DNA of 51,277 nucleotides from Escherichia phage tonnikala. Below are positions 1 to 51,277 of the stretch, piece after piece. How positions within the stretch are numbered: position 1 is the first letter of the stretch; each line of letters begins with the position of its first letter. The notes beneath the pieces are model-generated. The model saw only the letters and a program-made list of their open reading frames with translations, had not been told where the DNA came from and did no database searches. The translations under genes were made by a program, and so were the position numbers. Location of the stretch: the sequence record NC_049817.1; one strand, written 5' to 3'.

Positions 1-541
1 CATGCACCAGGTGACAAGGTAGCGCGTGAATGTATCGACCATCCTTGACGCCGCAATCATAATGACAATCTTCCGGCGGATATATCCCCTCATAAACGCT
101 TAAGGGTGTGCGATCGAATTTTAATGTTTTTGCCATCACTTTTTCGCAGCATTCATGACTTGCCTGTTTCCCGAACGAGTAGCCAGAAGAACGTGAAGCG
201 CGCTTGTTTGCTCTGATCCTGTAATCTTGTGGCACTTTGCCGAGGAAGCGGCCCAAAATGTTGATGGCCTCGCTGTAAGGTTCGCCAGTTAATTTCATTA
301 ACCAACCGATCCCTGTGTCGTTACCGCATACGTTGCAGATCGCGCCGCCGTCGCCCTCTTCATTTAGCTTATCAGTCCATCTAAAACGATCCTTACCGCC
401 GCAGTGTGGGCAAGGCTGATGCTTTTTGTTGAAAACATCGCTATGCAGTCCGCAAATGCTTTGTAGTGCTTCACGCCATAACCCCTTCATATATGGCAAA
501 ACATCTTCTTTCTGATAGGTCATAAAGTTTTCAGTATTCAT
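1..541 (-). CDS. DNA primase, N-terminal zinc-binding domain (partial; gene continues past window start)
   Basis: Open minus-strand frame from ATG at 539-541 to window edge, not in ORF track. Translation begins MNTENFMTYQ and has CPHCGG...CNVCG zinc-ribbon cysteines typical of primase-helicase zinc-binding domains. Confidence 0.6.
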   Translation of the reverse strand, partial: MNTENFMTYQKEDVLPYMKGLWREALQSICGLHSDVFNKKHQPCPHCGGKDRFRWTDKLNEEGDGGAICNVCGNDTGIGWLMKLTGEPYSEAINILGRFLGKVPQDYRIRANKRASRSSGYSFGKQASHECCEKVMAKTLKFDRTPLSVYEGIYPPEDCHYDCGVKDGRYIHALPCHLVH

Positions 542-550
542 AGCAACCTC

Positions 551-588
551 AATAAAAAAGCCCAGCAAATATTATCATTTCGCTGGGC
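551..588 (-). terminator. rho-independent terminator-like hairpin
   Basis: GCCCAGC...GCTGGGC stem followed on the minus strand by a T-run, just downstream of the 596..1072 gene. Confidence 0.4.
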
Positions 589-595
589 CTTATCA

Positions 596-1072
596 TTAGC
601 TATTCGTGCTGTTATCACCTTTGTAGAATCGTCCGCCTGGTTCGTAGTCTGAATTTTTGACTACGCGCAACATTTCGTATTTGTCGCAACGGGTAGTAAG
701 AGGCTTGCCGTTAGAATCAAACCGCAGATCTGGACGACAAAACGAGGCGCGGTATCCTTTGCATCCATTATATTTGTAGTCGTTATGCACCTTTTGTGCT
801 CCAGCGGCTGAAATCATACCACGCTTTCGCCATTGGTTAACAACTTGCTGAGATACGCGCAGACGTCGAGCCATAGCAGGAACGCCGCCGTAATACTCGA
901 TCAGAATGTCAAGGCGAGATTTCAGGCTTGCTTTTACCTCATCTCGCAGGATAAGAAATCCGGTTCGGTGTTTTCGTGGCTTTTTGTCTTTACCTCGTCG
1001 CGTTCCGTTGTTACCGTTAATAGTGCGCTTGTCGATCTCACCCGTAGATACTGCAATTCGTGCATCTTTCAT
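596..1072 (-). CDS. helix-turn-helix DNA-binding protein (Cro/YdaS-like)
   Basis: 158 aa ORF with HTH-like segment AMARRLRVSQQVVNQWRKRG and basic N-terminus; sits between primase and helicase. Confidence 0.5.
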   Translation of the reverse strand: MKDARIAVSTGEIDKRTINGNNGTRRGKDKKPRKHRTGFLILRDEVKASLKSRLDILIEYYGGVPAMARRLRVSQQVVNQWRKRGMISAAGAQKVHNDYKYNGCKGYRASFCRPDLRFDSNGKPLTTRCDKYEMLRVVKNSDYEPGGRFYKGDNSTNS

Positions 1073-1084
1073 CTAGTCACCTCA

Positions 1085-1103
1085 TAGCATTTTTTGTTAA
1101 AAC
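1085..1103 (+). promoter_or_regulatory. conserved intergenic motif copy (variant TAGCATTTTTTGTTAAAAC), head of helicase operon
   Basis: Matches the repeated 19-bp motif; -10-like TATTAT about 18 nt downstream, then helicase start at 1160. Confidence 0.45.
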
Positions 1104-1159
1104 AGTTTATTGTAATGAGTCTATTATATGCTCCAAATGGCATTTTTTAAAGGTTTAAG

Positions 1160-3157
1160 ATGATTCCAAATATCGAAAAACAAATATCAGCGTTAGGCGA
1201 GGCAGTAATAAAAAGCATCCAAGAGCGATTCACGGTTGGCAATATAGTGCCTTATCCTTATCAGTGCGTTGCGTATGCCGAGATCGCAAAGCGCATGAAA
1301 AACTATGAGCATCCTTTCTTTGTTAAGGCTTCTGTGTCGGCTGGCAAAACATTGATGTTTGCGATGGTTGCTGCGCAATGCCGCAAAATGGGATTGAAAA
1401 TGATGGTCCTTGCTCGCCAGGCTGAAATTGTTGATCAGGATTCGGAAGAGATCAGCAATCTTGGCGTGCCAAACTCAATCTATTGCGCCGGACTGAAAAC
1501 AAAAAGCGCATACTTTCCGATCGTAGTCGGTTCTGAGGGCACTGTAGTAAACGGATTGTTTAAGTCGTTAGGTGATTATGTTCCGCACGTTATCGGTATT
1601 GATGAATGTCACCAGGTGGATTGGGAGGATCTCGCCGACGCGATAGAAAATAATGAATCTTACCAGCAGATGACCACTAAGAAGGATTTGCCTGTACTGA
1701 TTGGAGAAGAACAGCAATTTGATTCCAATGGCGATCCAATGTTCGGAACAGGGCGCACACAGTACACCGTAATAATCATGGAAATGATGCGCAGGTGTCG
1801 CGAGGCATACGGGCACGAATTGCGAATATTCGGTATGACTGGATCTGAGTTTCGCGGCGTGGTTCCAATACTGGTCGAAGATAAGAACAAAAAGGGATTC
1901 TGGCGTGAGCAGGTGACTAACATAGACACAAACTACTTAATCAAATTTGGTTCGGTAGTGCCAACAAATTTCGGCGACGTAGGCGACCTGGGGTATGACC
2001 TTTCAGAGTTCGAAGCCAGTAGCGAGGATGGCGTTTCAGACTTTGACGCTAAAACATTGCGCAAGATGGAAGAAAAAATCCATCAAGACGCAACAATGAC
2101 ACAGAAAATCATGGCTAAAGTCCATGAGATATGCAAAGACAGGAACGGAGTTTTAGTTACATGCGCAGGGGAAAGACATTGCAAGGAGGCCGCCGCCGCA
2201 CTGCCGCAAGGCGTTGAATACAGGATCATAACTGGCAAAACTGGAGATAATCAGCGTAAAGAGTGGCTGAGGGAGGCATACGAGGGGAAAGTAAAATACA
2301 TCTTCCAGGTACAGGCGCTTACCACTGGCGTTAACGTTCCGTTTTGGGATACTTCGGTAATACTGAGAAAGATAGGATCTCTAACATTGCTTATCCAGCT
2401 TTTGGGGCGCGGTATGCGACTGCTTAAGCAATGGCACATTGAGCAGGGATTCAAGAAAAAAGACCATCTTGTATTGGATTTTGCCGGTACTATGGATGAG
2501 TTAGGGGATTTGTATTTCGATCCAATCCTTGAGCAAGCGCAATTCCAAAAGAGATTTACAAACGGGAAAGAGCCTAAGACTTGTCCGATATGTGGAACGC
2601 TAAACAGCTTTTACGCTCGCCGATGTATGCACGTAGACGATAACGGGAAGAGATGCGAGCATTTTTGGACTTACAGAATTTGCGAGGACCAGGTAGATCC
2701 GAGAACGAAAAAGATAATCAAGCGCGGTTGCGGAACAAAAAACGACGTAGTGGCGAGAGTTTGCCGTTGTTGCGATATTTCTCTTGTCGATCCTAACGAG
2801 AAGTTAAGCGGTAAGCACTACACCAAAAACGATTGGTGCAACGTTAAATCTTTCCGCGTTGATATGACGAAAAACCAGAAAGGAATTGTTTTTTGCTATG
2901 AGCTTGAGGCCAACGGCGACACGTTCAAGGCATACGAAAGATTTTTCCCTGAGTCAGAAAGCAACATTTGCCGGACGATATGGAGAAAAATAGCATTGCA
3001 GCACATACCGGATCGCAAGATTGCTGGTATGGTGGCGAGCTATAGAAATGCGCGTAAAATAATGTCATACGCTCATCACATCATGCCTCCTGTACGCGTA
3101 ACGCATCGCAAAAACGGCAAAGGTGAGGATAACATTGCAAAACGGGAGTTTGTTTAA
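1160..3157 (+). CDS. SF2 DNA helicase with C-terminal zinc-finger region
   Basis: 665 aa; Walker A SAGKT, motif II GIDECHQ, C-terminal CPICG...C...C cysteine clusters. Confidence 0.8.
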   Translation: MIPNIEKQISALGEAVIKSIQERFTVGNIVPYPYQCVAYAEIAKRMKNYEHPFFVKASVSAGKTLMFAMVAAQCRKMGLKMMVLARQAEIVDQDSEEISNLGVPNSIYCAGLKTKSAYFPIVVGSEGTVVNGLFKSLGDYVPHVIGIDECHQVDWEDLADAIENNESYQQMTTKKDLPVLIGEEQQFDSNGDPMFGTGRTQYTVIIMEMMRRCREAYGHELRIFGMTGSEFRGVVPILVEDKNKKGFWREQVTNIDTNYLIKFGSVVPTNFGDVGDLGYDLSEFEASSEDGVSDFDAKTLRKMEEKIHQDATMTQKIMAKVHEICKDRNGVLVTCAGERHCKEAAAALPQGVEYRIITGKTGDNQRKEWLREAYEGKVKYIFQVQALTTGVNVPFWDTSVILRKIGSLTLLIQLLGRGMRLLKQWHIEQGFKKKDHLVLDFAGTMDELGDLYFDPILEQAQFQKRFTNGKEPKTCPICGTLNSFYARRCMHVDDNGKRCEHFWTYRICEDQVDPRTKKIIKRGCGTKNDVVARVCRCCDISLVDPNEKLSGKHYTKNDWCNVKSFRVDMTKNQKGIVFCYELEANGDTFKAYERFFPESESNICRTIWRKIALQHIPDRKIAGMVASYRNARKIMSYAHHIMPPVRVTHRKNGKGEDNIAKREFV

Positions 3158-3576
3158 TGGCTATAACTGATAAAGGCGATTATCTTGAGTTTTACGAAAG
3201 GGATCCAACCGACACGAGAAGGGAAGTTAATCACCAGATAGATAGTTTTCAGTGGTTGACTTATGCTCATCCTTATTTGCTGGCGTGGCATACGGTAAAC
3301 GAGAATGAGAAGTCTAAAGTAACGGCGATGATTGATCAGCAGTCCGGCTTGGTTAAGGGAGTAAGCGATTTCATCATCCTGATTGGTTTAAACGGAAAAT
3401 ACCCCTTTGCAGCGATTGAGATCAAACGAGTGAATAAATCAGGCAAGGGGAAAGCATCACCAGTCAGCGATGAACAAAAGGCTTTTTTGCGTCGCGTTCG
3501 CAGCTTAGGAGGATTCGCTGCGGTAGCCTACGGATTCAATCAGTTTAAGTTGGCTATTGAATACATGCTTAAATAG
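3157..3576 (+). CDS. VRR-NUC domain nuclease (PD-(D/E)XK fold)
   Basis: 139 aa; D...EIK core (DFIILIG...AAIEIKR); start overlaps helicase stop (TAATG). Confidence 0.6.
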   Translation: MAITDKGDYLEFYERDPTDTRREVNHQIDSFQWLTYAHPYLLAWHTVNENEKSKVTAMIDQQSGLVKGVSDFIILIGLNGKYPFAAIEIKRVNKSGKGKASPVSDEQKAFLRRVRSLGGFAAVAYGFNQFKLAIEYMLK

Positions 3577-3592
3577 CACTTTTTGTTAAAAC
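3574..3592 (+). promoter_or_regulatory. conserved intergenic motif copy TAGCACTTTTTGTTAAAAC
   Basis: TAG of motif is the stop codon of the VRR-NUC gene; GC hairpin and CATAAT follow 18 nt downstream. Confidence 0.45.
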
Positions 3593-3656
3593 TGGCGCGA
3601 TGGATTGCGCCATAATTCAATAACACGAGATGGCTTTTAATAGCGGAGAAATGAAA

Positions 3657-4382
3657 ATGGCTAAAGATATTTTAGATAAAGACACCCATGACGCATTCGT
3701 TAGCTTTGAGCAGTTGGAGAGAGAAACGTTTATAGGGAATGCCCTTGCAACTGGAGGCCATTACCAGGCAGTAAAGCCAAATCAATATTATAAGGTAAGC
3801 GGAAACCGATACGCTGGAAGCACTACGCCGGACGTTGTGCGCGATATGTGGAGTACGCCTCAAGAGATCGTGGAGTGGATGGAATCAGAATTTGGTGAAT
3901 ACGATCTCGACGCGGCAGCAAGCCAGGAAAACGCAGTTTGCGAGAAGTTCTATAGCAAGGAGACAAACTGCTTAAAGCGGTGGTGGGGTAGCAACAAGCA
4001 CGTATGGCTTAACCCGCCGTACAGCAACCCAACTCCATTTATCAAGAAAGCAATTGAGCAAATGGAGCACAACAACCAAATTGATGTTTTGTTGCCAGCA
4101 GACAACTCTACAGCATGGTTTTATGAGGCGCAAAAAAACGCGGCTGAAATCATCTGGATCACTGGCGAGGTTTACGAAGAGGGTGGAGTAGAATACTCCC
4201 GCACCGGAAGAATCGCCTTTGTGTCTGGATTGACTGGCGAGCCTGTGCAGGGCAACAATAAGGGAAGCGTGATTTTTGTCATGCGCAAACTTAAAGAAGG
4301 CGAGGAGCAGAAAACGCGATACGTTAAGATCAGCGATATTTGCCCTTCTGTAACCGAACGCCGCGCTCGCAAACGGAGCTAA
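3657..4382 (+). CDS. DNA N6-adenine methyltransferase (phage Dam family)
   Basis: Catalytic NPPY motif (HVWLNPPYSN); RBS GGAG 8 nt before ATG at 3657 (track ORF starts at 3630). Confidence 0.8.
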   Translation: MAKDILDKDTHDAFVSFEQLERETFIGNALATGGHYQAVKPNQYYKVSGNRYAGSTTPDVVRDMWSTPQEIVEWMESEFGEYDLDAAASQENAVCEKFYSKETNCLKRWWGSNKHVWLNPPYSNPTPFIKKAIEQMEHNNQIDVLLPADNSTAWFYEAQKNAAEIIWITGEVYEEGGVEYSRTGRIAFVSGLTGEPVQGNNKGSVIFVMRKLKEGEEQKTRYVKISDICPSVTERRARKRS

Positions 4383-4386
4383 CACG

Positions 4387-4644
4387 ATGAAAAAAGAGAG
4401 AAGCGTTTATTTAAATGAAACTGGCGAATGGTTGTTATTTCGCGCTATGGTGTGCGATGCACTTGATAAAAATCCTAACGTGAAAAAGATGATTGATTGC
4501 GATCCGTGGGAATTTTCAAGCGCATTAGATATGAGCTTTGAGGAGACAAGAAAACTCCCGCTTGAAAAATGGCACGAACAAATCAGAAATGACATGCAAG
4601 AGTTTGTCGATTCGTGGAATTTTCAGCACGGAATGATCCACTAA
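4387..4644 (+). CDS. hypothetical protein
   Basis: 85 aa ORF, tightly packed after the methyltransferase gene. Confidence 0.45.
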   Translation: MKKERSVYLNETGEWLLFRAMVCDALDKNPNVKKMIDCDPWEFSSALDMSFEETRKLPLEKWHEQIRNDMQEFVDSWNFQHGMIH

Positions 4645-4663
4645 TAGCACTTTTTGTTAAAAC
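4645..4663 (+). promoter_or_regulatory. conserved intergenic motif copy
   Basis: Immediately follows TAA stop; hairpin GCCCGGC...CGGGC and CATAAT downstream. Confidence 0.45.
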
Positions 4664-4719
4664 GCCCGGCCTAGTGTCGGGCATAATTATTTCAACGAAG
4701 CAAACATGAGGAAATAAAA

Positions 4720-4899
4720 ATGGTGGTATTCGATAAACGCGCTTTTAATCTTGCTCAAGAAGTAGCAAAAGGTTCAGTGGATGGCGGTTCAAAGGAAGGA
4801 TTCCAGTTTGATTGGGAGATCGCAATGTTTTTACTGAAAGTTGCATACGGTCACGCACCAATTGAACAAGCGGAGGCATATTATAAGCATGAAGGTTGA
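4720..4899 (+). CDS. hypothetical small protein (59 aa, below ORF-track cutoff)
   Basis: ATG at 4720 preceded by GAGGAAA; translation MVVFDKRAFNLAQEVAKG...; stop overlaps next start. Confidence 0.35.
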   Translation: MVVFDKRAFNLAQEVAKGSVDGGSKEGFQFDWEIAMFLLKVAYGHAPIEQAEAYYKHEG

Positions 4900-5131
4900 G
4901 CAAGGAAGAGATGCGGTATGGAATCACGCTAAAGAATGCGGTATTGCCGACGATATAAAGAAGATCGCGCAATACTTTGATATTGCAGATGTGAGCATAA
5001 TTAGCGGCGACAAGATGACTTTCCTCAAGGAAAGGCCGCGAAAAATGGTAAGAGTTCCAGCAGTTCCAACAAAAATTGATTTCAAAGAGGCAATGGCTAA
5101 AATCCGAGAGCCTCGCAAATATTATAAATGA
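4889..5131 (+). CDS. hypothetical protein
   Basis: In-frame ATG (MKVEQGRD) with GGAGG upstream; shorter than the track ORF starting at 4841. Confidence 0.4.
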   Translation: MKVEQGRDAVWNHAKECGIADDIKKIAQYFDIADVSIISGDKMTFLKERPRKMVRVPAVPTKIDFKEAMAKIREPRKYYK

Positions 5132-5225
5132 GGATAGTTATCATGTGGCGCTTGTTTGTTCTACCGTTACCCGTTATCATCGCTGTTACAGTTATGTACC
5201 ATATAGTGATGAGATAGGTAGCAGA

Positions 5226-6341
5226 ATGAAAAATGTAAAAATTACAGATGAGCAATTCAAGATCGAACGGGCGGCAGGTAAGACATATAAACAGATCGCT
5301 CAAGAGTACGGAATGAATGTTAGAAGCGTCGAGCGTCGCGCGGCGCGTCTTGCAAAGCAAGGACAGTTATCGACCATCGGAGCGCCTAGTTTTGGTGTTC
5401 ATGGTGAGTCAGTAATGACTGACAAAGAAGGAAATATAATCCTCAAGTGGACCAAAACCAGCAAGGATAAAGAGCAATTAGAGGCATTGATGCGCGCAGC
5501 TATGGAGGCGTTTAGCGAGGAAGTGCCGCGATTAGATCCAGTTCCATTGCAGGAGCGTAATTATAATGAAACGCTTTCATTGTATCCGATCTTTGACATG
5601 CACTTAGGCGCTATGGCCCATAAGCACGAATGCGGCGAAAATTGGGATACTGCGACGGCAGAGCGCGTTATGAATAACTTTATCGACTATGCTTTGATGT
5701 GCGCACCGGACAGCGAAAAGGCTGTTATCCTGATTGGTGGCGATATGCTGCATAGCGACGGCCTGGAGGCGGTGACACCTGCAAGCGGTCACGTACTTGA
5801 TCAAGATAGCCGATATGCAAAATTGGTTTACGTTGCAATCCGTGCAATGCGTCGCGCAATTAATAAAATGCTGTTAAAGCATAAACATGTTGAGGTCCAG
5901 ATCGTAGAGGGGAATCACGACCAATCAGGAATGATTTGGCTACGCGCAGCAATGGCGGCAGCATATGAGAACGAGCCGCGCGTTTACGTTGATGTTTCTC
6001 CTCGCGTTGTTCACCACACGCAATACGGAAAAACTTTCCTTGCGTACCATCACGGGCACACAGTGCGTAAACCGGAGACTTTGCTAATGATGTGCGCGTC
6101 AGATTGGCGGGAGGACTTCGGAAACTCAAAAACGATGTATGCGCACGTAGGGCACTGGCATCACCAGACCGTGACGGAAACGTCGCTTGGGATCGTGGAG
6201 GTACATAGCACCCTGGCAGCAAAAGACGCATACGCCGCGCGAGGTGGCTGGAGATCTCGACGCCGTGCGGCGGTTATCATTTACGACAAAGAGCATGGAG
6301 AAGTCGGGCGATTTGTTCACTATCCAGAAATGATGAGTTGA
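5226..6341 (+). CDS. calcineurin-like metallophosphoesterase with N-terminal sigma-70 region-4-like HTH
   Basis: Phosphoesterase motifs D-x-H (FDMHLG), GGD (IGGDMLHSD), GNHD (VEGNHDQ), HHGH, GHWHH; N-terminal TYKQIAQEYGMNVRSVERRAARL. Confidence 0.65.
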   Translation: MKNVKITDEQFKIERAAGKTYKQIAQEYGMNVRSVERRAARLAKQGQLSTIGAPSFGVHGESVMTDKEGNIILKWTKTSKDKEQLEALMRAAMEAFSEEVPRLDPVPLQERNYNETLSLYPIFDMHLGAMAHKHECGENWDTATAERVMNNFIDYALMCAPDSEKAVILIGGDMLHSDGLEAVTPASGHVLDQDSRYAKLVYVAIRAMRRAINKMLLKHKHVEVQIVEGNHDQSGMIWLRAAMAAAYENEPRVYVDVSPRVVHHTQYGKTFLAYHHGHTVRKPETLLMMCASDWREDFGNSKTMYAHVGHWHHQTVTETSLGIVEVHSTLAAKDAYAARGGWRSRRRAAVIIYDKEHGEVGRFVHYPEMMS

Positions 6342-6390
6342 TGAATTTTTATTTAAATCAATGACAAATTAAATCAAAAACTTGCAAAGG

Positions 6391-6417
6391 GGCGGCGTTT
6401 GTCGCCTCTTTTTTTTG
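6391..6417 (+). terminator. weak terminator-like hairpin with long T-run
   Basis: Short GGCG/CGCC stem followed by about 10 T residues after the phosphoesterase gene. Confidence 0.3.
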
Positions 6418-6486
6418 TTTAATTTTTTACCATGTGCGTTTATCATGCGGTCAATATATTGACTTTAATTAATATGGAGAATAAAA

Positions 6487-6702
6487 ATGAAAGATTTTAT
6501 TAACGCAGCTACCGCCGGATCTGGCGGTTCATCTATCGCAAGCGCCGCTACAGGGCAGTTAACCATTGCTATTGCCAGTTTTGTTTTAATGGCTGCATTC
6601 GGTGCGTGGGGCGCTTACCTTCGCTGGCGTGATAGTAAAAAATTCCACGAGGCGATCGAAAAAGGTGATATTCAAAAAGCTATTGAGATCAGGGGCAAGT
6701 AA
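6487..6702 (+). CDS. holin (small membrane protein)
   Basis: 71 aa with hydrophobic segment [21 protein letters not shown] and charged C-terminus; immediately upstream of lysozyme. Confidence 0.5.
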
Positions 6703-7193
6703 TGAGCATAAAGAACAGGGTAGCGGCTGCGGCCTTTGGCGTTGCGGTTGCCTTGACTTCTCCACTTCTTGAAGAGATCGAAGGGGTAAGATACAAGCCA
6801 TACAAAGATATTGCGGGAATATGGACGGTTTGCGCAGGAATCACCGGACCAGATGTTATCCTGGGGAAAACGTACACTAAAAAAGAGTGTGATGCTTTGT
6901 TGGCTAAACATATCCAGGTTGCTAAAAAAGAAGTTGACAAGCAGGTTAAGGTTGACATTCCTGATAGTATGCGTGCAGCAATGTACTCATTCACTTATAA
7001 TGCAGGCGTGGGAGCTTTCAGAAATTCAACAATGCTGAAACTCATCAACCAGGGGAAATTAAACGAGGCTTGCGATCAGCTTTATCGTTGGACGTATTAC
7101 CATAACCCCAAAACAGGAAGGCGCGAGAAGTCTAAAGGCTTACTTAACAGGCGCAAGGTCGAATACAAATATTGCACAATGGATCTGAAATGA
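6702..7193 (+). CDS. endolysin, T4-lysozyme-like glycoside hydrolase with probable SAR N-terminus
   Basis: Catalytic E...D...T arrangement (EEIEG...[11 protein letters not shown]); Ala/Gly-rich weakly hydrophobic N-terminus; start overlaps holin stop. Confidence 0.75.
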
Positions 7194-7585
7194 TGAGGAA
7201 ATTTTTACTTACACCAATCGCAATGGCGGTGATCTTGTCTGGATGTTCAAGCGTTACGCCACTGACCGGATTAATCGGCAGTAAGCCGGAAATCACAGCA
7301 CAGGCTGGCGCGGAGAACGTGAAGCAGACAGTTGGCATTACAGCAAAGCAGGACGCCAGCACAAAACAGAAAACCACAATAAAGGAATCTGCGGTTGACA
7401 AGGTGGACACGTCCAGCAAGAAGGATTTCACAACATCAACCATTCAGGCCAATACCATCAAGGCAGACAAAATTCAGGTCGTGCAGGGTAATAACGGCAG
7501 ATGGTACGATCCAGTAATCATATGCGTGGTTGTGTTAATTGTGCTGATTTGTCTTTACTGGAGAGAAAAGAAAAAGGAGGCTTAA
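7190..7585 (+). CDS. unimolecular spanin (T1 gp11-like)
   Basis: Lipoprotein signal with lipobox LSGC at N-terminus plus C-terminal transmembrane segment ([16 protein letters not shown]); ATG overlaps lysozyme stop. Confidence 0.65.
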
Positions 7586-7593
7586 TGCCTCCT
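7575..7593. terminator. bidirectional terminator hairpin
   Basis: AGGAGGC-TTAAT-GCCTCCT stem-loop between converging + and - genes, flanked by A-run and T-rich tail. Confidence 0.45.
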
Positions 7594-7596
7594 TTG

Positions 7597-7779
7597 TTAT
7601 TCGATACGCTTTACAGTAACCAACAAAACGCCGTCTTCATCACACAAATTATGCTCTGATATATCAAACGCTCGCATGTCAGAATGAATGAGCGTTAACA
7701 TTGCGTGCATGAAGTCGTCATGTGAGATTTGAGAAGTGGCGCAAAATTTAAGAATTTCATCTATCAGTTTACTTTCCAT
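7597..7779 (-). CDS. hypothetical small protein
   Basis: Minus ORF; start trimmed to internal ATG (MESKL...) to reduce overlap with HNH gene; no good RBS seen. Confidence 0.3.
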   Translation of the reverse strand: MESKLIDEILKFCATSQISHDDFMHAMLTLIHSDMRAFDISEHNLCDEDGVLLVTVKRIE

Positions 7780-8242
7780 GATTTTTGTGGTAGCCAAATT
7801 TAACCTCCGCCTGTTCCCTTGCCTTAATTGCATCATCAAGACTTAAAAAATATCCTAAATGCACGCTCTTACCGTTATCATATATAGTTGCGTGCCATCT
7901 TTTGTTTTTCTTATTCCAGCAAACACCAACTCGACCAGAGTTATTTCTTTTTAGTAGAGATACGTTTTTGCTGTTATCTAATCTTGATGCAAGCCTTAGA
8001 TTTTCAATTCTGTTATCGCTCCTATTGTGCCATATATGGTCTATTTCCATTCCTTCTGGTATTTTTCCATTGTGCATTTCCCATATTATCCTATGCGCCA
8101 AAAACAATACACCATTATACCTTATTCTCACATATCCATTTTCACATACACATCCCGCAACGCTTCCAGGCTTTGCTTTCCCTCTTCTGTTTCTCCATCT
8201 CAATATTCCATTGTCATATATAAATACTTCATTCCAATCCAT
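7769..8242 (-). CDS. HNH homing endonuclease with AP2-like DNA-binding domain
   Basis: 157 aa; HNH core EIDHIWHNRSDNRIENLR; C-terminal AP2-like segment; gene lies in a visibly AT-rich stretch. Confidence 0.75.
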   Translation of the reverse strand: MDWNEVFIYDNGILRWRNRRGKAKPGSVAGCVCENGYVRIRYNGVLFLAHRIIWEMHNGKIPEGMEIDHIWHNRSDNRIENLRLASRLDNSKNVSLLKRNNSGRVGVCWNKKNKRWHATIYDNGKSVHLGYFLSLDDAIKAREQAEVKFGYHKNHGK

Positions 8243-8624
8243 ATCTTTTCCTTAGAGCTTTTATTTGTTGTCTATTAGCTTTTGCCTGGAACAATTCATC
8301 ATCGCCCATCTCCCCTATTCTCGCCATATCCCTGATCCAGTCGTTGCGCATACCATCCAGGCTATACAATTCGAATCCGAAAGGCCGCTTTGACGATCCT
8401 TTGGACCAGTATTTTCCGCAGACCCCATCTATATAACCAGCCGTCATCATTCTTGCGCAAAATTCCTTAGATGCAAGGCTGGCGAACATTCGCGGCGTAA
8501 GTCCGGCGGCCCGCGCGAGCCGCTCGCATTCTCTATGCTGATAGATAAATTTGGCTATGTGCTGCCTGTTAAACCAGTCGTATGACTCACACCATTTATA
8601 CAGATCAAGCAAAAACATAATCAT
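8229..8624 (-). CDS. hypothetical protein
   Basis: 131 aa; start overlaps upstream gene stop (ATGA). Confidence 0.5.
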   Translation of the reverse strand: MIMFLLDLYKWCESYDWFNRQHIAKFIYQHRECERLARAAGLTPRMFASLASKEFCARMMTAGYIDGVCGKYWSKGSSKRPFGFELYSLDGMRNDWIRDMARIGEMGDDELFQAKANRQQIKALRKRYGLE

Positions 8625-10201
8625 CCCAGCAGTATTGGATTGACAAAAATAACACCATTAATCACGCAAACATAATTTCTTTCTTCCAGCATTGGCAGCA
8701 AGTGCCCCTCTATCCTCTTCATTACGCCAGCCTGACCAACGAAAGGTTTTACCTTTCTCGCTGATTCGTACAGGGCGCGGATATTCAGAATCCCTTTATT
8801 AGCCTTGCCGTGTCTAGTGATCAATTCAATCAATTTACCCATTTCAGCATCATCACCAGCATAACCAGAAGCATTGGCGGCGCTAATGTATGTTTTGCTC
8901 AATTCCTGAAACATGATCAGCGCCTCTTGCATTGTTTCCACGTCGATCTCTTTCAACTTCTGCGGGTATCCGGCAGGATTAAACCAGTTGCGGATAACAT
9001 GCAGGACGGAAGCAAGCCTGATCACCTGTTTATCCATTTTACCCAGCGCACCGCGTAACATTGTATGAGAATACTTTCCGCCGTCTGCAAGATGCGGTTC
9101 CATATCCTGGCGAGCAATGTTGAGCACTCGCATAGCTGAACGGCTTATTTTCAGCGATATATTTGATTCGCTCATGATGTTATGCACCAATTGATAATAT
9201 TGGGCCTTCAATTCAGGATCCACCGCCTCATAGGTAGAATCACCATTTTCATCAATGAATGAGCGACGGCCTAAGAATGATTCCTCACGGACCAACAAAA
9301 AGCGCTCACTCACACCGATACCGCGCGATCCAGCGTCCATGATTCCGCTTATCGTTTCATCCTGGGCTATAACGCTCATACATCCAAGCGCGCGAAAACT
9401 CATGTTATTGTCAGCATTAGCACGGGCAATTGATACGTGACCATTATCCCACGCCTTAAGCACTAGCTCACTGTTAGTCTTCCTTTCGCTATTGGCATAG
9501 GTCAAGCCTAACAGACTGTTAATACTTGTTGCTTCGTCAGATATTACGGCAAAGTTACCTTGCTTGTTGTTGATTTTTGCCAAGCCTTCTGGAGTTGTAT
9601 CTGAAACAGGGAAAGTTATATCACACATCTTTTCCAGCTTCTCCTCCAGATCCTCTTTTTCCTGGTATAGAGATTCCATATCAGCGCCTGATCTTTCGCT
9701 TTTCATCTCCTTTGCAAGACCTGCCAACTTTGCCTGTATTTTCTTTCTTTCCTTGCGGCGTTGCTCGTTGATCTTCTCAACTTCCGCAATCATCGGAGCA
9801 ATAGCCATACTGTTGATCGCAGATTTACCAGTTGACGGCGGCTGGCTTGTAACGACGTAAAGCGCAGTCGGCTGATCGGTCCCGTGATAGTCAACCGTAA
9901 AGCGTCCAAGCATGGCGGCAGAAATGCAGCCGATAAAGTGCATGTAAGCCGATGATTCAGGGAATTGAACGGATCGCGCAATACTGCGTGATAACTTTCC
10001 GACAACATCAATATCATTACCAAGAGAAATTACGGGGTAGCGATCGTGACCGCTATTTACATCCTTCACGTCGCCCCAAAAGCTGGACGACTGGCGATAG
10101 CCGTTAGCCTGAATTGATACGCGAACTGGTGAAAGGTTCTGGCTTTCAGCCATAGCGATTATTTGCTGTGGAGTTAATTTGTTCGTTTCTAATGAAAACA
10201 T
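8621..10201 (-). CDS. P-loop NTPase, putative replication-associated protein (DUF3987-like)
   Basis: 526 aa; Walker A-like SQPPSTGKS and Walker B-like VISDEATS; AAGGAG RBS 10 nt upstream of ATG. Confidence 0.45.
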   Translation of the reverse strand: MFSLETNKLTPQQIIAMAESQNLSPVRVSIQANGYRQSSSFWGDVKDVNSGHDRYPVISLGNDIDVVGKLSRSIARSVQFPESSAYMHFIGCISAAMLGRFTVDYHGTDQPTALYVVTSQPPSTGKSAINSMAIAPMIAEVEKINEQRRKERKKIQAKLAGLAKEMKSERSGADMESLYQEKEDLEEKLEKMCDITFPVSDTTPEGLAKINNKQGNFAVISDEATSINSLLGLTYANSERKTNSELVLKAWDNGHVSIARANADNNMSFRALGCMSVIAQDETISGIMDAGSRGIGVSERFLLVREESFLGRRSFIDENGDSTYEAVDPELKAQYYQLVHNIMSESNISLKISRSAMRVLNIARQDMEPHLADGGKYSHTMLRGALGKMDKQVIRLASVLHVIRNWFNPAGYPQKLKEIDVETMQEALIMFQELSKTYISAANASGYAGDDAEMGKLIELITRHGKANKGILNIRALYESARKVKPFVGQAGVMKRIEGHLLPMLEERNYVCVINGVIFVNPILLG

Positions 10202-10253
10202 TCGTTAGCTTCTCCTTTGTGGGCCGTAAATTTTAACGGCCCAATACTACCCC

Positions 10254-10272
10254 GTTTTGTCAAAAAGTGCTA
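10254..10272 (-). promoter_or_regulatory. conserved intergenic motif copy (minus orientation, variant)
   Basis: Reverse complement reads TAGCACTTTTTGACAAAAC; TAG is the stop codon of the 10270..10491 gene. Confidence 0.4.
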
Positions 10273-10491
10273 TTTGATCCGCTCTATTGCAACCAGAAGT
10301 CGATCAGGCTGGCGGTCGCTGTAGCATTCTCCTGTAATCCCATCCTTAAACGTAAAGTAAAGCGCCTTATGATATGAAAAACCAATCAGCCAACCTACCG
10401 CCGTTTTTTTGATGGGCCTGACTATATCGCCAGGCTTGAAAGTCTTTGTGGTAGAATGCGTTACTTTGTAACGGTTTTCACTGTTTATCAC
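10270..10491 (-). CDS. hypothetical protein
   Basis: 73 aa; 4-nt overlap with upstream gene. Confidence 0.45.
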   Translation of the reverse strand: MINSENRYKVTHSTTKTFKPGDIVRPIKKTAVGWLIGFSYHKALYFTFKDGITGECYSDRQPDRLLVAIERIK

Positions 10492-10874
10492 AGATATTTA
10501 CCCTCAAAAAGATAACAGCCGCCAGCAGAGAATCCGACCTCTTCACGGTACAGGTTCCAGCGGTCGCCGCACTCATCAAAAACATAACCCGCAACGCTTC
10601 CAAGCGGTCGCCCTTTCTCGATCTGGTATCGCTTGCCCTGCTTAAAGTGCTTTTTGCAAGGCATGTTATGATCTACAAACGTGCAAAGAACGGTTTTTGT
10701 GTTAATGGCGCGGTAATCATCTCGGTTTGCTGGAAGCCAGCGGCTACCCTTAACAAGCGTCTTAACCTGGAACTCTTCCACCTCGATCACATCATCACTT
10801 CCTGCAATCTTCTGATAAACCGTTTTAAAACGGCCTTTCATCAATACGTTGGTTTCATTACAGATAACATTCAT
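10488..10874 (-). CDS. hypothetical protein
   Basis: 128 aa minus-strand ORF in the early block. Confidence 0.5.
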   Translation of the reverse strand: MNVICNETNVLMKGRFKTVYQKIAGSDDVIEVEEFQVKTLVKGSRWLPANRDDYRAINTKTVLCTFVDHNMPCKKHFKQGKRYQIEKGRPLGSVAGYVFDECGDRWNLYREEVGFSAGGCYLFEGKYL

Positions 10875-10927
10875 GATCAGATCTCCTTTGTTTGTTCGAT
10901 GTGATTATGCCAGGTTTTTACACCTGG

Positions 10928-10946
10928 CTTTTAACAAAAAGTGCTA
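10928..10946 (-). promoter_or_regulatory. conserved intergenic motif copy (minus orientation)
   Basis: Reverse complement TAGCACTTTTTGTTAAAAG; overlaps stop of the methyltransferase-like gene. Confidence 0.4.
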
Positions 10947-11654
10947 TTTTGAGTTTGACTCAAAGATGGCGCGAGCAAAGCCGCGCGGAGTGAGGGAGCG
11001 GATCATCTTTGTGCGCGATGACTTACCGCCAGTTTTGGCCCAGCCTGGATTATCTTTGTCTTCCTCTTTCGGCAGGATTAAAGCGCGCGGAGGAATAACA
11101 AAGCCGTTGCCAGTCCAGAGGCACGTTTTCTTAAAATAGCGATCCCGTGCCGGAATAATATCAGGGAAGTCGGGATGTTTATCATCTTCCGGCAGATAGC
11201 CAGCGTAATCGCACGGATGGAACGTATAATCAGGCTTACGCCATAACGTTGACAACTTGCCAACCGGATTTTCGATCATGTAAGGAACACCGAAATAATC
11301 AGCTATATCAGCCGCGATTCTGCAAGTGTCGGCGGCCTCATCCTGGAATGATGGATTCTCAAGGCGTTTTTTGGCCCAATGGCGAGATCCGCTATTTGCA
11401 AGGTCGGTGCATGGTGGGAAGGCCATAATAAAATCAGGATTGCCCCACTCATTATTGATTGCCTTAACATAAAAAGCATCATCAATCCAGACGTTAACGT
11501 ATTCGATATTCTCATGCTGTATGCGCACTGACTGGTAATCACCGTGATCGCCACCGTCAGCATTAAAGCAAATGCACTTATAGCCATTATCAGCCCAATC
11601 TTTAACGGCTTTACCAGATCCATCAAATAGGGAGAATATTAAACCTTTATACAT
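10944..11654 (-). CDS. DNA C5-cytosine methyltransferase-like protein (short, atypical)
   Basis: Motif I-like SLFDGSG, catalytic Pro-Cys (AFPPCTD), ENV-like MIENPVG; start set at MYKG with GAGG RBS. Confidence 0.55.
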   Translation of the reverse strand: MYKGLIFSLFDGSGKAVKDWADNGYKCICFNADGGDHGDYQSVRIQHENIEYVNVWIDDAFYVKAINNEWGNPDFIMAFPPCTDLANSGSRHWAKKRLENPSFQDEAADTCRIAADIADYFGVPYMIENPVGKLSTLWRKPDYTFHPCDYAGYLPEDDKHPDFPDIIPARDRYFKKTCLWTGNGFVIPPRALILPKEEDKDNPGWAKTGGKSSRTKMIRSLTPRGFARAIFESNSK

Positions 11655-11664
11655 CGTCATTACC

Positions 11665-11889
11665 TCAAAACGGAAAACAGCGCGCACAACCAGGATCGAA
11701 ATCGCATCCACAATCATTAACAATCATAGTGGGATCTGCAAATATTGCGCTTGATTCAAGATCCATATCCATATCACCTAAAGCCTCATCAAGAGTCTTA
11801 ATTTTATATGCCACTTCAAGCGCCGCCTCTTTATTTAGTCCGGCATCTTCTGCCATTTGAAGGCGCTCAAAAAAACCGTCTTGACTCAT
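11665..11889 (-). CDS. hypothetical acidic protein
   Basis: 74 aa; acidic, Cys-rich C-terminus. Confidence 0.45.
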   Translation of the reverse strand: MSQDGFFERLQMAEDAGLNKEAALEVAYKIKTLDEALGDMDMDLESSAIFADPTMIVNDCGCDFDPGCARCFPF

Positions 11890-12002
11890 CGCATAATCCC
11901 CTTAATAACAGCCAAGATAATAGCCAGGCCAGCAGCAGTAACCAAAAAACCAACCGCGCCAATAATCGAATAAAAAAAGAAATCAATAGCTTTATCTATC
12001 AT
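11886..12002 (-). CDS. hypothetical small hydrophobic peptide (38 aa)
   Basis: Not in ORF track; ATG preceded by GAGGTGG; single predicted transmembrane helix; stop overlaps next start. Confidence 0.3.
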   Translation of the reverse strand: MIDKAIDFFFYSIIGAVGFLVTAAGLAIILAVIKGIMR

Positions 12003-12044
12003 TTTCCACCTCATTTAAAAGGCGGCAAAACGCCGCCAGATTAA

Positions 12045-12272
12045 TTAAAGAGCGCGCCAACTTTGAATATAGAAAGCGTTTTCTTCCAGTAATTCTTTTA
12101 CCTGATCTTTATTGTATTTGCGCACCTTGCCGCCTGGATGGATACCAATAAGATAGCCGCCTTTGCCCTCGGTGATAGTGATTTGGCTAATTCCGCAGGA
12201 CTTATCAAGTTTTACAGCCACGCGGTGATGAGCGTCAATAGTTGCCATAATGTTTAAAACTTTTGCTTTCAT
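12045..12272 (-). CDS. hypothetical protein
   Basis: 75 aa; GC hairpin plus T-run terminator downstream. Confidence 0.5.
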   Translation of the reverse strand: MKAKVLNIMATIDAHHRVAVKLDKSCGISQITITEGKGGYLIGIHPGGKVRKYNKDQVKELLEENAFYIQSWRAL

Positions 12273-12429
12273 TTAAATATCCTCAATTGAAATATGAATG
12301 ACGTGGCGCTCTTTTTCCGTCGCCGCCGTAATGGTCATTTGCAACCGCCACCATCCAGGCGTTTTTGAAAATAAATAGCCTCATTTCTTATTTTTCAGCT
12401 TAAATTTATGATCTGGAACACCAGCGCCA

Positions 12430-12711
12430 TTATGCGATCCCAGTTACGTTAAAACTTACAGCCTTTGTTGCGCTAAATACATAAGCATCAACAGCGCCGC
12501 CAAATACACGAATTTTACCCTGGCCGTACTGCGCATTCATATTTCGCCAAACCGTTCTATTAGAGCAGAATGCGCTACCAGTCTTAATAAGCGTATCCAT
12601 CTCTTTTCTTAGATCGCGATAGTCAAGCCAGAATCTAAAGGCGCGCTGTTTAATTCGCGCCGCCTTGATTTTTTCTCTTGCGCTATTGAAATCATTCTTT
12701 TCGTATGCCAT
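12430..12711 (-). CDS. hypothetical protein
   Basis: 93 aa, basic. Confidence 0.45.
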   Translation of the reverse strand: MAYEKNDFNSAREKIKAARIKQRAFRFWLDYRDLRKEMDTLIKTGSAFCSNRTVWRNMNAQYGQGKIRVFGGAVDAYVFSATKAVSFNVTGIA

Positions 12712-12908
12712 TAAATGATCTCCATGTATGTTTCAAAGCCATTTAACTTGAACAGGCCGTTTTCACATTTGCGCACGTTCCAAGTTAGCCCTGAGTGGTA
12801 CGCCTCCATATCATCAAGGTCAATGGTGATTTCAGCACCTTTCTTAAACAAACCTTTTTCGTGAGACTTGTCGCGCTTAACAACTTTAACATCAACCTGA
12901 TTTTCCAT
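12711..12908 (-). CDS. hypothetical protein
   Basis: 65 aa; start/stop overlap with neighbour. Confidence 0.45.
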   Translation of the reverse strand: MENQVDVKVVKRDKSHEKGLFKKGAEITIDLDDMEAYHSGLTWNVRKCENGLFKLNGFETYMEII

Positions 12909-12963
12909 CTTTAAATCCTCGTTTGTTGTCGATGCGGTAAATATACCAACTTACCGCATACGA

Positions 12964-12980
12964 CTTTTAACAAAAAGTGC
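12964..12980 (-). promoter_or_regulatory. conserved intergenic motif copy (minus orientation, variant)
   Basis: Reverse complement GCACTTTTTGTTAAAAG, directly after the stop of the 12984..13391 gene. Confidence 0.4.
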
Positions 12981-12983
12981 TTT

Positions 12984-13391
12984 TTATTCCGTGGTGTCGA
13001 TAGTGATTGGCCGCAACTCCTGGAGCGTCACACGATGATCGCGAATAATTGATTCTTTATCTTTCAGGCCATTGTAGCAATTTTGCGCTCTCTTTTTAAA
13101 ATGGCCTGCATAACAAAGGGTGGCCCGTCCATTCTCGCGATTAGTTGCAATTACGCGGTAAATAGGCCGTAATTCCTCTTCAAATACTGGTCGGAAAGCG
13201 TAACTTTCAAAGCCAGTGCCATAGAATCGGTTATCATCGTCACGCGAGATGTAAAGAGGTTCGCGATAATCATCAAGAACATACTCATCGCCATATTTTT
13301 CATCGCGCAATACGGCGTATTCAGCGCCTTTTGTGAAAGTCCATGCGTGACTGGTGTTTTCGCCAATGAATTTAAGAGACTGCGATACCAT
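12984..13391 (-). CDS. hypothetical protein
   Basis: 135 aa. Confidence 0.5.
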   Translation of the reverse strand: MVSQSLKFIGENTSHAWTFTKGAEYAVLRDEKYGDEYVLDDYREPLYISRDDDNRFYGTGFESYAFRPVFEEELRPIYRVIATNRENGRATLCYAGHFKKRAQNCYNGLKDKESIIRDHRVTLQELRPITIDTTE

Positions 13392-13405
13392 TTTTTGATC
13401 TCCTG

Positions 13406-13633
13406 TTAGTAAGTGATTGAAGAAATATCATCAAAGCCCTGGAATTCCGCATTCCATACCAGGAAGTTTGAGAGATTCTCACAACGATACCAGCCGCCGC
13501 TCAATTCCATGTATGTAGCATAACCGCCATGGATAGCCTTAACAGCGTAGCGCTTATGGTTGCGAGTGATGAAAATCGCAAAACGTTTGTCGTTTGTCTG
13601 GTCGATTGCTTTCTGGTTGGCGACTACTGACAT
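13406..13633 (-). CDS. hypothetical protein
   Basis: 75 aa. Confidence 0.45.
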   Translation of the reverse strand: MSVVANQKAIDQTNDKRFAIFITRNHKRYAVKAIHGGYATYMELSGGWYRCENLSNFLVWNAEFQGFDDISSITY

Positions 13634-13690
13634 TTTGAAAATCCTCTGTTTCGTTTCGATGCGCTTACTATACCAATCAGCAGCGCATCG

Positions 13691-13709
13691 TTTTTAACAA
13701 AAAGTGCTA
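13691..13709 (-). promoter_or_regulatory. conserved intergenic motif copy (minus orientation)
   Basis: Reverse complement TAGCACTTTTTGTTAAAAA directly after TAA stop of the 13711..13974 gene. Confidence 0.4.
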
Positions 13710-13710
13710 T

Positions 13711-13974
13711 TTAGTCCAGGAATTCGATTTCACGCTCTCCAGTTAACGGATCCACAAGCCAGAATCCGAGCGGTTCGCCGTGAACACCGCCATAGAATCC
13801 AAGCGCCGTCAGATCTTCACCTTTAACAAATACCAGATTCCCGCTACGGCTTACGTGAGACACGTTAACGATAACCGGAAATGTGCGATCCTTAAATGCA
13901 GGCCGCAGGGCGTAACATCCGTTGTTGAGCAAACGTGCTTTGCGCTTAACTGGAATAGGTGCATTAATTTTCAT
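13711..13974 (-). CDS. hypothetical protein
   Basis: 87 aa. Confidence 0.45.
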   Translation of the reverse strand: MKINAPIPVKRKARLLNNGCYALRPAFKDRTFPVIVNVSHVSRSGNLVFVKGEDLTALGFYGGVHGEPLGFWLVDPLTGEREIEFLD

Positions 13975-13986
13975 GGTTATTACTCC

Positions 13987-14199
13987 TTATCGTAAAGATT
14001 TAAAGACGTATAGTTTATTGCGGTAACTATATATCCGCATTGTTATTTCTCGCAGTGCAATATATTCCTTCCTGTTTTCCGGCAGACTGGCGAGCAATAA
14101 CAGGCAGTATTTATAAGCGCGGTCAAGATTCCTTTCCGTGCCACTGCAATATCCCTTGTTGCGCCTGGAGCGGTACAGCCATAACAATTTCTTGAACAT
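13987..14199 (-). CDS. hypothetical basic small protein
   Basis: Trimmed to internal ATG (MFKKLL...) abutting upstream stop (TGAaATG); longer track ORF overlaps neighbour. Confidence 0.3.
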   Translation of the reverse strand: MFKKLLWLYRSRRNKGYCSGTERNLDRAYKYCLLLLASLPENRKEYIALREITMRIYSYRNKLYVFKSLR

Positions 14200-14200
14200 T

Positions 14201-14410
14201 TCAGATACGCCCATACAGATCACAGACTTCGTTGATAAAACAGCGTTGAGACTCTTTATCCTGCTTCTCAAACATCGCACGGCACTCATAGCGGTGATTA
14301 TGTACGATGACAACAACCATATTTTCAGGTGCTGACGGGTGACGCGCGGAAGCGTCGCAGATTGAAACATCCATACCCATCTCATGTGCTTTCTTGATCA
14401 CATCCAACAT
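14201..14410 (-). CDS. hypothetical protein
   Basis: Start set at MLDVIKK with AGGAG RBS 8 nt upstream. Confidence 0.4.
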   Translation of the reverse strand: MLDVIKKAHEMGMDVSICDASARHPSAPENMVVVIVHNHRYECRAMFEKQDKESQRCFINEVCDLYGRI

Positions 14411-14664
14411 TTTTTCTTCTCCTGCAATAAGCAAATATCATTGATAAAATCAGCACGGCCCTTAATGTTGCTGATGTGAAACGTCTTTTCAGCGTACAGG
14501 CCATCACCTTCAATCACGATCATTACGCGAGTCGGTTTATTCACGGGCGCACACGAAAAGAGTGGTCGCGCCGGAAGAAATTTAGTAGCCACATCCAGGT
14601 TAGCCCTGGCGGCCCTGCAAAACGCCTCCGCCAGATCCAAATCATTTTCGGTAATCACCGCCAT
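14398..14664 (-). CDS. hypothetical protein
   Basis: 88 aa. Confidence 0.45.
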   Translation of the reverse strand: MAVITENDLDLAEAFCRAARANLDVATKFLPARPLFSCAPVNKPTRVMIVIEGDGLYAEKTFHISNIKGRADFINDICLLQEKKKCWM

Positions 14665-14936
14665 TACTTCTTGATCTCCTCACTGATAAATTTCAGCACC
14701 TGACGCAAGAAAACCTCGTTGTTGATAGTCGCTGGCAATTCTTCTTTCACTTCTTGCGGCAGATAGATATTGCCGTGCCAGGTCAAGCAATCGTAGTTGA
14801 TGCGATAAGAGCAAAGCCACTCGCAATCGTTATCTGCTTCCCAAATGCAGAGTTGCAGAACATCGCCGAAGTCTTCAACAGTCAGATCCAGACCGTGACG
14901 CTTAGCGAAATTGAAAGTGGTTTTGCTGATGTTCAT
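14664..14936 (-). CDS. hypothetical protein, first gene of leftward early operon
   Basis: 90 aa; AGGAG RBS 6 nt upstream of ATG at 14936. Confidence 0.5.
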   Translation of the reverse strand: MNISKTTFNFAKRHGLDLTVEDFGDVLQLCIWEADNDCEWLCSYRINYDCLTWHGNIYLPQEVKEELPATINNEVFLRQVLKFISEEIKK

Positions 14937-14994
14937 TGCTATCTCCTGAGCGGTTCGTTTCGATGTGTGTAATGTACCCGATCAGGTGGCCTGA

Positions 14995-15013
14995 GTTTTA
15001 ACAAAAAGTGCTA
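14995..15013 (-). promoter_or_regulatory. conserved intergenic motif copy heading the leftward early operon
   Basis: Reverse complement TAGCACTTTTTGTTAAAAC, then 18 nt, then TACATT (-10-like), then RBS and ATG at 14936. Confidence 0.45.
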
Positions 15014-15036
15014 TTTGACGGTTAGCGCCAGGATTG

Positions 15037-15135
15037 TGATCGAAATAATCAGAAGTAATCATTCGTAATCGAATCACGTCAAAATGATGATTGCCTTTGC
15101 AAATTTGATGAGAAAAGTAATCACGTTTAATCATT
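15037..15135. repeat. iteron-like cluster of TAATC-containing short repeats
   Basis: TAATC pentamer five times in about 90 bp (GTAATCA, CGTAATC, GTAATCACG, TTAATCA), beside the divergent promoter hub. Confidence 0.35.
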
Positions 15136-15569
15136 GGTTGCAGGGGAGATAGTGAAACCTTCCCCTCTTGCCTCACTTTTCCGCCTGGCTGTCAGTGGCT
15201 GTTGTCTTTTGTTCGCCCCTGTTACCGATTTCAGGCGGCGTGTTTCCGCGAGGTTTTCCGGTGTAGCGAAAACGGAAAAAACAAAAAAAATCCTATATAA
15301 TACATTGAAAATAAAGATTATTTATTTATATATATCTATAATGTTTTCTTTTTGTTCTCACTGTTACAGTGCTTTTTGCTGGGTGTGGTGTGGTTGTGTG
15401 TTGGTATATATGGATAGTTGCGCGCGCGGCGGATTGCATATGTATATATACTTTTTCCGGCGGATTGCGTTAACAGCGTGAACAGAAAAATAACAGCCCT
15501 GAAATCAACAACTTGCGCATGATTTTGTAGTTTTTCGATATTGGTAACGTTTTGAATACAACAAAAACA

Positions 15570-15597
15570 TTGACACGCACCAAATAGCTTTTATAAT
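15570..15597 (+). promoter_or_regulatory. sigma-70-type promoter for rightward early operon
   Basis: TTGACA (15570-15575), 16-nt spacer, TATAAT (15592-15597); about 30 nt upstream of the first rightward gene. Confidence 0.55.
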
Positions 15598-15628
15598 GCG
15601 CCAACAGTCAACAACTGGAGGAAAGGAA

Positions 15629-16093
15629 ATGGAACAGAAGACCACTAAGGACTATTGCGATTGGCTTCGCGAGCTTGGTCGCCGCCTGGCTAGTGGCGAT
15701 ATTGAAGAGTATAAAATGTCACTAATTGACCTGGCCGGAATGTTAAGCGGTGACGACTGCTACAAGATCACGCGCAGTTCATCCTACAGCCGGACCATTA
15801 TCAACCGCGTTCCAGAAGTAAGGGCCGCAGGTCGGGTAAGCATCAAGGTAGAGGAAACGGAAGATGATAAATTTTACGTTTTCCGCATGGTCCGAGAATC
15901 GAAAAGGAAAATCATCACGCCCGAAGAATTGCCAGCCATCAAGGCAAGGGCGATCAAAAAGTTTGCCGATCGCTTACTGGCAGCAATCCCGAACATCGTG
16001 GACCTGGAAGGGGATAAACTGGCTGGAGCTTGTGAGGGCGTAAGCCGCTACCAGGATATGATCCGCGAAATCATCAAAGAGGAGGAGCAATAA
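15629..16093 (+). CDS. hypothetical protein, first gene of rightward early operon
   Basis: Start set at MEQKTTKDY with GGAGG RBS; the track start at 15596 lies inside the promoter -10. Confidence 0.55.
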   Translation: MEQKTTKDYCDWLRELGRRLASGDIEEYKMSLIDLAGMLSGDDCYKITRSSSYSRTIINRVPEVRAAGRVSIKVEETEDDKFYVFRMVRESKRKIITPEELPAIKARAIKKFADRLLAAIPNIVDLEGDKLAGACEGVSRYQDMIREIIKEEEQ

Positions 16094-16365
16094 TGAAAAA
16101 GGCGTTAATCGGCGTTTTGGTGGCAATGGCATTCCTGACCGGATGCAAAGAAGATGGCGCGCATGTTGGCAATGTGCAGATGGCTAACCCTGGCGATGAC
16201 TACAGCGTAAGGGAGCTATTCACCGCTGACGGTTGCACCGTTTACCGATTCTATGACGGTCGCACTGTTTACTTCACCAACTGCAAGGGCACGACTAGCT
16301 GGGAAGTGTCGAAAAGCAATGGCAAAGGCACGAAGACAGAACATATGACCGTCGAGACAAAATAG
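16093..16365 (+). CDS. small lipoprotein
   Basis: Signal peptide with lipobox (MKKALIGVLVAMAFLTGC); 90 aa. Confidence 0.55.
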   Translation: MKKALIGVLVAMAFLTGCKEDGAHVGNVQMANPGDDYSVRELFTADGCTVYRFYDGRTVYFTNCKGTTSWEVSKSNGKGTKTEHMTVETK

Positions 16366-16381
16366 CACTTTTTGTTAAAAC
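16363..16381 (+). promoter_or_regulatory. conserved intergenic motif copy
   Basis: TAG of motif is the stop codon; hairpin GCCAGGC-GCGAA-GCCTGGC then CATAAT 18 nt downstream. Confidence 0.45.
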
Positions 16382-16437
16382 GCCAGGCGCGAAGCCTGGC
16401 ATAATAGCCTCATCGAAACGAGATTGAGGAAACAAAA

Positions 16438-16623
16438 ATGGCACGTCGCATCACCAAAGACCTTAAAGTCCTGAACAAAGAAAACGTAGTTAAAATCCTG
16501 GTTATCTGGGGCTACAACGAAGAAACAGCAAAGCAGAAGGTAGAGGCAGGTTATGACCTGGCTGTAAAAGCAATGCCAAACGACGACGCCAAAGGCATTG
16601 CAAACTATGTAGCGTTCTTTTAA
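16438..16623 (+). CDS. hypothetical protein
   Basis: 61 aa with GAGGAAA RBS. Confidence 0.45.
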   Translation: MARRITKDLKVLNKENVVKILVIWGYNEETAKQKVEAGYDLAVKAMPNDDAKGIANYVAFF

Positions 16624-16638
16624 TTAGCGGGTGAATAA

Positions 16639-16824
16639 ATGAAAACGAAATTAGTCCATAAATCAGAAATCAAGATCGGCGATACTGTGATTCACAACGG
16701 CGAGCTTAGAACGGTTGGCAAAGAGTCAATAAGCCACGATGAATTTATGGGGATCTTGTTGTTCGGTGACTCTTATCGTCTTGGTTACAAGATGGTTGAG
16801 CTTGTGGAAGAGGTAAAATTCTAA
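16639..16824 (+). CDS. hypothetical protein
   Basis: 61 aa. Confidence 0.45.
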   Translation: MKTKLVHKSEIKIGDTVIHNGELRTVGKESISHDEFMGILLFGDSYRLGYKMVELVEEVKF

Positions 16825-16825
16825 A

Positions 16826-16844
16826 TAGCACTTTTTGTTAAAAC
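16826..16844 (+). promoter_or_regulatory. conserved intergenic motif copy
   Basis: Directly after TAA stop; CATAAT 18 nt downstream. Confidence 0.45.
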
Positions 16845-16922
16845 TCAAAAGCGATAACCAGGCATAATAAATCACATAGGGCGGCACGGCGTCGCCCACA
16901 AAACCAATCAGGAGAAAGCATC

Positions 16923-17537
16923 ATGTTAAAACTTGCTGACATTAAATTCCCGATCACTTTCGAATCTCGTGGCGTTGGTCATTACATTTTTACCGATGAG
17001 AAAACATGCCATAACGTTTGGTTGCACAGCGATAAGCCAAGCCCATCAACAATGGAGATTCAGCACTTCATTGATGCGCATAATCAGCACTACAACTCAA
17101 TCCGTGACTACGGCTACGCAATGCCAGGCTACACATGCTTGCACTACAAGCCATATAAGGGCCAGGTGTTACCAGTGCGCTCGCCGGAACGCGCAGAGAT
17201 TCCGATGGTCCACATGAAAACCTGCGACTACAAAAAGCTGTGGTGCTTAAACGTGGACAATATCAAGTATCCGATCACGTTCCGCTCCGCTGGTAATTCA
17301 ACGATTCGCTACACATCGCGCGACAATGGCGTTTATAGCAATGGTCAGAAATCAGGGTTTAAGGTGGATTTCTTTGTTAATGGTCATAATAAATACAATC
17401 CGCACAATGAAAAGATAAGATTTACTATGTGGAAGACATTACAAAACACTTATTTGGAGAAACACCATTCGGCGGCGGAAAGACGTCAATTCAAAAAATC
17501 ATTGGCGAGGAGATCCACAAAGCGGCTGCCGAAATGA
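16923..17537 (+). CDS. hypothetical protein with internal tandem-duplicated domain
   Basis: 204 aa; two related segments (IKFPITFESRGVGHY... and IKYPITFRSAGNSTI...); C-terminus overlaps next ORF. Confidence 0.45.
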   Translation: MLKLADIKFPITFESRGVGHYIFTDEKTCHNVWLHSDKPSPSTMEIQHFIDAHNQHYNSIRDYGYAMPGYTCLHYKPYKGQVLPVRSPERAEIPMVHMKTCDYKKLWCLNVDNIKYPITFRSAGNSTIRYTSRDNGVYSNGQKSGFKVDFFVNGHNKYNPHNEKIRFTMWKTLQNTYLEKHHSAAERRQFKKSLARRSTKRLPK

Positions 17538-17815
17538 AAGCGCCTGGAGGATGGCGTATTGATAAGAGCGCCTTTGCAAATCAAGAAATCGTAACGAAGG
17601 GCGCGATTGAAGATATGCCAGTTGCAGCTACTCTAAAAGGAGTCCGGCTTGATGACGGCACCTGGTTTGAAGTAACGGCTACACCAAAGACGATCGAGAT
17701 TCATGATGACGTTGTTATTCTTCTGCTTCACTACGGCGGCTATAAAAACCGGACGGTTGCAGGTGAGATCAGCATCAAGCGCGGAACGATGGTTAAGTGG
17801 AAGGTGAAGATTTGA
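17429..17815 (+). CDS. hypothetical protein (GTG start in track; overlaps previous ORF by about 108 nt)
   Basis: 128 aa ORF in another frame; true start uncertain, possible frameshift relationship with upstream ORF. Confidence 0.35.
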   Translation: MEDITKHLFGETPFGGGKTSIQKIIGEEIHKAAAEMKAPGGWRIDKSAFANQEIVTKGAIEDMPVAATLKGVRLDDGTWFEVTATPKTIEIHDDVVILLLHYGGYKNRTVAGEISIKRGTMVKWKVKI

Positions 17816-17891
17816 GTTTGTTCACTGCGGCGCACGTCGCCGCATGGATCGGATTGTTTGCCTACCTGTTTAGCTTTTATTGAGGTGAGAG

Positions 17892-18044
17892 ATGGCTACC
17901 TGGATTTTGCTGATTCTTATGATTGATGGCGGCGTTGACCATATCGAAATGAATAGCCAGCAATCTTGCATTGAGGCACGAGAGCAGATCAAGAACAACA
18001 ACAGGTTTTATGCGTACACTCACACGCTATGTATTAAGAAATAG
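17892..18044 (+). CDS. hypothetical small protein (50 aa, below track cutoff)
   Basis: ATG after GAGGTGAGAG; hydrophobic N-terminus MATWILLILMIDGG; stop TAG is part of the next motif copy. Confidence 0.3.
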   Translation: MATWILLILMIDGGVDHIEMNSQQSCIEAREQIKNNNRFYAYTHTLCIKK

Positions 18045-18060
18045 CACTTTTTGTTAAAAC
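18042..18060 (+). promoter_or_regulatory. conserved intergenic motif copy
   Basis: Followed 17 nt downstream by TATAAT inside a GGCCAGG...GGCCC inverted repeat. Confidence 0.45.
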
Positions 18061-18113
18061 TCAAATGTTGGGCCAGGTATAATGGCCCTGCTTTCAACGA
18101 AGGAGATAAAACG

Positions 18114-18551
18114 ATGTACATTAAAAAGAAGATGAAATGCGTTTCCGTTAACTATGCTTGCTCTGGCATGTTCAAGCCTGGCGAAATCTATACGGCGCAA
18201 AAACTGAAAACATCAACCGGATCTTTTTACGTGAGCAATAGTAAGGGGCATCGCATGTTCCTGAACGGCGGCGAAGGCACTAAGGTTATGGCACACGCTA
18301 TGGTAATGGCTGAATTTGAGGAAGTGAAAGATGAAAACAATAAGCGCGTCAAGCACAGGTTTACTGATAACCACGGCGACGCGATTGATGTATACAAGTT
18401 CGGCGATCGCGTGTTTATTGATGGCACGTTTGAATGTGGGCGTAGGCCGGATTTTAGGTCGATACTTACCGTTGACCAAGTGCGCAAGCTGGCAGATAAG
18501 TTAAATGATCTGGCAGATGAAATAGAATACAAACAAATCCATTTTAATTGA
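18114..18551 (+). CDS. hypothetical protein
   Basis: Start set at MYIKKKMK with AGGAG RBS; 145 aa. Confidence 0.5.
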   Translation: MYIKKKMKCVSVNYACSGMFKPGEIYTAQKLKTSTGSFYVSNSKGHRMFLNGGEGTKVMAHAMVMAEFEEVKDENNKRVKHRFTDNHGDAIDVYKFGDRVFIDGTFECGRRPDFRSILTVDQVRKLADKLNDLADEIEYKQIHFN

Positions 18552-18562
18552 TAGGTTTGATA

Positions 18563-19273
18563 ATGAAAAAATACACTTTCGAACTGTGGGGCAAGAAGTA
18601 CGAATTAATCACCAGCAAGCCGATTGTTATCGTTGACCTGGACGGAACACTATCGGACGGATCGCATCGTTTGCATTTGCTGCCAACTGAAAACTTGCAC
18701 CTTACGGAATCGTGGCGCGAGTTTAACAGGGCCGCCGCCGGAGATTCACCGATTAAAAGCACTATCGCGGTTATTAACGGTTTATGGGTGTCGGGATTTG
18801 CCATCGTCATCTTGACCGGACGCAGCGACGAGGTTCGCTATGAAACCTGCAAATGGTTGAATGAGAACGGCGTGAAGTTTGACGAAATCATCATGCGCCG
18901 CCAGGAGGACAACCGAAAGGATACGGTTATTAAAGAAGAAGCCTTGCGCGCTATTGGCCTGGACAACATTGTTTGCGCCTTTGACGATTCGCCGAACGTG
19001 GTTAAGCACTTCCGCAGCTTGGGGATCACAACCTATCAGGTCACGGAATACGACAAGCCACACGCTCACATACAATCTCACGGCGTGGAATCAATAAAGA
19101 TCACGAAGCGCGCCCTATTCGTCGGCAGCAAAGACAGCCTGGTCAATGCCAGCTTTATCAAAGGCAAGGTTTATGATGTTCATAGCCATGATAAAAACCG
19201 ATTCTTTTTGTGGGATGAAAAAGGTTTTGGCTGGTGCTTTGAACACGACGACGGCGATTTTGTTAATGCGTAA
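18563..19273 (+). CDS. HAD-superfamily phosphatase, polynucleotide 3'-phosphatase-like
   Basis: HAD motif I VIVDLDGTLSD, motif II ILTGRSD, motif III K...AFDDS; extra C-terminal domain of about 70 aa. Confidence 0.6.
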   Translation: MKKYTFELWGKKYELITSKPIVIVDLDGTLSDGSHRLHLLPTENLHLTESWREFNRAAAGDSPIKSTIAVINGLWVSGFAIVILTGRSDEVRYETCKWLNENGVKFDEIIMRRQEDNRKDTVIKEEALRAIGLDNIVCAFDDSPNVVKHFRSLGITTYQVTEYDKPHAHIQSHGVESIKITKRALFVGSKDSLVNASFIKGKVYDVHSHDKNRFFLWDEKGFGWCFEHDDGDFVNA

Positions 19274-19292
19274 TAGCACTTTTTGTTAAAAC
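19274..19292 (+). promoter_or_regulatory. conserved intergenic motif copy
   Basis: Directly after TAA stop; TATAGT 18 nt downstream within a GGGCTTGCGG...AAGCCC hairpin. Confidence 0.45.
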
Positions 19293-19347
19293 ATCTCAAC
19301 GGGCTTGCGGTATAGTAAGCCCATCAACAACAAACGAGGATTAAATC

Positions 19348-19611
19348 ATGGCTAACAAGATCGAATTTTTTAAAGCGGTAGACATTATCGACGGCGCGCC
19401 TAGCTTCTTCGCTATCCATTCTATTGACGGCAAGGATATTGGGTACAACGTTATCCGTCGAGATGGAATATCAAAACTTAGTGACCTGGTAGGCCATATT
19501 GTGTCAATCGGGAAATGCGCATGGCCCGATTCGCCACGAGAGCCGCGCCGCCGCGACATGATTAATCCTGAATTGCTTTACACGCTGGTAGTAGAGGGAG
19601 AAAATAAATGA
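19348..19611 (+). CDS. hypothetical protein
   Basis: 87 aa; RBS-like GAGGA upstream. Confidence 0.45.
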   Translation: MANKIEFFKAVDIIDGAPSFFAIHSIDGKDIGYNVIRRDGISKLSDLVGHIVSIGKCAWPDSPREPRRRDMINPELLYTLVVEGENK

Positions 19612-19793
19612 TTTGGTTACTTGCTTTTTTGGTTGTTTTTCTTTACATTTCAGGCTTGTTTACGTTCCGCGCGTTGGTGAAATATTCCGACACGACAGAC
19701 AAAGACGACAAAATCGTTCTCGCTTTCTGGTTTGTTTGGGTGTGGTTAGCAATTTACGAGATCATCAGAGACAAACAGAAATTTGAGTGGTGA
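19608..19793 (+). CDS. small membrane protein (two predicted TM helices)
   Basis: 61 aa; hydrophobic stretches WLLAFLVVFLYISGLF and LAFWFVWVWLAIY; ATGA overlap with upstream gene. Confidence 0.45.
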   Translation: MIWLLAFLVVFLYISGLFTFRALVKYSDTTDKDDKIVLAFWFVWVWLAIYEIIRDKQKFEW

Positions 19794-19851
19794 TTCTTGC
19801 TATGGCGCATTCATGCAGTGCGCCATGTTGAGAAAACCTAAAGGGGGAAAT

Positions 19852-19995
19852 GATGCGTAACTTTGAAAAAATCATTACCAAAAAGAAGCGTCGCGGGTAC
19901 GATGAGCATGTGGAGTTTGTGAACAAGCAGCGCAAGAAGCGCCATAGACGCGAAATGCTGCATAATATCAACTCACGCTATGGAGGAAACTAAAT
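19852..19995 (+). CDS. hypothetical small basic protein (47 aa, below track cutoff)
   Basis: ATG after AAGGGGGA; translation MMRNFEKIITKKKRRGY...; stop abuts next ATG. Confidence 0.3.
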
Positions 19996-20185
19996 GCAAT
20001 TGCCACCATTTAACGAAAAAAGCGAAGAGATTGCCAAAACTGCATGTCACCTTCGAGAGCTTGCCGACATGATAGAGCGCGGTCAGGTTATGATTGTCAA
20101 TATGACGATCAAAAGCGAGAATAGAAATTTCAAGGTTTTAAGCGAGACAACAGAAATTACCGTCTTGAAAGCAAGGGGAGAGTAA
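19994..20185 (+). CDS. hypothetical protein
   Basis: 63 aa with GGAGG RBS. Confidence 0.45.
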   Translation: MQLPPFNEKSEEIAKTACHLRELADMIERGQVMIVNMTIKSENRNFKVLSETTEITVLKARGE

Positions 20186-20187
20186 TC

Positions 20188-20778
20188 ATGAAACGAGACA
20201 TTATCATCCTTAATGGGCCTCCAGGTTGCGGGAAGGACACTATTGCAGCTTACCTAACAGGCCATCGTTACCCAGCGGTCAAGGCGTCATTCAAACAGCC
20301 GATGTTCGATATTGCGTTTTCCATGCTGGGCGTGTACCGATACGATGAATTTATGGACCTGTACAACGACCGAGAACAAAAAGAAAAGCCTCAAGTTATT
20401 TTGGGCGGCAAGTCACCTCGACAATTCATGATCTGGATTAGCGAGGATGTAATGAAGCCAGTTTTTGGAGATCACTATTTCGGGCGTCGAATGGTTGAAG
20501 AGATTCACGAGATGTACCGAGATTTGGCGGTTGTGATCAGTGATGGCGGATTCCCCGAAGAAATCAAGCCGCTCGTTAAGGCTGGGCATGAGTTGCATAT
20601 TTGCCGATTGCATCGCGACGGATTCACGTTTGCTGGCGATTCGAGAGACTATATTGACCTGAGCGGTTATCACTATCGAATCCATCACTATGATTTCCAC
20701 TTGCAGGACGGCAAGCCTGAACTGGCTGTAAACGAGATCGTCAATGCAGTCAAATGGAAGCACACACAGATTAAATAG
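20188..20778 (+). CDS. P-loop nucleotide kinase, deoxynucleoside monophosphate kinase-like
   Basis: Walker A ILNGPPGCGKDT at N-terminus; overall layout resembles phage dNMP kinases. Confidence 0.55.
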   Translation: MKRDIIILNGPPGCGKDTIAAYLTGHRYPAVKASFKQPMFDIAFSMLGVYRYDEFMDLYNDREQKEKPQVILGGKSPRQFMIWISEDVMKPVFGDHYFGRRMVEEIHEMYRDLAVVISDGGFPEEIKPLVKAGHELHICRLHRDGFTFAGDSRDYIDLSGYHYRIHHYDFHLQDGKPELAVNEIVNAVKWKHTQIK

Positions 20779-20794
20779 CACGAATTGCTAAACG
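20776..20794 (+). promoter_or_regulatory. conserved motif variant (TAGCACGAATTGCTAAACG)
   Basis: TAG is the kinase stop codon; hairpin GCGGGG...CCCCGC then TATAAT. Confidence 0.4.
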
Positions 20795-20848
20795 CGGGGT
20801 TATCGGCCCCGCTATAATGCGCGCATCAACAAGTAAGAGGAAATCACA

Positions 20849-21229
20849 ATGGTTAACATCCGAAAAATCCGCGTCGGCACTAAATTCTTAGTTACTTACG
20901 CAATTCCAGATAGCGGAATGAAGAAGGGCCAGATTGTTAAGGTTGATAGCAAAAGATTCGGAATCCCTGGTATCAATGGCTATCTAATCAATAGAGATCT
21001 TGGATTCGACGGCTTCGCTATCCGTGCGCTTGAGGGTATTGTTGCCACTCTTAAACGAATCACTAATCATCGCGGATGCCCAATCAAGACGATTAAAGCG
21101 CCAATAAATTACGGCAAACTGGATAATCGTCGAATCCGCCGCTTGGCGCGTAACGCGTTAAAATTCCGTGGCGTAGGCGATGATTTCTACTATGGATACA
21201 AGAGGATTGCGCGCAATGCTGGGAAATAA
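20849..21229 (+). CDS. hypothetical basic protein
   Basis: 126 aa with AAGAGGAAA RBS. Confidence 0.5.
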   Translation: MVNIRKIRVGTKFLVTYAIPDSGMKKGQIVKVDSKRFGIPGINGYLINRDLGFDGFAIRALEGIVATLKRITNHRGCPIKTIKAPINYGKLDNRRIRRLARNALKFRGVGDDFYYGYKRIARNAGK

Positions 21230-21328
21230 CAATAACGCAACGAATCCTAAGCCACCTTTTGATTTTCATTACGCAATGATTGCGGTATTATCAATGCTAC
21301 TTTTTCTTTATAGCATGAGGGCGCTACT

Positions 21329-21577
21329 ATGGTTTTTAACGCATTGAAACGACTGTTTAAGCCGGAATACCGGATCGTATTTTGCCGCGACTGTTCTACT
21401 TATCATGTGCAGCGACGCAGCTTAGGCGGCAATTGGCACTATGTTACAGACGACTTTTTCTGCATCATTGCCACTGAATTTAAGTATTACAGTGATGCTT
21501 ATATGTACGTCAAGAAGCGCCACCGCTTACGCAAGTGTCGTTTTTCCGTACTGATTCACGTTAATGATTGTTACTGA
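21329..21577 (+). CDS. hypothetical Cys-rich small protein
   Basis: 82 aa with CRDC...C...C pattern, possible zinc ribbon. Confidence 0.4.
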   Translation: MVFNALKRLFKPEYRIVFCRDCSTYHVQRRSLGGNWHYVTDDFFCIIATEFKYYSDAYMYVKKRHRLRKCRFSVLIHVNDCY

Positions 21578-21584
21578 GGTGAAA

Positions 21585-21767
21585 ATGAAAACTGGTATTA
21601 TTATTCTTTTCCTGATCCTTTTCGGTAGCCATTTAACAATTAACTATGAGGGTATTATGGCCTTTTGGGGCAACTTGATGATTTTTGCCGCTGGTTCAAT
21701 TACTGGCTACTCTGACGGGAAAAAGGACGGCGTTCGCAAGATGCTGATGGGACTTAAACAAAAATAA
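21585..21767 (+). CDS. small membrane protein
   Basis: Start set at MKTGII with GAGGTGAAA RBS; two hydrophobic helices. Confidence 0.45.
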   Translation: MKTGIIILFLILFGSHLTINYEGIMAFWGNLMIFAAGSITGYSDGKKDGVRKMLMGLKQK

Positions 21768-21778
21768 GGGGATCTGAA

Positions 21779-22069
21779 ATGGCAAACAAAACTTACCGCA
21801 AACTACTGGTTAACGCTTTTGAAAACATCGCGCAGTCTAACAAGTGGAACGACTCTAAACACTCGCCAGTCACAATGAAGCGCGCCGGATTCAAAAATGC
21901 TCGTTCATGGGCGCGAGCTTTCGCAGCTTGCTATATGCCGGATGGTGGGCTAGGAACGATGAACGATTTTTTGATCAACATGATAGAGGAAGCGGCGCGA
22001 GAGGATCGACCGCTGACACAGCGAGATTTTGACGACTTCGCGCGCGATGAGCTTTACTATCTGAGCTAA
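21779..22069 (+). CDS. hypothetical protein
   Basis: 96 aa. Confidence 0.45.
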   Translation: MANKTYRKLLVNAFENIAQSNKWNDSKHSPVTMKRAGFKNARSWARAFAACYMPDGGLGTMNDFLINMIEEAAREDRPLTQRDFDDFARDELYYLS

Positions 22070-22088
22070 TAGCACTTTTTGTTAAAAC
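22070..22088 (+). promoter_or_regulatory. conserved intergenic motif copy
   Basis: Directly after TAA stop; GGGCATTTGATAAAGTGCCC hairpin with -10-like box downstream. Confidence 0.45.
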
Positions 22089-22143
22089 TTCCGCAAGGGC
22101 ATTTGATAAAGTGCCCTATTGAAGCGAAACAGAGGAAAGCGCA

Positions 22144-22356
22144 ATGAAAATCAAAATCACCAAAATCGACACCATCAACGGCGACGGATCAATCACTCTT
22201 GAGCAATGCGGTTTGGTTGTTGGTGATGTGCTGGAGGTTGACGGTCATTTCAGCGACGGATCTTATTGTGTTATTGCGCCGCGTAACAGCGAGTTTATCA
22301 AGGCTGGCGACAATATTAGTGTTAACCATGACGAATGCGAGGTAGTAGAAGAATGA
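22144..22356 (+). CDS. hypothetical acidic small protein
   Basis: 70 aa, net negative charge by inspection. Confidence 0.45.
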   Translation: MKIKITKIDTINGDGSITLEQCGLVVGDVLEVDGHFSDGSYCVIAPRNSEFIKAGDNISVNHDECEVVEE

Positions 22357-22616
22357 TCACGATTAACCTGTCAGAGCAGCAAGCGCGCATTATGTTAGCG
22401 GCCTTTGGCTGGCGAGATGATGACGGCATCCAGGCAACGGTTAAAATTCCTGAGCCAGTGGCGCGTGAAGTTTTCAGCCAGCTAGAACACGCATTTGATC
22501 CTGCTGGGACTGAGCAAGCGGAAACTGCCGCATGGTTCGGAGAGAACGGATACAGAGATCAGCAAGTCGAAAACTGGAAGCGCATAAACGAGACTATGGA
22601 GGAATCAGGTTTATGA
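22353..22616 (+). CDS. hypothetical acidic protein
   Basis: Start set at ATG overlapping upstream stop (ATGA) with GAGG RBS; acidic. Confidence 0.45.
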   Translation: MITINLSEQQARIMLAAFGWRDDDGIQATVKIPEPVAREVFSQLEHAFDPAGTEQAETAAWFGENGYRDQQVENWKRINETMEESGL

Positions 22617-22927
22617 TTTACATTCACTACTACCAAATCGGAACTAACGAGAACAAAAAAGAGCATCGTTTCATCCACGATGATTTTGACAAGGCAAAGG
22701 CCCAGCAACAGGTTTTAGGCGGAGTCATTCAGGCTTTTGAGCCTGTGGAAGATATTGAGTACCGCGAGCATTTAAAAGATGTTGTTATTGATGAGATCTC
22801 TTGCTTGATTGATGATATGACAAATCACGGCCCTGGTTCCCCGTGGGAAGATGCAGGATCTGTAACGTGGGATAAGGCCAAAGTTAAGACGCTAAACAAC
22901 TTTCGAGAGATTCTCGACGGTTTTTAA
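22613..22927 (+). CDS. hypothetical acidic protein
   Basis: Start set at MIYIHYYQ, overlapping previous stop; acidic. Confidence 0.45.
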   Translation: MIYIHYYQIGTNENKKEHRFIHDDFDKAKAQQQVLGGVIQAFEPVEDIEYREHLKDVVIDEISCLIDDMTNHGPGSPWEDAGSVTWDKAKVKTLNNFREILDGF

Positions 22928-23125
22928 TTAAAAACGCATAGCCGTTAGAGCGCCTCAATCGCATTCTAACGAGCTATTTTTCTGGTAAGGTGATTTAATG
23001 GATGAGTACAAACAACCTTCGCAGTGGTGCAAAGAGAAGCAAGAAGAGGCACTGGAGCGCGGAGATGTGGAAGAAGCTATGAACTATTTCAAACTTGCGG
23101 AAGAGTGGAAGGGGAGAGGATACTG

Positions 23126-23356
23126 ATGTTCGGCATGAATGAGGCGCAATTCAACGCAGCTAAACGCCAGGCTAAAAAGTGCGGCGAGGCGATGAAAGCG
23201 GATGTGGAAAAGCGCGGGAAGTATGTTGATGAAGTAATGAAGGGCATCATTGCAGAACACTACCAGCCAATCGCGCCAATGTTGACGATCACTCAATTCA
23301 TTTGGCTGTGTGGTTACTTGCGCGGACGTTGGGGGAACGCTTTCGACAGGGAATGA
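23126..23356 (+). CDS. hypothetical protein
   Basis: Start set at MFGMNEAQ with GAGAGGA RBS; a possible 42-aa ORF precedes it at 22998..23126. Confidence 0.4.
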   Translation: MFGMNEAQFNAAKRQAKKCGEAMKADVEKRGKYVDEVMKGIIAEHYQPIAPMLTITQFIWLCGYLRGRWGNAFDRE

Positions 23357-23385
23357 TTGACAACTCTTTCCTGATTGGTTAGCAT
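23357..23385 (+). promoter_or_regulatory. sigma-70-like promoter candidate
   Basis: TTGACA, 17-nt spacer, TAGCAT; followed by palindrome GTGACGCGATAGTCAC at 23422-23437. Confidence 0.35.
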
Positions 23386-23517
23386 GGCGTCGTTTACATA
23401 AGAGCGGCTTAGTCCGAACGCGTGACGCGATAGTCACACAACAACGGCGATATGCAGGAGGTTTTTGCATTGCAAAATAATCCGTAAGACGTATCGCCTT
23501 TTTAATGGGGATCCAAA

Positions 23518-23751
23518 ATGATTAAATACAAATTAACCGTTTCTTTCCGTGATGCCGTTATTCATCCTTTCCTCAAGAGCTTTGTTAAATGCTTTACGGT
23601 AGAAGTTACAGAGGATCAGCTGGACGGTGACGAAACTTGCATTTCTATTGGAAATGTTGCCTACCCGATTCACAACATTACCAGCATTAAGCGTGAGGTT
23701 GTCGCTGATGAATTACAAAGTGAAGATGACGATCCGGCGAATGGGGCGTAA
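23518..23751 (+). CDS. hypothetical protein
   Basis: 77 aa. Confidence 0.45.
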   Translation: MIKYKLTVSFRDAVIHPFLKSFVKCFTVEVTEDQLDGDETCISIGNVAYPIHNITSIKREVVADELQSEDDDPANGA

Positions 23752-23893
23752 TTGCCAATCATGCAAACAGGAATATGAATGCGTAGTTGATGCTCTTGAT
23801 GAACTGGAAGCAGTAGCAAAAGCAAAAGAGCAATCGGGCGCTAATCCTGAAACACATCAATTTTCAATTAATCTTGTGAGGGCTTTACAATGA
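23744..23893 (+). CDS. hypothetical Cys-containing small protein
   Basis: Trimmed to internal ATG (MGRNCQSCKQ...); track ORF from 23627 overlaps previous gene; start uncertain. Confidence 0.3.
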   Translation, partial: GRNCQSCKQEYECVVDALDELEAVAKAKEQSGANPETHQFSINLVRALQ

Positions 23894-24114
23894 TCGCATT
23901 ATCTTTCTGCATTGGTTTTATCATGGCTATCATTATCTTTTCCGTTGTCATGCGCTTTGCTTATAAGTTCGTGATTAATAAAGGTTGGTACGCTTCTGCC
24001 ATCTGGAGCGAAAAACAAAAGAAATGGCTTGTTCGTGGTCAATACCTGACAATCGGTAGCAAGATCCTTAATTCCATTCGAGCCAAAGATGGAAAAGTAA
24101 AATACACAGCTTAA
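23890..24114 (+). CDS. small membrane protein
   Basis: 74 aa; N-terminal transmembrane helix (LSFCIGFIMAIIIFSVVM). Confidence 0.45.
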   Translation: MIALSFCIGFIMAIIIFSVVMRFAYKFVINKGWYASAIWSEKQKKWLVRGQYLTIGSKILNSIRAKDGKVKYTA

Positions 24115-24120
24115 AAATCA

Positions 24121-24145
24121 CCCGCCGAACGGCGGGTTTTTTATT
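24121..24145 (+). terminator. rho-independent terminator
   Basis: CCCGCCG-AAC-GGCGGG hairpin followed by TTTTTT. Confidence 0.6.
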
Positions 24146-24155
24146 GCCCGTTGTC

Positions 24156-24164
24156 TGGTATAAT
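24156..24164 (+). promoter_or_regulatory. extended -10 promoter candidate upstream of packaging genes
   Basis: TGGTATAAT matches TGnTATAAT; about 30 nt upstream of the terminase small subunit start. Confidence 0.35.
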
Positions 24165-24192
24165 CAGGCATCTAACAAAAGGAGGATTAACA

Positions 24193-24720
24193 ATGGCTAA
24201 AAATGTTGAGCCTGCTGTAAAGGCATTAAATTTCAAAGAGTTATATAATAAAACCTATGGCGATATTGTTACGCTAAACAACCGCCACAAGTACACGCCG
24301 GAACAGGTTTTTGATATGGCGATCCGCTATTTCACTTGGGCCGAAGAGAATCACATCCAGGCGGCTGAAACTGCCTCCTTTCAGGGTGACGTGTACGAGA
24401 GCAGGGTTTACAAGCCTCGCGTTTTCACGGTAAACGGATTCAGCTTGTATCTCGGCGTTACTGAGGCGGCTGTAAGCAAGTGGCGTAAAGAGCCTGGATT
24501 CTGCGATGTGATGGAGTTTGTTGATAAAGTAATTTACGAGCAAAAATTCCAGCTTGCGGCAAACAACATGATTAACGCTGGATTTATCGGTAAAGAGATC
24601 GGAGTAGAGAAGCCAGCAACAGTGAGCGTTGAAGCGAGCGCGGCAGCTAATGCAAGCATTGACGCAGTAACTGCCGATGAGGTGAAAGAGGCTGTGATTG
24701 ATATTCTGGAGCAACTTTAA
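24193..24720 (+). CDS. terminase small subunit
   Basis: Start at MAKNVEP with AAGGAGG RBS; immediately upstream of and overlapping the large terminase. Confidence 0.6.
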   Translation: MAKNVEPAVKALNFKELYNKTYGDIVTLNNRHKYTPEQVFDMAIRYFTWAEENHIQAAETASFQGDVYESRVYKPRVFTVNGFSLYLGVTEAAVSKWRKEPGFCDVMEFVDKVIYEQKFQLAANNMINAGFIGKEIGVEKPATVSVEASAAANASIDAVTADEVKEAVIDILEQL

Positions 24721-26288
24721 TGATCATATGGGAAGATTTGACGGCGGCGCAAAAGCGAGCCATTAAAGAAATCAGTGAGCATTCATTCGAAAAGATGATC
24801 AGAATCTGGTTCCAATTATTGCAGGGGCAAAAATTCCAGAGCAACTGGCATTTTAGCTTATTGTGCAGTGAGGTAGAGAAGATCATCAATGGAGAGTCGC
24901 AGAATGTGATTTTCAACATTACGCCAGGTAGCGGCAAGACTGAGATTTTCTCGATCCACATGTCACCCTACGCGTCATTGAAAAGCCGGAAAGTGAGAAA
25001 CCTTAACCTTTCGTTTAGTGATGGCCTTGTCCAGCAAAACAGCAACCGGATAAAGGAGATTATTGGTTCTCCTGAGTGGCAAGAGCTATGGCCTGGAAAA
25101 CTGGCAAAGGCGAGCGCTAAAGATCTGATAGTCACCGAAGGCGGCAAGGTTAAATTGCAAGTTAACTCACGTTCTATTGGCGGCCAGGTAACAGGTTTGC
25201 GTGGCGGCTATATGGATGATGGTTTTACTGGTATGCTGGTTCTTGACGATCCAGACAAGCCGGATGACATGCTTTCTAAGGTCAAGCGCGAGGCTATTCA
25301 CATGCGGTTAAAAAACACAGTGCGATCGCGTCGAATGAAAGACACCACGCCAATCGTTATGGTGCAACAGCGACTACACGTTAATGATTCCACTTGGTTC
25401 ATGCTTAATGGCGGGATGGGTGGTATTGAGTTTAAAGTCGTGAGCATTCCGGCGCTGGTTACGAAAGAATACCGCGAAACGCTTCCTGATTGGTTGAAGT
25501 CTGAATTTGATCGTGATGTGCTGTCAAGTAAGCCAGTGATGATAGATGGTGTTGCTCATTATTCATTTTGGCCTGCGAAGGAAAGCGCGGAGGAGTTGCT
25601 CGCATTGCGCAATGCAGATCCTTACACGTTCGCCAGCCAATACCAACAGCAACCAATCGCGCTGGGCGGGAACGTGTTTAAAACAGAGTGGTTCCAGTAT
25701 TACGGCAGCGGCGAAAAATGCGCACTTCCTAAACCGGATCGCTTTGAATACACATTTATTACTGGAGATACCGCGCAGAAGGCCGGAGAGCTTAACGACT
25801 ATTCAGTTTTTTGTTATTGGGGGATGTATAAGAATCGCGTTTACTTCATTGATGGCATTCGCGGAAAGTGGGAAGCGCCGGATCTTGAATTAAATTTTAT
25901 TGCCTTCGTTAACCAGTGCTGGAAGCGCAATAAGGAGTGTGGCAGCTTGCGACGTATCCACATTGAGGATAAGGCCAGCGGCACGGGTTTGATTCAGGGG
26001 GCCAAAAAGAAGATCCAGATTGATATAAATCCCGTTCAGCGAAGCAATGACAAGGTAACGCGAGCAATGGACGCCGCGCCAGTGATGAGGGCAGGACGTG
26101 TGGCGCTGCCAGAAAATCACCCAATGCTGCCTGAGATACTGGCAGAGGTTGCAGCATTCACTTTTGATGATTCTCATCCCCATGATGATATTGTCGATAA
26201 TATAGTTGATGCTGTTAACGTCGAAATGAATTTGGCAGATGATCCGGTAGCAAGGATGAAAAAGCTGGCAGGTCTACGCAATAAATAG
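24720..26288 (+). CDS. terminase large subunit
   Basis: 522 aa; Walker A-like ITPGSGKTE in N-terminal ATPase region; precedes portal. Confidence 0.8.
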   Translation: MIIWEDLTAAQKRAIKEISEHSFEKMIRIWFQLLQGQKFQSNWHFSLLCSEVEKIINGESQNVIFNITPGSGKTEIFSIHMSPYASLKSRKVRNLNLSFSDGLVQQNSNRIKEIIGSPEWQELWPGKLAKASAKDLIVTEGGKVKLQVNSRSIGGQVTGLRGGYMDDGFTGMLVLDDPDKPDDMLSKVKREAIHMRLKNTVRSRRMKDTTPIVMVQQRLHVNDSTWFMLNGGMGGIEFKVVSIPALVTKEYRETLPDWLKSEFDRDVLSSKPVMIDGVAHYSFWPAKESAEELLALRNADPYTFASQYQQQPIALGGNVFKTEWFQYYGSGEKCALPKPDRFEYTFITGDTAQKAGELNDYSVFCYWGMYKNRVYFIDGIRGKWEAPDLELNFIAFVNQCWKRNKECGSLRRIHIEDKASGTGLIQGAKKKIQIDINPVQRSNDKVTRAMDAAPVMRAGRVALPENHPMLPEILAEVAAFTFDDSHPHDDIVDNIVDAVNVEMNLADDPVARMKKLAGLRNK

Positions 26289-26305
26289 CACTAATTGCTA
26301 AAAAG
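26286..26305 (+). promoter_or_regulatory. conserved motif variant (TAGCACTAATTGCTAAAAAG)
   Basis: TAG is the terminase stop codon; TATAAT follows, then a terminator hairpin. Confidence 0.4.
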
Positions 26306-26317
26306 TTATATAATCAA

Positions 26318-26342
26318 GGCTGGATTTTTCCAGCCTTTTTTA
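26318..26342 (+). terminator. rho-independent terminator between terminase and portal
   Basis: GGCTGGA-TTTT-TCCAGCC hairpin followed by TTTTTT. Confidence 0.5.
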
Positions 26343-26358
26343 TTATGGAGATTTGACG

Positions 26359-27651
26359 ATGAGCGAAAAAACAAGGCTAGTTAAGGCCGATGGATACAAC
26401 GAGATTTTCAAGGGTAGCAAGGGTAATGGGCGTGTAGAGTTGCCTTTCTTTATGCAAGGGTTCGAATACACCACGCACGCTGATTTTTACATTCGCGACG
26501 GCCTAGCAAAACGAATTATCGACGTTGTTCCAGAAGAAATGGTGACGCCTGGATTTAATATTGATGGCGTGGAAGATGAGGAGAGTTTTAGATCTTTGTG
26601 GGATGAGAAGCGACTAAACGATAAAATCATTGATGCGCTTTGCTGGTCGCGTCTTTTTGGTGGCGCTGCAATCGTGGCAATCGTTCAGGATGGCAGGTCG
26701 TTAAAGTCACCTGTAGCGCCTGGTGCAATCCTTGAAGATGTTCGCGTTTACGATCGCTTTCAGGTTAGGGTAGAAAAGCGCGAAACTAATCCACGCAAGG
26801 TAAGATATGGTGAGCCATTAATTTACACCATTTCACCTGGTGCCGACTTGCCAGAATACCAGGTTCACTATTCGCGAGTCTGTATTATCGACGGTGAGCG
26901 GCTACCAAATCAGCGGCGTAAATCAAATGATGGGTGGGGTGAGTCGATCCTGAATAAGCGACTTGTTGAGGCTATTTGTGATTATAACTACTGCGAAAAC
27001 TTAGCAACTCAATTGTTGCGACGTAAGCAACAGGCGGTATGGAAAGTTAAAGGTCTTGCTGATCTTTGTGATGATGATGATGGTGTTAGTGCCGCACGTT
27101 TGCGACTTGCTCAAGTTGATGATGAGGGTGGCGTAGGCCGTGCGATCGGCATTGATGCGGAAGATGAGGAATATGATGTTTTAAATTCTGATATTTCTGC
27201 CGTCGATTCGTTCTTGGAAAAGAAGATGGATCGCATTGTATCTCTTTCCGGCATCCATGAAATCATCCTCAAAAACAAGAACGTTGGCGGTGTTAGCGCG
27301 AGCCAAAACACGGCGCTTGAAACCTTCTACAAGCTGATCGACCGAAAGCGAAAGGAAGAATACAAACCAATCCTTGAATTTCTGATCCCGTTCCTTATTC
27401 AAGAGGAAGAATGGAGTATTCAGTTTGCGCCGTTAAGCGTTCCCAGCGAAAAGGACCAGGCCGAGATCTTGAACAAGAATATTGATTCTTTGAGCAAGGC
27501 TATTGACGGTCAATTCATGGATACAGAGGAGGCGCGCGACACATTGCGAGCCATTGCGCCTAACGTTAAACTAAAAGACGGCAATAACATTAAATTACCT
27601 GAGCAGGACGTAGAGCCGGAGCCAGGAACAACCGAGGGTAACGATCAATGA
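26359..27651 (+). CDS. portal protein
   Basis: About 430 aa directly after terminase, acidic C-terminus; start set at ATG with GGAG RBS (track begins 6 nt earlier). Confidence 0.7.
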   Translation: MSEKTRLVKADGYNEIFKGSKGNGRVELPFFMQGFEYTTHADFYIRDGLAKRIIDVVPEEMVTPGFNIDGVEDEESFRSLWDEKRLNDKIIDALCWSRLFGGAAIVAIVQDGRSLKSPVAPGAILEDVRVYDRFQVRVEKRETNPRKVRYGEPLIYTISPGADLPEYQVHYSRVCIIDGERLPNQRRKSNDGWGESILNKRLVEAICDYNYCENLATQLLRRKQQAVWKVKGLADLCDDDDGVSAARLRLAQVDDEGGVGRAIGIDAEDEEYDVLNSDISAVDSFLEKKMDRIVSLSGIHEIILKNKNVGGVSASQNTALETFYKLIDRKRKEEYKPILEFLIPFLIQEEEWSIQFAPLSVPSEKDQAEILNKNIDSLSKAIDGQFMDTEEARDTLRAIAPNVKLKDGNNIKLPEQDVEPEPGTTEGNDQ

Positions 27652-28403
27652 TAGTGAAAGGCGTCGTTAAACAATGGCGCTTTCCTGAAGCAAGCGAGCG
27701 GCAATTGCGCCGCTCAATTCAGGAGGCGATAAGGGATCTTGTTGTGCTGATGCGCAGAAAAACAAAGGAAATGAAATTTGACGCGGACACCGAAGAAATC
27801 AACGCCGCAGAGGATGAGATTAGTAGCTTCGCGTTAAAGCTAATAGCTGGCATCGCCGCATCACTTCCGGCTATCGGCCTTGCTGTTTATAAATTCAACG
27901 CAAAGCAATTTATTAACGTAGCGAAATCAACGGGAGGTAAGTCAAATTCCGCCGTTATCATCCTTATGGCTATTGGGGCCAATGCGAATGAGAGTTGGTA
28001 TAGGACGCTATACGGTCAATGGCATGACATGACGATCGCATCTCTTCAAAAACTATTTGGAAACATTGTGTCTGACTGGTCAACCAATATCAGATCGGCA
28101 AACTTTCGCGGAATGAGAGATAGTCAGGTTAATGAATTGGCTGGTAAGAGGTTCGCAGTTTATAGCTCTTGGGGTAAGACAAGGGCGGAAAACATCATAG
28201 GCGCTTGGAATAGTAGACTCATGCGCCAGCGTCTGTATGATGCAAAAGTAACTCATTATTTTTGGCATGGTATGCTTGATGACAGAGAGCGATTGCAGCA
28301 TGTACAATGGGAAGGTAAGCGCATTGCGCTAGATTCTGAACATGATTTTCCTGGTGAGCCTTTCGGTTGTCGTTGTTGGGCCATACCAGATTGGAACAGT
28401 TAA
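27648..28403 (+). CDS. head morphogenesis / minor head protein (Mu F / SPP1 gp7 family)
   Basis: Position after portal; C-terminal H...CRC motif (HDFPGEPFGCRCWAIP). Confidence 0.6.
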   Translation: MIVKGVVKQWRFPEASERQLRRSIQEAIRDLVVLMRRKTKEMKFDADTEEINAAEDEISSFALKLIAGIAASLPAIGLAVYKFNAKQFINVAKSTGGKSNSAVIILMAIGANANESWYRTLYGQWHDMTIASLQKLFGNIVSDWSTNIRSANFRGMRDSQVNELAGKRFAVYSSWGKTRAENIIGAWNSRLMRQRLYDAKVTHYFWHGMLDDRERLQHVQWEGKRIALDSEHDFPGEPFGCRCWAIPDWNS

Positions 28404-28413
28404 GAGGTGTTAA

Positions 28414-29529
28414 ATGAAGGCAAAACAAAGATTTGATAGCGCCAAAGTAAAGGCGCACTTTGATGATAACGGATTTTTAGTTGATCGCCCTATCGTGGCG
28501 CGAATTGGTTTACAAGTCTATCAGACTCCTTTCGGTGAGCGCAGAGAATTTCGTCCGGCGTCCGAAGTATTCAAGGCCGACTCACTCGCCACCTTCGCAG
28601 GGAAGCCAGTCACGGTTGGTCACGTTACGGTAACTCCAGAAAACGCCGAGAAGGTTGTGGTTGGTTCTTGTGCTGGCGCTGGTGTGCCGAACGGGATCGG
28701 CGTAGAGGTTCCGTTAAGCATTTACTCAAAACGAGCAATCGAAAGCGCGAAGAAGCGAGACACGGCGGAGATTTCAGTTGGTTATACATCGGTTGATATT
28801 GATAAACCAGGCTGGGGCAATAATAAAACTGGTGAGTACGTTTTCGATGAGGATGTTAGCGAAGACTGGAAACCTGATTCTCCTGATTGGGTTAAGTTTG
28901 ATGCAATCCAGACTGAAATCAAGGTAAACCACATCGCTTTAGTTTTCCGAGGTCGAGCCGGTATTGCAAAATTAAACCTTGATAGCCAGCAAGATTTTCC
29001 GTATAGTGACGACGTTATTAACAACAAAGAGGATCAAATCATGACTGTAAAAATTAAACTGGATGGCGCTGTAGAATTTGATGTGCCGAAAGCAGTTGCG
29101 GATCACATTGAAACGCTTAAAGCTGATGCCAAAGCACAGAAAGAAAAGGCGGATGGCCTGGAAGCTGAGCGCGATGCGCTGCAAACCAAAGTAGATGGCA
29201 TTCAGGATCAGATTGATGCCGCAGTCAAGAAGGCAAAAGAAGATGCCGAGCAATATGCTCAATTAGTGGCAGACGCTAAAGAGTTAGGCATCAAGTGCGA
29301 CGGCCTGGACGCGAAAGCAATCAAGGTTGCATACATCAAAGAAGTTATGGGTAATGACGTTTCTGATAAAACTGATGCCTATATCGAAACAGCTTTCGAC
29401 ATCGCCAAAAACTCTGATAAAATGTCGGCGCAGCGTAAGAGCATTAAGGGTGACTCTTTCGCGAATGAAAAACAGGATGAAGCAGGTTCTAAGCTGAATC
29501 CTAACGCTCGTTTTGAGAAACTGAAATAA
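28414..29529 (+). CDS. putative capsid scaffolding / prohead core protein
   Basis: 371 aa between head morphogenesis and capsid genes; Ala/Lys/Glu-rich coiled-coil-like C-terminal half. Confidence 0.45.
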   Translation: MKAKQRFDSAKVKAHFDDNGFLVDRPIVARIGLQVYQTPFGERREFRPASEVFKADSLATFAGKPVTVGHVTVTPENAEKVVVGSCAGAGVPNGIGVEVPLSIYSKRAIESAKKRDTAEISVGYTSVDIDKPGWGNNKTGEYVFDEDVSEDWKPDSPDWVKFDAIQTEIKVNHIALVFRGRAGIAKLNLDSQQDFPYSDDVINNKEDQIMTVKIKLDGAVEFDVPKAVADHIETLKADAKAQKEKADGLEAERDALQTKVDGIQDQIDAAVKKAKEDAEQYAQLVADAKELGIKCDGLDAKAIKVAYIKEVMGNDVSDKTDAYIETAFDIAKNSDKMSAQRKSIKGDSFANEKQDEAGSKLNPNARFEKLK

Positions 29530-29541
29530 GGAGTAATTAAA

Positions 29542-30051
29542 ATGGCTAAAATTGGAGCAAGTTATTTTGACACTATGGCGCGTGCGCTTCCTGGTCAGGT
29601 ATCCGACACGTCAGCATATAACATCGACGGCGCTTGCGTTCTTGACAAGGAAGACGGCATCCCAATCCTGGTTGGCGTGGCTGTTAAGCTAAAAGGCGTT
29701 GACTCAATGGGTAATAAGCTGATCGACGCTATTTCTGGTGGTGGTGATGTTCCTTATGGCGTTGGCGTTCGTTCGCACTTTCAAACTACGGCTGATAATG
29801 GTCGAATGGTTTATGAGGCTGGCGGCGGAATCAACGTTATGACTGAGGGCCGTGTCTGGATGATTGGCGATGATTCCGATAAAAGCAAAAAGCCAGAATA
29901 TCGTGAGCCTGTAAAAATTGATGAAAACTCTGGCAAGGTGAAAAGTGCTGGCGCTATCAATACAAACTGGGTTTACACTGGCGATAAAACCACTTTTGGA
30001 ACTGGCAATAATATGTTGACTTTGTTTGAAGTTCAGGTCTTCCCAAGCTAA
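29542..30051 (+). CDS. head-associated protein, possible decoration protein
   Basis: 169 aa; N-terminal domain paralogous to the next gene (YNIDG...; RVWMIGDD versus GVVWCVTQ). Confidence 0.4.
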   Translation: MAKIGASYFDTMARALPGQVSDTSAYNIDGACVLDKEDGIPILVGVAVKLKGVDSMGNKLIDAISGGGDVPYGVGVRSHFQTTADNGRMVYEAGGGINVMTEGRVWMIGDDSDKSKKPEYREPVKIDENSGKVKSAGAINTNWVYTGDKTTFGTGNNMLTLFEVQVFPS

Positions 30052-30057
30052 AATCAA

Positions 30058-30083
30058 GGCGCTCGCTTGAGCGCCTTTTTTTA
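30058..30083 (+). terminator. rho-independent terminator
   Basis: GGCGCTC-GCTT-GAGCGCC hairpin followed by TTTTTTT. Confidence 0.55.
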
Positions 30084-30102
30084 TTATGTAAGGAGAAATG
30101 AA

Positions 30103-30885
30103 ATGGCTAAAGATTATTCATCTGTTATGGGTCTTTCTTGTCCTGGTTGTTTGGTTGATTCTACTCGCTACAATATTGATGGTACTGGCGTTTGTGGTTC
30201 TGAATCGATCATTGCTGGTAAGGTTGTTTTCTTTAAGGAGAGAATCGGCGGTTACAACATATTTGTTGACCACAAAGAGGAGGACGCTGTGGTTGCAGGT
30301 GTTGCGCTAAGGAGCAACATAACAACGACAGTTAACGAGGAAGACGGGTATTCCGACTACAAGGAAGGAGACGCCATCAACATTTTGACAAGAGGTGTTG
30401 TATGGTGTGTAACTCAAACAATTGAATCTCCCCCTGAGCATGGGGATCTTGTTTATGTTAACAATGATGGTTTTGTAGCAAAGAGTGATGGCGATGAAAT
30501 CGTCGATGGCTGGATTTTTACTGGTGACTTCTACAAGTTTGATGAAACAATAAACATAGTCGGAGTCAGAATAACGCCGCTTTATCATAGAAAATATCTT
30601 CTCACTGGTGCGATCATTGAGGCTGAAAATGGATACATAGAGGGAACAGAGACGATTGATAACGTCCAATTAAAGGTGACAGTTGTTCCGACTTGGGCCG
30701 ACGACAAAACTGGTCATTGGACAATTACAAATCCACAAGATCCAATGGTTGCCAGTGTTAGTCGAACAGGCCTTGTTGTTCCTACTGGTGTGGGAGGTAG
30801 AGTTAACGTCAACTGGACTGCTAATGATGGTTCTGGAGTTGCTGACCAGTTTGATATTGTATTTACGAAAACCGCTGGCGAATAA
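30103..30885 (+). CDS. head-associated protein with C-terminal Ig-like domain
   Basis: Start at MAKDYSS with AAGGAG RBS; N-terminal domain paralogous to previous gene; C-terminal beta-rich Ig-like segment. Confidence 0.45.
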   Translation: MAKDYSSVMGLSCPGCLVDSTRYNIDGTGVCGSESIIAGKVVFFKERIGGYNIFVDHKEEDAVVAGVALRSNITTTVNEEDGYSDYKEGDAINILTRGVVWCVTQTIESPPEHGDLVYVNNDGFVAKSDGDEIVDGWIFTGDFYKFDETINIVGVRITPLYHRKYLLTGAIIEAENGYIEGTETIDNVQLKVTVVPTWADDKTGHWTITNPQDPMVASVSRTGLVVPTGVGGRVNVNWTANDGSGVADQFDIVFTKTAGE

Positions 30886-30910
30886 CTAATAGCATAAAAA
30901 AACATTGCAC

Positions 30911-30928
30911 GTTTAACAAAAAGTGCTA
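30911..30928 (-). promoter_or_regulatory. conserved motif copy in reverse orientation upstream of capsid gene
   Basis: GTTTAACAAAAAGTGCTA on + strand, followed by terminator hairpin and capsid RBS. Confidence 0.4.
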
Positions 30929-30935
30929 TCATCTA

Positions 30936-30961
30936 GGCCGTTACATTTAACGGCCTTTTTT
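30936..30961 (+). terminator. rho-independent terminator immediately upstream of capsid gene
   Basis: GGCCGTTA-CATT-TAACGGCC hairpin plus TTTTTT, 15 nt before capsid ATG. Confidence 0.5.
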
Positions 30962-30975
30962 ATGGAGGAAGCAAA

Positions 30976-31947
30976 ATGGCTAAAAAATATGATGAACTAG
31001 ATGCTACGATTGTGGCGAATCATTTGCAGATTCAGGGTGTTAAGTCCGACGCTTCTGATATGGGCATTTGGACCGCTCAAGAGCTACACAAGATCCGCTC
31101 TACCGCATACGAGAAAGAGTATCCGGCAGGTTCCGCGCTTCGCGTATTCCCTGTAACAAACGAGCTTTCTGATACTGACAAGACTTTCGAATATCAGACT
31201 TTTGATAAGGTTGGCTACGCGAAAATTATCGCCGACTACACCGATGATCTGCCGACTGTGGACGCGTTGATGACTTCTGAGTTTGGCAAAGTGTTCCGCC
31301 TGGGTAACGCTTATCTAATCTCCATTGATGAGATTAAAGCAGGTCAGCGAACTGGCAAGAGCCTGTCAACTCGCAAGGCTAACGCTGCGCAAAATGCGCA
31401 TGATCAGTTGATTAACTTCCTGGTGTTCAAAGGTTCCAAGCCTCATAAGATCGTTTCCGTTTTCGATCATCCTAACCTTACGAAAATTGTTTCTAAAGGC
31501 TGGATGAGCCAGGACGGCAATACCAAGTTCCCGGAAGTGGCAAGCGATGAACTGGAGGCCGCAATCGAAACGATCGAGGAAGTAACCAAAGGTCAGCACC
31601 GCGCGACCAATATCCTGATCCCGCCGTCCATGCGCAAAGTCCTGACGGTTCGAATGGAAAATACCACTGAAAGTTATCTGGAATACTTCCAGAAGCAAAA
31701 CGGCGGTATCACTATCGACTCTATCGCAGAGCTTGAGGATATTGACGGCAAAGGTACGAAAGGTTGCTTGGTTTACGAAAAAGATCCAATGAACATGAGC
31801 ATTGAGATTCCAGAAGCGTTTAACATGCTTCCGGCGCAGCCAAAAGACCTACATTTCAAGGTTCCTTGCACTTCCAAGTGTACTGGCCTTACGATTTATC
31901 GTCCGTTTACGATGGTGCTCATTACCGGCTTGAAAAAAGCTGAGTAA
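30976..31947 (+). CDS. major capsid protein
   Basis: 323 aa, strong GGAGG RBS, position between scaffold-like and connector genes, flanked by terminators. Confidence 0.7.
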   Translation: MAKKYDELDATIVANHLQIQGVKSDASDMGIWTAQELHKIRSTAYEKEYPAGSALRVFPVTNELSDTDKTFEYQTFDKVGYAKIIADYTDDLPTVDALMTSEFGKVFRLGNAYLISIDEIKAGQRTGKSLSTRKANAAQNAHDQLINFLVFKGSKPHKIVSVFDHPNLTKIVSKGWMSQDGNTKFPEVASDELEAAIETIEEVTKGQHRATNILIPPSMRKVLTVRMENTTESYLEYFQKQNGGITIDSIAELEDIDGKGTKGCLVYEKDPMNMSIEIPEAFNMLPAQPKDLHFKVPCTSKCTGLTIYRPFTMVLITGLKKAE

Positions 31948-31958
31948 TTAGATAACAT

Positions 31959-31988
31959 GGGGAGCCTTAAGGGTTCCCCTTTTTTTAT
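31959..31988 (+). terminator. rho-independent terminator after capsid gene
   Basis: GGGGAGCC-TTAA-GGGTTCCCC hairpin plus TTTTTTT. Confidence 0.55.
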
Positions 31989-32004
31989 TTATGGAGTGCA
32001 TAAA

Positions 32005-32271
32005 ATGAGCAAAAATTTAAAACTTAAAGTAACTGGCGTTTGCATGATTATTATGGACGGTAAGCGTTATCATCCTGGTGATGAAATTGAAATTGAATCT
32101 GAACGCATTAATGATTCCGCAATTGAATACCTGATCGCTCGCGGTGATGTGGAAGTTAAAGACAATTCCGAAATTAACGAGCAAATCAAGGCGAAAGCGG
32201 AGAAGAAGCGCAAAAAAGATCCTACCGAGGGCAAGAGCCGCAAAGAGCTAGAGGACGGCGGCGAATATTAA
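32005..32271 (+). CDS. hypothetical head-module protein
   Basis: Start set at MSKNLKLK; Lys-rich C-terminus; 88 aa. Confidence 0.4.
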
Positions 32272-32276
32272 TAATT

Positions 32277-32299
32277 GGGGCGCTTATGCGCCCTTTGTC
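32277..32299 (+). terminator. terminator-like hairpin
   Basis: GGGGCGC-TTAT-GCGCCCC then TTTGTCA; near-identical to the hairpin at 47787. Confidence 0.4.
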
Positions 32300-32317
32300 A
32301 CATCTGGAGAAAACAAA

Positions 32318-32737
32318 ATGGTAGATGAATTTTACACAGACGCTGAAATCATGCAGCAAATCGTAAAGTTAGCGCCGCCAATGCAACAGGTCGATCCCGA
32401 TTTAATTGTGGCATGGATTGAGCTTGCTAAAGAGTTTGTTTGCAAAAAACGGTTTAAAAACTCATACCCTAAAGCGGTTGCGCTTTACACTCTTCACCTT
32501 ATGACCTTAGACGGGGCAATGAAACAGGAAGGTGAAAGCGTAGAAAGCTATTCCCGCCGCGTCGCCTCGTTCACTCTGACTGGTGAGTTTAGTCAGACGT
32601 TTGATCGAATCTCTTCCGATACAAGCGGAAAGCAGATCCGACAAACGCCGTGGGGCAAAATGTACGAAGTGTTAAACCGTAAGCACGGTGGCGGCTTTGG
32701 CCTTGTGACTGGATTGCGCCGGAGATGCTGCCGATGA
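32318..32737 (+). CDS. head-tail connector protein (gp6-like)
   Basis: 139 aa; position and size fit head-tail adaptor proteins. Confidence 0.45.
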
Positions 32738-33105
32738 ACTACAATGAGATTGCAAGAATGGCTACGGCTGGGATTAACTTTTTCAGCGACGCTAACGGTA
32801 TGTTTAAGTGCATCACGCAGCAGGGAGGGGTTGAGATTATCGGTGGAGAGGAAGTTACCAAGCCGGAGATTTCAGTGATGATAAAGGGGCTTGTTAGATC
32901 TCCGAGGACTAGAGAGGTTGACGGTGAAACAATCCGAGTAACCGACAAGTTGGGGATATTCACCAATGAAACTGAGATCAAAAATGGTTATCAGATTGAA
33001 ATTGATGGCGAACGTTATGTTGTCGTTGAAGCAAGACCAGTCAGGCAGACTAACATCACGGCGGCTTATCGTCCGATATTAAGGAGGATTGCTGTGCATG
33101 GCTGA
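32734..33105 (+). CDS. head-tail joining protein
   Basis: Start set at MNYNE overlapping previous stop (ATGA); small neck-module protein. Confidence 0.4.
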
Positions 33106-33541
33106 TAATTATAAGATCAGGGAATTTCACGGTGATATAAGCAGGTGGATTGATTCAGTAAGCAGCGGCCTTGTTGATTGCGTTGAAATGTTCGCGACAA
33201 ACGTCCACGAGGATCTTGTAAATCGCTCGCCAGTTGATGCGGGCCGATATAAAGCCAACTGGCAGATAACAGCAAACAAGCCGCCGCTATATGCGCTCAA
33301 CCAATACGATCGCGATGGTGGTAAAACCATTGCAGAAGGTAAGCGAGCAATATATGCAATCATGCGTGGCGGTGGCGCGGTGCGGTCAATCTATTTTTCA
33401 AACATGCTCATTTACGCCAACGCGCTTGAATACGGGCATTCAAAACAAGCGCCGTCCGGCGTACTTGGAATCGTGGCGGTAAAGCTGCGATCTTATATGG
33501 CTAAGGCAATAAAGGATTCGAGGGCAAAAAATGCACTATGA
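33098..33541 (+). CDS. HK97 gp10-like neck / tail-completion protein
   Basis: Motif RSPVDAGRYKANW resembles the conserved PVDTG segment of HK97 gp10 family; AAGGAGG RBS. Confidence 0.5.
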   Translation: MADNYKIREFHGDISRWIDSVSSGLVDCVEMFATNVHEDLVNRSPVDAGRYKANWQITANKPPLYALNQYDRDGGKTIAEGKRAIYAIMRGGGAVRSIYFSNMLIYANALEYGHSKQAPSGVLGIVAVKLRSYMAKAIKDSRAKNAL

Positions 33542-33932
33542 TTTAATGTTGGCGGCAAGAAAGGCGCTGGCGGCTGAATATGAATCACGATTTAAGATAG
33601 CCTATGAAAACGTTGATTTTGTGCCGCCTGGAGATGGTTCTATGTGGTTAAAATTTAACTACATGGAAGCAGACACGGATCGCATATCTCTTGATAGAAA
33701 ATGTGTTTCTTATATCGGTTTGGTTCAGGTTGGAATTGTCATTCCTCCTGGCGGTGGCACTGATAAAGCGCGTTTGCTGGCTAAAGAGATTGCGAGATTT
33801 TTCTATGATGGTAGAATGCTTGAAACTGGCTATATTAGCGAGGGGGCAAACGTCCACACGTTACTAAAAAGTGAAACAGGTTGGTTATTGCCGATCCGTT
33901 TCAGTGTTAGGCTTGATACAAAGGAGGAATAA
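33531..33932 (+). CDS. tail terminator protein
   Basis: 133 aa immediately upstream of major tail protein. Confidence 0.45.
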   Translation: MHYDLMLAARKALAAEYESRFKIAYENVDFVPPGDGSMWLKFNYMEADTDRISLDRKCVSYIGLVQVGIVIPPGGGTDKARLLAKEIARFFYDGRMLETGYISEGANVHTLLKSETGWLLPIRFSVRLDTKEE

Positions 33933-33934
33933 TC

Positions 33935-34597
33935 ATGCACTTGCCTAATGGTTCTCAAATTTTCATCGGCGTTAATATGGGTGAGCCAATTAGCGCGACT
34001 CAAATCAGCAATGCTGATAATCCTGTTTTTACAACCGAAAACACTCAAAGCATCCAAAAAGGCGCTTATGTTCTTATTGAAACATCTTCCTGGGGCAAAC
34101 TGGTTAGTCGTGTGTTGCGAGTAAAGGAAGTATCTGATAACGCAAGTGTAACTCTTGAAGGAGTAGATACAACCGATCAGAACGTGTTTCCGGCTGGTTC
34201 TAATACAGCAACCTTCCGAGAAGTAAAATCATGGGTAGAGATTCCTTGCGTACAGGATCTTGCGCAGGACGGAGGCGAGCAACAGTATTACACTTATCAG
34301 TGTTTGGCTGATGACCAGGAGCAGCAGTTACCGACATACAAGAGCGCAGTTTCTCTTACCTACACCTTCGCGCATGAATATGATAATCCGATTTATCCGA
34401 TCTTGCGCGAGGCTGAGGAATCCGGCGACGTAACCGCTTTGCGTATGTACGTTCCGAAAGCTAAAGAGATGCGTTGCTGGGCTGGCGTATTGTCCTTTAA
34501 TGACATTCCGCAAACCACTATGAACGAAATGGAAACTGTTTCCCTTTCCGTATCTCTGAAAGGTCGATTCACGTTCTTACCTTCTGACGTTAAGTAA
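33935..34597 (+). CDS. major tail protein
   Basis: 220 aa with strong AAAGGAGG RBS, directly upstream of the chaperone/frameshift pair and tape measure. Confidence 0.6.
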   Translation: MHLPNGSQIFIGVNMGEPISATQISNADNPVFTTENTQSIQKGAYVLIETSSWGKLVSRVLRVKEVSDNASVTLEGVDTTDQNVFPAGSNTATFREVKSWVEIPCVQDLAQDGGEQQYYTYQCLADDQEQQLPTYKSAVSLTYTFAHEYDNPIYPILREAEESGDVTALRMYVPKAKEMRCWAGVLSFNDIPQTTMNEMETVSLSVSLKGRFTFLPSDVK

Positions 34598-34602
34598 AAC
34601 AA

Positions 34603-34624
34603 GGGGCGTTGCGCCCCTTTTTTC
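34603..34624 (+). terminator. rho-independent terminator
   Basis: GGGGCG-TTG-CGCCCC hairpin plus TTTTTTT after major tail gene. Confidence 0.5.
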
Positions 34625-34662
34625 ATTCCTGTAAAATCAATCTATCAAATAAATTAATTCCA

Positions 34663-34681
34663 CTTTTAACAAAAAGTGCTA
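34663..34681 (-). promoter_or_regulatory. conserved motif copy in reverse orientation abutting RBS of tail chaperone gene
   Basis: CTTTTAACAAAAAGTGCTA followed directly by AAGGAG and ATG at 34697. Confidence 0.4.
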
Positions 34682-34696
34682 TAAGGAGATCTTGAG

Positions 34697-35014
34697 ATGG
34701 CAAAGATGAAACTAACGTTAGGCCCACTGCCTGATTTTAAACTGCCTGTTTCTTTCGTGCTTCCAAATGGTGATGAGCAAGTTATTGTTTTCACTGTGCG
34801 CCACAAGAAGGCAAGCGAGATTCACGAACGATACACGGCAGAAAAGCCGATGAGCGACGTAGAAATGATCACCTTCCTTGCTTCCGGTTGGGATCTGGAA
34901 GATGAATTTAACGAGGAAAACGTTGCTAAATTGCTGGATTATTACCCTTCTGCGTCATTATCGCTGACTGGTCATTATATGAAAGCACTTGCGGGGCAGC
35001 GGGTAAAAAACTAA
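34697..35014 (+). CDS. tail assembly chaperone (gpG-like)
   Basis: 105 aa directly upstream of tape measure; ends at slippery site. Confidence 0.65.
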   Translation: MAKMKLTLGPLPDFKLPVSFVLPNGDEQVIVFTVRHKKASEIHERYTAEKPMSDVEMITFLASGWDLEDEFNEENVAKLLDYYPSASLSLTGHYMKALAGQRVKN

Positions 35015-35331
35015 AGCGGGCGGTTTACCTGTTTTACCTCAAGCCGCCAACTGACGCACAATTAGAGGCCGTCGGCCTATCCCGTTCAGACTACGAAGGG
35101 GAGGAGCCGCCGGAGGTAATTTTTGATGAATCAATGTTTCAATCTTGGGATCTGTTTTGCGCAATGCAGACGCAATGGAGATCTACTAGCGGCAGCGTGT
35201 ATGGGTTCGACTATAACGTTTTGCCCATGCTTTTTGACATTTACAAGATTGATGATCGTGAGATGGCGCTAAATGATTTGCGCATCATGGAACAAAAGGC
35301 GCTAGAAATGATTCATTCAAACAAAACATAA
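34697..35331 (+). CDS. tail assembly chaperone frameshift product (gpGT-like, -1 shift at 35005-35011)
   Basis: Slippery heptamer A_AAA_AAC at 35005-35011; -1 frame open with no stops to 35331. Confidence 0.55.
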
Positions 35332-35352
35332 GCGCCGCGAGGCGCTTTTTTA
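35331..35352 (+). terminator. terminator-like hairpin
   Basis: AGCGCC-GCGA-GGCGCT plus TTTTTT. Confidence 0.4.
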
Positions 35353-35370
35353 ATATCTGGAGGTTTTAAA

Positions 35371-38052
35371 ATGGCTGAAAAATACGCTGGCCTAACGCTA
35401 GGCGTTGACGTGTCGCAGGTCAACAATGCTGTTAAATCATTGCAGCAATTCAAGAAGGCAAACGACGACGCAAAAAAAAGCGTTAATGAATTTGTTGATT
35501 CTGAGGTTGTGGCCCGACAGCAAGCAAAACAGCTTGCCGAAGAACTGGCGCGCCAGAAAGCAGAATTTAAGAAAATCCAGGAGTCAATTGATCCCACCGC
35601 ATCAAAGATGGATAAGCTGAGAAAGGCAGCGACACAGCTTGATGCGCTATGGAAAAAGGGCGTTGTTCCTGATCAGACTTTTTTTGAGCTTGGGGCAATT
35701 CTTGAGACGCAGCAAAACAAGCTGATCGCAACAAAAAAAGCGATGACAGAGGAAGGCCGCGCGGCGCTTGAGGAATCAAAGAACAAGGCGCGCGCAGCGG
35801 AAGAGGCTAAAAAATTCGTCAAGGCTTTGCGTGAGCAGGAAGAAGCAGCAGGAAAAAGCAAGTCTGAATTGCTGGAAATGAAAGCGGCACAGCTTGGAGT
35901 TAGCCAGGAGGCAGCACCTTACATCGCAAGGCTGAAAGAGCAGGAAAAGCAGATCCAGAAACTTGGGATTTCTACAGGCCAATACAAACAAGCAATGCAG
36001 CAATTGCCAATGCAGATCACAGACGTGGTGACTTCACTTGCTTCTGGTATGCCTGTTTGGCTGGTTGCAATCCAGCAGGGCGGACAGATTAAGGATTCTT
36101 TTGGTGGCGCATCCAATGCTTTAAAAGCGTTGCTATCTTTCCTTAATCCGGTAAACGTTGCGTTTGGCTTGCTTTCCGGCACGCTGGCAATTGCTGCATA
36201 TAATGCCTACAAAACACAGACAGAGTTTGAGGCAATTAAAAAAACCGTTCAGGAAACAACTGGCTTGACTGGTGATTTTGCCGAAAAGATTGCTACCGGA
36301 ATCCAGGAGCTTTCCGACAAGACAGGCGAAAGCGCCGAAGATCTGGCAAAGGCTTACATCACCACGAAAGACGGCGCGAGCGAGGCGATTAAAAAACTGG
36401 TTGACGTTGGCATGACTTATGATGACGCAAAAAAGAAAGTCAACGAGTACAAAGGCGCATCTAGCTTTGTTGGCCTGAATAACGACATTGCAAACCACAA
36501 AAATAAAATCCTTGAGTTGGGCGAGTCGTGGTATGAAGTTTTGAAAGCGAAGCGTGATTACGCTTCCCCGTCCGGCGGCCTGTTAGGTAAAGAGCTTGGC
36601 TATGTTAATCCTATGCTTAAGTTTGCACTTAACACTTATGAAGACATTGGAAAGGTCGTAAAAGATGCTAATAAGGACATGGCTGAACGAGCGGAGCGCA
36701 TCGACAAAGAAAACCTGGCCTTGAACAGAGTGAGAGCAGCACAGGAGGCTTTAAACAAAGCCATTGAAGATCAGAAGGGCGTGGCGCGTTCGGCTGATGA
36801 AGAACTGAAAAAGCGTGCGGCTGAAAACGTGGAGTTCAGACGCAAAGAGCTTGAGGAGATCAAGAAGCAGGAGCAGAAAAAGAAAGAGGCTAAAGGCGGA
36901 ATAGTTCGCGGCCCTACTGAGCAGCTTGATAAAGAGTTGTACGTTTTAAAAGCGCAACTGGAAACTCTTAAAGAGCATCGCACTGTTAATGATGTTATTT
37001 CTCGCCAGCGTAAATCTTTATGGAGCATCGAAAAGCAGATCGAGATCCTGGAGGATGCGCAGAGCAAGCGTAAATTGACCGGAGCGGAACAGGCGCTACT
37101 AAACGAGCAAAAATCCGTTTTGGAAATGGCAAGGCAAAAGGCTGAATTAGGGGATCAGATTGTTTTGCAGGAGCGCAAAAACAAGCTGGAGCAAGATAGC
37201 ATTAAGTTTATCCGTGAAACGCAGGCGGCTATTGATGTGCTTGGCCTTAAGCAACTTGGCTACACTGAAAAGCAGATCGAGCGTGAGCTAGAGTTACGCA
37301 AGCTGCGCACAGACTACGAGGCGCAAGGAGGAAGCGTTAGCGATGAAGTTTTTCAGCAAATGGAGGCGAAACTTAAGCAGTATTATCAGACACAGGATGA
37401 GGTTCAAGGCAACTGGTTGGCAGGAGCAAAAAACGCATGGGAGCTATTCGCGGAAGATGCAAACAATGCCTATGGCAATGTTCAGCAGATCGCAAGCGAG
37501 GCGTTAAACGGCCTTACAAACCAATTAGCGAATTTTATCGCTACTGGCAAGGCAAACTTTAAAGACTTCTCGACGGCTATCATCAAAATGATTATTCAGA
37601 TGATCACGAAAATGGTTGTCTTTAATGCGTTATCTGGCCTGATGGGTGGTCAAACCTGGACGATGGGGAGCTTGCTTAAGAACATTGGCGGATTTGCTGG
37701 CGGTGGATACACTGGCGACGGCGGGAAGTATGAGCCAGCCGGAATTGTTCATAAGGGCGAATTTGTCATGACGAAGGAGGCGACGCAGCGTATCGGGGTA
37801 GGCAACTTGTACCGCATGATGCGAGGCTATGCTAACGGCGGCGCGGTTGGTAGTTCCGGCTATACTGGCGGTGGAGTTGTCACTGGTGGAGCACCTCAAT
37901 TTAACATCGGTGGGATTGATGTTAGCATCAATAACGGCAGCGATCCGAAGGGCATCGAAACTGGCGTTAAGATGATCTTTACTGATATGATTAAACGTTC
38001 CTGTATGCAGGGCGGAGAGGTTTACGAATTTGTTATGAGCAAGCGAGGTTGA
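35371..38052 (+). CDS. tail tape measure protein
   Basis: 893 aa, coiled-coil-rich Ala/Lys/Glu/Gln composition, Gly-rich C-terminal region, position after G/T pair. Confidence 0.85.
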   Translation: MAEKYAGLTLGVDVSQVNNAVKSLQQFKKANDDAKKSVNEFVDSEVVARQQAKQLAEELARQKAEFKKIQESIDPTASKMDKLRKAATQLDALWKKGVVPDQTFFELGAILETQQNKLIATKKAMTEEGRAALEESKNKARAAEEAKKFVKALREQEEAAGKSKSELLEMKAAQLGVSQEAAPYIARLKEQEKQIQKLGISTGQYKQAMQQLPMQITDVVTSLASGMPVWLVAIQQGGQIKDSFGGASNALKALLSFLNPVNVAFGLLSGTLAIAAYNAYKTQTEFEAIKKTVQETTGLTGDFAEKIATGIQELSDKTGESAEDLAKAYITTKDGASEAIKKLVDVGMTYDDAKKKVNEYKGASSFVGLNNDIANHKNKILELGESWYEVLKAKRDYASPSGGLLGKELGYVNPMLKFALNTYEDIGKVVKDANKDMAERAERIDKENLALNRVRAAQEALNKAIEDQKGVARSADEELKKRAAENVEFRRKELEEIKKQEQKKKEAKGGIVRGPTEQLDKELYVLKAQLETLKEHRTVNDVISRQRKSLWSIEKQIEILEDAQSKRKLTGAEQALLNEQKSVLEMARQKAELGDQIVLQERKNKLEQDSIKFIRETQAAIDVLGLKQLGYTEKQIERELELRKLRTDYEAQGGSVSDEVFQQMEAKLKQYYQTQDEVQGNWLAGAKNAWELFAEDANNAYGNVQQIASEALNGLTNQLANFIATGKANFKDFSTAIIKMIIQMITKMVVFNALSGLMGGQTWTMGSLLKNIGGFAGGGYTGDGGKYEPAGIVHKGEFVMTKEATQRIGVGNLYRMMRGYANGGAVGSSGYTGGGVVTGGAPQFNIGGIDVSINNGSDPKGIETGVKMIFTDMIKRSCMQGGEVYEFVMSKRG

Positions 38053-38054
38053 TA

Positions 38055-38405
38055 ATGAAGCTGGATCAGTTTAAGTGGTGTACGCAGGTTCAGAATGGCG
38101 GCGGGGCCATGACGTCATCGAATAACGATCGAGAGATTGCATTCGGTAACGGATACACACAGGTAGCATCTGGAGGTTTTAACACAATCCGGCGAGAGTT
38201 TAGCATTGTTTACGTTGGGCTTGACTACAGAGATGTTGTCAATTTCCTGAATGAGCACAGGCTAAAACCTTTCTTGTGGATCATGCCTGATGGAAGCCCT
38301 GGATTGTTCAGGGTGAAAAGCGGCAGCGTCGGCCTTACTCCACTGTCGCCAACCGTTCAGGAAGTAAAAGCCACTTTTACGGAGCAATTTACATCAATGC
38401 AGTAA
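38055..38405 (+). CDS. minor tail protein (lambda gpM-like)
   Basis: About 117 aa immediately after tape measure, first of an M-L-K-I-J-like series. Confidence 0.6.
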   Translation: MKLDQFKWCTQVQNGGGAMTSSNNDREIAFGNGYTQVASGGFNTIRREFSIVYVGLDYRDVVNFLNEHRLKPFLWIMPDGSPGLFRVKSGSVGLTPLSPTVQEVKATFTEQFTSMQ

Positions 38406-38410
38406 TTTAA

Positions 38411-38433
38411 AGCCGCCTTTGTGCGGCTTTTTC
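38411..38433 (+). terminator. terminator-like hairpin
   Basis: AGCCGC-CTTTGT-GCGGCT plus TTTTT. Confidence 0.4.
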
Positions 38434-38466
38434 TTGATGTTACAATGAGCAAAAAGGAGGTAGAAA

Positions 38467-39228
38467 ATGGCTAATAAAGAATCAGGTAGAGTTGAATTTG
38501 AGAACTGCCTACAAAGTTTGTACCCAGGAGAAATTATAACGCTTGTAGAGATTGACGGGACGAAGTTCGGGGCAAATATTTACCGATTTCACAATGAGAA
38601 CATCTCTTATACTGCCGAAGAATTAATGCAAGCGCAGCAAACCGGAATCTTGCCGCCGAAAGATATTATTTTCCAGGGTGAGGTTTACGGAGCGCGGCCT
38701 TTCGGTGTGAGCGGGATTAACTTCACAAGTAACGGCAGGGCAGATAAGCCTCAGCTTATAGTGTCAAACCTTGACAGCAGGGTTAGCGCCATGATCAGAA
38801 ATTACAATGGCATGATGCAAGCAAAGGTGACTTTCTGGATTACGGCAAAGGAATTTATAGGAGAAGGCGGAGCAATCAAAGATGGCGCTTACAGAAAATT
38901 GGTTTATTACATTGAGCGCCCAAGCCAGTATAATAGAGAGGTGGCGAAATTTGATCTGACATCGCCTTACGATATGGATGGATTAATGATCCCGCCGCGC
39001 ATCACTCAAAGCGTTTGCTATTGGGCGCAAAGGGGGTGGTACAGGAGCGGAAAGGGTTGCTCTTATAACGGATCGGCAATGTTCGATAAAGACAATAAGC
39101 CAGTAACAGATCCATCACAAGACTATTGCGCCGGAACTGTAACGGCTTGCAAATTGAGGTTCGGTCAGCAAAACGAATTGGATTTCGGCGGTTGCGCGGT
39201 TGCCTCACTGCTACGGAGGAATCAATAA
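38467..39228 (+). CDS. minor tail protein (lambda gpL-like)
   Basis: 253 aa; C-terminal cysteine cluster (CYWAQRGW...C...C...C) as in gpL-type Fe-S tail tip proteins. Confidence 0.65.
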   Translation: MANKESGRVEFENCLQSLYPGEIITLVEIDGTKFGANIYRFHNENISYTAEELMQAQQTGILPPKDIIFQGEVYGARPFGVSGINFTSNGRADKPQLIVSNLDSRVSAMIRNYNGMMQAKVTFWITAKEFIGEGGAIKDGAYRKLVYYIERPSQYNREVAKFDLTSPYDMDGLMIPPRITQSVCYWAQRGWYRSGKGCSYNGSAMFDKDNKPVTDPSQDYCAGTVTACKLRFGQQNELDFGGCAVASLLRRNQ

Positions 39229-39959
39229 TGATTAGTGCAAAAATTAAACTTGAAATAATGCAGCACGTTAAAGAGGAATACCCTAAAGAGGCTTGCGGCG
39301 TCATAACTCAAAAGTCACGGGTACAGAAATATCACCGCATAACCAACGTGCATGACGATCCAGAAAATCATTTTGAAATGGACGCTGTAGAATACGCTGA
39401 ATCGCTCGACAAAGGCGAATTAATCGCGGTGGTGCATTCCCATTGCGGGGATGGTGCTAGCACGATACCGAGCGCGCACGACTCATGTATGTGCGATGAA
39501 ATGGGTGTGTCGTGGATTATAGTGTCATGGCCCGAAGGTGATATGAGAATTGTCGAGCCGCAGGAGAGGCCGCTTATCGGTCGCCCGTGGTCGCTTGGGT
39601 CGTTCGATTGCTGGGGTCTTATCATGGCGTGGCATAAACAGCACGGAGTAGTATTGAATGACTTCCGAAAGCCTTACGAGTGGTGGAAGTCAGAATATGG
39701 TGAAAATCTTTACCAGGATAATTATTTAAAAGAGGGATTTATTGAAACTAACGAGCCTCCAAAGCCTGGCGATATGGTTATCATGCAACTATCATCGCCA
39801 GTCTGGAATCATGCGGGTATATATTTGGGAAACAACCAGCTATTACATCATGCGTTTGGAAAGCTATCTCGCATTGACTTGTATTCTGGATGGTATCAGG
39901 AGCACACTGTAAAAATTTGCCGACATAAGGATCTGAAATATGACATTGAAAGTAATTAA
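39228..39959 (+). CDS. tail assembly protein (lambda gpK-like; JAMM/MPN plus NlpC/P60 domains)
   Basis: JAMM-like HSH...D motif (AVVHSHCGDGASTIPSAHD) and C-terminal Cys/His peptidase-like region; start overlaps gpL stop. Confidence 0.65.
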   Translation: MISAKIKLEIMQHVKEEYPKEACGVITQKSRVQKYHRITNVHDDPENHFEMDAVEYAESLDKGELIAVVHSHCGDGASTIPSAHDSCMCDEMGVSWIIVSWPEGDMRIVEPQERPLIGRPWSLGSFDCWGLIMAWHKQHGVVLNDFRKPYEWWKSEYGENLYQDNYLKEGFIETNEPPKPGDMVIMQLSSPVWNHAGIYLGNNQLLHHAFGKLSRIDLYSGWYQEHTVKICRHKDLKYDIESN

Positions 39960-40536
39960 GCTATCTGGTTCCCTGGGGCGTAGATTTGGCGTCTTTCACA
40001 AAATGGCGGTTGACTCATACCCCGAAGCAATACGCGCGCTATCTTCCCAGGTTGAAGGGTTCAAAGACTACATGCAAAGCGAAGTAGGATCGCGCATGAA
40101 GTATGCTGTATTCGTTGACGGTAAAAACGTTGGTCAGCATGATGAAAAATCATGGAAGTGCGCGCGAGAGGTTAGAATAATTCCCGTTCCAACTGGTTCT
40201 AAGTCCGGCGGCCTGTTCAATGTTGTTTTTGGCGCTGTAATTATGGCTACTGCGTTCATTACTGGTGGTGCAAGCCTTGCGGCTATGGGCGCTTTTGCAT
40301 CTTCCGCATTTATGATGGGTGGTGCTATCGCGCTGGGGGGTGTCATGCAAATGATTTCGCCGCAGCAGGGCGGAATGAAACTGCAAAGCCAATCAGCAGA
40401 AAACAGGCCTTCTTACGCTTTCGGCGGTGCAGTAAATACCACGGCGGCAGGTTATCCGGTTCCTTTGCCATATGGATATAGGACGGTAGGCGGCGCGATC
40501 TGGTCGGCTGGCAGCTACGCAGAAGATAAAGCATAA
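39940..40536 (+). CDS. tail assembly protein (lambda gpI-like)
   Basis: 198 aa with Gly/Ala-rich hydrophobic C-terminal half; position between K-like and J-like genes. Confidence 0.6.
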   Translation: MTLKVIKLSGSLGRRFGVFHKMAVDSYPEAIRALSSQVEGFKDYMQSEVGSRMKYAVFVDGKNVGQHDEKSWKCAREVRIIPVPTGSKSGGLFNVVFGAVIMATAFITGGASLAAMGAFASSAFMMGGAIALGGVMQMISPQQGGMKLQSQSAENRPSYAFGGAVNTTAAGYPVPLPYGYRTVGGAIWSAGSYAEDKA

Positions 40537-40543
40537 AAAAATA

Positions 40544-40565
40544 CCCGCCTTGCGCGGGTTTTTTT
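40544..40565 (+). terminator. rho-independent terminator
   Basis: CCCGC-CTTGC-GCGGG plus TTTTTTT. Confidence 0.45.
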
Positions 40566-40614
40566 GTGCCTTTATAATGTGTAAACCAAGAAACAGCACA
40601 AAAGGTTAAAAGTC

Positions 40615-43600
40615 ATGGCTAAATATATGATAAGCGGCAGTAAAGGGGGCGGTCAAAAGCCCTACGTGCCAAAAGAGATGGAAGATAACCTGATCTCGAT
40701 AAACAAGATTAAAGTTTTGCTGGCTGTATCTGATGGCGAGTGCGATCCAGATTTTACGTTGCGTGATCTTTATCTTGATGATGTTCCGGTTATTGCCAGC
40801 GATGGCACTGTTAACTACGAGGGAGTTACGGCTGAATATAGGCCAGGTACGCAGACGCAAGATTACATCCAGGGTTTTACTGACACATCAAGTGAGGTTA
40901 CAGTTGCCAGAGATATTACCGGAGACAATCCTTATGTTATTTCTGTTACAAATAAAAACCTATCTGCGGTAAGAATAAAGATCCTGATGCCAGTAGGCAT
41001 TAAAACAGAGGATAATGGCGATCTTGTTGGCGTAAGGGTTGAGTATGCCGTAGATATGGCTGTTGATGGCGGTTCTTATAGCGAGGTTATGAGAGATGTA
41101 ATTGACGGCAAGACAAGATCAGGATACGACCGCAGCAGAAGGATTGATCTTCCTAAGTTTGATGAGCGCGTTTTAATCAGGGTTAAGCGACTTACCCCAG
41201 ACAGCACATCTTCAAAGGTGACTGATAAAATCAAACTGCAAAGTTACGCTGAGGTTGTGGATGCAAAATTCCGTTATCCTCTGACTGGCCTTGTATTTGT
41301 AGAGTTTGACAGCGAATTGTTTCCTACACAAATACCTAACATTTCTATAAAAAAGAAGTGGAAGATTATTAATGTGCCAAGCAACTATGATCCAATATCA
41401 AGAGAATATCACGGGTCATGGGATGGGACTTTTAAAAAAGCGTGGTCAAATAATCCTGCATGGGTTCTTTATGATCTGGTGACTAATCAGCGTTATGGAC
41501 TTGACCAGCGAGAGTTAGGAATACAGATCGACAAGTGGAGCTTATACGAGGCAGGCGTTTACTGTGATCAGAAAGTTCCAGACGGTAAGGGCGGTACAGA
41601 GCCTCGCTACCTATGCGATGTGGTGATTCAGAATCAAGTTGAGGCTTATCAGCTAATCCGTGACATTTGCTCAATCTTTCGCGGAATGAGCTTTTGGAAT
41701 GGTGAGAGCTTATCAATCGTGATTGATAAGCCGCGCGATCCATCATACGTGTTTACTAATGAAAACGTCATCAACGGTGATTTTCAGTACACAACCGCAA
41801 GCGAAAAAAGCATGTACACGCAATGTAATGTGACGTTTGACGACGAACAAAACATGTATCAACAGGACGTCGAGGGGGTTTTTGATACTGAGGCGGCATT
41901 ACGATTTGGATACAATCCAACAAGCATTACAGCGATCGGGTGTACACGCAGGAGCGAAGCGAATCGTCGAGGTCGGTGGGTTTTGAAAACAAACCTTAGA
42001 AGCACTACTGTAAACTTTTCTACCGGACTAGAGGGGATGATTCCATCCATAGGTGATGTGATTGCTATCGCTGATAATTTTCAGAGCAGCAATCTAACGT
42101 TAAATCTTTCGGGCCGAGTAATGGAAGTTTCAGGCTTGCAAGTTTTCGTTCCGTTTAAGGTTGATGTGCGTCCTGGTGATTTTATTATCATCAACAAGCC
42201 GGACGGAAAGCCAGTTAAGCGAACGATCTCAAAGGTGAGCGCAGACGGAAAAACCATTGAGTTAAATATTGGCTTTGGTTTTGATGTTAAGCCTGATACT
42301 GTTTTTGCGATTGACCGTACTGACCTTGCGTTGCAGCAATACGTTGTGACAACTATCAGCAAGGGTGATGACGAAAACGAGTTTACCTTTTCAATCACGG
42401 CTGTGGAGTACGATCCGAACAAATACGACGAGATTGATTATGGCGTAAACATTGATGACAGGCCAACTTCAATTGTTCAGCCTGACGTGATGGCAGCGCC
42501 GGAGAATGTTCAGATCTCATCTTATTCTCGCGTCGTGCAGGGTGTTAGCGTTGAAACTATGGTTGTTTCATGGGATAAGGTTCCTTACGCATCGCTTTAT
42601 GAAATGCAGTGGCGAAAAGGTGATGGTAACTGGCTGAACACGCCGCAGACCGCTAACAAAGAGATAGAGGTAGAAGGAATTTATTCAGGCAACTACCAAG
42701 TAAGGGTTAGATCTGTTTCTGCAAGTGGGAACACCTCCCCGTGGTCAAAGATTGTAACCGCCACCCTGACAGGTAAAGTTGGCGAGCCAGGAGCGCCGAT
42801 TAATCTTACAGCTTCTGATAATGAAGTTTTTGGCATTCGTGTCAAATGGGGTATGCCGGAAGGATCAGGAGATACGGCTTACATTGAGCTTCACCAATCG
42901 CCAGATGGAACGGTGGAAAACTCAAGTTTGCTTACGCTGATCCCGTATCCTCAATATGAGTATTGGCATAGTACGTTACCAGCTGGGAAAGTTGTATGGT
43001 ATAGAATCCGTAGCGTTGACAGAATAGGCAACGTTTCCGGCTGGACTGACTTTGTTCGTGGCATGGCGTCAGATGATGTTGAATCTGTTTTAGGCGACAT
43101 TCTGGACAAGATTTTTGATACCGAAGCTGGTCAAGAAATCAAAGAGAACGCCATAGACAGTGCCAACAAAATCAAAGACCAGGCGCAATCAATCATCCAG
43201 AACGCTTTGGCAAATGATTCTGATGTTAGAGTTATGAAAAAGGAGAATGGGAAACGGAAAGCTGAATTTAGGCAATCTATACAGATGATTGCTGATGAAA
43301 CAGAGGCAAGGGTAACAGCGTTAACGCAATTAAAAGCAGAATTTGATGAGGAGATAACTAGCGAAGTAACAAGACTTGATCAGGCGATCGCAACAGAATC
43401 AGAAACGCGAGCAACAGCTATAGAGGAATTAAAATCACAGATTGGTGATGATATTCAGGGGCAGTTAACGAGAGTTGAGGAAGCGATTGCAAGCGAAACA
43501 GAGGCGCGCGTTTCTGCCGATACTGCATTAACGGCAAAGTTTGGTGATCTTGAGTCGGCACTTACTGAAAAACTTGATTCATGGGCTGGCGTTGATTCCG

Positions 43601-44040
43601 TTGGTGCTCAATATTCAATGAAGCTGGGCCTAACCTATAATGGTCAGCAGTACAGCGCCGGAATGGTTATGCAGTTAACGCAATCACCGCAAGGATTAAT
43701 ATCACAGATTCTGTTTGACGCTAACAGATTCGCGATCATGACAAGTTCTAGCGGCGGGGCATATACGCTTCCTTTCGTGGTTGAGAATAACCAGGTTTTC
43801 ATCAATAGCTTACTTGTGAAAGATGGTTCAATAACTAATGCCATGATTGGAAACTTTATTCAGTCAAACAATTTTGTTCAAAATCAGCAAGGTTGGAGGC
43901 TTGATAAAAACGGAACATTTGAAAACTACGGATCAACTCCAGGAGAGGGAGCTACTAAATTCACCAACGAAGGATTGAAGGTAAAAGATGCAAACGGAGT
44001 ATTGAGGGTTGAAGTCGGAAGGATTACCGGAAGCTGGTAA
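40615..44040 (+). CDS. tail tip / central fibre protein (lambda gpJ-like host specificity protein)
   Basis: 1141 aa, position after I-like gene, beta-rich domains in the middle, coiled-coil segment near C-terminus. Confidence 0.8.
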   Translation: MAKYMISGSKGGGQKPYVPKEMEDNLISINKIKVLLAVSDGECDPDFTLRDLYLDDVPVIASDGTVNYEGVTAEYRPGTQTQDYIQGFTDTSSEVTVARDITGDNPYVISVTNKNLSAVRIKILMPVGIKTEDNGDLVGVRVEYAVDMAVDGGSYSEVMRDVIDGKTRSGYDRSRRIDLPKFDERVLIRVKRLTPDSTSSKVTDKIKLQSYAEVVDAKFRYPLTGLVFVEFDSELFPTQIPNISIKKKWKIINVPSNYDPISREYHGSWDGTFKKAWSNNPAWVLYDLVTNQRYGLDQRELGIQIDKWSLYEAGVYCDQKVPDGKGGTEPRYLCDVVIQNQVEAYQLIRDICSIFRGMSFWNGESLSIVIDKPRDPSYVFTNENVINGDFQYTTASEKSMYTQCNVTFDDEQNMYQQDVEGVFDTEAALRFGYNPTSITAIGCTRRSEANRRGRWVLKTNLRSTTVNFSTGLEGMIPSIGDVIAIADNFQSSNLTLNLSGRVMEVSGLQVFVPFKVDVRPGDFIIINKPDGKPVKRTISKVSADGKTIELNIGFGFDVKPDTVFAIDRTDLALQQYVVTTISKGDDENEFTFSITAVEYDPNKYDEIDYGVNIDDRPTSIVQPDVMAAPENVQISSYSRVVQGVSVETMVVSWDKVPYASLYEMQWRKGDGNWLNTPQTANKEIEVEGIYSGNYQVRVRSVSASGNTSPWSKIVTATLTGKVGEPGAPINLTASDNEVFGIRVKWGMPEGSGDTAYIELHQSPDGTVENSSLLTLIPYPQYEYWHSTLPAGKVVWYRIRSVDRIGNVSGWTDFVRGMASDDVESVLGDILDKIFDTEAGQEIKENAIDSANKIKDQAQSIIQNALANDSDVRVMKKENGKRKAEFRQSIQMIADETEARVTALTQLKAEFDEEITSEVTRLDQAIATESETRATAIEELKSQIGDDIQGQLTRVEEAIASETEARVSADTALTAKFGDLESALTEKLDSWAGVDSVGAQYSMKLGLTYNGQQYSAGMVMQLTQSPQGLISQILFDANRFAIMTSSSGGAYTLPFVVENNQVFINSLLVKDGSITNAMIGNFIQSNNFVQNQQGWRLDKNGTFENYGSTPGEGATKFTNEGLKVKDANGVLRVEVGRITGSW

Positions 44041-44046
44041 AAAAAA

Positions 44047-44061
44047 GGGGGCGTAGCCCCC
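44047..44061. terminator. bidirectional terminator
   Basis: GGGGGC-GTA-GCCCCC hairpin flanked by A-run (5') and T-rich (3') between converging genes. Confidence 0.5.
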
Positions 44062-44068
44062 TTTAATT

Positions 44069-44683
44069 TTAATCATAGTGTGATGCATTTATAACCAAAA
44101 CAGATGAAGCGGTGTAAATACCAACAGGTCCAGGGGTTTGTGCAACCTGCCTGGAAAAAGAGTAGATCCCGTTACCATACGCGGCAGCTTGAGACTCAAA
44201 AATCATAAATCCACCTAAAGCCGGATTAGGTACAGAGTTTAACGCTGTTAGTGATGGCATTATTGCGCAAGGGTAGCCCAGGTTAACATCAAACGCGATC
44301 CCGCTCACACCAACTTGCTTTGCATCAAGCGGCCTCATTTTTCCATGATAAACCATTTCACCATGAGCGTTATAAAACGCTATGCCGTGACTACCTGGAG
44401 GAGTCACCATGTTACTAAAAGCATAAACAATAACCTCCCCTTGATTATCAGATCTATCAATTCTTATTGCGTGCCTTCCACCATTGTTAAATTGCGTAAA
44501 TGATATGTATGATTTAGCAGTCAATCTAACAAAGAAAAAACATACCCTATCAACAGGAATTGACGAAGTAAAAACGGTTCCGGTATTAGCAGATATTACT
44601 GCCCGATCAATTAGATTAACTGGAGTGAAATCTGGACTTAACCATAACGATCCGTCTGATTTTTTTATACTCATCCCGTACAT
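44069..44683 (-). CDS. hypothetical protein (leftward module adjacent to tail genes)
   Basis: Start set at MYGMS with GGGGGTGA RBS; 204 aa; shares short sequence pattern with upstream 92-aa protein. Confidence 0.5.
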   Translation of the reverse strand: MYGMSIKKSDGSLWLSPDFTPVNLIDRAVISANTGTVFTSSIPVDRVCFFFVRLTAKSYISFTQFNNGGRHAIRIDRSDNQGEVIVYAFSNMVTPPGSHGIAFYNAHGEMVYHGKMRPLDAKQVGVSGIAFDVNLGYPCAIMPSLTALNSVPNPALGGFMIFESQAAAYGNGIYSFSRQVAQTPGPVGIYTASSVLVINASHYD

Positions 44684-44685
44684 TA

Positions 44686-44964
44686 TCACCCCCAAAAAGT
44701 ATATATATATCTTGAATCAGATCCAGAAAGCCCACTCCATGTAACGGTGTCGCCACTTACCCCTAAGTTTGGCGCCCCAGGGTCGCCACCGCGCCAGGAA
44801 TTCATGCCAACATATATTGCTTTCAATGATTTACCTGGCGGCCTGTTTTGGTAAGTCTTGCTACCTGATGGCTGAGTGAATTTATCAAGAAAGAAAACAG
44901 GCGTTAAAAGTCCTGTAACTTCCCTCCCTCGATCGTCATATATTGCATAACCATATTGCGCCAT
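44686..44964 (-). CDS. hypothetical protein
   Basis: 92 aa, Gly-rich. Confidence 0.45.
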   Translation of the reverse strand: MAQYGYAIYDDRGREVTGLLTPVFFLDKFTQPSGSKTYQNRPPGKSLKAIYVGMNSWRGGDPGAPNLGVSGDTVTWSGLSGSDSRYIYTFWG

Positions 44965-45239
44965 TAATTACACCTCAAATCAATAAATTTACTTTCATTT
45001 TGCCAGCGGTTGATAAATTTAACTTCTTTATTGTCAACGCTCAACCTGTATTGCTTTTGGCTGAATCTGTTTTCGCGGACTGCATTAATTTTGACCTCAT
45101 GGAATCCGTTAACAGGGAATGTTTTAACGTTAAATTTTGCCGTGCAATCGATCTCTTTGAAGCCGCCAGTAGGCGACGCTGCGCATCCGGTCAGAGCGGC
45201 TACGGTGGCGATAACTGCGATTAATTTTTTCATCTTCAA
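44964..45239 (-). CDS. lipoprotein, candidate superinfection-exclusion protein
   Basis: Signal peptide plus lipobox (MKKLIAVIATVAALTGC); first gene of leftward operon next to tail-tip genes. Confidence 0.55.
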   Translation of the reverse strand: MKMKKLIAVIATVAALTGCAASPTGGFKEIDCTAKFNVKTFPVNGFHEVKINAVRENRFSQKQYRLSVDNKEVKFINRWQNESKFIDLRCN

Positions 45240-45288
45240 TACTCCTTAGTTGTCGTTGCCTGTAACTATACACGATCCGACAAGCGGC

Positions 45289-45306
45289 GTTTAGCAAAAA
45301 GTGCTA
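45289..45306 (-). promoter_or_regulatory. conserved motif copy (minus orientation, variant) heading leftward operon
   Basis: Reverse complement TAGCACTTTTTGCTAAAC, then 18 nt, then TATAGT, then AAGGAG RBS and ATG at 45239. Confidence 0.45.
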
Positions 45307-45677
45307 CTTGTTATTTTTTGTTTTTCGGTGTTATCGAATTTAAGACGGCGTAAATTTAGCTCAAATTTTAGCCAACATGAGAGCGATAAACAATCAATAA
45401 AATAGATATATACATATAAAATCAATAGTTTATTTATTTATGTATGTATATTTGTTTTTTCTTGTTATCTGTGTTTCTTGTGGTTTTGGTTGTTTGTGGT
45501 GATTTTTCTTTCTGAGTATCTGTATGTGCCATCATTCATGTGTATGTATATAATCCGGCGTATCTGAGAGAACAAAGGGAACAAGAAAAATAACACATAT
45601 TAATCATTGACTTACATTTCAAATTTGTTTTCTTGCAATCTAAGAACGTTTAGAAAACAGAAAAAACAAAACAACTA

Positions 45678-45705
45678 TTGACTAAATCAACCAAATGGCT
45701 ACAAT
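45678..45705 (+). promoter_or_regulatory. sigma-70-type promoter for rightward recombination operon
   Basis: TTGACT, 16-nt spacer, TACAAT; shares CCAAAT(A/G)GC spacer with the promoter at 15570. Confidence 0.5.
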
Positions 45706-45735
45706 GCACACACAAAGCAACAAGGAGCATCAAAG

Positions 45736-46791
45736 ATGAGTGATTTTAACGCCTACACTAGCGAAGAAATGAGCAATGAGCTTTATCATGATCCTAACGC
45801 GTGGACGGCTGAATACGTCAGCGGTTCCAGCTTGGCGGAGATTTACAGCACTTGCCCGGCGTACTGGAAGTACAAGCCTCGCCAGGAAACTAAGGCACTT
45901 GTTTTCGGTACGCAGTCGCATACCAATTTTGAAAGCAAGGAGTTATTCGAAAAAACATATCGCCGCGCACCGTCGCAGGATGATTTTAAAGATCTGATCA
46001 CAAGTCAAACGGCGTTAGCCTCAAAGCTGAAATCTTTTGGCCTGAAAGGTACAACGGGTAAGCAATACCCAGAATTGCTGGAAATGCTGTACAAGTGCGG
46101 TGAGGATCTCAATGTATGGTGGCTTATCGAAATGATGGCAGAATGCCAGGCCGCAGCGGACGGCGTGCAGTTAATCGACGCGAAAGATTATGATGCCTGT
46201 GTAGCGATGCGGCGCGTACTTGAGGCAATACCTGAGCATAATGCTTGCATGAATAGCCCAACCGCGCAGCGTGAAATGTCAATATTCGGGATCATCAATG
46301 GCGTAAAAGTTAAAGTGCGCCTTGATCACGTTGACGTAAACAAGGATGTAAAGGCCACAATCATTAACGGTTACGACGAAAAAGGCCGACCGATTTATGA
46401 AGAAGTCATCTATCCAGAAGCTGTGATTATCACTGACTATAAAACAACGGTTAGCGCAAATCCGGTTGACTTCCAGCGCCTGGCTTACAATCACGGCTAT
46501 TATCTCAAAATGGCTTTGCAGCATGATTTATTTAAAAAGGCGTATCCAGACGAGGAAAGGCCAGTAATTGTGAGATTGCTTGCTCAAGAGAAGAAAGAGC
46601 CTTACTTGCCGCTCGCATTCCGCATGAACATTGAGCAATTGAAGATCGGGCGTATCCAGTACATGAGCGTGATCAACAAGTTCAACGTTTGCCAACAGTT
46701 AGATGAATGGCCTTCGTATGCAAACGGGCAGCCAGAAATTGATCTTGATACTCCTGATTGGGTGCGCGCTCAATTCAGGCAGTATCTATGA
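45736..46791 (+). CDS. PD-(D/E)XK-family exonuclease (RecE/exonuclease VIII-like)
   Basis: 351 aa; D...E-x-K style core (VIITDYKTT); encoded just upstream of Erf and SSB. Confidence 0.5.
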   Translation: MSDFNAYTSEEMSNELYHDPNAWTAEYVSGSSLAEIYSTCPAYWKYKPRQETKALVFGTQSHTNFESKELFEKTYRRAPSQDDFKDLITSQTALASKLKSFGLKGTTGKQYPELLEMLYKCGEDLNVWWLIEMMAECQAAADGVQLIDAKDYDACVAMRRVLEAIPEHNACMNSPTAQREMSIFGIINGVKVKVRLDHVDVNKDVKATIINGYDEKGRPIYEEVIYPEAVIITDYKTTVSANPVDFQRLAYNHGYYLKMALQHDLFKKAYPDEERPVIVRLLAQEKKEPYLPLAFRMNIEQLKIGRIQYMSVINKFNVCQQLDEWPSYANGQPEIDLDTPDWVRAQFRQYL

Positions 46792-46866
46792 CAAACTAAA
46801 CAAATAGCTAAACTTTTATAATGGTTGGTGATATAATTCGCCAACCAGATAACGGGAGAATGAGAG

Positions 46867-47124
46867 ATGACAGATAAAGACAATGCCACATTATTGCATT
46901 TAGAGCGATTCATTGATCGAGTAACCATTGCAATGAAAGAATTTATTAAGCCGATGAACATTAAAGAGTCGGAAGAAATGAAGACTTACATCAAGGACGT
47001 GGTTGCATCCATTGACAACGTTATCCTTGTTGCAACGATGAGCAAGGGAAACAAAGAGCGCGAGAGATTGGTTGCTGAATCAACAGAAGAATTTATTAAA
47101 ATGCTTGAAAGCGAGAAGGAATAA
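46867..47124 (+). CDS. hypothetical protein
   Basis: 85 aa between exonuclease and Erf. Confidence 0.45.
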   Translation: MTDKDNATLLHLERFIDRVTIAMKEFIKPMNIKESEEMKTYIKDVVASIDNVILVATMSKGNKERERLVAESTEEFIKMLESEKE

Positions 47125-47781
<657 letters not shown>

Positions 47782-47786
47782 TAAAC

Positions 47787-47806
47787 GGGGCGCTTGCGCC
47801 CCTTTT
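47787..47806 (+). terminator. terminator-like hairpin
   Basis: GGGGCG-CTTG-CGCCCC then TTTTGTCA. Confidence 0.4.
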
Positions 47807-47824
47807 GTCATAGGAGAAAACAAA

Positions 47825-48271
47825 ATGCACGTTATTACAGGTGAGATCCGAAAAGAGCCAAAAGTAAAGCAAATGCCTAACGGTAGCACGCTATATGTTG
47901 TTGAGCTTTCCGAACGATATAAAGACCGTGAAGGCAATTGGCAGTATACAAACTATGTATTTTTCTTTAACGCGAAAACAGACGGCCTGAATGGTTGGTA
48001 TGCTGAGGCGTTCCAGGTAGGCAAGGTTATTTCTGTTTCCTGCGATACCTTGCGAGTTGAAACGCGAGAATACAACGGAAAGATTTACAGCACCGTGCAG
48101 CCTGGCGGATTTGCAAACTTGCTATTTAGCCAGCGTGGGGAAAGCCAGCAACAATATCAGCAGCGCACTCAAGGTGGATGGGGGCAACCACAACAGCAAC
48201 AAATCCCTCAACAGCAACCACAGCAAAGCAATCAGCCGCCGATTGACTTTGATGACGATATACCTTTCTGA
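47825..48271 (+). CDS. ssb: single-stranded DNA-binding protein
   Basis: OB-fold-like N-terminus, Gln/Pro-rich linker and acidic tip DFDDDIPF; AGGAG RBS before ATG at 47825. Confidence 0.8.
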   Translation: MHVITGEIRKEPKVKQMPNGSTLYVVELSERYKDREGNWQYTNYVFFFNAKTDGLNGWYAEAFQVGKVISVSCDTLRVETREYNGKIYSTVQPGGFANLLFSQRGESQQQYQQRTQGGWGQPQQQQIPQQQPQQSNQPPIDFDDDIPF

Positions 48272-48276
48272 TAAAA

Positions 48277-48296
48277 AGCCCCGCACATGCGGGGCT
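48277..48296. terminator. bidirectional rho-independent terminator
   Basis: AGCCCCGC-ACAT-GCGGGGCT flanked by A-run and TTTTTTTT; between converging ssb and tail fibre genes. Confidence 0.6.
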
Positions 48297-48301
48297 TTTT
48301 T

Positions 48302-50782
48302 TTAGTCTGTATCTGTTGGATTGTTGATTAATTTCGCTACCGCTTTTCTTAGATCATCTATCTCTTTCTCCATTTTCTCAATTTTCCCCCCCATGTAGAC
48401 CATAGCGCAAGCCATATCTGTTAGCATAACATTGCTATCTAGCGCCAATGTGTCATCATTTCTGTCAGTTTCAATCTGACGATCAATGTATTCCTCACCA
48501 TTTTCATCAACTCCAATCACATCCTCAAATACCGGCGAGCCTGGAACTAGCTTTACATATTGTGGATCGATTTTTAACAGATCTTGAGCTATCAGGCCAA
48601 AACGTTGAACATCAGATCCGTTATATTTAAACATAGCAGGCAACCATTGCATTACGCGATCGTAGCTTTCCTTTCCGTCTGTGTATTTAATGTCGTGTTT
48701 CAAATCACGATCGGACGTTGGGTTTTTTGCGAAAATAAAAGAACCTCCGCCGAAACCTTGCTCCCATGTAGTAATGTCACCAGCATATGTAAAATGATAA
48801 GCACGATGAAAACGACCATCACCATTTAACTTTAGCGCTACATCAGGCCACGCGGCATTTCCTTTTGATACAACACCAAGCCCAACTCGCATATGATAAC
48901 CGCCAGTTGATAAAGAGCCACCAGAAACAACAGGACTCCAACCAGAGTCATTGTTTGTAACTGAGTTTGCGTAGTATGGCGCCCCCATGTGATCCCATTC
49001 AAGACCCCATGCGCCTTGTACACACTGACCATTAAAACCACGCTGCGCAGTCATGTATCCACCGTAATCATTGTGGAATCTAAACTCTTTGACGTCAGAT
49101 CCTTGATTATTAACCAATACTTTTACATGGGCTATATCAGTAGAGCCGCCTCTTACAGCGCCAAATTGCCAGAATCCACCGTACCAGTTGCCTTGTAGCA
49201 AGTTTACCCATCCATAAGCTCCACCATCTCCTGATGCGTTTGTCAGGTAAATATCTTTATCACCTCCTTCGGCAGTTCCGCAGCCAACTCGCATTGCCTG
49301 TTTTGCAGTAATCCACCCGTTAGAGTAAAGCCCACCAGTTCCATTGATTTCAACATGATGTAGACCTGATAACTTTGAGTTTTCATCAAATTGCAGGTAT
49401 CCGTGCTTGTCTCCTTCATTGTTTGCTGTATGTATTGTTGTTTTCCATAATCCGCCTTGCTTTTCAGCGTATACCCGAGAATAACCCCGAGAAACACCAT
49501 CATCACCCTTTGCGTGTAAATTCAAGATTCCACTAAGCTCAGCAGCTCCAGCATATTGATGAACAAGATCTAGATCGGAAAATCTTGGTGTTTGTCTCTC
49601 ACCCAATCCAAGACCATCCCTAAACAAAAGAATATCGCGGATAACATAATCATTAATCGCATAGAATCCTGTGTTAGTTAAAACCATTGCCCTTACTTCT
49701 GTACATTCAGCGGCAGGATCTGTCGCACCAAACTTAAAAACTGTTGCGTTTTCAACAAAACCATCTGGCGCATAATCTGATGTTGGGACAACAACATCAA
49801 TATTGCTTTCACAGTGAATGCTAACAGGAAATGCGCCGCCTCGAATGTAAACTGCAAACGCCTTTTGTGTTGCTTTCGCTGGCATCAAAATAGAATCAAT
49901 AGTTCTTTCATCTTTCTGATAGATGGTGAAATTACCATAAACGCTATCAACGCCGTCAGACCATCCAGAAGTACGAGCATAGCCAGCAAATGACGCTGAA
50001 TTATAAGGATAATCACCAGTCCTATTACTAGTTGAGATCTGGAAGAAAACGCCTAATTGACTCATATCACCAACGTTCTTTTCTTGGAAGATCACAGGGT
50101 AATATTTTGCATCTTCCGCACCCGCTGGAGCGTTTACAGTTCTTTCGTATTTCCAGCCCTGATAACCTACAACTGCTTGATGCGCTCTATCAGCTTCCAT
50201 TTCGGCGCGGTTTGCTTGCTGCAATGCGTTGGCTGAATGGTTAGCAGCCTGATCTCGCGCCGAGTTAATTTCCGCTACCGCTGAATCTTTGATCTGTTGC
50301 GTTTGTTGCATGTAGCCTTTTGCTGATTCAGCATGATTAAAAGATTGACCAGCCCATGTTTGCGCGTTTTGTTCGCTTTGTGCTGCTGATGCCGCATTTC
50401 TCACTGTTTCATCACGTAAGTCAATCAGCTTTTGCAGATCAAAGTTCCTGAAAAATTCAATTGCTTCCTCTATCTGCGTTTCCTTGCTTTGATAGTAGCG
50501 CAGCGTTTCAGCTACATCTTGCGCCAGACCGTCAACAGTGATCGAGTCATGCAGTAAAATGATGTAATTGCTTCGCGCAATTTCAGATCCGCCAGTTGTG
50601 ATGGCGCGGATTTGCGTATCACTAATAACCTCACTGATTACCGCCGCCTGAAAAGGGGCGTCAATAAAAAATATTGTCGCACCTGGGCGAATCAAGGTTA
50701 ATTGCTCACGCCATTTTGTGTCGTAACCAGTTACATAACCTTGCGCGTCCATAGACGCTTGGCCTTGTCTGTAAATTGCCAT
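48302..50782 (-). CDS. tail fibre protein with C-terminal intramolecular chaperone (peptidase S74) domain
   Basis: 827 aa from ATG with AGGAGG RBS; C-terminal segment (DRDLKHDIKYTDG...RFGLIAQDL...) typical of S74 auto-cleaving chaperone domains. Confidence 0.7.
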   Translation of the reverse strand: MAIYRQGQASMDAQGYVTGYDTKWREQLTLIRPGATIFFIDAPFQAAVISEVISDTQIRAITTGGSEIARSNYIILLHDSITVDGLAQDVAETLRYYQSKETQIEEAIEFFRNFDLQKLIDLRDETVRNAASAAQSEQNAQTWAGQSFNHAESAKGYMQQTQQIKDSAVAEINSARDQAANHSANALQQANRAEMEADRAHQAVVGYQGWKYERTVNAPAGAEDAKYYPVIFQEKNVGDMSQLGVFFQISTSNRTGDYPYNSASFAGYARTSGWSDGVDSVYGNFTIYQKDERTIDSILMPAKATQKAFAVYIRGGAFPVSIHCESNIDVVVPTSDYAPDGFVENATVFKFGATDPAAECTEVRAMVLTNTGFYAINDYVIRDILLFRDGLGLGERQTPRFSDLDLVHQYAGAAELSGILNLHAKGDDGVSRGYSRVYAEKQGGLWKTTIHTANNEGDKHGYLQFDENSKLSGLHHVEINGTGGLYSNGWITAKQAMRVGCGTAEGGDKDIYLTNASGDGGAYGWVNLLQGNWYGGFWQFGAVRGGSTDIAHVKVLVNNQGSDVKEFRFHNDYGGYMTAQRGFNGQCVQGAWGLEWDHMGAPYYANSVTNNDSGWSPVVSGGSLSTGGYHMRVGLGVVSKGNAAWPDVALKLNGDGRFHRAYHFTYAGDITTWEQGFGGGSFIFAKNPTSDRDLKHDIKYTDGKESYDRVMQWLPAMFKYNGSDVQRFGLIAQDLLKIDPQYVKLVPGSPVFEDVIGVDENGEEYIDRQIETDRNDDTLALDSNVMLTDMACAMVYMGGKIEKMEKEIDDLRKAVAKLINNPTDTD

Positions 50783-50800
50783 TTGTAAAATCCTCCTAAA

Positions 50801-50819
50801 TAGCACTTTTTGCTAATGA
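50801..50819 (+). promoter_or_regulatory. conserved motif copy (variant) abutting RBS of the leftward tail fibre gene
   Basis: TAGCACTTTTTGCTAATGAC on + strand, immediately 5' (in gene sense) of the tail fibre RBS. Confidence 0.4.
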
Positions 50820-50847
50820 CAATGCAGATAATAGCATTTTCAAATGC

Positions 50848-50872
50848 AAAAAAAAACCCCGCATAAGCGGGG
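50848..50872 (-). terminator. rho-independent terminator (minus strand)
   Basis: CCCCGC-ATAA-GCGGGG hairpin with A-run on + strand (T-run on minus), downstream of the 50889.. gene. Confidence 0.55.
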
Positions 50873-50888
50873 TAATACTAGCGGAGTT

Positions 50889-51277
50889 TTATAGCAGTGA
50901 TTCGGGCTTGTAGAGTTTTCTTTCTACGCCCTGTTTAAAATTATCGTTAACAGGCATCATTATGTCAAGACCTCTTTCCTCTGCCGCGATTATCACATCA
51001 CGATCATCCTTCCGGCAGACTACGCGCATTCTTCTTTCTCCTTTATATCTATGCGCAACCATTTCAAGATTTGAAGGAGTAAAGCAAGCCCACACCTCTT
51101 GACCAGTTGATAAATGAACATGCTGGGAATCAACCCAATCAAGGCACAAATAGATCGTCTTATCCGTGCTACCTGTTTTAACAACAGATCCGCGCGTGTA
51201 GTCGCGAGCTAAAAACCAATCCTTTCCATCCTCATCAATGAAAAGCACGTTACACATTTCATCATCCACCAGGTGAC
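50889..51277 (-). CDS. hypothetical protein (5' end may lie beyond window)
   Basis: Open minus frame to window edge; track start at 51269 is GTG; internal ATG at 51255-51257. Confidence 0.4.
   Translation of the reverse strand, partial: HLVDDEMCNVLFIDEDGKDWFLARDYTRGSVVKTGSTDKTIYLCLDWVDSQHVHLSTGQEVWACFTPSNLEMVAHRYKGERRMRVVCRKDDRDVIIAAEERGLDIMMPVNDNFKQGVERKLYKPESLL

Follow-up and report, generated by a model that had tools for sequence, protein, structure and literature searches.

A repeated marbox-like element at predicted early promoters of the T1-like phage tonnikala

What does a virulent phage gain by placing the same short motif some 20 times between its genes, mostly along the direction of local transcription? 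We addressed this question for Escherichia phage tonnikala (NC_049817.1), using "the window" for the whole stretch of 51,277 nucleotides that was analyzed. Tonnikala is a T1-like phage (Drexlerviridae, Warwickvirus). Such phages are among the commonest coliphages, notorious contaminants of laboratories and fermenters, and candidates for therapy. The repeat family itself is already published for T1-like phages: in phage TLS, 18 intergenic copies of aaATAGCACnnnTTGnTAAAA were described as 'DR' elements, 21-nt direct repeats that are also found in T1, Rtp, and Rogue1 (Phage 2024, PMC11447400). The authors left the function open, proposing a stoperator, an enhancer site, or an UP element, and their paper makes no mention of a marbox, a fixed -10 element, or stop-codon use (PMC11447400). 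What we add is the marbox reading.

The repeat family and its place at gene ends

Across the whole window, TAGCACTTTTTGTTAAAAC has 16 matches with at most 3 mismatches, where shuffled sequences give an expectation of 0.05. Two further matches carry 4 mismatches (26286+ and 50801+), and looser patterns bring in 20776+ (a GAA subtype), 40594+, and a degenerate copy at 593-612(-), for a total of 21. An earlier sequence-only reading had put the number at about 20, which agrees with this total. Sixteen of the copies, along with a regulator gene that bears on their interpretation, are as follows; distances in bp run from the end of the box to the -10-like hexamer.

569..612, minus strand: degenerate box (ACAGCACGAATAGCTAATGA) that overlaps the regulator gene's end, upstream of the primase gene
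596..1072, minus strand: gene for a Cro/YdaS-like helix-turn-helix 'transcriptional regulator' (phrog_2856), divergent from the helicase promoter
1084..1127, plus strand: box (ATAGCATTTTTTGTTAAAAC), 18 bp, -10 TATTAT; head of the helicase operon, without a hairpin
3573..3616, plus strand: box with a hairpin in the spacer, CATAAT at 18 bp; its TAG is the stop of the VRR-NUC gene, with the dam gene downstream
4644..4687, plus strand: box with hairpin, CATAAT at 18 bp; a TAA stop abuts the box
10230..10273, minus strand: box, TTGACA variant, 18 bp, TAAAAT in the hairpin loop; upstream of the second helicase gene
10904..10947, minus strand: box with hairpin, TGgCATAAT at 18 bp; its TAG is the stop of the dcm gene
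12940..12983, minus strand: box (AAAGCAC...), 18 bp, TATATT within a hairpin with a 9-bp stem
13667..13710, minus strand: box, 18 bp, TATAGT within a hairpin
14971..15014, minus strand: box, 18 bp, TACATT; head of the leftward early operon, no significant hairpin
16362..16405, plus strand: box with a 7-bp GC hairpin, TGgCATAAT at 18 bp; its TAG is the stop codon of the upstream gene
16825..16868, plus strand: box, 18 bp, CATAAT; weak hairpin
18041..18083, plus strand: box, 17 bp, TATAAT
19273..19316, plus strand: box, 18 bp, TATAGT within a hairpin; follows the polynucleotide kinase gene
20775..20818, plus strand: GAA-subtype box (ATAGCACGAATTGCTAAACG), 18 bp, TATAAT; 0 mismatches to the marbox consensus
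22069..22112, plus strand: box, 18 bp, TGaTAAAGT within a hairpin
45265..45307, minus strand: box (GTAGCACTTTTTGCTAAACG), 17 bp, TATAGT; head of a leftward operon

The degenerate copy at 569..612 (-) has a TAATAT 18 bp past the box, within the loop of a terminator-like hairpin, and T1 and TLS carry better boxes at the equivalent position. The GAA-subtype copy at 20775..20818 (+) had escaped the 19-mer of the sequence-only reading.

The repeats are tied to the ends and starts of genes. Sixteen of the 21 copies are co-oriented with the gene downstream, and those at 1085, 14995, and 45288 stand at the heads of operons, as had been proposed. Among the 14 copies that lie downstream of a gene on the same strand, the TAG of the motif is itself the stop codon in 8, and a TAA lies 3-4 nt upstream of the motif in the remaining 6. 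Related genomes show a similar arrangement: 144 of 243 unique instances have an upstream open reading frame of at least 40 amino acids that ends no more than 30 nt from the box, the box TAG being the stop in 89 of these 144 and the stop lying 1-4 nt upstream in about 38 more. When the window was combined with T1, TLS, and 32 further loci, the logo of the 256 unique instances read A(95%) T A G C A C [T/G][T/A][T/A] T T G [C/T] T A A A a c, in agreement with aaATAGCACnnnTTGnTAAAA, including its upstream AA. The bases of GCAC are the most conserved positions of the box (92-100%). Relative to the TLS elements, those of the window share intergenic placement, direction of transcription, a distance of about 76 nt to start codons, and T/G/A subtypes; there is no structural difference, only another genus (Warwickvirus).

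Promoter geometry and likeness to the host marbox

The box stands at a nearly fixed distance from a -10 element. A TAnnnT or CATAAT hexamer occurs 17-18 bp past the motif in 17 of the 21 copies (CATAAT, TATAAT, TATAGT, and similar), followed by a ribosome-binding site and an ATG, the latter 70-77 nt past the motif start (T of TAGCAC), much as the sequence-only reading had described. Over the 256 unique instances, the best -10 lies 18 bp away in 151 cases and 17 bp away in 46, and a G is found at -14 in 72%. With the -10 numbered -12 to -7, the sites span -50 to -31 with a center at about -41, which leaves TAAAAC, a 2/6 match, at the -35 position. The early region shows no enrichment of canonical sigma-70 promoters (26 versus 37 expected). 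The rigid link to the -10, the occupied -35 position, and the copies at operon heads bear out two earlier suggestions, namely that the element is associated with promoters rather than being merely a terminator, and that it replaces the -35 in the manner of an activator site.

With one extra upstream base, the motif corresponds to the 20-bp marbox, AYnGCACnnWnnRYYAAAYn, whose recognition elements are GCAC and YAAA. It fits the marbox consensus AYNGCACNNWNNRYYAAAYN, as quoted in PMC2064960, at 13 of 14 specified positions, the exception being the last Y, and the positions that vary among phage copies coincide with the N, W, and Y positions of that consensus. All 21 boxes have 0-2 mismatches to it. 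The consensus derived from Escherichia coli, with at most one mismatch, finds 19 sites in the window versus 1.2 expected, and the ChIP-seq-derived MarA motif GCAnnWWnTGnnAAA (PMC12052159) finds 19 exact matches versus 1.4 expected, 18 of which are repeats. The marbox consensus has low information content and the likeness was spotted after the logo had been viewed, whereas neither these scans nor the spacing test depend on that step. At the level of individual sites, the box shares 15 of 20 positions with the micF box and 17 of 20 with the mar box, both read from MG1655.

The placement of the box also follows a host pattern. In E. coli, the gap from box to -10 is 18 bp in micF, nfo, and inaA, and an ambiguous 17-19 bp in fumC. 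Martin et al. in 1999 reportedly assigned nfo, inaA, and fumC to class II. Promoters of this class have a forward box that overlaps the -35, no recognizable -35 element, and a canonical -10 (PMC12052159, PMC6900184, PMC10268841). The phage sites share these features with micF, nfo, inaA, and fumC: a 20-bp asymmetric box in forward orientation that overlaps the -35 position, a fixed spacing (18 bp) to the -10, and no recognizable -35. In light of the consensus match and this geometry, the earlier suggestion that the element may be phage specific is not supported. Furthermore, Rob contacts bases at -47 and -45 in the structure of the Rob-polymerase-micF complex (PMC9178005), and the G and A of the phage GCAC fall at exactly these positions. 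There are differences as well. The phage boxes are closer to consensus than those of the host (0-2 mismatches versus 2-3 in nfo and inaA), and they occur in about 17 copies in a virulent phage genome, fused to a stop codon, a hairpin, and a leader as a mobile cassette. They are also conserved where the marbox is free, with A at position 3 and TT at positions 11-12. Part of this extra conservation can be attributed to the TAG stop codon and to the TG of the ChIP motif, but another binder, in place of or beside the first, could also lie behind it.

We would place each copy at the heart of a compact and portable cassette for gene expression. As we would parse it, the cassette runs from the upstream stop (the box TAG or a TAA just before it) through the 20-bp marbox and the 18-bp spacer to a sigma-70 -10, often with G at -14, and then through a conserved leader (CATCGAAACGAAAC) and a ribosome-binding site to the ATG. 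Hairpins do follow most copies, as had been claimed, though not all: about 11 of the 19 copies that were folded have a z-score of -1.9 or lower. They are strong only where a same-strand gene ends at the motif and weak at operon heads, which indicates that the hairpin is a feature of the preceding gene's 3' end rather than of the promoter. Situated around or between the spacer and the -10, it would form in read-through RNA and might act as a leaky terminator or a 3' stabilizer. The U tract of an intrinsic terminator is mostly missing from these hairpins, and in a scan for a hairpin plus T run only one early cassette passed (4664-4682); terminators were enriched in the late region (37 found versus 21 expected). 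No RNA family in Rfam matched anywhere in the window.

Candidate factors acting at the box

A near-perfect marbox placed as in host promoters that need an activator suggests that the phage probably borrows MarA, SoxS, or Rob, which are regulators of stress and drug resistance in E. coli, to express its early genes. Our preferred interpretation, which we regard as reasonably likely, is that the repeats are portable class II marbox promoters activated by one of these host proteins. The box, ATAGCAC-NNW-TTG-Y-TAAAAC, would be a near-consensus site for the monomeric AraC-family activators MarA, SoxS, and Rob (RamA in Klebsiella). A single monomer would bind GCAC (-47 to -44) and TAAA (-35 to -32), stand in for sigma region 4 on the missing -35, and contact the alpha C-terminal domain and sigma, so that RNA polymerase could open the -10 and start about 7 nt downstream. 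The high constitutive expression of Rob (PMC9178005) makes it the likeliest activator in unstressed cells, to which MarA and SoxS may add under stress. Rob is also reported to be largely inactive in unstressed cells, according to the 'sequestration-dispersal' model (PMC9178005), and for that reason it would not be an obviously safe choice for driving immediate-early genes.

Several observations bear on whether the factor comes from the host. A phage-encoded activator of the AraC family was looked for but not found: no MarA/SoxS/Rob-like protein was detected by tblastn (best E value, 1.6, with a MarA query verified against 1BL0), by an HMM search of 578 open reading frames (best E value, 0.32), or by Pfam among 20 early proteins. 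In addition, the same cassette occurs in Hungariovirus C130_2, where the box lies 18 bp before TATAGT and the leader is closely similar (CATCGAAACGAAC in one copy); of its 7 boxes, 5 have the same promoter geometry. It is also present in RB16, RB43, and Lw1. The recurrence of one cassette in unrelated phages points to a shared host factor. We know of no rob, marA, or soxS phenotype for T1-like phages. Our search of the literature other than older papers such as those on the T1 genome (2004) and Rtp (2006) found no link between these phages and the marbox, MarA, SoxS, or Rob, and no transcription-start, binding, or genetic data for them.

An alternative is that a protein of the phage, either the Cro/YdaS-like regulator or an unrecognized early protein, binds the box as an activator or a stoperator-like repressor, in which case the likeness to the marbox would be coincidence or mimicry. 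Conservation of the regulator extends over 828 phage records, and it carries a helix-turn-helix motif. Its gene adjoins a box, the reverse complement of which lies in the predicted leader of that gene, as in autoregulated factors; moreover, half of the boxes form the partial palindrome TAGCA-N5-TGCTA, and stoperators were among the suggestions of the TLS authors (PMC11447400). We nevertheless judge this unlikely. C130_2 has boxes but no homologue of the regulator (best E value, 0.31), and early promoters must fire before any phage protein exists. The palindrome was rejected as the site of a dimeric protein: position 4 is G in 100% of instances, its dyad partner is C in only 52%, and C5 and T9 are not complementary, an asymmetry that does not fit a dimer. 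The stoperators of mycobacteriophage L5 are likewise many short asymmetric sites in short intergenic gaps, oriented along transcription and often touching stop codons, but they bind the repressor of a temperate phage, block elongation, and have no fixed relation to a -10 such as the 18-bp distance of the boxes. By contrast, tonnikala is virulent, its boxes sit at -50 to -31, and the sole helix-turn-helix regulator is missing from box-bearing C130_2. It is also rather improbable, in our estimation, that sigma-70 RNA polymerase acts alone, with the box as an UP-like element or -35 surrogate next to an extended -10. The frequent G at -14, the T and A tracts at -43 to -39 and -35 to -32, and TTAAAA as a 4/6 match to the -35 at a spacing of 18-19 bp are compatible with such a promoter, and UP elements were suggested for TLS (PMC11447400). 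However, conservation peaks in GCAC, which an A/T-tract site at -40 to -60 for the alpha C-terminal domain leaves unexplained, and the GAA subtype breaks the T tract yet keeps the box. The TTGTTA or TTGACA within the motif was rejected as a -35 because its distance of 22 bp to the -10 is too great.

The repeat might instead serve at the level of RNA or recombination, as an intercistronic terminator, a processing signal, or a patch of homology for cassette shuffling, with any promoter activity incidental. The T1 annotation treats hairpins after the box as terminators, stop codons lie within the box or next to it, and 18 clusters of homology breakpoints lie within 30 nt of an element versus 7.8 expected, an enrichment of about 2.3-fold (maximum of 16 in 1000 random trials) that is to be read with the reservation that the trials ignore gene boundaries in general. 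The sharing of the cassette by several phage families also recalls the PeSL and PmSL units of T4-type phages (Arbiol 2010; Comeau 2014, PMC4122927), which are small terminator/promoter composites of stem-loop, early promoter, ribosome-binding site, and start, parts that the tonnikala cassette also has. Both kinds are repeated between small genes, and the T4-type units are present in hyperplastic regions and associated with differences in gene content, as the tonnikala cassette may be. In PeSL, however, the stem-loop is upstream of a promoter with normal -35 and -10 elements, whereas in tonnikala it lies inside a promoter whose -35 is replaced by the box; PmSL uses the phage's own MotA box, whereas the tonnikala cassette would use the box of a host factor. 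As the primary function, we find an RNA or recombination role very unlikely, given that operon-head copies have neither an upstream gene nor a hairpin, that most hairpins lack the U tract, and that a rigid 18-bp link to a good -10 is a property of promoters at the DNA level. Such a role is compatible with activation by a host protein as a second, evolutionary one. The idea of the repeat as a cassette boundary gains modest support from the breakpoints and from its spread among unrelated families. A search of 5,426 E. coli genomes for a host origin of the cassette gave no meaningful match.

Other identities were considered and rejected. An extended -10 inside the motif (TGnTAAAAC) would have C, G, or A at -7, never T, and would leave the downstream -10 unexplained. 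A sigma-54 promoter (TGGCAC-N5-TTGC) has an invariant GG where the motif has AG, and N5 where it has N3. The likeness to a nut/boxA-like antitermination site (GCTCTTTAACAA) is weak, and the hairpin sequences vary. The Mot box of T4 middle promoters is centered at -30 and has another sequence, the tonnikala box being centered at about -41; neither MotA nor AsiA was found by Pfam among the 20 early open reading frames.

Late-region copies and wider implications

The remaining copies lie in the late region.

26285..26304, plus strand: TAA-subtype box at the stop of the large terminase gene, with a true terminator after it; no -10 at 17-19 bp
30910..30929, minus strand: box ahead of the major capsid gene, in reverse orientation; consensus matched with 0 mismatches, poor -10 (TATTAG)
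34596..34682, minus strand: box pointing against the late genes, TAGATT at 18 bp, followed by a bidirectional terminator; conserved in T1
40593..40612, plus strand: AAA-subtype box within the tail J leader, at about +9 to +28 past the TATAAT at 40573-40578
50800..50819, plus strand: box with 2 mismatches, reverse to the leftward tail-fiber gene and in its predicted leader

The position of the 30910..30929 (-) box is conserved in T1 and TLS, as is the 40593..40612 (+) box, which overlaps a ribosome-binding site. The copy at 34596..34682 (-) abuts the ribosome-binding site of the plus-strand gene at 34697 and is predicted to give a short RNA, running from 34632 to about 34596 (about 37 nt), and that at 50800..50819 (+) is directly past TGcTATTAT at 50828-50836(-). 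Four to five of these late-region boxes are outside the promoter geometry, and activation by a host protein does not explain them.

A broader proposal could accommodate these sites. Rob, MarA, and SoxS (RamA in Klebsiella) might be master early transcription factors of T1-like phages, with box placement setting the timing, although we consider this doubtful. Boxes at -41 would activate early genes, while boxes that overlap late promoters or lie just past them (J, tail fiber, capsid, and terS in T1) would restrain those promoters until replication had multiplied the roughly 20 high-affinity boxes per genome and titrated the activator away. The same titration could blunt the mar/sox/rob response of the host. 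The proposal would extend to Hungariovirus and RB43-type phages that carry the mobile cassette, and it predicts that bile salts, fatty acids, salicylate, oxidants, and antibiotics tune early expression.

The class II marbox reading itself turns the question left open in the TLS paper into a few standard experiments. If it is correct, a host factor would be identified for a major phage family, and phage expression would be tied to regulators that raise antibiotic efflux, with implications for combinations of phages and antibiotics and for gut conditions such as bile. It would also suggest that the phage genome may be a sponge for those regulators, that an activator-dependent promoter cassette moves between unrelated phage families, and that the cassette could provide a compact inducible promoter part. 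Among the related loci, one apparently has the regulator and yet only a single motif, which we attribute to a poor assembly in which homopolymers lack one base (TTTT for TTTTT).

The repeat and its cassette

The sequence-only reading reported about 20 intergenic copies of a 19-bp motif, and 21 were counted. At three or fewer mismatches the 19-mer matched 16 sites in the window (0.05 expected), two further copies appeared at four mismatches, and three more came from looser patterns (20776+, 40594+, and, in degenerate form, 593-612(-)). The motif's TAG serves as the stop codon in 8 of the 14 copies that trail a same-strand gene, and in the other 6 a TAA lies 3 to 4 nt upstream, in keeping with the claim that it forms or abuts a stop. 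The -10-like hexamer also stood, with TAnnnT or CATAAT at 17 to 18 bp past 17 of the 21 boxes, followed by a ribosome-binding site and ATG 70 to 77 nt downstream of the motif start. On rechecking, all of that reading's factual statements were upheld.

Near-identity (97 to 98% over the window's first 20 kb) to Escherichia phages FritzSarasin, tonijn, and vB_EcoS-95, together with the placement of FritzSarasin in Drexlerviridae, Tempevirinae, Warwickvirus, identifies the window as a virulent coliphage of the T1 type; the genome appears to be complete and circularly permuted. The same repeat and architecture occur in T1 (24 copies), TLS (22 copies), and 32 IMG/VR loci. Among 243 unique instances in related genomes, 144 lay downstream of an ORF of 40 aa or longer whose end was no more than 30 nt from the box; the box TAG was its stop in 89 of these, and a stop lay 1 to 4 nt upstream in about 38 more. 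In one locus (IMGVR_UViG_2974632794_000001), homopolymers are one base short, boxes read TTTT for TTTTT, and the match to the phage's regulator is broken; we rejected these boxes as a variant motif and attribute them to a sequencing-quality artifact of one-base homopolymer deletions.

Thus confirmed, the repeat itself had already been published. A 2024 re-annotation of TLS described a 21-nt direct repeat, aaATAGCACnnnTTGnTAAAA, in 18 intergenic copies, co-oriented with transcription and ~76 nt before start codons, and noted it in T1, Rtp, and Rogue1 as well (PMC11447400). Its authors identified just three sigma-70-like promoters between genes, proposed stoperators, enhancer-binding sites, or UP elements as candidate roles, and placed the function of the repeat among open questions (PMC11447400). 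Our literature search found no paper tying the repeat of T1-like phages to the marbox, MarA, SoxS, or Rob.

A match to the host marbox in class II geometry

A logo of 256 unique instances, A-T-A-G-C-A-C-[T/G]-[T/A]-[T/A]-T-T-G-[C/T]-T-A-A-A-a-c, extended the motif upstream by a single base, an A conserved at 95%. It agrees at all specified positions but the final Y with AYNGCACNNWNNRYYAAAYN, the marbox/soxbox consensus bound by Escherichia coli MarA, SoxS, and Rob (PMC2064960), and the phage box varies where that consensus has N, W, or Y. Used as an independent probe at one mismatch or fewer, the host consensus found 19 window sites (1.2 expected). The ChIP-seq-derived MarA motif GCAnnWWnTGnnAAA (PMC12052159) found 19 exact sites (1.4 expected), 18 of which are the repeats. 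Compared with boxes of E. coli MG1655, the phage box shares 15 of 20 positions with that of micF (ACAGCACTGAATGTCAAAAC) and 17 of 20 with that of mar (ATGCCACGTTTTGCTAAATC). Position 3 is free in the marbox but is A in the phage box, creating T-A-G; with the upstream A tract it reads TAAATAG, which supplies stops in two frames and so accounts for both the extra conservation of this position and the portability of the cassette.

The spacing is likewise that of the host. Across the 256 instances, mean -10 score peaked sharply at 18 bp past the 20-mer, with the best -10 at 18 bp in 151 and at 17 bp in 46. Read directly, micF, nfo, and inaA have a forward box, 18 bp, and then TAGAAT, TATCAT, or TATAGT, and the fumC gap is ambiguous (17 to 19 bp). 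If the -10 is taken as -12 to -7, GCAC of the phage box falls at -47 to -44. Class II marbox promoters are defined by a forward box overlapping the -35, and Salmonella ChIP-seq with cappable-seq shows that they lack a recognizable -35 while keeping a canonical -10 (PMC12052159, PMC6900184, PMC10268841), matching the earlier remark that the motif replaces a canonical -35. The suggestion of a phage-specific promoter or activator site was therefore right in kind but wrong in ownership, since the box matches the host marbox. The sequence comparison indicates that the repeat is a host marbox in class II geometry, and it predicts activator binding and dependence.

The early 20 kb contained 26 canonical sigma-70 promoters where 37 were expected, which is no enrichment. 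The sole standout there is a perfect TTGACA-16-TATAAT at 15570-15597, ahead of the ATG at 15630. It lies in a noncoding stretch of ~600 bp (15014-15630) that separates the two divergent early operons. The stretch also has a block rich in A and T, as well as CGGCGGATTGC in two exact copies (15427 and 15458) spaced by 31 bp, and it may combine an immediate-early promoter with an origin or a regulatory region.

Candidate binders and movement of the cassette

The phage itself offers one candidate binder, a Cro/YdaS-like regulator (596-1072(-)), its only recognizable DNA-binding protein. No MarA-, SoxS-, or Rob-like protein was found by tblastn (best E 1.6; MarA query checked against 1BL0) or by an HMM of the three against all 578 ORFs (best E 0.32), and none of 20 early proteins had a Pfam hit to an AraC-type domain. 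The Cro/YdaS-like regulator is disfavored by Escherichia phage C130_2, a Hungariovirus with a P22-like virion and T1-like replication genes: it carries seven boxes, five of them exactly 18 bp from a TATAGT or TATACT, and has no homolog of the regulator. Three T4-type phages, Lw1, RB16, and RB43, also carry the cassette, with its leader CATCGAAACGAA, in their dexA-dda hyperplastic region. That a site is common to three unrelated phage lineages infecting Enterobacteriaceae argues for a host factor as the binder. Rob, being constitutively abundant (PMC9178005), is the obvious candidate activator in unstressed cells; bile salts, fatty acids, and dipyridyl raise its activity further. As for the regulator's own gene, a good leftward promoter (TTTAAA-17-TATAAT, 1123-1151(-)) lies back to back over the -10 of the helicase promoter, which would place the reverse complement of a box in its leader.

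Because box, -10, and leader are common to the T4-type Pseudotevenvirus genomes and the podovirus-like C130_2, the cassette moves between phage families. Two copies in Lw1 carry an inserted true terminator, with 29 bp between box and -10; this is one helical turn further out, as at forward class I sites. The proposal that the motif marks a cassette boundary for gene shuffling gained suggestive support: in comparisons of the window with 35 related sequences, 18 homology breakpoints fell within 30 nt of an element against 7.8 expected, an expectation that ignores gene boundaries. The layout has a counterpart in the PeSL/PmSL cassettes carried by T4-type phages (PMC4122927).

A record labeled Stutzerimonas phage STP9 (OR754315.1, flagged UNVERIFIED_ORG) is 88% identical to C130_2 over half of a 5.3-kb query and has its boxes; the host assignment seems doubtful. 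Three E. coli "plasmid" records (49 to 76 kb) match the box region exactly over 22 nt and may be T1-like genomes or phage-plasmids deposited as plasmids.

Hairpins and late-region boxes

Folding of the 45 to 50 nt downstream of each box gave significant hairpins past most window copies, as had been noted; the operon heads at 1085, 14995, and 45288 lacked them. Over 243 instances, which are not phylogenetically independent, mean energy was -13.0 kcal/mol at boxes where a co-oriented ORF ends and -8.8 otherwise (p = 1e-9); random 45-mers averaged -6.6 kcal/mol. Orthologous hairpins keep the stem while differing in sequence. Since stems lie within the spacer in some copies and around the -10 in others, they have no consistent promoter role. 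Most lack a U tract, and three are annotated as terminators in the T1 record. We take them to be leaky terminators or 3' stabilizers of the upstream cistron.

Four boxes (26285+, 30910-, 40593+, and 50800+) lack a -10 at class II distance. Late-region features are as follows.

Boxes and signals of the late region
40593+: J-gene box, at about +9 to +28 past a TATAAT preceded by a terminator; kept in T1 and TLS
50800+: tail-fiber box, reverse-oriented, directly after TGcTATTAT
34663-34682(-): reverse-oriented box, -10 TAGATT at 18 bp, leading straight into the major tail gene's bidirectional terminator
24120-24164: terS signals, TGgTATAAT
40543-40578: tail J signals, TATAAT
50828-50870(-): tail-fiber signals, TGcTATTAT

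T1 has a box overlapping the -10 of terS. We speculate that boxes off class II distance could occupy repressor-like or decoy positions, and pbpG provides a precedent for repression by a core-overlapping marbox. The arrangement of box, -10, and terminator at 34596-34682(-), kept in T1 and not in TLS, predicts an RNA of ~37 nt (region 34596-34644(-)). A strong intrinsic terminator precedes each of the late genes terS, tail J, and tail fiber, with a -10 but no -35 within the next 10 to 25 nt, a pairing that suggests a second, distinct class of promoter serving late genes.

What the first reader, a model, noticed from the sequence alone, without database searches (positions are those of the whole stretch)
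5226..6341. Fusion of a sigma-like HTH to a calcineurin-type metallophosphoesterase
The N-terminal 40 residues look like a sigma-70 region-4 / LuxR-type helix-turn-helix and the remainder has the full set of metallophosphoesterase motifs. The gene sits between the methyltransferase and the lysis cassette. A DNA-binding phosphatase or nuclease could act in replication or repair, or as a phosphatase regulator of host proteins.
Basis: partly seen in the sequence, partly recalled or inferred. Interest (0 to 1): 0.5.

Follow-up and report, generated by a model that had tools for sequence, protein, structure and literature searches.

The report
Phage HTH-tethered metallophosphoesterase, probable DNA nuclease
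This is the standard, already catalogued "DNA repair exonuclease / putative phosphoesterase" core gene of T1-like coliphages: a small DNA-binding-type helix-turn-helix joined to a metal-dependent phosphoesterase that most resembles DNA nucleases, real and conserved but never characterised biochemically.

Summary
Window 5226..6341 (+) encodes a 371-aa protein. It has an N-terminal three-helix LuxR/sigma-region-4-like HTH (residues ~8-46), a conserved beta-hairpin plus helix (58-97), and a metallophosphoesterase (MPE) core (114-371) with all five catalytic motifs invariant across 141 distant relatives.

It is not a new fusion. The window is a Warwickvirus (Drexlerviridae, T1-like) phage, and the protein is 99% identical to annotated proteins. 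It matches PHROG 704 over its full length. About 2,040 phage records and about 4,600 50%-identity clusters carry relatives, nearly all with the same N-terminal region.

"Calcineurin-type" is true only at superfamily level. The closest folds are nuclease-type MPEs (PolD DP1, SbcD, Mre11); protein phosphatases score far lower. The protein has no capping domain and the phage has no Rad50/SbcC partner, so it is not an Mre11/SbcD orthologue.

The gene ends the helicase / VRR-NUC / Dam operon, with a terminator before the lysis genes. In other phages it sits next to a Pnkp-type 3'-phosphatase, a dNMP-kinase-like P-loop protein, DNA ligase or DnaB.

Best reading: an HTH-tethered, Mn-dependent DNA nuclease or phosphodiesterase in phage DNA metabolism, possibly host-DNA breakdown as shown for T5 A1 and mycobacteriophage gp48. 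The biochemistry is inferred. Interest is low to moderate.

The parts
5226..6341 (+). CDS of the HTH-MPE protein (371 aa, stop included)
   Evidence: ORF and sequence. PHROG 704, E 3.4e-148, full length. 98-99% nucleotide identity to the annotated genes of phages tiwna, atuna and Kalemo.
5226..5363 (+). N-terminal three-helix HTH domain (residues 1-46; helices 8-16, 21-27, 32-46), LuxR/GerE / sigma-70 region-4-like
   Evidence: Pfam Sigma70_r4_2 17-41, E 0.0018, below threshold. Family-wide HTH hits. GerE/RhlR/DesR are the best profile matches in the PDB. AF2 pLDDT about 95. Purifying selection.
5364..5564 (+). Flexible linker (residues 47-57), then a conserved beta-hairpin (58-78; G69 and W75 nearly invariant) and a helix (82-97) leading into the core
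   Evidence: AF2 secondary structure, with low pLDDT at 48-52. Conservation.
5565..6338 (+). Metallophosphoesterase core (residues 114-371). Motif I D124/H126 (5595-5603); motif II G172-D173..H176 (5739-5753); motif III G229-N230-H231-D232 (5910-5921); motif IV H276-G-H278 (6051-6059); motif V G309-H310-x-H312 (6150-6161)
6386..6421 (+). Intrinsic-terminator-like hairpin (11-bp stem, 6 G-C pairs) plus T-run, 45 nt after the stop codon. It ends the helicase / VRR-NUC / Dam / MPE transcription unit before the lysis cassette
   Evidence: Consensus scan and sequence. Function inferred.
1160..4382 (+). Upstream genes on the same strand: helicase (1160..3157), VRR-NUC nuclease (3157..3576), Dam methyltransferase (3630..4382). 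This is the operon context
   Evidence: ORFs. Pfam VRR_NUC and Dam. tiwna annotation.
18548..19273 (+). Possible functional partner encoded elsewhere in this genome: HAD_PNKP-type polynucleotide 3'-phosphatase. The partnership is inferred only from adjacency in other phages
   Evidence: Pfam HAD_PNKP, E 7.8e-21. PDB matches to T4 Pnkp and Pnkp1, E about 1e-5. Adjacent to the MPE gene in K1H, Yersinia 574, L034, L062 and L080.
20188..20778 (+). Possible functional partner encoded elsewhere in this genome: P-loop kinase of the dNMP-kinase PHROG. The partnership is inferred only from adjacency in other phages
   Evidence: PHROG 139, E 4e-51. Second gene after the MPE gene in 5 lineages.

Best explanation
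The gene encodes a catalytically competent binuclear-metal (probably Mn2+) phosphodiesterase whose core is closest to nuclease-type MPEs (PolD DP1, SbcD/Mre11). It carries an N-terminal LuxR/sigma-region-4-like HTH on a flexible linker.

Proposed mechanism. The HTH holds the enzyme on duplex DNA. The recognition helix is basic (R33, R37, R38, R41, K44) and varies between phages. The MPE site then hydrolyses DNA phosphodiester bonds at ends or nicks. It works without a Rad50-type ATPase.

Proposed role. It is transcribed as the last gene of the phage's helicase / VRR-NUC / Dam DNA-metabolism operon. It acts either in processing DNA ends during recombination-dependent replication, or in breaking down host DNA to feed nucleotide salvage. 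The salvage idea fits the neighbouring 3'-phosphatase and dNMP-kinase-like genes in related phages.

Shown here: the domain architecture, intact and invariant catalytic motifs, purifying selection on both domains, structural neighbours, operon position, and recurrent DNA/nucleotide-metabolism neighbours.

Inferred: DNA binding by the HTH, DNA as the substrate, the metal, and the biological role.
For: - Catalytic motifs I-V are invariant in 141 relatives.
- The AF2 model is confident: pLDDT 93, pTM 0.81.
- Motif II is GDxxH with H176 at least 90% conserved. From my own knowledge, not tested here, this is the Mre11 form.
- Context:
  - terminator after the gene;
  - same-strand helicase, VRR-NUC and Dam upstream;
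  - MPE followed by HAD_PNKP then a P-loop kinase in several lineages, plus an ATP-dependent DNA ligase in L080;
  - ligase followed by MPE in Campylobacter phage PC5;
  - between an HTH_36 initiator-like protein and a DnaB helicase in a prophage-like lineage;
  - after a gene annotated in its own record as putative thymidylate synthase complementing protein, next to putative dCMP-deaminase and dATP/dGTP-pyrophosphohydrolase genes, in an N4-like roseophage.
- PMC13164509 independently reports the exonuclease / polynucleotide kinase / dNMP kinase adjacency, and persistence in 508 of 522 Drexlerviridae.
- Two other stand-alone phage MPEs have experimental support for degrading host DNA: T5 A1 (bioRxiv 10.64898/2026.04.02.716235) and mycobacteriophage A10ZJ24 gp48 (PMC12287305).
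Against: - No biochemical or genetic data exist for this family in the literature I could search.
- There is no sequence-level match to any solved nuclease. Profile matches to SbcD and P. putida nuclease MPE are only E about 1.5.
- The relationship to T5 A1 is not demonstrable beyond motif III: hhalign probability 21.6%.
- In this phage the 3'-phosphatase and kinase genes are 13-15 kb away, so the synteny argument is indirect.
- The phage already encodes an exonuclease VIII-like nuclease, Erf and VRR-NUC, so a further nuclease role is not obviously required.
Confidence: 0.5

Rival explanations
1. Nucleic-acid end-healing phosphoesterase. The MPE removes 2',3'-cyclic phosphate, 3'-phosphate or other blocking groups from broken DNA or RNA. 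It would work with the phage Pnkp-type 3'-phosphatase, a kinase and a ligase, like the MPE domain of bacterial Pnkp or the MPE/PdeM of ligase-associated repair clusters. The purpose would be to repair damage inflicted by host defences.
For: Direct adjacency to HAD_PNKP, a P-loop kinase and (in L080) an ATP-dependent DNA ligase. Ligase followed by MPE in PC5. The HAD protein matches T4 Pnkp and Pnkp1. Weak hits to PdeM (TIGR04123, E 0.0033) and to P. putida nuclease MPE (E 1.6).
Against: A dedicated HAD 3'-phosphatase is already present, so the function would be redundant. The P-loop protein falls in the dNMP-kinase PHROG rather than a polynucleotide-kinase one. Most genomes, including this one, encode no ligase. 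The PdeM and MPE hits are far below threshold. The structural neighbours are nucleases, not lambda-phosphatase-like enzymes.
Confidence: 0.17
2. Anti-defence or signalling phosphodiesterase. The MPE degrades cyclic (oligo)nucleotide immune signals (CBASS, Pycsar, type III CRISPR) or cAMP, as class III cNMP phosphodiesterases do.
Against: A DNA-binding-type HTH is conserved and under selection. The gene is a persistent core gene in a fixed DNA-metabolism position, rather than a variable accessory locus. Neighbours are replication and nucleotide genes. There are no PADLOC-related hits.
Confidence: 0.08
3. Protein Ser/Thr/Tyr phosphatase of the calcineurin / lambda-phosphatase kind that reprogrammes host proteins (one of the first reader's options).
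For: It belongs to the same superfamily. Lambda encodes such an enzyme, NinI (my own knowledge). Pfam Metallophos is the only catalytic-domain hit.
Confidence: 0.04
4. Primarily a transcription regulator. The sigma-region-4/LuxR-like HTH would control middle or late (for example lysis) gene expression, and the MPE domain would act as a sensor or accessory module.
For: The HTH class is typical of transcription factors. The gene lies immediately upstream of the lysis cassette in 508 of 522 Drexlerviridae and near lysis genes in Vibrio, Yersinia and Rhizobium phages. T5 A1 is reported to associate with RNA polymerase.
Against: All catalytic residues are invariant, so catalysis is the selected function. 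The MPE core evolves more slowly than the HTH. About 3% of representatives lack the HTH but keep the core (PC5). In Kagunavirus and Jerseyvirus the gene is not next to lysis genes.
Confidence: 0.06

Closest known systems
Mre11 / SbcD nucleases (MPE nuclease subunit of Mre11-Rad50 / SbcCD)
   Different: No capping domain, because the protein ends with the core. No Rad50/SbcC partner gene in the genome. It carries an N-terminal HTH and hairpin instead. There is no significant sequence match.
PolD small subunit DP1 (3'-5' proofreading exonuclease) and the B-subunits of eukaryotic polymerases
   Different: No OB fold and no DP2 polymerase partner. T1-like phages encode no DNA polymerase at all.
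Phage T5 A1 (putative metallophosphatase, reported as necessary and sufficient for host DNA degradation)
   Same: A stand-alone phage MPE with an N-terminal extension. The authors describe it as structurally similar to DSB-repair nucleases and polymerase proofreading subunits, the same neighbours found here. Motif III and its extension look alike: ESNHDLALSRWL in A1 against the family consensus EGNHDxxSSxWL.
   Different: A1 is 556 aa with a different N-terminal region of about 290 aa. hhalign probability is only 21.6%, so specific homology is not shown. A1 is a pre-early gene, whereas this gene sits at the end of a replication operon.
Mycobacteriophage A10ZJ24 gp48 (cluster A MPE; DNase that disrupts the host genome; PMC12287305)
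   Same: A phage-encoded MPE with five motifs. It has demonstrated phosphodiesterase and DNase activity, and toxicity that depends on the motif residues. It is a precedent for the proposed chemistry.
   Different: It is much shorter and has no HTH (motif residues D10, D41, H175). It was not recovered as a homologue in my searches. It belongs to a different phage and host group.
LuxR/GerE and sigma-70 region 4 HTH domains
   Same: Helix pattern and sequence signature. The family consensus is T..Q..vL.a....G s...AA..LGvs..tV...l.r. Best profile matches are GerE, RhlR, DesR and sigma-H region 4. Pfam GerE and Sigma70_r4_2 hit relatives at 1e-8 to 1e-9.
   Different: In this protein the hits fall below threshold. 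There is no receiver or autoinducer domain and no other sigma regions. The HTH is attached to an enzyme rather than a regulatory domain.

Membership tests
Metallophosphoesterase (calcineurin-like) superfamily | Five motifs: DxH, GD, GNH[D/E], H, GHxH | tested here: met
   D124-x-H126, G172-D173, G229-N230-H231-D232, H276, G309-H310-x-H312. The metal and catalytic residues are invariant in 141 relatives.
Metallophosphoesterase (calcineurin-like) superfamily | Two-layer beta-sandwich MPE fold | tested here: met
Metallophosphoesterase (calcineurin-like) superfamily | Pfam PF00149 gathering score | tested here: not met
   16.8 bits against a cut-off of 21.5. Only 27 of 116 relatives hit at E <= 0.01. 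This is a divergent branch, so superfamily membership rests on motifs and fold.
PHROG 704 (phage 'DNA repair exonuclease') | Full-length profile match | tested here: met
   E 3.4e-148; residues 5-370 against profile positions 3-389 of 390.
Mre11/SbcD | Nuclease-type MPE core with His three residues after the motif II Asp | tested here: met
Mre11/SbcD | C-terminal capping domain and Rad50-binding region | tested here: not met
   The protein ends at residue 371 with core strands. Only about 185-190 residues align to Mre11/SbcD chains of 319-476 residues.
Mre11/SbcD | Adjacent or co-encoded Rad50/SbcC ATPase | tested here: not met
   No such gene in the tiwna annotation, which covers the same genome type, nor among window ORFs of at least 100 aa. 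None among neighbours in 23 lineages.
Mre11/SbcD | Mn2+-dependent exo/endonuclease activity | not testable with these tools
   Requires purified protein.
PPP protein phosphatases (calcineurin, lambda phosphatase) | GDxHG / GDxVDRG / GNHE motifs and PPP-like fold details | tested here: not met
PolD DP1 / polymerase B-subunit | OB fold preceding the MPE, and a DP2 or catalytic-subunit partner | tested here: not met
   The region before the core is an HTH, a hairpin and one helix. There is no polymerase gene in the genome.
LuxR/GerE / sigma-70 region 4 HTH | Helical bundle with an HTH and the sequence signature | tested here: inconclusive
   This protein scores below threshold: 18.3 bits against 25.7. 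Relatives reach E 1.5e-9 (Sigma70_r4_2) and 2.4e-8 (GerE). Profile against PDB sequences gives GerE at E 0.02. Three helices are predicted. HTH class is supported; the exact subfamily is not fixed.
LuxR/GerE / sigma-70 region 4 HTH | Sequence-specific DNA binding | not testable with these tools
   Needs EMSA or ChIP.
T5 A1-type host-DNA-degrading MPE | Specific homology to A1 | tested here: inconclusive
   hhalign probability 21.6%, with only motif III aligned. A1 itself has no Pfam hit.
Known anti-phage defence proteins (PADLOC) | Match to any PADLOC model | tested here: not met
   0 families at E <= 1.

The most novel reading that the evidence does not exclude
This HTH-MPE family would be the long-unidentified Rad50-independent DNase with which T1-like and many other phages attack or recycle the host chromosome. 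Its variable HTH would supply targeting or self/non-self discrimination (for example steering the nuclease away from, or onto, particular DNA). It would be functionally convergent with T5 A1 and mycobacteriophage gp48, and coupled to the phage 3'-phosphatase and dNMP-kinase for nucleotide salvage.
Probability: 0.2. Interest if true: 0.5.

Novelty: already known. Interest (0 to 1): 0.27.

Why it matters
The gene is one of the most persistent uncharacterised genes of T1-like phages. Relatives occur in about 2,000 sequenced phages and thousands of metagenomic clusters. Its usual label, "DNA repair exonuclease", is an untested transfer from Mre11/SbcD, whose defining partner and capping domain it lacks.

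If it proves to be an HTH-guided, Rad50-independent DNase, it would add a third and much more widespread case to the recent T5 A1 and mycobacteriophage gp48 findings that stand-alone phage MPEs dismantle host DNA. It would also explain the link to the phage Pnkp-phosphatase and dNMP-kinase genes.

For this genome scan the practical message is that the finding is a correctly read but ordinary, already catalogued gene.

Tried and rejected
- Sequence search of the PDB with the single protein gave only a chance hit, CD109 at E 1.8.
- PADLOC gave no hits. NCBIfam gave only far-sub-threshold hits: PdeM, ECF sigma, IS630.
- Fold search against AFDB50 was unavailable on the machine.
- The search for related loci with the 116-sequence alignment failed because no stretch was conserved enough. 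It worked with a 12-sequence alignment.
- Literature searches for functional data on the T1-like protein found only genome descriptions. The search for classical T1 genetics (host DNA degradation, gene 2.5) returned nothing, so I did not assign the gene to any classical T1 locus.
- A Lamassu paper that mentions T1 and "phosphoesterase" turned out to be irrelevant. The PUA-Cal-HAD paper concerns a host defence MPE, not this family.
- The test for specific homology to T5 A1 was inconclusive. I ran no further search on an A1 profile, because any two MPE profiles would match and the result would not discriminate.
- The RefSeq-style upstream GTG start (window 5145) was considered and rejected.
- A link to the lysis cassette was considered and rejected as the primary context, because of the terminator and the non-lysis neighbourhoods elsewhere.

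Full report
**What the window is.** The 1,116-bp region is 98-99% identical to the corresponding gene of Escherichia phages tiwna, atuna, Sip, Kalemo and others. Tiwna is classified as Drexlerviridae; Tempevirinae; Warwickvirus. The window is therefore a T1-like coliphage genome. In those records the gene is annotated "DNA repair exonuclease", "putative phosphoesterase" or "hypothetical protein".

**Check of the observation.**
- The ORF runs from ATG 5226 to TGA 6339-6341 and encodes 371 aa.
- A longer frame is open back to TTG 5076, and RefSeq tiwna starts at a GTG equal to window 5145. Distant orthologues (K1H, 46% identity; SH2, 60%) nevertheless align from residue 1.
- In SH2, U136B and Klebsiella phage K50_evo4 the upstream frame contains stop codons.
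- The five metallophosphoesterase (MPE) motifs can be read directly: D124-M-H126, G172-D173-M-L-H176, G229-N230-H231-D232, H276-G-H278, G309-H310-W-H312.
- In an alignment of 141 cluster representatives sharing only 30-55% identity with the query, D124, H126, D173, T184, N230, H231, H276, G277 and H312 are invariant. G172, H176, D178, D192, R196, D232, H278, H310, D334 and others are at least 90% conserved. The active site is intact and under strong selection.

**The HTH.**
- On this sequence alone Pfam gives only sub-threshold hits: Sigma70_r4_2 at residues 17-41 (E 0.0018), plus HTH_28 and HTH_23.
- Scanning 116 relatives one by one, the N-termini hit HTH_1 (23 members), HTH_8/Fis (14), HTH_50 (12), Sigma70_r4_2 (11, best 1.5e-9), HTH_23 (11) and GerE (5, best 2.4e-8).
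- A profile of the family searched against all PDB sequences finds GerE, RhlR, DesR and sigma-H region 4 as its best matches. All are weak (E 0.02-1) and all fall on the N-terminal 60 positions.
- AlphaFold2 with the 141-sequence alignment gives mean pLDDT 93 and pTM 0.81. It predicts helices 8-16, 21-27 and 32-46, a low-confidence linker (48-52), a beta-hairpin 58-78, a helix 82-97, and the core from residue 114.
- All 141 aligned relatives have at least 66 residues before the hairpin tryptophan (W75). Only 5 of 149 representatives are short enough to lack the N-terminal region. The Campylobacter phage PC5 homologue (320 aa) is a natural HTH-less form.
- Against relatives with saturated synonymous sites (pS 0.72-0.99), the HTH codons show pN 0.09-0.37 and the core shows 0.06-0.29. 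The HTH is therefore a real, selected domain and the ancestral state of the family, not a recent fusion.

**Size and status of the family.**
- PHROG 704 ("DNA repair exonuclease") matches over the full length at E 3.4e-148.
- tblastn finds relatives in 2,040 phage records from Escherichia, Klebsiella, Salmonella, Vibrio, Campylobacter, Flavobacterium, Rhodobacter, Rhizobium and other hosts.
- An exhaustive HMMER scan of 1.84 billion representatives finds 4,611 clusters at E <= 1e-3 and 1,046 at E <= 1e-30.
- I found no paper that tests the protein's activity.

**Which kind of MPE.**
- Next come S. aureus SbcD (14.6) and T. maritima Mre11 (14.5). Archaeal, fungal and human Mre11 score 13.3-12.8, with up to 20% identity to P. 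furiosus Mre11 bound to DNA.
- Small generic phosphodiesterases are close behind: MJ0936 14.1, LpxH 13.4, YfcE 12.6, GpdQ 12.4, Rv0805 12.3.
- Protein phosphatases (PP5, calcineurin) score only about 9. Foldseek agrees: Mre11-DNA, DP1, GpdQ and Rv0805 all sit near E 4e-7.
- Motif II has the form GDxxH. From my own knowledge, this is the Mre11 form, not the GDxVDRG of protein phosphatases.
- The protein is nevertheless not an Mre11/SbcD orthologue. It ends with the catalytic core and has no capping domain. No Rad50/SbcC gene exists in the genome or beside the gene in any of 23 lineages examined. It also has no OB fold or polymerase partner, so it is not a DP1.
- "Calcineurin-type" is thus correct only as a superfamily name.

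**Genomic context.**
- In the window the gene is the last of a same-strand series: helicase (1160..3157), VRR-NUC (3157..3576), Dam (3630..4382), three small ORFs, a 24-codon micro-ORF, then the MPE gene.
- An 11-bp-stem hairpin with a T-run follows at 6386-6411, before the holin gene. The order is the same in Tunavirus SH2, Tlsvirus U136B and a Klebsiella relative.
- I collected 88 loci falling into 23 lineages (at 70% identity of the MPE protein) and clustered their neighbouring genes. The recurrent same-strand neighbours were as follows.
  - A 162-aa protein sits immediately downstream. It is a HAD_PNKP-type polynucleotide 3'-phosphatase: Pfam 58.7-75.1 bits against a cut-off of 27.6, with PDB matches to T4 Pnkp and Pnkp1.
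  - A P-loop kinase of about 190 aa follows it. It belongs to the dNMP-kinase PHROG 139.
  - This arrangement is seen in Kagunavirus, a Klebsiella T1-like group, Yersinia phage 574 and metagenomic locus L080. In L080 an ATP-dependent DNA ligase comes next.
- Other contexts:
  - In Campylobacter phage PC5 the gene follows a DNA ligase.
  - In a prophage-like lineage it lies between an HTH_36 initiator-like protein and a DnaB helicase.
  - In an N4-like roseophage it follows a gene annotated in its own record as putative thymidylate synthase complementing protein. Putative dCMP-deaminase and dATP/dGTP-pyrophosphohydrolase genes lie upstream.
  - In Jerseyvirus and Vibrio phages an HNH endonuclease follows it.
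- PMC13164509 independently notes the polynucleotide-kinase and dNMP-kinase neighbours.
- In the window itself these two genes are present but distant, at 18548..19273 and 20188..20778.
- Every informative context involves DNA replication, repair or nucleotide metabolism.

**Mechanism.**
- I commit to an HTH-tethered, Rad50-independent, divalent-metal-dependent DNA nuclease or phosphodiesterase acting in phage DNA metabolism (confidence about 0.5).
- Two roles are compatible with the data. One is processing of DNA ends during the recombination-dependent replication that T1-like phages carry out with their exonuclease VIII-like, Erf and SSB genes.
- The other is breakdown of host DNA to feed salvage through the 3'-phosphatase and dNMP kinase.
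- The second role has recent precedents in other stand-alone phage MPEs.
  - T5 A1 is described as a putative metallophosphatase structurally similar to DSB-repair nucleases and polymerase proofreading subunits. It is reported to be necessary and sufficient for host DNA degradation (bioRxiv 10.64898/2026.04.02.716235).
  - Mycobacteriophage A10ZJ24 gp48 has demonstrated phosphodiesterase and DNase activity and disrupts the host genome (PMC12287305).
- Specific homology to A1 could not be shown. hhalign probability is 21.6% and only motif III with its "S.WL" extension aligns. These proteins are therefore analogues for mechanism, not evidence of family membership.
- The rivals are an end-healing phosphoesterase, a cyclic-nucleotide phosphodiesterase, a protein phosphatase and a transcription regulator. 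They are listed with their evidence in the rival-explanations section. None is excluded by computation alone.

**Verdict.**
The nuclease option is the best supported.
- The object is an ordinary, already catalogued core gene of T1-like phages, and the "fusion" is its normal architecture.
- What remains unknown is the biochemistry.
- I score novelty as "already known" (catalogued and annotated, though uncharacterised) and interest at about 0.27.

Noticed in passing
window 5143..5217 (+): A conserved micro-ORF lies directly upstream of the MPE gene and is not annotated in RefSeq tiwna. It encodes MWRLFVLPLPVIIAVTVMYHIVMR* (24 aa, hydrophobic, probably a single transmembrane helix) and has a GAGGA ribosome-binding site at 5130-5134. 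Orthologous peptides occupy the same position in SH2 (MKLYFAVVLTPLISFSVMYFIIM*), U136B (MRYISVILLPPVIAWVIMYAVVMN*) and Klebsiella phage K50_evo4, where a 29-aa version is annotated. Conservation at peptide level despite diverged DNA suggests a real small membrane protein.
   Followed up: partly
window 5145..5225 (+); L001 5920..6000: RefSeq tiwna (YP_010064939.1) starts the MPE gene 81 nt too early, at a GTG. That extension overlaps the micro-ORF in another frame. It is not conserved: the frame has stops in SH2, U136B and K50_evo4.
   Followed up: yes
window 7769..8242 (-): An HNH_3 + AP2-domain homing-endonuclease-like ORF (157 aa; Pfam HNH_3, E 8e-22) lies between the spanin gene and the YdbL-like gene. 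No corresponding CDS is annotated at this place in phage tiwna, so it looks like a mobile insertion that distinguishes this genome.
   Followed up: partly
window 18548..19273 (+) and 20188..20778 (+): The phage carries a "split Pnkp": a stand-alone HAD_PNKP 3'-phosphatase and a separate P-loop kinase of the dNMP-kinase PHROG. Here they are about 1 kb apart in the early region. In several other phage lineages they are adjacent to each other and to the MPE gene.
   Followed up: partly
phage records: phiJLA23 (H60), Salmonella phage 36, Jk06 JK_64P, Klebsiella KpV79, Shigella 2019SD1 (P0080): In several phages the MPE gene appears fragmented into N- and C-terminal pieces (PHROGs 20703 and 20762; BFVD hits of 98-258 aa). 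In Jerseyvirus and Vibrio phages an HNH endonuclease gene sits immediately downstream. This suggests that homing endonucleases, introns or assembly errors target this conserved gene.
   Followed up: no
L080 7159..9270; L012 2646..4954: A metagenomic phage locus (L080) has MPE, HAD_PNKP 3'-phosphatase, P-loop kinase and ATP-dependent DNA ligase as four consecutive same-strand genes. Campylobacter phage PC5 has ligase followed by MPE. Together these would form a compact putative end-processing and sealing module.
   Followed up: partly
MG065680.1 and 14 other 'Campylobacter phage' records (H23): Fifteen records named Campylobacter phage (for example A113, 49.9 kb) carry a T1-like MPE gene that is 85% identical at protein level to this E. 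coli phage. They look like Drexlerviridae and may be mislabelled or contaminant isolates.
   Followed up: no

Follow-up and report, generated by a model that had tools for sequence, protein, structure and literature searches.

Three open reading frames (ORFs) stood in a row on the plus strand between positions 6487 and 7585 of the window, the 51,277-nucleotide stretch of Escherichia phage tonnikala DNA (NC_049817.1). The arrangement was read from both the ORF list and the raw sequence.

6487-6702, plus strand: holin ORF, 71 amino acids, ATG start, with a GGAG Shine-Dalgarno sequence 7 nt upstream
6702-7193, plus strand: endolysin ORF, 163 amino acids, ATG start
7190-7585, plus strand: spanin ORF, 131 amino acids, ATG start, with a second in-frame ATG at 7193

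Rereading the sequence showed that the coordinates and lengths in the preliminary description were exact, as was its statement that the three genes overlap by 1 to 4 nt. At the holin/endolysin junction (GCAAG TAATG AGC), the stop codon TAA (6700-6702) and the start codon ATG (6702-6704) have 1 nt in common, and at the endolysin/spanin junction (CTGAA ATGA TG), a start codon at 7190-7192 and a stop codon TGA at 7191-7193 create an overlap of 4 nt (7190-7193). Start/stop overlaps of 1 nt and 4 nt suggest that translation of the holin, endolysin, and spanin genes is coupled. Antisense ORFs also cross the region, for example, a 99-amino-acid frame with an LASC motif on the minus strand at 7144-7443. 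These were rejected as mirror-strand artifacts of well-supported genes.

Profile searches against PHROGs returned E values of 3.8e-32 for the holin (phrog_2877), 6e-55 for the endolysin (phrog_7), and 7e-47 for the Rz-like spanin (phrog_1804), and the match to phrog_2877, a holin profile, covered residues 1 to 71 of 71. Pfam recognized only the endolysin, as Phage_lysozyme (PF00959; E value, 8e-39). PHROGs was the informative library for the other two proteins, as no Pfam or NCBIfam model recognizes the holin or the unimolecular spanin (u-spanin); searches of these two proteins against Pfam and NCBIfam yielded only subthreshold noise (for example, DUF3262, RIFIN, and spanin2_3 at 23 bits, where the cutoff is 80). 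Judged by their PHROG, Pfam, and BLASTP E values, the lysis gene matches lie far beyond chance.

Over the initial 25 kb of the window, as over the cassette, DNA identity was 97 to 99% to the phages tonijn, Poky, MikeNSara, brachmannus, vB_Eco-B1.2, and vB_EcoS-95. Tonijn (NC_049818) is classified in the Drexlerviridae (Tempevirinae; Warwickvirus), and sequence similarity assigns the window to a Warwickvirus-like coliphage of the same family and subfamily. Within the cassette itself, nucleotide identity to Warwickvirus tonijn, Poky, MikeNSara, and brachmannus was 97.7 to 99.2%, the genes had the same relative coordinates, and only point differences separated the sequences. Orthologues of all three genes are already annotated in these relatives as holin, endolysin, and Rz-like or unimolecular spanin. 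In these records, a DNA-repair exonuclease/phosphoesterase gene lies on one side of the cassette and a convergent helicase operon on the other. Directly downstream of the cassette, at 7602-8267, the window differs by having another module with an HNH endonuclease that tonijn lacks.

The label "T1-type" in the preliminary description was borne out by direct homology to T1's holin, endolysin, and u-spanin genes (13, 12, and 11), which occupy 42878-43982 of NC_005833 in the same order and with similarly tight or overlapping junctions. In BLASTP comparisons, the holin was 55% identical to T1 gp13 in a gapless alignment over 71 amino acids (E value, 4e-29), the endolysin was 65% identical to gp12 (E value, 5e-80), and the spanin was 46% identical to gp11 over 126 of 131 residues (E value, 1e-36). 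The two cassettes have an identical lipobox (LSGC) and a terminator stem over the spanin stop codon in common. Their neighbors are also alike, with an exonuclease (in the window, exonuclease/phosphoesterase) gene upstream and a convergent helicase operon downstream; in T1 the gene arrangement is 16 ... 13, 12, 11, followed by 10 and 9. Differences between the two include their subfamilies (Tunavirinae for T1, Tempevirinae/Warwickvirus-like for the window), an HNH endonuclease gene and a small ORF that lie between the exonuclease and holin genes of T1 and are absent from the window, and the sequence of the spanin C-terminal transmembrane domain (TMD), which has diverged from that of gp11. The cassette of TLS, a Tempevirinae phage, has been described in like terms (PMC11447400). 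Gene structure, homology, motifs, and hydropathy were observed directly at this locus, which very probably is a T1-type late lysis cassette of a T1-like coliphage, composed of a holin (likely a pinholin), an endolysin of the signal-anchor-release (SAR) type, and a u-spanin.

Two hairpins flank the cassette.

6386-6411, plus strand: intrinsic terminator hairpin from a terminator scan, with an 11-bp stem followed by T8 (fold of -16.6 kcal/mol, z of -3.9)
7573-7595, no strand assigned: 9-bp GC-rich hairpin AAAGGAGGC-TTAAT-GCCTCCTTT with the spanin stop codon in its loop, from the terminator scan of the minus strand

The first of these is predicted to end the transcription unit of the upstream exonuclease/phosphoesterase gene and to mark the 5' boundary of the cassette. 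T1, Mishu, Samwise, JeanPiccard, and 2004III each have an equivalent hairpin upstream of their holin gene. The second folded at -16.1 kcal/mol on the plus strand and -15.1 kcal/mol on the minus strand, with z values of -3.1 and -3.9. Because its T-run is on the minus strand, this hairpin is assigned chiefly to termination of the convergent minus-strand genes, and it would probably terminate the lysis transcript less strongly. T1 gene 11 ends in the same stem, which is annotated as a minus-strand terminator (43966-43988). In a sigma-70 scan, promoter-like sites were no commoner than in shuffled sequence (2 found versus 3.3 expected), and none is put forward as a promoter. An Rfam scan of positions 6200 to 7900 at E values up to 1 produced only three small RNA matches, all far below threshold and judged to be due to chance. 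A conserved TTGACA-like element, which reads TTGACT in the window (6459), precedes the holin ATG by about 25 nt.

Two features of the endolysin bear on how this enzyme might be controlled and how it cuts.

6720-6770, plus strand: codons of the putative SAR domain (residues 7 to 23, after K4 and R6), which aligns with the SAR domain of R21
6780-6827, plus strand: codons of the catalytic triad, E27 (6780-6782), D36 (6807-6809), and T42 (6825-6827), in the spacing E-x8-D-x5-T

The triad and the PF00959 match agree with the earlier description of this protein as T4-lysozyme-like, and homology identifies it as a GH24 (T4-lysozyme-type) endolysin, orthologous to T1 gp12 and homologous to R21. Its best relatives among solved structures were R21 (3HDE, full length, and 3HDF, truncated; best E value, 9e-47) and Escherichia coli RrrD of DLP12 (4ZPU), at E values of about 1e-46. 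Alignment with R21 in the PDB search begins at endolysin residue 2, so it spans the N-terminal domain. When the endolysin was aligned with R21 and five Drexlerviridae orthologues representing four subfamilies or genera (T1, Mishu, Samwise, JeanPiccard, and 2004III), E27, D36, and T42 were invariant. R21 and RrrD are about 52% identical to the endolysin and have the same E-x8-D-x5-T spacing and the same succession of a basic N terminus and an Ala/Gly-rich, Cys-free SAR segment. Compared to these proteins, the endolysin needs 6 fewer linker residues to get from its SAR segment to the catalytic Glu, has a SAR segment that is shorter and less hydrophobic, and has a 6-residue insertion (NPKTGR region) near the C terminus.

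The N terminus reads MSIKNR, followed by 17 uncharged residues (53% Gly/Ala/Ser/Thr) with a Kyte-Doolittle mean of 2.0, consistent with its original depiction as Ala/Gly rich and weakly hydrophobic. Residues 1 to 26 contain no Cys, as in class II (R21-type) SAR endolysins and unlike the class I P1 Lyz type. Class II SAR sequences have been defined by a weakly hydrophobic TMD that carries no charge, is rich in Gly, Ala, Ser, and Thr, and comes after one to three N-terminal basic residues (PMC9239132), and every aligned endolysin had one to three basic residues and then a charge-free segment running into the region of the catalytic Glu. In the window, Glu27 is only four residues past the SAR segment. 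Hessa sums over 17 residues were +2.1 for the endolysin, +0.15 for the R21 SAR domain, and +2.7 for T1 gp12, compared to -2.65 for the spanin anchor. SAR domains are described as marginally hydrophobic (PMC9239132), and the sum of +2.1 makes the endolysin segment, like them, only marginally so. The SAR-like designation was further strengthened by the closest structure being that of R21, an experimentally established SAR endolysin aligned through its N-terminal domain, and by the two basic residues ahead of the uncharged segment. Homology and composition together make it highly likely that the endolysin N terminus stays uncleaved and acts as a SAR anchor. Dependence on Sec was shown for a class II SAR endolysin of the Drexlerviridae (bioRxiv 10.64898/2026.09.09.750462), and release driven by a pinholin is considered the decisive test of whether an endolysin is of the SAR type (PMC9239132).

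If the same residues were instead an ordinary cleavable Sec signal, the product would be a soluble periplasmic enzyme controlled in some other way. The sequence A15-V16-A17 fits the -3/-1 rule for signal peptidase, the hydrophobic stretch is short (17 residues), and there is a precedent in T4 RI, where a presumed SAR domain is reported to be a cleaved signal peptide (PMC8385771). However, the AXA motif was not conserved. The corresponding -1 residues are L, L, L, I, and I in T1, Mishu, Samwise, JeanPiccard, and 2004III, respectively, and because these residues are Leu or Ile, the endolysins have no conserved cleavage site; most of the five also have Pro two to four residues further on. What is conserved is the charge-free segment abutting the catalytic Glu. 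An A-I-A motif is present in the homologue R21 as well, and R21 reportedly remains uncleaved and needs its SAR domain to refold into active enzyme. A constitutively active exported lysozyme would also be expected to lyse the host prematurely. Taken together, a cleavable signal is quite unlikely here, and an uncleaved SAR anchor is the preferred reading.

The spanin gene, the last of the lysis cassette, encodes two predicted membrane anchors.

7190-7246, plus strand: lipoprotein signal peptide, with the lipobox LSGC (residues 16 to 19) at 7235-7246, by PROSITE-type pattern match
7511-7561, plus strand: C-terminal inner-membrane anchor (residues 108 to 124), with a Kyte-Doolittle mean of 3.0 and a Hessa sum of -2.65

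[quoted passage not shown] Acylation is predicted at Cys19, and from its Ser at +2 the protein is predicted to be sorted to the outer membrane. After the helix comes a basic tail, REKKKEA, that is presumably cytoplasmic. The only cysteines beyond Cys19 are C112 and C121, both within the TMD, leaving the periplasmic portion without Cys. By definition, a u-spanin combines both anchors, lipobox and C-terminal TMD, within a single protein (Kongari et al. 2018, PMC6139136), and periplasmic cysteines were not found in them (PMC6139136). T1 gp11, which has LSGC as its wild-type lipobox, complements lambda RzRz1 and is the u-spanin prototype (PMC6139136). Spanin families are grouped at identities of at least 40% over at least 40% of the length (PMC6139136), and the protein in the window combines a lipobox and its Cys, a C-terminal TMD, identity to T1 gp11 of at least 40%, no periplasmic Cys, and no Asp at +2. 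These similarities identify the 131-amino-acid protein as a u-spanin, an orthologue of T1 gp11, and a member of the T1gp11 family. All members of this family but two are encoded in pinholin/SAR endolysin cassettes (PMC6139136).

Database searches with the spanin recovered 744 homologues, annotated in relatives as u-spanin or Rz-like spanin. A sample of 120 of the database homologues was surveyed along with T1 gp11 and the query. A lipobox was recognizable in 118, with LSGC in 116 of the 118 and Ser at +2 in 117 of the 118. Nearly all had a hydrophobic C-terminal segment, and a periplasmic Cys occurred in one only. The periplasmic motif L..GL(I/L)..(K/S)P(E/D)(I/V)(T/S)AQ.GAEN.K was strongly conserved across subfamilies, whereas the sequence of the TMD was not. 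The periplasmic domain of the T1gp11 family has been described as having a short helix and, after it, at least four beta elements (Kongari et al. 2018, PMC6139136). An AlphaFold2 prediction from a 52-sequence alignment modeled only the signal helix and the C-terminal transmembrane helix (mean pLDDT, 54). The helix at residues 107 to 129 was the only block with a pLDDT near 88, and for residues 20 to 105, where values stayed under 50, no secondary structure was modeled and the reported beta-rich character was not seen.

Gene callers frequently overlook embedded o-spanin genes (PMC6139136), which raises the question of whether the third gene is only half of a two-component spanin with a hidden partner embedded in or overlapping it. 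A six-frame scan of positions 6400 to 7700 effectively refuted such an o-spanin. On the sense strand, the 7190-7585 frame alone had a lipobox behind a basic N terminus, with no second lipobox ORF, and the supposed signal peptide of the one antisense lipobox ORF contained acidic residues. Both anchors also reside in one polypeptide, and the T1 homologue by itself complements the lambda RzRz1 defect (PMC6139136). A two-component arrangement is accordingly extremely improbable. The u-spanin occupies the same slot as lambda Rz/Rz1, as the last lysis gene, and is predicted to have the same topology linking the inner and outer membranes; T1 gp11 complements an RzRz1 defect (PMC6139136). Unlike lambda Rz/Rz1, it is a single polypeptide without a coiled-coil i-spanin, periplasmic cysteines, or sequence similarity to the lambda proteins.

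The 71-amino-acid product had been called a holin in the preliminary description, in agreement with its phrog_2877 match and its identity to gp13, and homology makes it a member of the T1 gp13 family (PHROG 2877) orthologous to T1 gp13. Only residues 25 to 45 have TMD-grade hydrophobicity (Hessa, +0.5). The segment N-terminal to them is 94% Gly/Ala/Ser/Thr over residues 7 to 23, with a Hessa sum of +7.8 over residues 4 to 22. Because the tail that follows residues 25 to 45 is basic, the C terminus is predicted to be cytoplasmic. In the holin family alignment, F38, G39, W41, G42, and A43 were invariant.

A comparison was made to S21 68, the sequence of which was verified at 100% identity in the phage 21 genome. 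Pinholins of the S21 68 type are characterized by two TMDs, the first of them weakly hydrophobic and capable of exiting the membrane, and by nanometer-scale holes too small for a folded cytoplasmic endolysin. The two holins are similar in size (68 versus 71 amino acids), are encoded directly upstream of a SAR endolysin, and have a similar hydropathy layout: the N-terminal segment is weak and rich in Gly, Ala, and Ser, the one genuine TMD has many small residues, and the C-terminal tail is basic. On the Hessa scale, TMD1 of S21 68, the one that leaves the membrane, scored +6.4 and TMD2 scored +1.0. The holin differs from S21 68 in having an N-terminal segment that is even less hydrophobic and in having no detectable sequence or profile similarity to it (no BLASTP alignment; hhalign probability of 0.2%). 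The holin has no dual-start (antiholin) motif.

These data bear on two ways in which the holin could act. T1 and TLS holins were called two-TMD class II pinholins in the TLS paper (PMC11447400), and surveys place T1-family holins among the pinholins by a classification that is bioinformatic rather than experimental (PMC6139136, PMC11447400). The alternative is a holin with a single TMD (N-out, C-in) that forms canonical large holes. A SAR endolysin would still be released by such a protein, since any holin collapses the proton motive force. One TMD is what the T1 record (NC_005833) annotates for gp13, and one is what the hydropathy scale returns at TMD grade (residues 25 to 45), with the N-terminal segment at +7.8 so weakly hydrophobic that it may never insert; the failure of BLASTP and hhalign to find S21 68 similarity points the same way. 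However, the hydropathy of the holin, in which a real TMD rich in small residues comes after a Gly/Ala/Ser-rich segment of very weak hydrophobicity, closely mirrors that of S21 68, and the surveys favor pinholins. On balance, a large-hole, single-TMD holin is unlikely, with a small but real chance of being correct. By analogy, the holin probably works like a pinholin, but for want of sequence or profile similarity to S21 68 it was not placed in the S21 family.

In a third reading, T1-family holins may be topologically distinct pinholins. The conserved Gly/Ala/Ser/Thr-rich N-terminal segment would never insert, leaving an N-out single TMD resembling an S21 68 protein without TMD1, and timing would be set differently, without a dual-start antiholin and possibly with help from the TTGACA-like element. 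Hydropathy and motif conservation are the evidence that this may be so, and the reading as a whole is improbable. Were the TTGACA-like element to act as a promoter, the transcript would begin within the holin gene and would express only the two downstream genes, for the SAR endolysin and the spanin.

With the holin taken as a probable pinholin, the cassette would be expected to operate as follows. The 163-amino-acid GH24 lysozyme would be exported by the host Sec system and remain enzymatically inactive, held at the inner membrane by an N-terminal SAR domain that is weakly hydrophobic and not cleaved. The 71-amino-acid holin would accumulate in the inner membrane until, at a programmed time, it triggers and depolarizes the membrane, most likely as a small-hole pinholin. 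Loss of the proton motive force would allow the SAR domain to leave the bilayer and the enzyme to refold into its active form, as for the homologue R21, and the active endolysin would degrade peptidoglycan. The 131-amino-acid spanin would be threaded through the murein meshwork, with the lipid on Cys19 anchoring it in the outer membrane's inner leaflet and the C-terminal helix anchoring it in the inner membrane. Once the murein is gone, it would be free to fuse or disrupt both membranes, letting the progeny out. This chain of five events (export, triggering, release, murein loss, and membrane fusion) is the established model for such cassettes, and homology supports it here; what it assumes about topology, lack of cleavage, the size of the pinholes, and fusion of the membranes is drawn from the characterized homologues T1 gp11, R21, S21 68, and 57_3Lys.

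The cassette is of a textbook type, is already annotated in near-identical GenBank genomes, and in no respect departs from the known pattern; the prototype of its family has been examined by genetics. Questions that concern the whole family, such as how beta-type u-spanins fuse membranes or what topology and hole size T1-type holins have, are no more tractable at this locus than in T1 itself. Uses of the results are correct gene naming and mining of the endolysin as an antibacterial, with little beyond annotation. For the phage, the analysis confirms that this genome follows the typical Drexlerviridae lysis strategy of a probable pinholin, a SAR endolysin, and a unimolecular spanin.

The last gene of the lysis cassette, encoding the unimolecular spanin (u-spanin; 7190 to 7585 on the plus strand), ends within an RNA hairpin.

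7566 to 7595, T-run on the minus strand: terminator stem AAAGGAGGC...GCCTCCTTT, covering the spanin's last codons, K-E-A-stop

The spanin stop codon falls in the loop of this stem, which, given its minus-strand T-run, may be only a weak terminator for the lysis transcript. Phage T1 (NC_005833), in which gp11 is the orthologous u-spanin, has the identical stem at 43966 to 43988, along with an identical spanin C-terminal KKEA. Because stem and KKEA are both common to the window and T1, the spanin C-terminal residues and the RNA hairpin are under double constraint.

The membrane anchor of the spanin was variable among homologues. In the close relatives BEK12B and JLBYU41, the spanin match (85 to 88%) was confined to residues 1 to 108, with complete divergence past residue 108, i.e., in the C-terminal transmembrane domain and tail (window 7511 to 7585), and the spanin homologue alignment contained zero conserved residues in the transmembrane domain. 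Such complete divergence of domain and tail in these two phages argues that the anchor is a module that is either separately exchangeable or fast-evolving.

Compared with tonijn (NC_049818), the closest annotated relative, ~660 bp are swapped in the window for an HNH module.

7602 to 8267, directly past the lysis-cassette hairpin: HNH module, with minus-strand ORFs at 7597 to 7839 and 7769 to 8242

The match to tonijn picks up again at 8268. The module product is a 157-amino-acid HNH_3 (plus AP2-like) homing-type endonuclease (Pfam E value, 8e-22). At least 80% of the module was present in only 6 phage records in the phage database search, among them brachmannus (100% identity) and Fulano1 and the BEK/BEC phages (~90%).

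At the other end of the cassette, alignment of upstream regions identified a candidate promoter-like element near the holin start, common to the window, Mishu, Samwise, JeanPiccard, and 2004III.

Region 6459 to 6488, 22 to 27 nt 5' of the holin ATG: −35-like hexamer, TTGACT/TTGACA

In the same alignment, T1 had neither hexamer upstream of its holin ATG. A −10 element at normal spacing would overlap the holin ATG, and transcription from the hexamer would therefore start within the holin gene. Sites in the overall promoter scan were not above shuffled expectation.

T1-like lysis cassettes and flanks, with 60 to 83% identity to the window, also occur in ~20 GenBank "Campylobacter phage" records (host, Campylobacter jejuni; e.g., MG065688.1, MG065638.1, and MG065636.1). 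These look like Drexlerviridae coliphage-type genomes, for which the host label is unexpected.

The phage database search also placed homologues of the T1gp11-family u-spanin (~43% identity) in Autographiviridae Klebsiella podophages.

Klebsiella phage VLC5 (Drulisvirus), 1504 to 2735: spanin-holin-endolysin cassette with a T1gp11-family u-spanin homologue

The order in the Klebsiella podophages is spanin, holin, endolysin, whereas in the window it is holin, endolysin, spanin. It follows that the spanin gene has moved across unrelated families of phages, and across cassette layouts as well.

What the first reader, a model, noticed from the sequence alone, without database searches (positions are those of the whole stretch)
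7769..8242. Free-standing HNH-AP2 homing endonuclease in an AT-rich island between lysis and early genes
The HNH gene sits in a stretch that is visibly more AT-rich than its surroundings and that throws up many spurious AT-rich ORFs on the opposite strand. It lies at the junction between the rightward replication/lysis block and the leftward early block. This pattern fits a recently acquired mobile homing endonuclease.
Basis: partly seen in the sequence, partly recalled or inferred. Interest (0 to 1): 0.5.

Follow-up and report, generated by a model that had tools for sequence, protein, structure and literature searches.

The report
Mobile HNH-AP2 homing endonuclease cassette
The ORF is a real, intact, free-standing HNH-AP2 homing endonuclease gene that entered this T1-like coliphage recently as a 670-bp AT-rich cassette; this is an ordinary, well-known kind of selfish phage gene.

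Summary

The window is a Warwickvirus (Drexlerviridae). At least 63 related phage records carry the empty site (ydbL, small ORF, gp36-like gene, terminator). Only 8 carry this cassette.

The mobile unit is 7598-8267:
- a Hanrivervirus-type allele of a 60-aa small ORF
- the HNH gene
- a recoded 12-codon ydbL tail

It replaces 459 bp of the relatives, including the gp36-like gene. The cassette is 89-96% identical to Hanrivervirus copies while the flanks are 74-81%. It is 100% identical to phage brachmannus over 851 bp, although those flanks differ by 1.5-5.5% and lie closer to the HNH-less phage MikeNSara. Orthologs down to 61% identity occupy the same site. dN/dS is 0.15-0.26, and one lineage carries a frameshifted copy.

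This fits the homing endonuclease life cycle. Cleavage activity and the target site are inferred, not shown. Orthologs are already annotated as homing endonucleases, so interest is low.

The parts
7769..8242 (-). Free-standing HNH(HNN)-AP2 homing endonuclease gene, 157 aa. The nuclease domain spans about residues 30-95 (D68-H69, N77, N81, N90, N93). The AP2 DNA-binding domain spans about residues 103-150.
7598..8267 (.). Mobile cassette or co-conversion tract: the segment that replaces tonijn 2703-3161 (459 bp) of HNH-less relatives. GC is 36.6%.
   Evidence: BLAST breakpoints against tonijn, grams and MikeNSara. The same boundaries appear for Fulano1 against grams. Identity to Fulano1 is 89-96.5% inside and 74-81% outside. 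Identity to brachmannus is 100%.
7597..7779 (-). Small ORF (60 aa, PHROG 9539, function unknown), Hanrivervirus-type allele. Its ATG (7779-7777) overlaps the last codons of the HNH gene (ATGGAAAGTAA).
   Evidence: PHROG 9539 E=2e-23. 96.5% nt identity to Fulano1 and about 90% to grams, but only 70% to tonijn's own unannotated copy at L001 3002-3196.
8229..8267 (-). Recoded C-terminal tail of ydbL (QIKALRKRYGLE*). It contains the HNH Shine-Dalgarno sequence (AAGGA) and start codon. It replaces DLEALRRKFNIT* of empty-site genomes.
   Evidence: Sequences read. Protein similarity in register has shuffle p<=1e-4, while nt identity is only about 46-56% (read). GC is 30.8%.
8229..8624 (-). ydbL-like gene (131 aa, PHROG 2794), the upstream neighbour. 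Its body (8268-8624) is Warwickvirus-type.
   Evidence: PHROG 2794 E=3.5e-60. The window from 8268 rightward, including the ydbL body, is 98.7% identical to tonijn. The ydbL body is 74.5% identical to Fulano1.
8268..8279 (-). Right boundary: the 12-mer GCTAATAGACAA (minus strand), shared by occupied and empty genomes of both genera.
7573..7595 (.). Hairpin terminator shared by the convergent spanin gene and the minus-strand operon. It marks the left boundary of the cassette.
   Evidence: Terminator scan: 9-bp stem, 5 GC pairs. Conserved in all aligned relatives.
8261..8302 (-). Left-behind 5' end of the ancestral small ORF, now a 13-codon remnant (MMNCSRQKLIDNK*). It ends 18 nt upstream of the HNH start codon (stop at 8263-8261, ATG at 8242-8240).
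   Evidence: Read from the sequences. Any functional role is not tested.

Best explanation
The ORF encodes an intact free-standing homing endonuclease of the HNH(HNN)-AP2 class. It has an I-HmuI-like His-Me-finger nuclease domain followed by an AP2 DNA-binding domain.

The gene sits inside the minus-strand operon (helicase, ydbL, HNH, small ORF) and is probably translationally coupled on both sides. Its ATG lies 11 nt before the ydbL stop and is preceded by AAGGA. Its stop overlaps the ATG of the small ORF.

Inferred mechanism: in a mixed infection with an HNH-less relative, the enzyme nicks or cuts the empty allele at or near the overlap of the ydbL 3' end and the small-ORF 5' end. Repair from the HNH-carrying genome then copies the gene together with linked flanking sequence.

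That is how this Warwickvirus lineage acquired a 670-bp cassette (7598-8267) of Hanrivervirus-like origin. On the right, conversion stops at the insertion point (GCTAATAGACAA in ydbL). On the left, it runs to the conserved terminator hairpin. It carries in a foreign small-ORF allele and removes the gp36-like gene.

The carrier genome would be immune because the overlap region is split in two and the ydbL tail is recoded.

Shown here: family, fold, intact motif, purifying selection, sporadic same-site distribution, cassette boundaries, and recent lateral spread. Inferred: nuclease activity, the target site, immunity by recoding, and the direction of transfer.
For: Family and fold.
Free-standing: own start and stop, no intron.
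Foreign composition.
Presence/absence polymorphism at one site: 8 occupied against at least 63 empty records.
Orthologs at 88%, 80% and 61% identity all lie between ydbL and the small ORF. A 55% homolog lies elsewhere.
Identity step at identical boundaries in two genera.
Zero differences from brachmannus over 851 bp with flanks 1.5-5.5% divergent; the next-longest identical run is 342 bp. Flanks are closer to HNH-less MikeNSara, at 0.8-2.2%.
dN/dS 0.15-0.26 among intact copies, and a frameshifted copy in the BEK7 group. This matches the invade, decay and re-invade cycle described for HNN-AP2 genes (PMC2248197).
The ydbL tail is conserved as protein (p<=1e-4) but recoded as DNA.
HNH-AP2 is a recognised class of homing endonucleases in phages (PMC10448857, PMC5714182, both citing Magnani 2004). 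Nuclease genes at the borders of exchanged segments are a documented pattern (PMC10448857).
Against: There is no biochemical evidence of cleavage, and the target site is unknown. A recombination tract that includes the gene does not prove the gene caused it, because general phage recombination gives similar mosaics.

The best available Hanrivervirus copies are only 89% identical in the HNH gene, so the true donor is unsampled and the direction of transfer is an inference.

The AP2 match is below Pfam's gathering score. The repeat finder did not report the proposed diverged duplication of the overlap region. That proposal rests on codon-level reading and a 12-residue similarity test.

The closest structural relative, I-HmuI, is a nickase, so a double-strand break is not assured.
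Confidence: 0.8

Rival explanations
1. Passive passenger. The HNH-AP2 gene is no longer an active homing enzyme, or never targeted this site. The cassette moved between phages by ordinary homologous recombination in mixed infections, like any other mosaic module.
For: Drexlerviridae genomes are mosaic. Divergence from brachmannus varies between 1.5% and 10% along the genome. The left crossover lies in a conserved hairpin that would favour recombination anyway. The BEK7-group copies are frameshifted yet still present.
Against: The same two boundaries recur in two genera, and the right one coincides exactly with the insertion point. The longest identical tract in about 30 kb is centred on the gene. 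The ORF is intact, keeps its catalytic residues and is under purifying selection.
Confidence: 0.12
2. Domesticated function. The protein serves the phage rather than itself. It might be an AP2-based transcriptional regulator, or a weapon that degrades or excludes co-infecting relatives or host DNA.
For: Purifying selection. Operon-embedded, coupled expression. DNA-binding domains of homing endonucleases are known to be co-opted (PMC10448857).
Against: The gene is absent from most close relatives, so it is dispensable. It has decayed in one lineage. Its composition is foreign. Marker exclusion of competitors is in any case part of the homing endonuclease mechanism, not a separate one.
Confidence: 0.05
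3. Packaging-associated HNH. The nuclease assists the terminase in genome cutting, as HK97 gp74-type HNH proteins do.
For: Only the presence of an HNH motif in a siphovirus supports this.
Against: The protein belongs to HNH_3, the I-HmuI group, and carries an AP2 domain. It is not of the PF01844 type with Cys dyads (family knowledge, PMC5714182, PMC2248197). It lies next to lysis and replication genes, not the terminase. Most relatives that package normally lack it.
Confidence: 0.01
4. Spurious ORF in an AT-rich non-coding spacer.
For: Low GC, and several overlapping ORFs on the other strand.
Against: Pfam E=8e-22, PHROG E=2e-67, 928 homologs with E<=1e-10, a confident fold and dN/dS well below 1. 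The antisense ORFs match nothing.
Confidence: 0.01

Closest known systems
HNN/HNH-AP2 free-standing endonucleases of phages (PHROG 99; Fulano1 gp49 'putative HNH endonuclease'; BEK7 'homing endonuclease'; the HNN-AP2 genes of Xanthomonas phages Xp10/OP1/Xop411; multiple copies in T1, Rtp and T5)
   Same: Same two-domain architecture, size of about 160 aa and motif boxes (AHRxxW, DH, DNR, NLR, xN), with no Cys dyads. All are free-standing between genes, sporadically distributed and prone to decay (PMC2248197). Fulano1 gp49 is the ortholog at the same site, 89% identical at the nt level.
   Different: Nothing of kind. This copy sits in a Warwickvirus backbone, whereas the annotated orthologs are in Hanrivervirus. 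The Xanthomonas phage study found no site conservation, whereas this lineage keeps one site down to 61% identity.
I-HmuI (PDB 1u3e), the intron-encoded HNH homing endonuclease of Bacillus phage SPO1
   Different: I-HmuI is encoded inside a group I intron, uses different C-terminal DNA-binding modules rather than AP2, and nicks one strand (established knowledge). The present gene is free-standing and its cleavage chemistry is unknown.
T4 free-standing homing endonucleases (Seg and Mob families, such as SegG and MobE) and marker exclusion
   Same: Free-standing genes inserted between or next to conserved genes. They spread in mixed infections with co-conversion of flanking markers, and the carrier is protected by sequence differences at the target (PMC10448857 and its references 10-11). 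The identity step and recoded flank seen here fit that model.
   Different: Seg proteins are GIY-YIG enzymes, and Mob proteins are HNH enzymes without AP2. Homing has been shown experimentally for them but not here.
ICP1 'IPA-HNH' homing endonucleases and HEG islands (Barth et al. 2023)
   Same: An N-terminal HNH domain plus a C-terminal AP2 domain. The nuclease gene sits at the edge of a segment exchanged between phages (PMC10448857).
   Different: The ICP1 proteins are too divergent for the Pfam HNH_3 profile, whereas this one matches it strongly. The exchanged tract here is 0.67-0.85 kb, not more than 10 kb.
Plant and apicomplexan AP2/ERF DNA-binding domains (TEM1 7et4, AtERF1 2gcc)
   Different: Those are transcription factors without a nuclease domain. 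The sequence match to Pfam AP2 is below the family cut-off.

Membership tests
HNH_3 / His-Me finger group 2 (I-HmuI-like) endonucleases | Sequence match to the family profile above the curated threshold | tested here: met
   Pfam PF13392, 77 bits against a cut-off of 24.8, E=8.4e-22. PHROG 99 E=2.4e-67.
HNH_3 / His-Me finger group 2 (I-HmuI-like) endonucleases | beta-beta-alpha-metal fold | tested here: met
HNH_3 / His-Me finger group 2 (I-HmuI-like) endonucleases | Catalytic Asp-His and the conserved Asn residues are present | tested here: met
   D68 and H69 are invariant. N77, N81 and N90 are at least 90% conserved and N93 is invariant in 54 homologs. numbers residues one lower because M1 was omitted from the input.
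HNH_3 / His-Me finger group 2 (I-HmuI-like) endonucleases | Metal-dependent DNA nicking or cleavage | not testable with these tools
   Needs purified protein and a substrate.
AP2 DNA-binding domain | Sequence match to Pfam AP2 above the gathering score | tested here: not met
   22.3 bits against a cut-off of 33.3, E=1.6e-4, residues 103-132. Some homologs do carry a precomputed PF00847 hit.
AP2 DNA-binding domain | Three-stranded antiparallel sheet packed on a C-terminal helix, superimposable on solved AP2 domains | tested here: met
Free-standing homing endonuclease gene (HEG) | Own ORF between host genes, not inside an intron or intein | tested here: met
   Own ATG and TAA between ydbL and the small ORF. 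No Rfam family in 6800-9200 at E<=1.
Free-standing homing endonuclease gene (HEG) | Presence/absence polymorphism at one defined site among close relatives | tested here: met
   8 records have the cassette. At least 63 have the contiguous empty configuration. Relatives 98-99% identical in the flanks lack it.
Free-standing homing endonuclease gene (HEG) | Orthologs keep the same insertion site | tested here: met
   Copies at 91%, 88%, 80% and 61% identity all lie between ydbL and the small ORF. A 55% homolog lies in a different context.
Free-standing homing endonuclease gene (HEG) | Signature of lateral spread with co-converted flanks | tested here: met
   Identity step of 89-96% against 74-81%. 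An identical 851-bp tract against flanks 1.5-5.5% divergent, with flank phylogeny incongruent.
Free-standing homing endonuclease gene (HEG) | Enzyme cleaves the HEG-less allele, and the gene is over-inherited in mixed infection | not testable with these tools
   Requires a cleavage assay and phage crosses.

The most novel reading that the evidence does not exclude
The element is more than a gene dropped between two genes. It invaded a pair of overlapping genes: in empty genomes the ydbL 3' end and the small-ORF 5' end share about 50-74 nt in two reading frames.

The cassette resolves this overlap by carrying both halves separately. One half is a recoded ydbL tail that also supplies the endonuclease's ribosome-binding site and start codon. 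The other is a rebuilt small-ORF start that overlaps the endonuclease's stop codon.

If so, the recoding both preserves two host proteins and destroys the enzyme's own target, a GC-rich core CTGCGCCGTAA present in the empty alleles of both genera. This would give self-immunity. The cassette would then drive cross-genus exchange (Hanrivervirus to Warwickvirus) of the linked small-ORF allele and loss of the gp36-like gene.
Probability: 0.35. Interest if true: 0.35.

Novelty: already known. Interest (0 to 1): 0.15.

Why it matters
It matters little for discovery. HNH-AP2 homing endonucleases are among the commonest accessory genes of phages: 3555 phage records hold a homolog. Orthologs at this very site are already annotated.

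The locus does have practical value as a clean natural example. It offers defined empty and occupied alleles, base-pair boundaries, an identical copy in a diverged genome and a decayed copy in another. It could therefore be used to test homing and co-conversion in easily grown T1-like coliphages. It also marks a region to mask in Drexlerviridae phylogenies and taxonomy, where such tracts distort identity measures (PMC8594841).

Tried and rejected
- Sequence search of the PDB gave no significant hit (best E=0.23; a Plasmodium AP2 domain at E=0.82). The fold comparison was needed instead.
- NCBIfam has no model for the HNH protein, the small ORF or ydbL.
- Rfam found nothing in 6800-9200, which rules out an intron-borne endonuclease.
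- The repeat finder reported no flanking direct repeat or target-site duplication. The proposed duplicated overlap is too diverged for it and rests.
- A profile built from 54 homologs found no second HNH_3-type gene in the window, so there is no paralog family here.
- Shigella phage 2019SD1 looked like a partly deleted copy. Its locus aligns in scrambled, inverted pieces, and its HNH protein entry is flagged UNVERIFIED_ASMBLY, so it was not used.
- I considered that loss of the gp36-like gene might be obligatorily linked to the endonuclease. This was rejected because the 61% ortholog locus L012 keeps it.
- Magnani et al. 2004 is not held in the library and is cited only through PMC10448857 and PMC5714182.
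- JLBYU41 has the same record length as the window (51277 bp) but carries only a 90% small-ORF match and no HNH, so this is a coincidence.

Full report
**What the window is.** The 3 kb around the finding is 98.5% identical to Escherichia phage brachmannus. With a gap, it is 98-99% identical to many Warwickvirus phages (Drexlerviridae, Tempevirinae) such as MikeNSara, tonijn and SECphi27.

Gene order around the finding:
- Plus strand: exonuclease (5076-6341), holin (6487-6702), endolysin (6702-7193), spanin (7172-7585).
- Minus strand, converging on these: DUF3987 helicase (8621-10201), ydbL-like gene (8229-8624, PHROG 2794), the HNH ORF (7769-8242), and a small ORF (PHROG 9539).

The ORF listing extends the small ORF to 80 aa (7597-7839). 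Homologs show that its real start is the ATG at 7779, giving 60 aa. A hairpin terminator at 7573-7595 separates the two blocks.

**Checking the observation.** It matches Pfam HNH_3 strongly (E=8.4e-22) and AP2 weakly (E=1.6e-4, below the gathering score). It matches PHROG 99 'HNH endonuclease' over its full length (E=2.4e-67).

GC is 36.3% against 44.8% for the window. That is the 0.86th percentile of equal-sized windows and the lowest of 50 non-overlapping ORFs of at least 100 aa (median 45.9%, sd 2.5%). GC3 is 31.6% against 46-54% in the neighbours. The three antisense ORFs (83-117 aa) match no PHROG family.

D68-H69 and the Asn residues of the DNR, NLR and xN boxes are invariant or nearly so. 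There are no Cys dyads. This is the 'HNN-AP2' subtype described for phages T1, Rtp, T5 and the Xanthomonas phages (PMC2248197). It falls in group 2 of the His-Me finger classification (PMC5714182). Rfam finds no intron, so the gene is free-standing. It is the only gene of this type in the window.

**Anatomy of the insertion.** Against HNH-less Warwickviruses (tonijn, MikeNSara), the window is collinear up to 7597 and again from 8268. Window 7598-8267 (670 bp) replaces 459 bp of tonijn (L001 2703-3161).

The empty allele reads, on the minus strand: ydbL; a small ORF whose 5' end overlaps the ydbL 3' end in another frame (unannotated in tonijn, L001 3002-3196); a gp36-like gene (PHROG 27210); then the terminator.

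The occupied allele reads: ydbL with a different 12-residue tail; HNH; small ORF; terminator. The gp36-like gene is absent.

At the upstream junction, the HNH ATG lies inside the new ydbL tail (…AAGGAAAAGATATGGATTGGAATGA) behind an AAGGA Shine-Dalgarno sequence. At the downstream junction, the small-ORF ATG overlaps the HNH stop (ATCATGGAAAGTAA).

The new ydbL tail (QIKALRKRYGLE) is similar in register to the old one (DLEALRRKFNIT), with shuffle p<=1e-4. At the DNA level it is only about half identical. The small-ORF N-terminus is rebuilt (MESKLID… in place of MMNCSRQKLID…). The old small-ORF start remains upstream of the HNH gene as a 13-codon remnant (8261-8302). I read this as the overlap region being present twice, with each copy keeping one reading frame. 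The repeat finder did not detect this, so it remains an inference.

**Distribution.**
- In the phage collection, 8 records carry the cassette at 80% coverage or more: brachmannus, Fulano1, four BEK/BEC phages and two mislabelled 'Campylobacter' records.
- At least 63 records carry the contiguous empty configuration.
- Metagenomic orthologs at 88%, 80% and 61% protein identity all sit between ydbL and the small ORF, next to the same helicase and lysis genes.
- A 55% homolog is in a different context.
- The 61% ortholog locus keeps the gp36-like gene, so that deletion is linked to the cassette but is not obligatory.

**Evidence of lateral movement.**
1. Against Hanrivervirus Fulano1, identity is 96.5% in the small ORF, 89% in the HNH gene and 95% in the ydbL tail. 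It is 74-81% in holin, endolysin, spanin and the ydbL body. The window's small ORF is only 70% identical to the Warwickvirus allele. The cassette is therefore Hanrivervirus-like inside a Warwickvirus backbone.
2. The same two boundaries (the terminator, and GCTAATAGACAA in ydbL) separate Fulano1 from HNH-less grams within Hanrivervirus.
3. Against brachmannus there is no difference over 7565-8414 (851 bp). This is the longest identical run in about 30 kb of alignment carrying 1361 differences, and the next-longest run is 342 bp. At the local flank divergence of about 2%, I calculate the chance of 670 identical bases as about 1e-6.
4. The flanks are closer to HNH-less MikeNSara (0.8-2.2% divergence) than to brachmannus (1.5-5.5%). 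So the history of the cassette disagrees with the history of the genome.

**State of the gene.** dN/dS against intact orthologs is 0.15-0.26, so the protein is under purifying selection. The BEK7-group copy is frameshifted at about residue 113, inside the AP2 domain. Intact, spreading and decayed copies at a single site are what the homing endonuclease life cycle predicts (PMC2248197).

**Mechanism.** The best-supported reading is a homing endonuclease that cuts or nicks the empty ydbL/small-ORF junction of a co-infecting relative and is copied in during repair.

The asymmetry of the tract fits a break close to the right boundary. On the ydbL side, conversion ends at the insertion point. On the other side, the poor homology of the small ORF and the gp36 heterology push the crossover out to the conserved terminator.

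A GC-rich core (CTGCGCCGTAA) is shared by the empty alleles of both genera. It is lost from the recoded ydbL tail and only partly kept after the HNH gene. AP2 domains are reported to favour GC-rich sites (PMC10448857). This makes the core a candidate recognition element, but that is speculation. None of the enzymology has been shown.

**Comparison with what is known, and verdict.** The element is an ordinary member of the HNH(HNN)-AP2 free-standing homing endonucleases. Orthologs at the same site are already annotated as 'homing endonuclease' or 'putative HNH endonuclease'. An identical copy exists in an unannotated public record. The pattern of nuclease genes at the edges of exchanged segments has been described (PMC10448857). 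The problem such genes pose for Drexlerviridae phylogeny has also been noted (PMC8594841).

The refinement is that the mobile unit is a 670-bp replacement cassette. Novelty: already known. Interest: low.

Noticed in passing
window 45220-45693: This is the lowest-GC stretch of the window (30%). It falls largely in the 496-bp gap between the divergently oriented ORFs 44964-45239 (-) and 45736-46791 (+), overlapping only the first 20 bp of the former, and is not a gene island. The surrounding 43525-46865 is also the segment most diverged from brachmannus (89.9% identity).
   Followed up: partly
L001 (tonijn) 3002-3196 (-); L005 (grams) about 2498-2690 (-): A conserved small ORF (PHROG 9539, 60-64 aa) overlaps the 3' end of ydbL in another frame. 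It is not annotated in the RefSeq records of tonijn and grams, which show an apparent intergenic gap of about 197 bp there.
   Followed up: yes
L004 (BEK7) 2817-3291; also BEK1-23, BEK12B and BEC3: The orthologous HNH gene has a 1-nt deletion that frameshifts it at about residue 113, inside the AP2 domain. The annotated 'homing endonuclease' CDS (2905-3291) is therefore a truncated, probably dead copy.
   Followed up: yes
L002 (Fulano1) 3673-4146 and 5803-6303; L007 (pSf-1) 3018-3530: Other HNH endonuclease genes, only about 70-72% similar at the DNA level, occupy the next gene junctions of the same operon (ydbL|helicase and downstream of the helicase) in some Hanriverviruses. This operon is a hot spot for endonuclease insertions. 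The window has none of these.
   Followed up: partly
MG065638.1, MG065636.1 and about 20 other 'Campylobacter phage' records: Records labelled as Campylobacter jejuni phages align along this T1-like coliphage locus at 69-78% identity, and two of them include the HNH cassette. They look like Drexlerviridae sequences with a doubtful host label.
   Followed up: no
L006 (Shigella phage 2019SD1) 2400-5300: The locus aligns to the window in many short, inverted and duplicated pieces. Its HNH protein entry is flagged UNVERIFIED_ASMBLY. This is probably a misassembly rather than biology.
   Followed up: partly
window 8261-8302 (-): The former start of the small ORF survives inside ydbL as a 13-codon ORF (MMNCSRQKLIDNK*) behind a GGGGAG Shine-Dalgarno sequence. 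It ends 18 nt before the HNH start codon. It could influence HNH translation, but this was not tested.
   Followed up: no
window 12440-13640, 15220-16100 and 48300-50470: These segments have no megablast match to brachmannus although both flanks do. They are further replaced or inserted modules that were not examined.
   Followed up: no

What the first reader, a model, noticed from the sequence alone, without database searches (positions are those of the whole stretch)
8621..10201. Large P-loop protein in the leftward early block
The 526-aa protein has Walker A and B-like motifs but does not read as a classic helicase. Its size and position resemble primase-associated NTPases. With the partial primase at the window start and the SF2 helicase, the replication machinery looks split across three loci.
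Basis: partly seen in the sequence, partly recalled or inferred. Interest (0 to 1): 0.4.

Follow-up and report, generated by a model that had tools for sequence, protein, structure and literature searches.

The report
MCM-like replicative helicase of T1-like phage
The 526-residue P-loop protein is the known DUF3987-family "DNA helicase" found in all T1-like coliphages, a ring-motor ATPase whose fold is closest to the archaeal/eukaryotic MCM helicase; it is most likely the phage's replication-fork helicase, so the finding is real but ordinary.

The parts
8621..10201 (-). Gene for the 526-aa DUF3987-family AAA+ helicase (ortholog of phage T1 ST9)
   Evidence: ORF. Pfam PF13148, 149 bits against a 27-bit cut-off, residues 81-430. 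PHROG 2373 'DNA helicase', E=3e-243. T1 ST9 matches the family profile at E=9e-166.
10212..10217 (-). Shine-Dalgarno sequence AAGGAG, 10 nt upstream of the ATG
   Evidence: Read directly from the sequence.
9911..10201 (-). N-terminal all-helical domain (aa 1-97); no OB fold or zinc finger as in MCM
   Evidence: AF2 secondary structure H11-21, H25-33, H36-41, H66-78, H82-97.
9272..9910 (-). AAA+ alpha/beta core (aa 98-310)
9818..9847 (-). Walker A / P-loop SQPPSTGKSA (K126)
   Evidence: K126 is invariant in 137 relatives.
9617..9820 (-). Long charged helical hairpin inserted directly after the P-loop (aa 128-195; helices 126-168 and 172-191)
   Evidence: AF2 model, block pLDDT 84-97 over aa 121-200. 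14 K/R and 15 D/E in 68 residues. This is the main difference from MCM. Its role is unknown.
9530..9556 (-). Walker B NFAVISDEA (D222, E223)
   Evidence: Strand 217-221 followed by D-E. E223 is invariant; D222 is replaced by A in some relatives.
9386..9445 (-). Beta-hairpin before strand 4 (aa 253-272), equivalent in position to the MCM pre-sensor-1 hairpin, carrying invariant R260
   Evidence: AF2 strands 255-258 and 267-270. R260 invariant. The DNA-binding role is inferred.
9353..9385 (-). Strand 4 plus candidate sensor-1 motif GCMSVIAQDET (Q280)
   Evidence: AF2 strand 273-279. I278-A-Q-D-E282 invariant among T1-like relatives. A279 and Q280 are at least 90% conserved family-wide.
9284..9322 (-). 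GIGVSERFLLVRE: candidate arginine finger R300 (resembles the MCM 'SRF' motif) at the start of strand 5
   Evidence: G296 and R300 invariant in 137 relatives. Strand 301-305. Action in trans is inferred.
8972..9229 (-). Helical lid domain (aa 325-410) with LRGALGKMDK (R383, invariant K388) as candidate sensor 2
   Evidence: AF2 helices 329-343, 354-371, 380-387, 389-405. K388 invariant.
8624..8791 (-). C-terminal winged-helix domain (aa 471-526)
8229..8624 (-). Translationally coupled 131-aa partner gene (ATGA stop/start overlap); small winged-helix protein, ortholog of T1 ST10
50889..51277 (-). C-terminal part of the phage primase gene (continues at window 1-541 across the circular junction)
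   Evidence: The joined ORF gives a 309-aa protein. Zn_Ribbon_Prim, E=4.8e-15. Same gene order as FritzSarasin and T1.
1..541 (-). N-terminal part of the phage primase gene (start codon at 541-539)
1160..3157 (+). SF2 helicase, RadD-like; probably an accessory fork-repair or recombination helicase and not the fork helicase
   Evidence: ResIII + Helicase_C. PDB RadD 6jde, E=8.4e-40.
3157..3576 (+). VRR-NUC nuclease; its start shares base 3157 with the end of the SF2 helicase gene
   Evidence: PF08774, E=6e-10.
45736..48271 (+). Recombination and ssDNA module: RecE-like exonuclease (45736-46791), Erf annealase (47128-47781), SSB (47774-48271)
   Evidence: PHROG and Pfam hits.

Best explanation
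The gene encodes the replicative DNA helicase of a T1-like phage. It is a DUF3987-family AAA+ ATPase whose motor domain has the MCM-type fold.

Proposed mechanism:
- Subunits assemble into a ring, presumably a hexamer.
- ATP binds at subunit interfaces through the P-loop (K126) and Walker B (E223).
- ATP is hydrolysed with the help of a trans-acting arginine finger (R300, in an MCM-like S-E-R-F motif) and sensor residues (Q280; R383/K388).
- A beta-hairpin carrying invariant R260 projects into the central channel and moves single-stranded DNA.
- The C-terminal winged helix, and possibly the translationally coupled 131-aa winged-helix partner, bind DNA or partner proteins during loading.

The phage has no DNA polymerase. 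The helicase would therefore work with the phage's own zinc-ribbon primase and SSB and with the host Pol III holoenzyme, taking the place of host DnaB.

Shown here: family membership, the fold, conservation of the catalytic residues, and the link to primases in relatives. Inferred: ring assembly, the role of each residue, the replicative role in this phage, polarity and the loading route.
For: - Pfam DUF3987, 149 bits against a 27-bit cut-off. PHROG 2373 'DNA helicase', E=3e-243 over the full length.
- AF2 model with pLDDT 86.8 and pTM 0.84.
- Foldseek: all top 50 PDB hits are MCM.
- Invariant K126, E223, R260, G296, R300 and K388 among 137 relatives at 21-36% identity to the query, and the same six plus M1 and T203 among 71 relatives.
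- Relatives fuse the module to a DnaG CHC2 zinc ribbon, a DnaB N-terminal domain or an NrS-1 polymerase domain.
- In distant phages the gene is contiguous with a DnaG-type primase, an SF2 helicase, a RecE-like exonuclease and SSB.
- The gene is present at full length in 909 phage records, so it is a core gene.
- TLS and T1 are reported to have no apparent DNA polymerase genes (PMC11447400), and T1's annotation lists none.
- The only other helicase in the window is RadD-like.
- Literature: DUF3987 predicted as an SF6 replicative helicase with a C-terminal wHTH (PMC4889955). The PriCT-DUF3987 protein AgaPH unwinds DNA 5'->3', and its Walker A and B mutants are inactive (PMC11724360).
Against: - I found no experiment on this protein or on any T1-like ortholog in the paper library.
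- The sequence-level link to MCM was not reproduced. There is no Pfam MCM hit at E<=1, and hhalign against an MCM alignment gave a probability of 1.5-3.2%. The relationship therefore rests on a predicted structure.
- In this genome the primase is about 8 kb away and is not adjacent.
- No origin-like iterons lie next to the gene.
- The MCM N-terminal OB/zinc domain is absent.
- Polarity is uncertain: 5'->3' in AgaPH but 3'->5' in MCM, Cch and SaPI Rep.
Confidence: 0.8

Rival explanations
1. It is an MCM-fold motor used for recombination or repair (branch migration, D-loop processing), like ComM or MCM8/9, and not the fork helicase. Under this reading phage replication uses host DnaB or the SF2 helicase.
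Against: Fusions to primase and DnaB N-terminal domains in relatives and direct adjacency to a DnaG-type primase in a distant phage point to fork function. The SF2 enzyme is RadD-like, and RadD is a repair accessory helicase. The replicative MCM2-7 and archaeal MCM chains score highest.
Confidence: 0.1
2. It is mainly an origin-binding initiator or self-loading initiator-helicase, like SaPI Rep. Its own C-terminal winged helix, with or without the 131-aa winged-helix partner, recognises an origin and melts it. This is a variant of the best explanation and not an exclusive alternative.
For: C-terminal winged helix. Translationally coupled winged-helix partner. No separate initiator gene was recognised in the region. 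SaPI Reps combine an AAA+ helicase with a winged-helix domain that reads iterons (PMC9371898).
Against: There is no iteron cluster next to the gene or anywhere obvious. The k-mer scan found only weak clusters at 27.1 kb and 45.4 kb. MCM winged-helix domains are mostly protein-interaction modules (established knowledge).
Confidence: 0.25
3. It is a primase-associated NTPase without helicase activity, for example a loader or clamp-like regulator.
For: The family was annotated 'unknown function' in Pfam. No assay exists for T1-like orthologs.
Against: A DUF3987 protein has ATP-dependent unwinding activity that is lost in Walker A and B mutants. The model has a full motor set, including a channel hairpin with an invariant arginine. 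Loader-type proteins (Cdc6/ORC) match over only about 80-96 aligned residues, consistent with the winged helix alone.
Confidence: 0.04
4. It is a non-replicative ATPase: a terminase, a transporter, or a defence or counter-defence protein.
For: None beyond the presence of a P-loop.
Confidence: 0.01

Closest known systems
DUF3987 (PF13148) helicases, e.g. AgaPH (the PriCT-DUF3987 protein of a Seonamhaeicola mobile element) and phage T1 ST9
   Same: Same Pfam family, same Walker A/B signature, C-terminal small winged-helix domain, and functional link to a primase. T1 ST9 is a direct ortholog. AgaPH was shown to be an ATP/dATP-dependent helicase.
   Different: This protein has a 97-aa helical N-terminal domain in place of AgaPH's PriCT domain. 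Its partner primase is of the zinc-ribbon P4-alpha/DnaG type and not an AEP PrimPol, and it is encoded about 8 kb away. No biochemistry exists for the T1-like clade.
MCM helicases (archaeal MCM, eukaryotic MCM2-7, MCM8/9; SF6, AAA+ pre-sensor-II-insert clade)
   Different: No detectable sequence similarity in my tests. No OB-fold or zinc N-terminal domain. A roughly 70-residue charged helical hairpin follows the P-loop. Sensor 1 would be Gln rather than Asn. The reported polarity of a family member is 5'->3', opposite to MCM.
Phage N4 gp43 (which I take to be the N4 'dns' protein of PMC4889955, described there as essential for N4 replication)
   Same: Near full-length alignment to the DUF3987 model (residues 39-376), together with a primase-associated domain (PriCT_1). 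PMC4889955 states that dns is essential for replication and is a DUF3987 member.
   Different: It scores 24.2 bits, below Pfam's 27-bit cut-off, and is not detected by my T1-clade profile. In N4 the helicase part is fused N-terminally to the primase part; here the two are separate genes. I did not verify that gp43 is the dns gene product.
Self-loading MCM-like helicases of staphylococcal elements (SaPI Rep/PriRep, SCCmec Cch; DUF927)
   Different: They belong to a different Pfam family and score lower than MCM. SaPI Reps read iterons placed immediately downstream of rep, and no such iterons occur here. Their polarity is 3'->5'.
Bacterial DnaB / T7 gp4 (SF4, RecA fold), a functional analogue only
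   Same: Same proposed job: a ring helicase that works with a DnaG/Toprim-type primase and a Pol III-type replisome. One relative even carries the DnaB N-terminal domain in front of the DUF3987 module (P0181).

Membership tests
DUF3987 (Pfam PF13148) | Match to the family HMM above the curated gathering score | tested here: met
   149 bits against a 27-bit cut-off, E=2.6e-43, profile positions 3-350 of 364.
DUF3987 (Pfam PF13148) | Conserved Walker A (xPPSxGKS) and Walker B motifs | tested here: met
   Q120-P-P-S-T-G-K126-S127 and D222-E223. K126 and E223 are invariant in 137 relatives.
DUF3987 (Pfam PF13148) | [quoted passage not shown] 2016) | tested here: met
   [not shown]
DUF3987 (Pfam PF13148) | Association with a primase, either fused or encoded next to it | tested here: inconclusive
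   Not adjacent in this window: the primase is at 50889-51277 + 1-541, about 8 kb away on the circle. The feature is met in relatives: fusions to a DnaG zinc ribbon or an NrS-1 polymerase domain, and a primase immediately downstream in L004.
DUF3987 (Pfam PF13148) | ATP-dependent DNA unwinding | not testable with these tools
   Shown only for AgaPH (PMC11724360).
MCM family / SF6 (Pfam PF00493) | Sequence match to the MCM AAA+ profile | tested here: not met
   No PF00493 hit at E<=1. hhalign of a 71-sequence profile against a 20-sequence MCM alignment gave a probability of 1.5-3.2%, with only the P-loops pairing. The literature reports 98% HHsearch probability for a different DUF3987 member.
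MCM family / SF6 (Pfam PF00493) | AAA+ core and lid with the MCM-type fold | tested here: met
   [not shown]
MCM family / SF6 (Pfam PF00493) | Pre-sensor-1 beta-hairpin with a basic DNA-contacting residue | tested here: met
   Strands 255-258 and 267-270 lie immediately before strand 4, with invariant R260. The position was judged from secondary-structure order and not from a residue-level superposition.
MCM family / SF6 (Pfam PF00493) | Helix-2 insert | tested here: inconclusive
   Between Walker A and Walker B the model has a long helical hairpin (aa 126-191) that extends helix 1, and not an obvious hairpin inside helix 2. No coordinates were available to decide.
MCM family / SF6 (Pfam PF00493) | N-terminal OB-fold / zinc-binding domain | tested here: not met
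   The N-terminal 97 residues are all-helical. The sequence has no cysteine cluster.
MCM family / SF6 (Pfam PF00493) | 3'->5' translocation polarity | not testable with these tools
   The one DUF3987 member assayed is reported as 5'->3'.
DnaB-like SF4 helicases | RecA-type motor domain (Pfam DnaB_C) | tested here: not met
   [not shown]
SF3 helicases (P4 alpha, D5, E1/LTag) | SF3 AAA+ core as the best structural or sequence match | tested here: not met
   [not shown]
Terminase large subunit | Terminase ATPase plus RNaseH-like nuclease domains | tested here: not met
   No such hits for this protein. The window's terminase is at 24720-26288 (Terminase_6C).

The most novel reading that the evidence does not exclude
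This would be an MCM-fold ring helicase that has replaced DnaB in an otherwise bacterial-type replisome (Toprim/zinc-ribbon primase, host Pol III). It would translocate 5'->3' on the lagging-strand template, opposite to every structurally characterised MCM-clade replicative helicase, and would be loaded without DnaC with the help of its own winged helix and the coupled 131-aa winged-helix partner. The charged helical hairpin after the P-loop would then be a family-specific element tied to this altered mode of action.
Probability: 0.3. Interest if true: 0.55.

Novelty: already known. Interest (0 to 1): 0.18.

Why it matters
For annotation, the result settles which gene is the likely fork helicase of T1-like phages. 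It is this DUF3987 gene (T1 ST9) and not the RadD-like SF2 helicase that some genome papers single out. T1-like phages are common contaminants and phage-therapy candidates, and their replication proteins are frequent triggers or targets of bacterial defence systems. More broadly, the DUF3987 family is large (6,393 cluster representatives at 50% identity) and I found no solved structure for it. Only one member has been assayed, and its reported polarity is unexpected for an MCM-like fold. A genetically tractable coliphage would be a convenient model for resolving that question. None of this makes the gene in this window new.

Tried and rejected
- **PDB sequence and profile searches** with the protein and with a 20-sequence profile found nothing meaningful. 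No member of the family appears to have a solved structure.
- **NCBIfam and PADLOC** gave no hits.
- **Profile-profile comparison with MCM.** I built a real MCM alignment (A3) and compared it with DUF3987 profiles, with and without the helical insert and in local, low-MAC and global modes. Probabilities stayed at or below 3.2%, and only the P-loops paired. I therefore do not claim sequence homology to MCM from my own data.
- **Phage N4.** My T1-clade HMM did not detect N4 gp43. Pfam's model does, but below its threshold.
- **Origin search.** An 8-nt-seed repeat search around the gene and a genome-wide 6-8-mer clustering scan with a shuffled control found no iteron array near the gene.
- **Literature on T1 genetics.** Searches for host dna-gene dependence, essentiality or knock-downs returned nothing usable (one search failed on term length). 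From memory, T1 genes 1 and 2 are DNA-negative amber classes, but I could not verify this or map them to ST9, so I do not use it.
- **Defence-system papers** that mention Drexlerviridae helicases concern other proteins.
- **Pfam scan of all 137 relatives** exceeded the size limit. I relied on a 10-protein sample instead, and seven of those ten long relatives have N-terminal regions that Pfam does not recognise.
- **Residue-level superposition and hexamer modelling** could not be done, because no coordinates are exposed.

Full report
**1. The observation**

The ORF at 8621..10201 on the minus strand (526 aa, ATG start) is exactly as described. An AAGGAG Shine-Dalgarno sequence lies 10 nt upstream of the start codon. 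The stop codon overlaps the start of the next ORF in an ATGA arrangement.

The protein carries a P-loop, S119-QPPSTGKS-A128, and a Walker B strand, F217-AVISDE223. These are functional signatures and not chance matches. In an alignment of 137 relatives sharing only 21-36% identity with the query, the only invariant columns are K126, E223, R260, G296, R300 and K388. A cleaner 71-sequence alignment gives the same six plus M1 and T203.

**2. The genome**

The region is 98-99% identical to Escherichia phages brachmannus, tiwna, tonijn and FritzSarasin, which are Drexlerviridae of the genus Warwickvirus. One homolog is recorded from phage tonnikala on a contig of exactly 51,277 bp, the length of the window.

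The window is a circular permutation of a complete genome. Joining 50889-51277 to 1-541 restores an intact 309-aa primase with a Zn_Ribbon_Prim domain. The "partial primase" is therefore an artefact of where the window was cut.

**3. Family assignment**

- Pfam gives DUF3987 (PF13148) at 149 bits against a 27-bit cut-off, covering residues 81-430.
- PHROGs gives family 2373, "DNA helicase", at E=3e-243 over the full length.
- NCBIfam and PADLOC give nothing.
- A tblastn search finds the protein in 924 phage records, 909 of them near full length. They are variously annotated "DNA helicase", "putative helicase", "replicative DNA helicase" or "hypothetical protein".
- The ortholog in phage T1 is ST9, YP_003936.1 "DNA helicase", with a profile E-value of 9e-166.
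- An exhaustive profile search finds 6,393 cluster representatives at E<=1e-3, so the family is large.

**4. Fold**

No solved structure matches by sequence or by profile. An AlphaFold2 model built from a 20-sequence alignment is confident, with mean pLDDT 86.8 and pTM 0.84. In order, it shows:

- a helical N-terminal domain (aa 1-97);
- an alpha/beta core (about aa 98-310);
- a helical lid (about aa 325-410);
- two long helices;
- a winged helix (aa 471-526).

**5. Motif map**

This map combines the model's secondary-structure order with conservation. The role given to each residue is an inference.

| Element | Residues | Note |
|---|---|---|
| Strand 1, P-loop | 115-119, then K126 | Walker A |
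| Charged helical hairpin | 126-168 and 172-191 | Inserted directly after the P-loop |
| Strand 3, Walker B | 217-221, then D222-E223 | |
| Beta-hairpin | 255-258 and 267-270 | Carries invariant R260; same position as the MCM pre-sensor-1 hairpin |
| Strand 4 | 273-279, ending A279-Q280-D-E | Candidate sensor 1 |
| G296-V-S-E-R300-F | start of strand 5 | Resembles the MCM "SRF" arginine finger |
| L-R383-G-x-x-G-K388-x-D | in the lid | Candidate sensor 2 |

Differences from MCM are the lack of an OB/zinc N-terminal domain, the helical hairpin after the P-loop, and Gln in place of Asn at the sensor-1 position.

**6. A negative result that limits the claim**

I fetched real MCM sequences, aligned 20 of them and ran profile-profile comparisons against the DUF3987 profile. 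I tried this with and without the helical insert and in three alignment modes. Probabilities were 1.5-3.2%, and only the P-loops paired. The MCM relationship is therefore supported here by predicted structure only. The 98% HHsearch probability in the literature refers to another family member.

**7. Link to primases and to replication**

Among ten long relatives, three carry a recognisable N-terminal domain:

- one has a DnaG CHC2 zinc ribbon;
- one has an NrS-1 primase-polymerase helix-bundle domain;
- one has the DnaB N-terminal domain, which in DnaB is the primase-binding domain.

In a phage contig with a 39%-identical homolog, the gene order is DUF3987, DnaG-type primase, SF2 helicase, RecE-like exonuclease, all co-directional and contiguous. 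In another contig the order is DUF3987, SF2 helicase, an unannotated 222-aa gene, RecE-like exonuclease, AAA_24 and, after one small gene, SSB. The "three loci" in this window are thus a rearranged version of one replication-recombination module.

Phage N4 gp43, which I take to be the replication-essential dns protein cited in the literature, aligns to DUF3987 over residues 39-376 and carries a PriCT_1 domain. It scores just below Pfam's threshold, at 24.2 against 27 bits.

**8. The other helicase**

The 665-aa SF2 protein at 1160-3157 matches E. coli RadD at E=8.4e-40. Its gene ends at base 3157, where the VRR-NUC nuclease gene begins. That pairing suggests fork repair or recombination. A 2024 genome paper on the T1-like phage TLS names only this SF2 helicase and the primase as replication functions, and notes that T1 and TLS have no apparent DNA polymerase genes. 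The window also encodes a RecE-like exonuclease, an Erf annealase and SSB.

**9. Published knowledge**

- Kazlauskas et al. 2016 (PMC4889955) classified phage DUF3987 proteins as divergent SF6 helicases related to MCM, with a C-terminal wHTH and frequent primase association, and proposed that they are replicative helicases.
- Kazlauskas et al. 2018 (PMC5862659) listed DUF3987 among the ATPase domains that substitute for known helicases in primase fusions.
- A 2025 paper (PMC11724360) showed that the PriCT-DUF3987 protein AgaPH forms an oligomer, binds its PrimPol partner and unwinds 5'-tailed and forked DNA using ATP or dATP. Its Walker A and B mutants are inactive.
- SaPI Rep and Cch, which are MCM-like helicases of staphylococcal elements, run 3'->5' and use a winged helix to read iterons placed downstream of the gene.

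**10. Mechanism and what remains open**

The best-supported reading (confidence 0.8) is a ring-shaped AAA+ helicase that unwinds the phage replication fork. It would work with the phage primase, the phage SSB and host Pol III in place of DnaB.

**11. Verdict**

The gene is already annotated as a DNA helicase in public records of near-identical phages, and its family has been described, so the novelty class is "already known". Interest is low (0.18). What interest remains lies in the family's unsolved structure and its polarity, not in this locus.

Noticed in passing
[not shown]
   Followed up: partly
window 7769-8242 (-): An HNH_3 + AP2 homing-endonuclease gene overlaps the 3' end of the 131-aa ORF. 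Most near-identical relatives cover only 88% of the 5.5-kb query in 2-4 pieces, whereas phage brachmannus covers 99% in one piece, so I infer (the gap position was not checked) that this gene is the missing segment and is present only in brachmannus. T1 has a different HNH gene (ST8) directly upstream of its helicase gene, so homing endonucleases appear to insert repeatedly around this conserved gene.
   Followed up: partly
window 50889-51277 joined to 1-541 (-): The window is a circular permutation of a complete genome cut inside the primase gene. The joined ORF is a 309-aa zinc-ribbon primase. The window length equals the 51,277-bp contig recorded for phage tonnikala.
   Followed up: yes
window 1160-3576 (+): The SF2 helicase is RadD-like (PDB 6jde, E=8.4e-40), and its gene ends at base 3157 where a VRR-NUC nuclease gene begins. 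This looks like a fork-repair or recombination pair. A 2024 paper on the T1-like phage TLS treats this helicase as the replication helicase and does not mention the DUF3987 gene among its replication functions.
   Followed up: partly
window 10202-10269 and 10875-10943 (-): Two intergenic regions in the leftward block share one layout: AAATAGCACTTTTTG, then a GC-rich hairpin (for example 10220-10243), then CAAAGGAGA and the start codon. A third copy of the 13-mer lies inside ORF 10488-10874. The hexamers TTGACA/TTGTTA and TAAAAT/CATAAT are 22 nt apart, too far for a sigma-70 promoter. The function is unexplained; it could be an RNA processing or stability element, or a phage-specific signal.
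   Followed up: partly
window 14940-15600; 45361-45640: The divergent intergenic region at the head of the leftward block is 81% AT at 15271-15370, is rich in short direct and inverted repeats, and holds a perfect sigma-70 consensus promoter (TTGACA-16-TATAAT) at 15570-15597 (+). The other most AT-rich spot is 45361-45460, and the 200-bp window 45441-45640 next to it holds four copies of CAAGAAA, upstream of the RecE-like gene. Either could be an origin or a promoter hub.
   Followed up: no
phage records MG065640.1, MG065636.1 and about 19 others: About 20 records labelled 'Campylobacter phage' with host Campylobacter jejuni carry T1-like genomes whose helicase is 88% identical to this one. 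The host label looks doubtful; these may be coliphage contaminants.
   Followed up: no
window 3630-4382 (+) and 10944-11723 (-): The genome encodes two DNA methyltransferases. One is a Dam-type N6-adenine enzyme (Pfam Dam, E=1e-61). The other matches no Pfam model but belongs to PHROG 757 and is annotated Dcm-like C5-cytosine methylase in relatives.
   Followed up: no
helicase aa 128-195 (window 9617-9820, -): A roughly 70-residue charged helical hairpin follows directly after the P-loop. It is modelled with high confidence and appears conserved in the roughly 500-aa family members (alignment consensus). I know of no counterpart in MCM. Its function is unknown.
   Followed up: no
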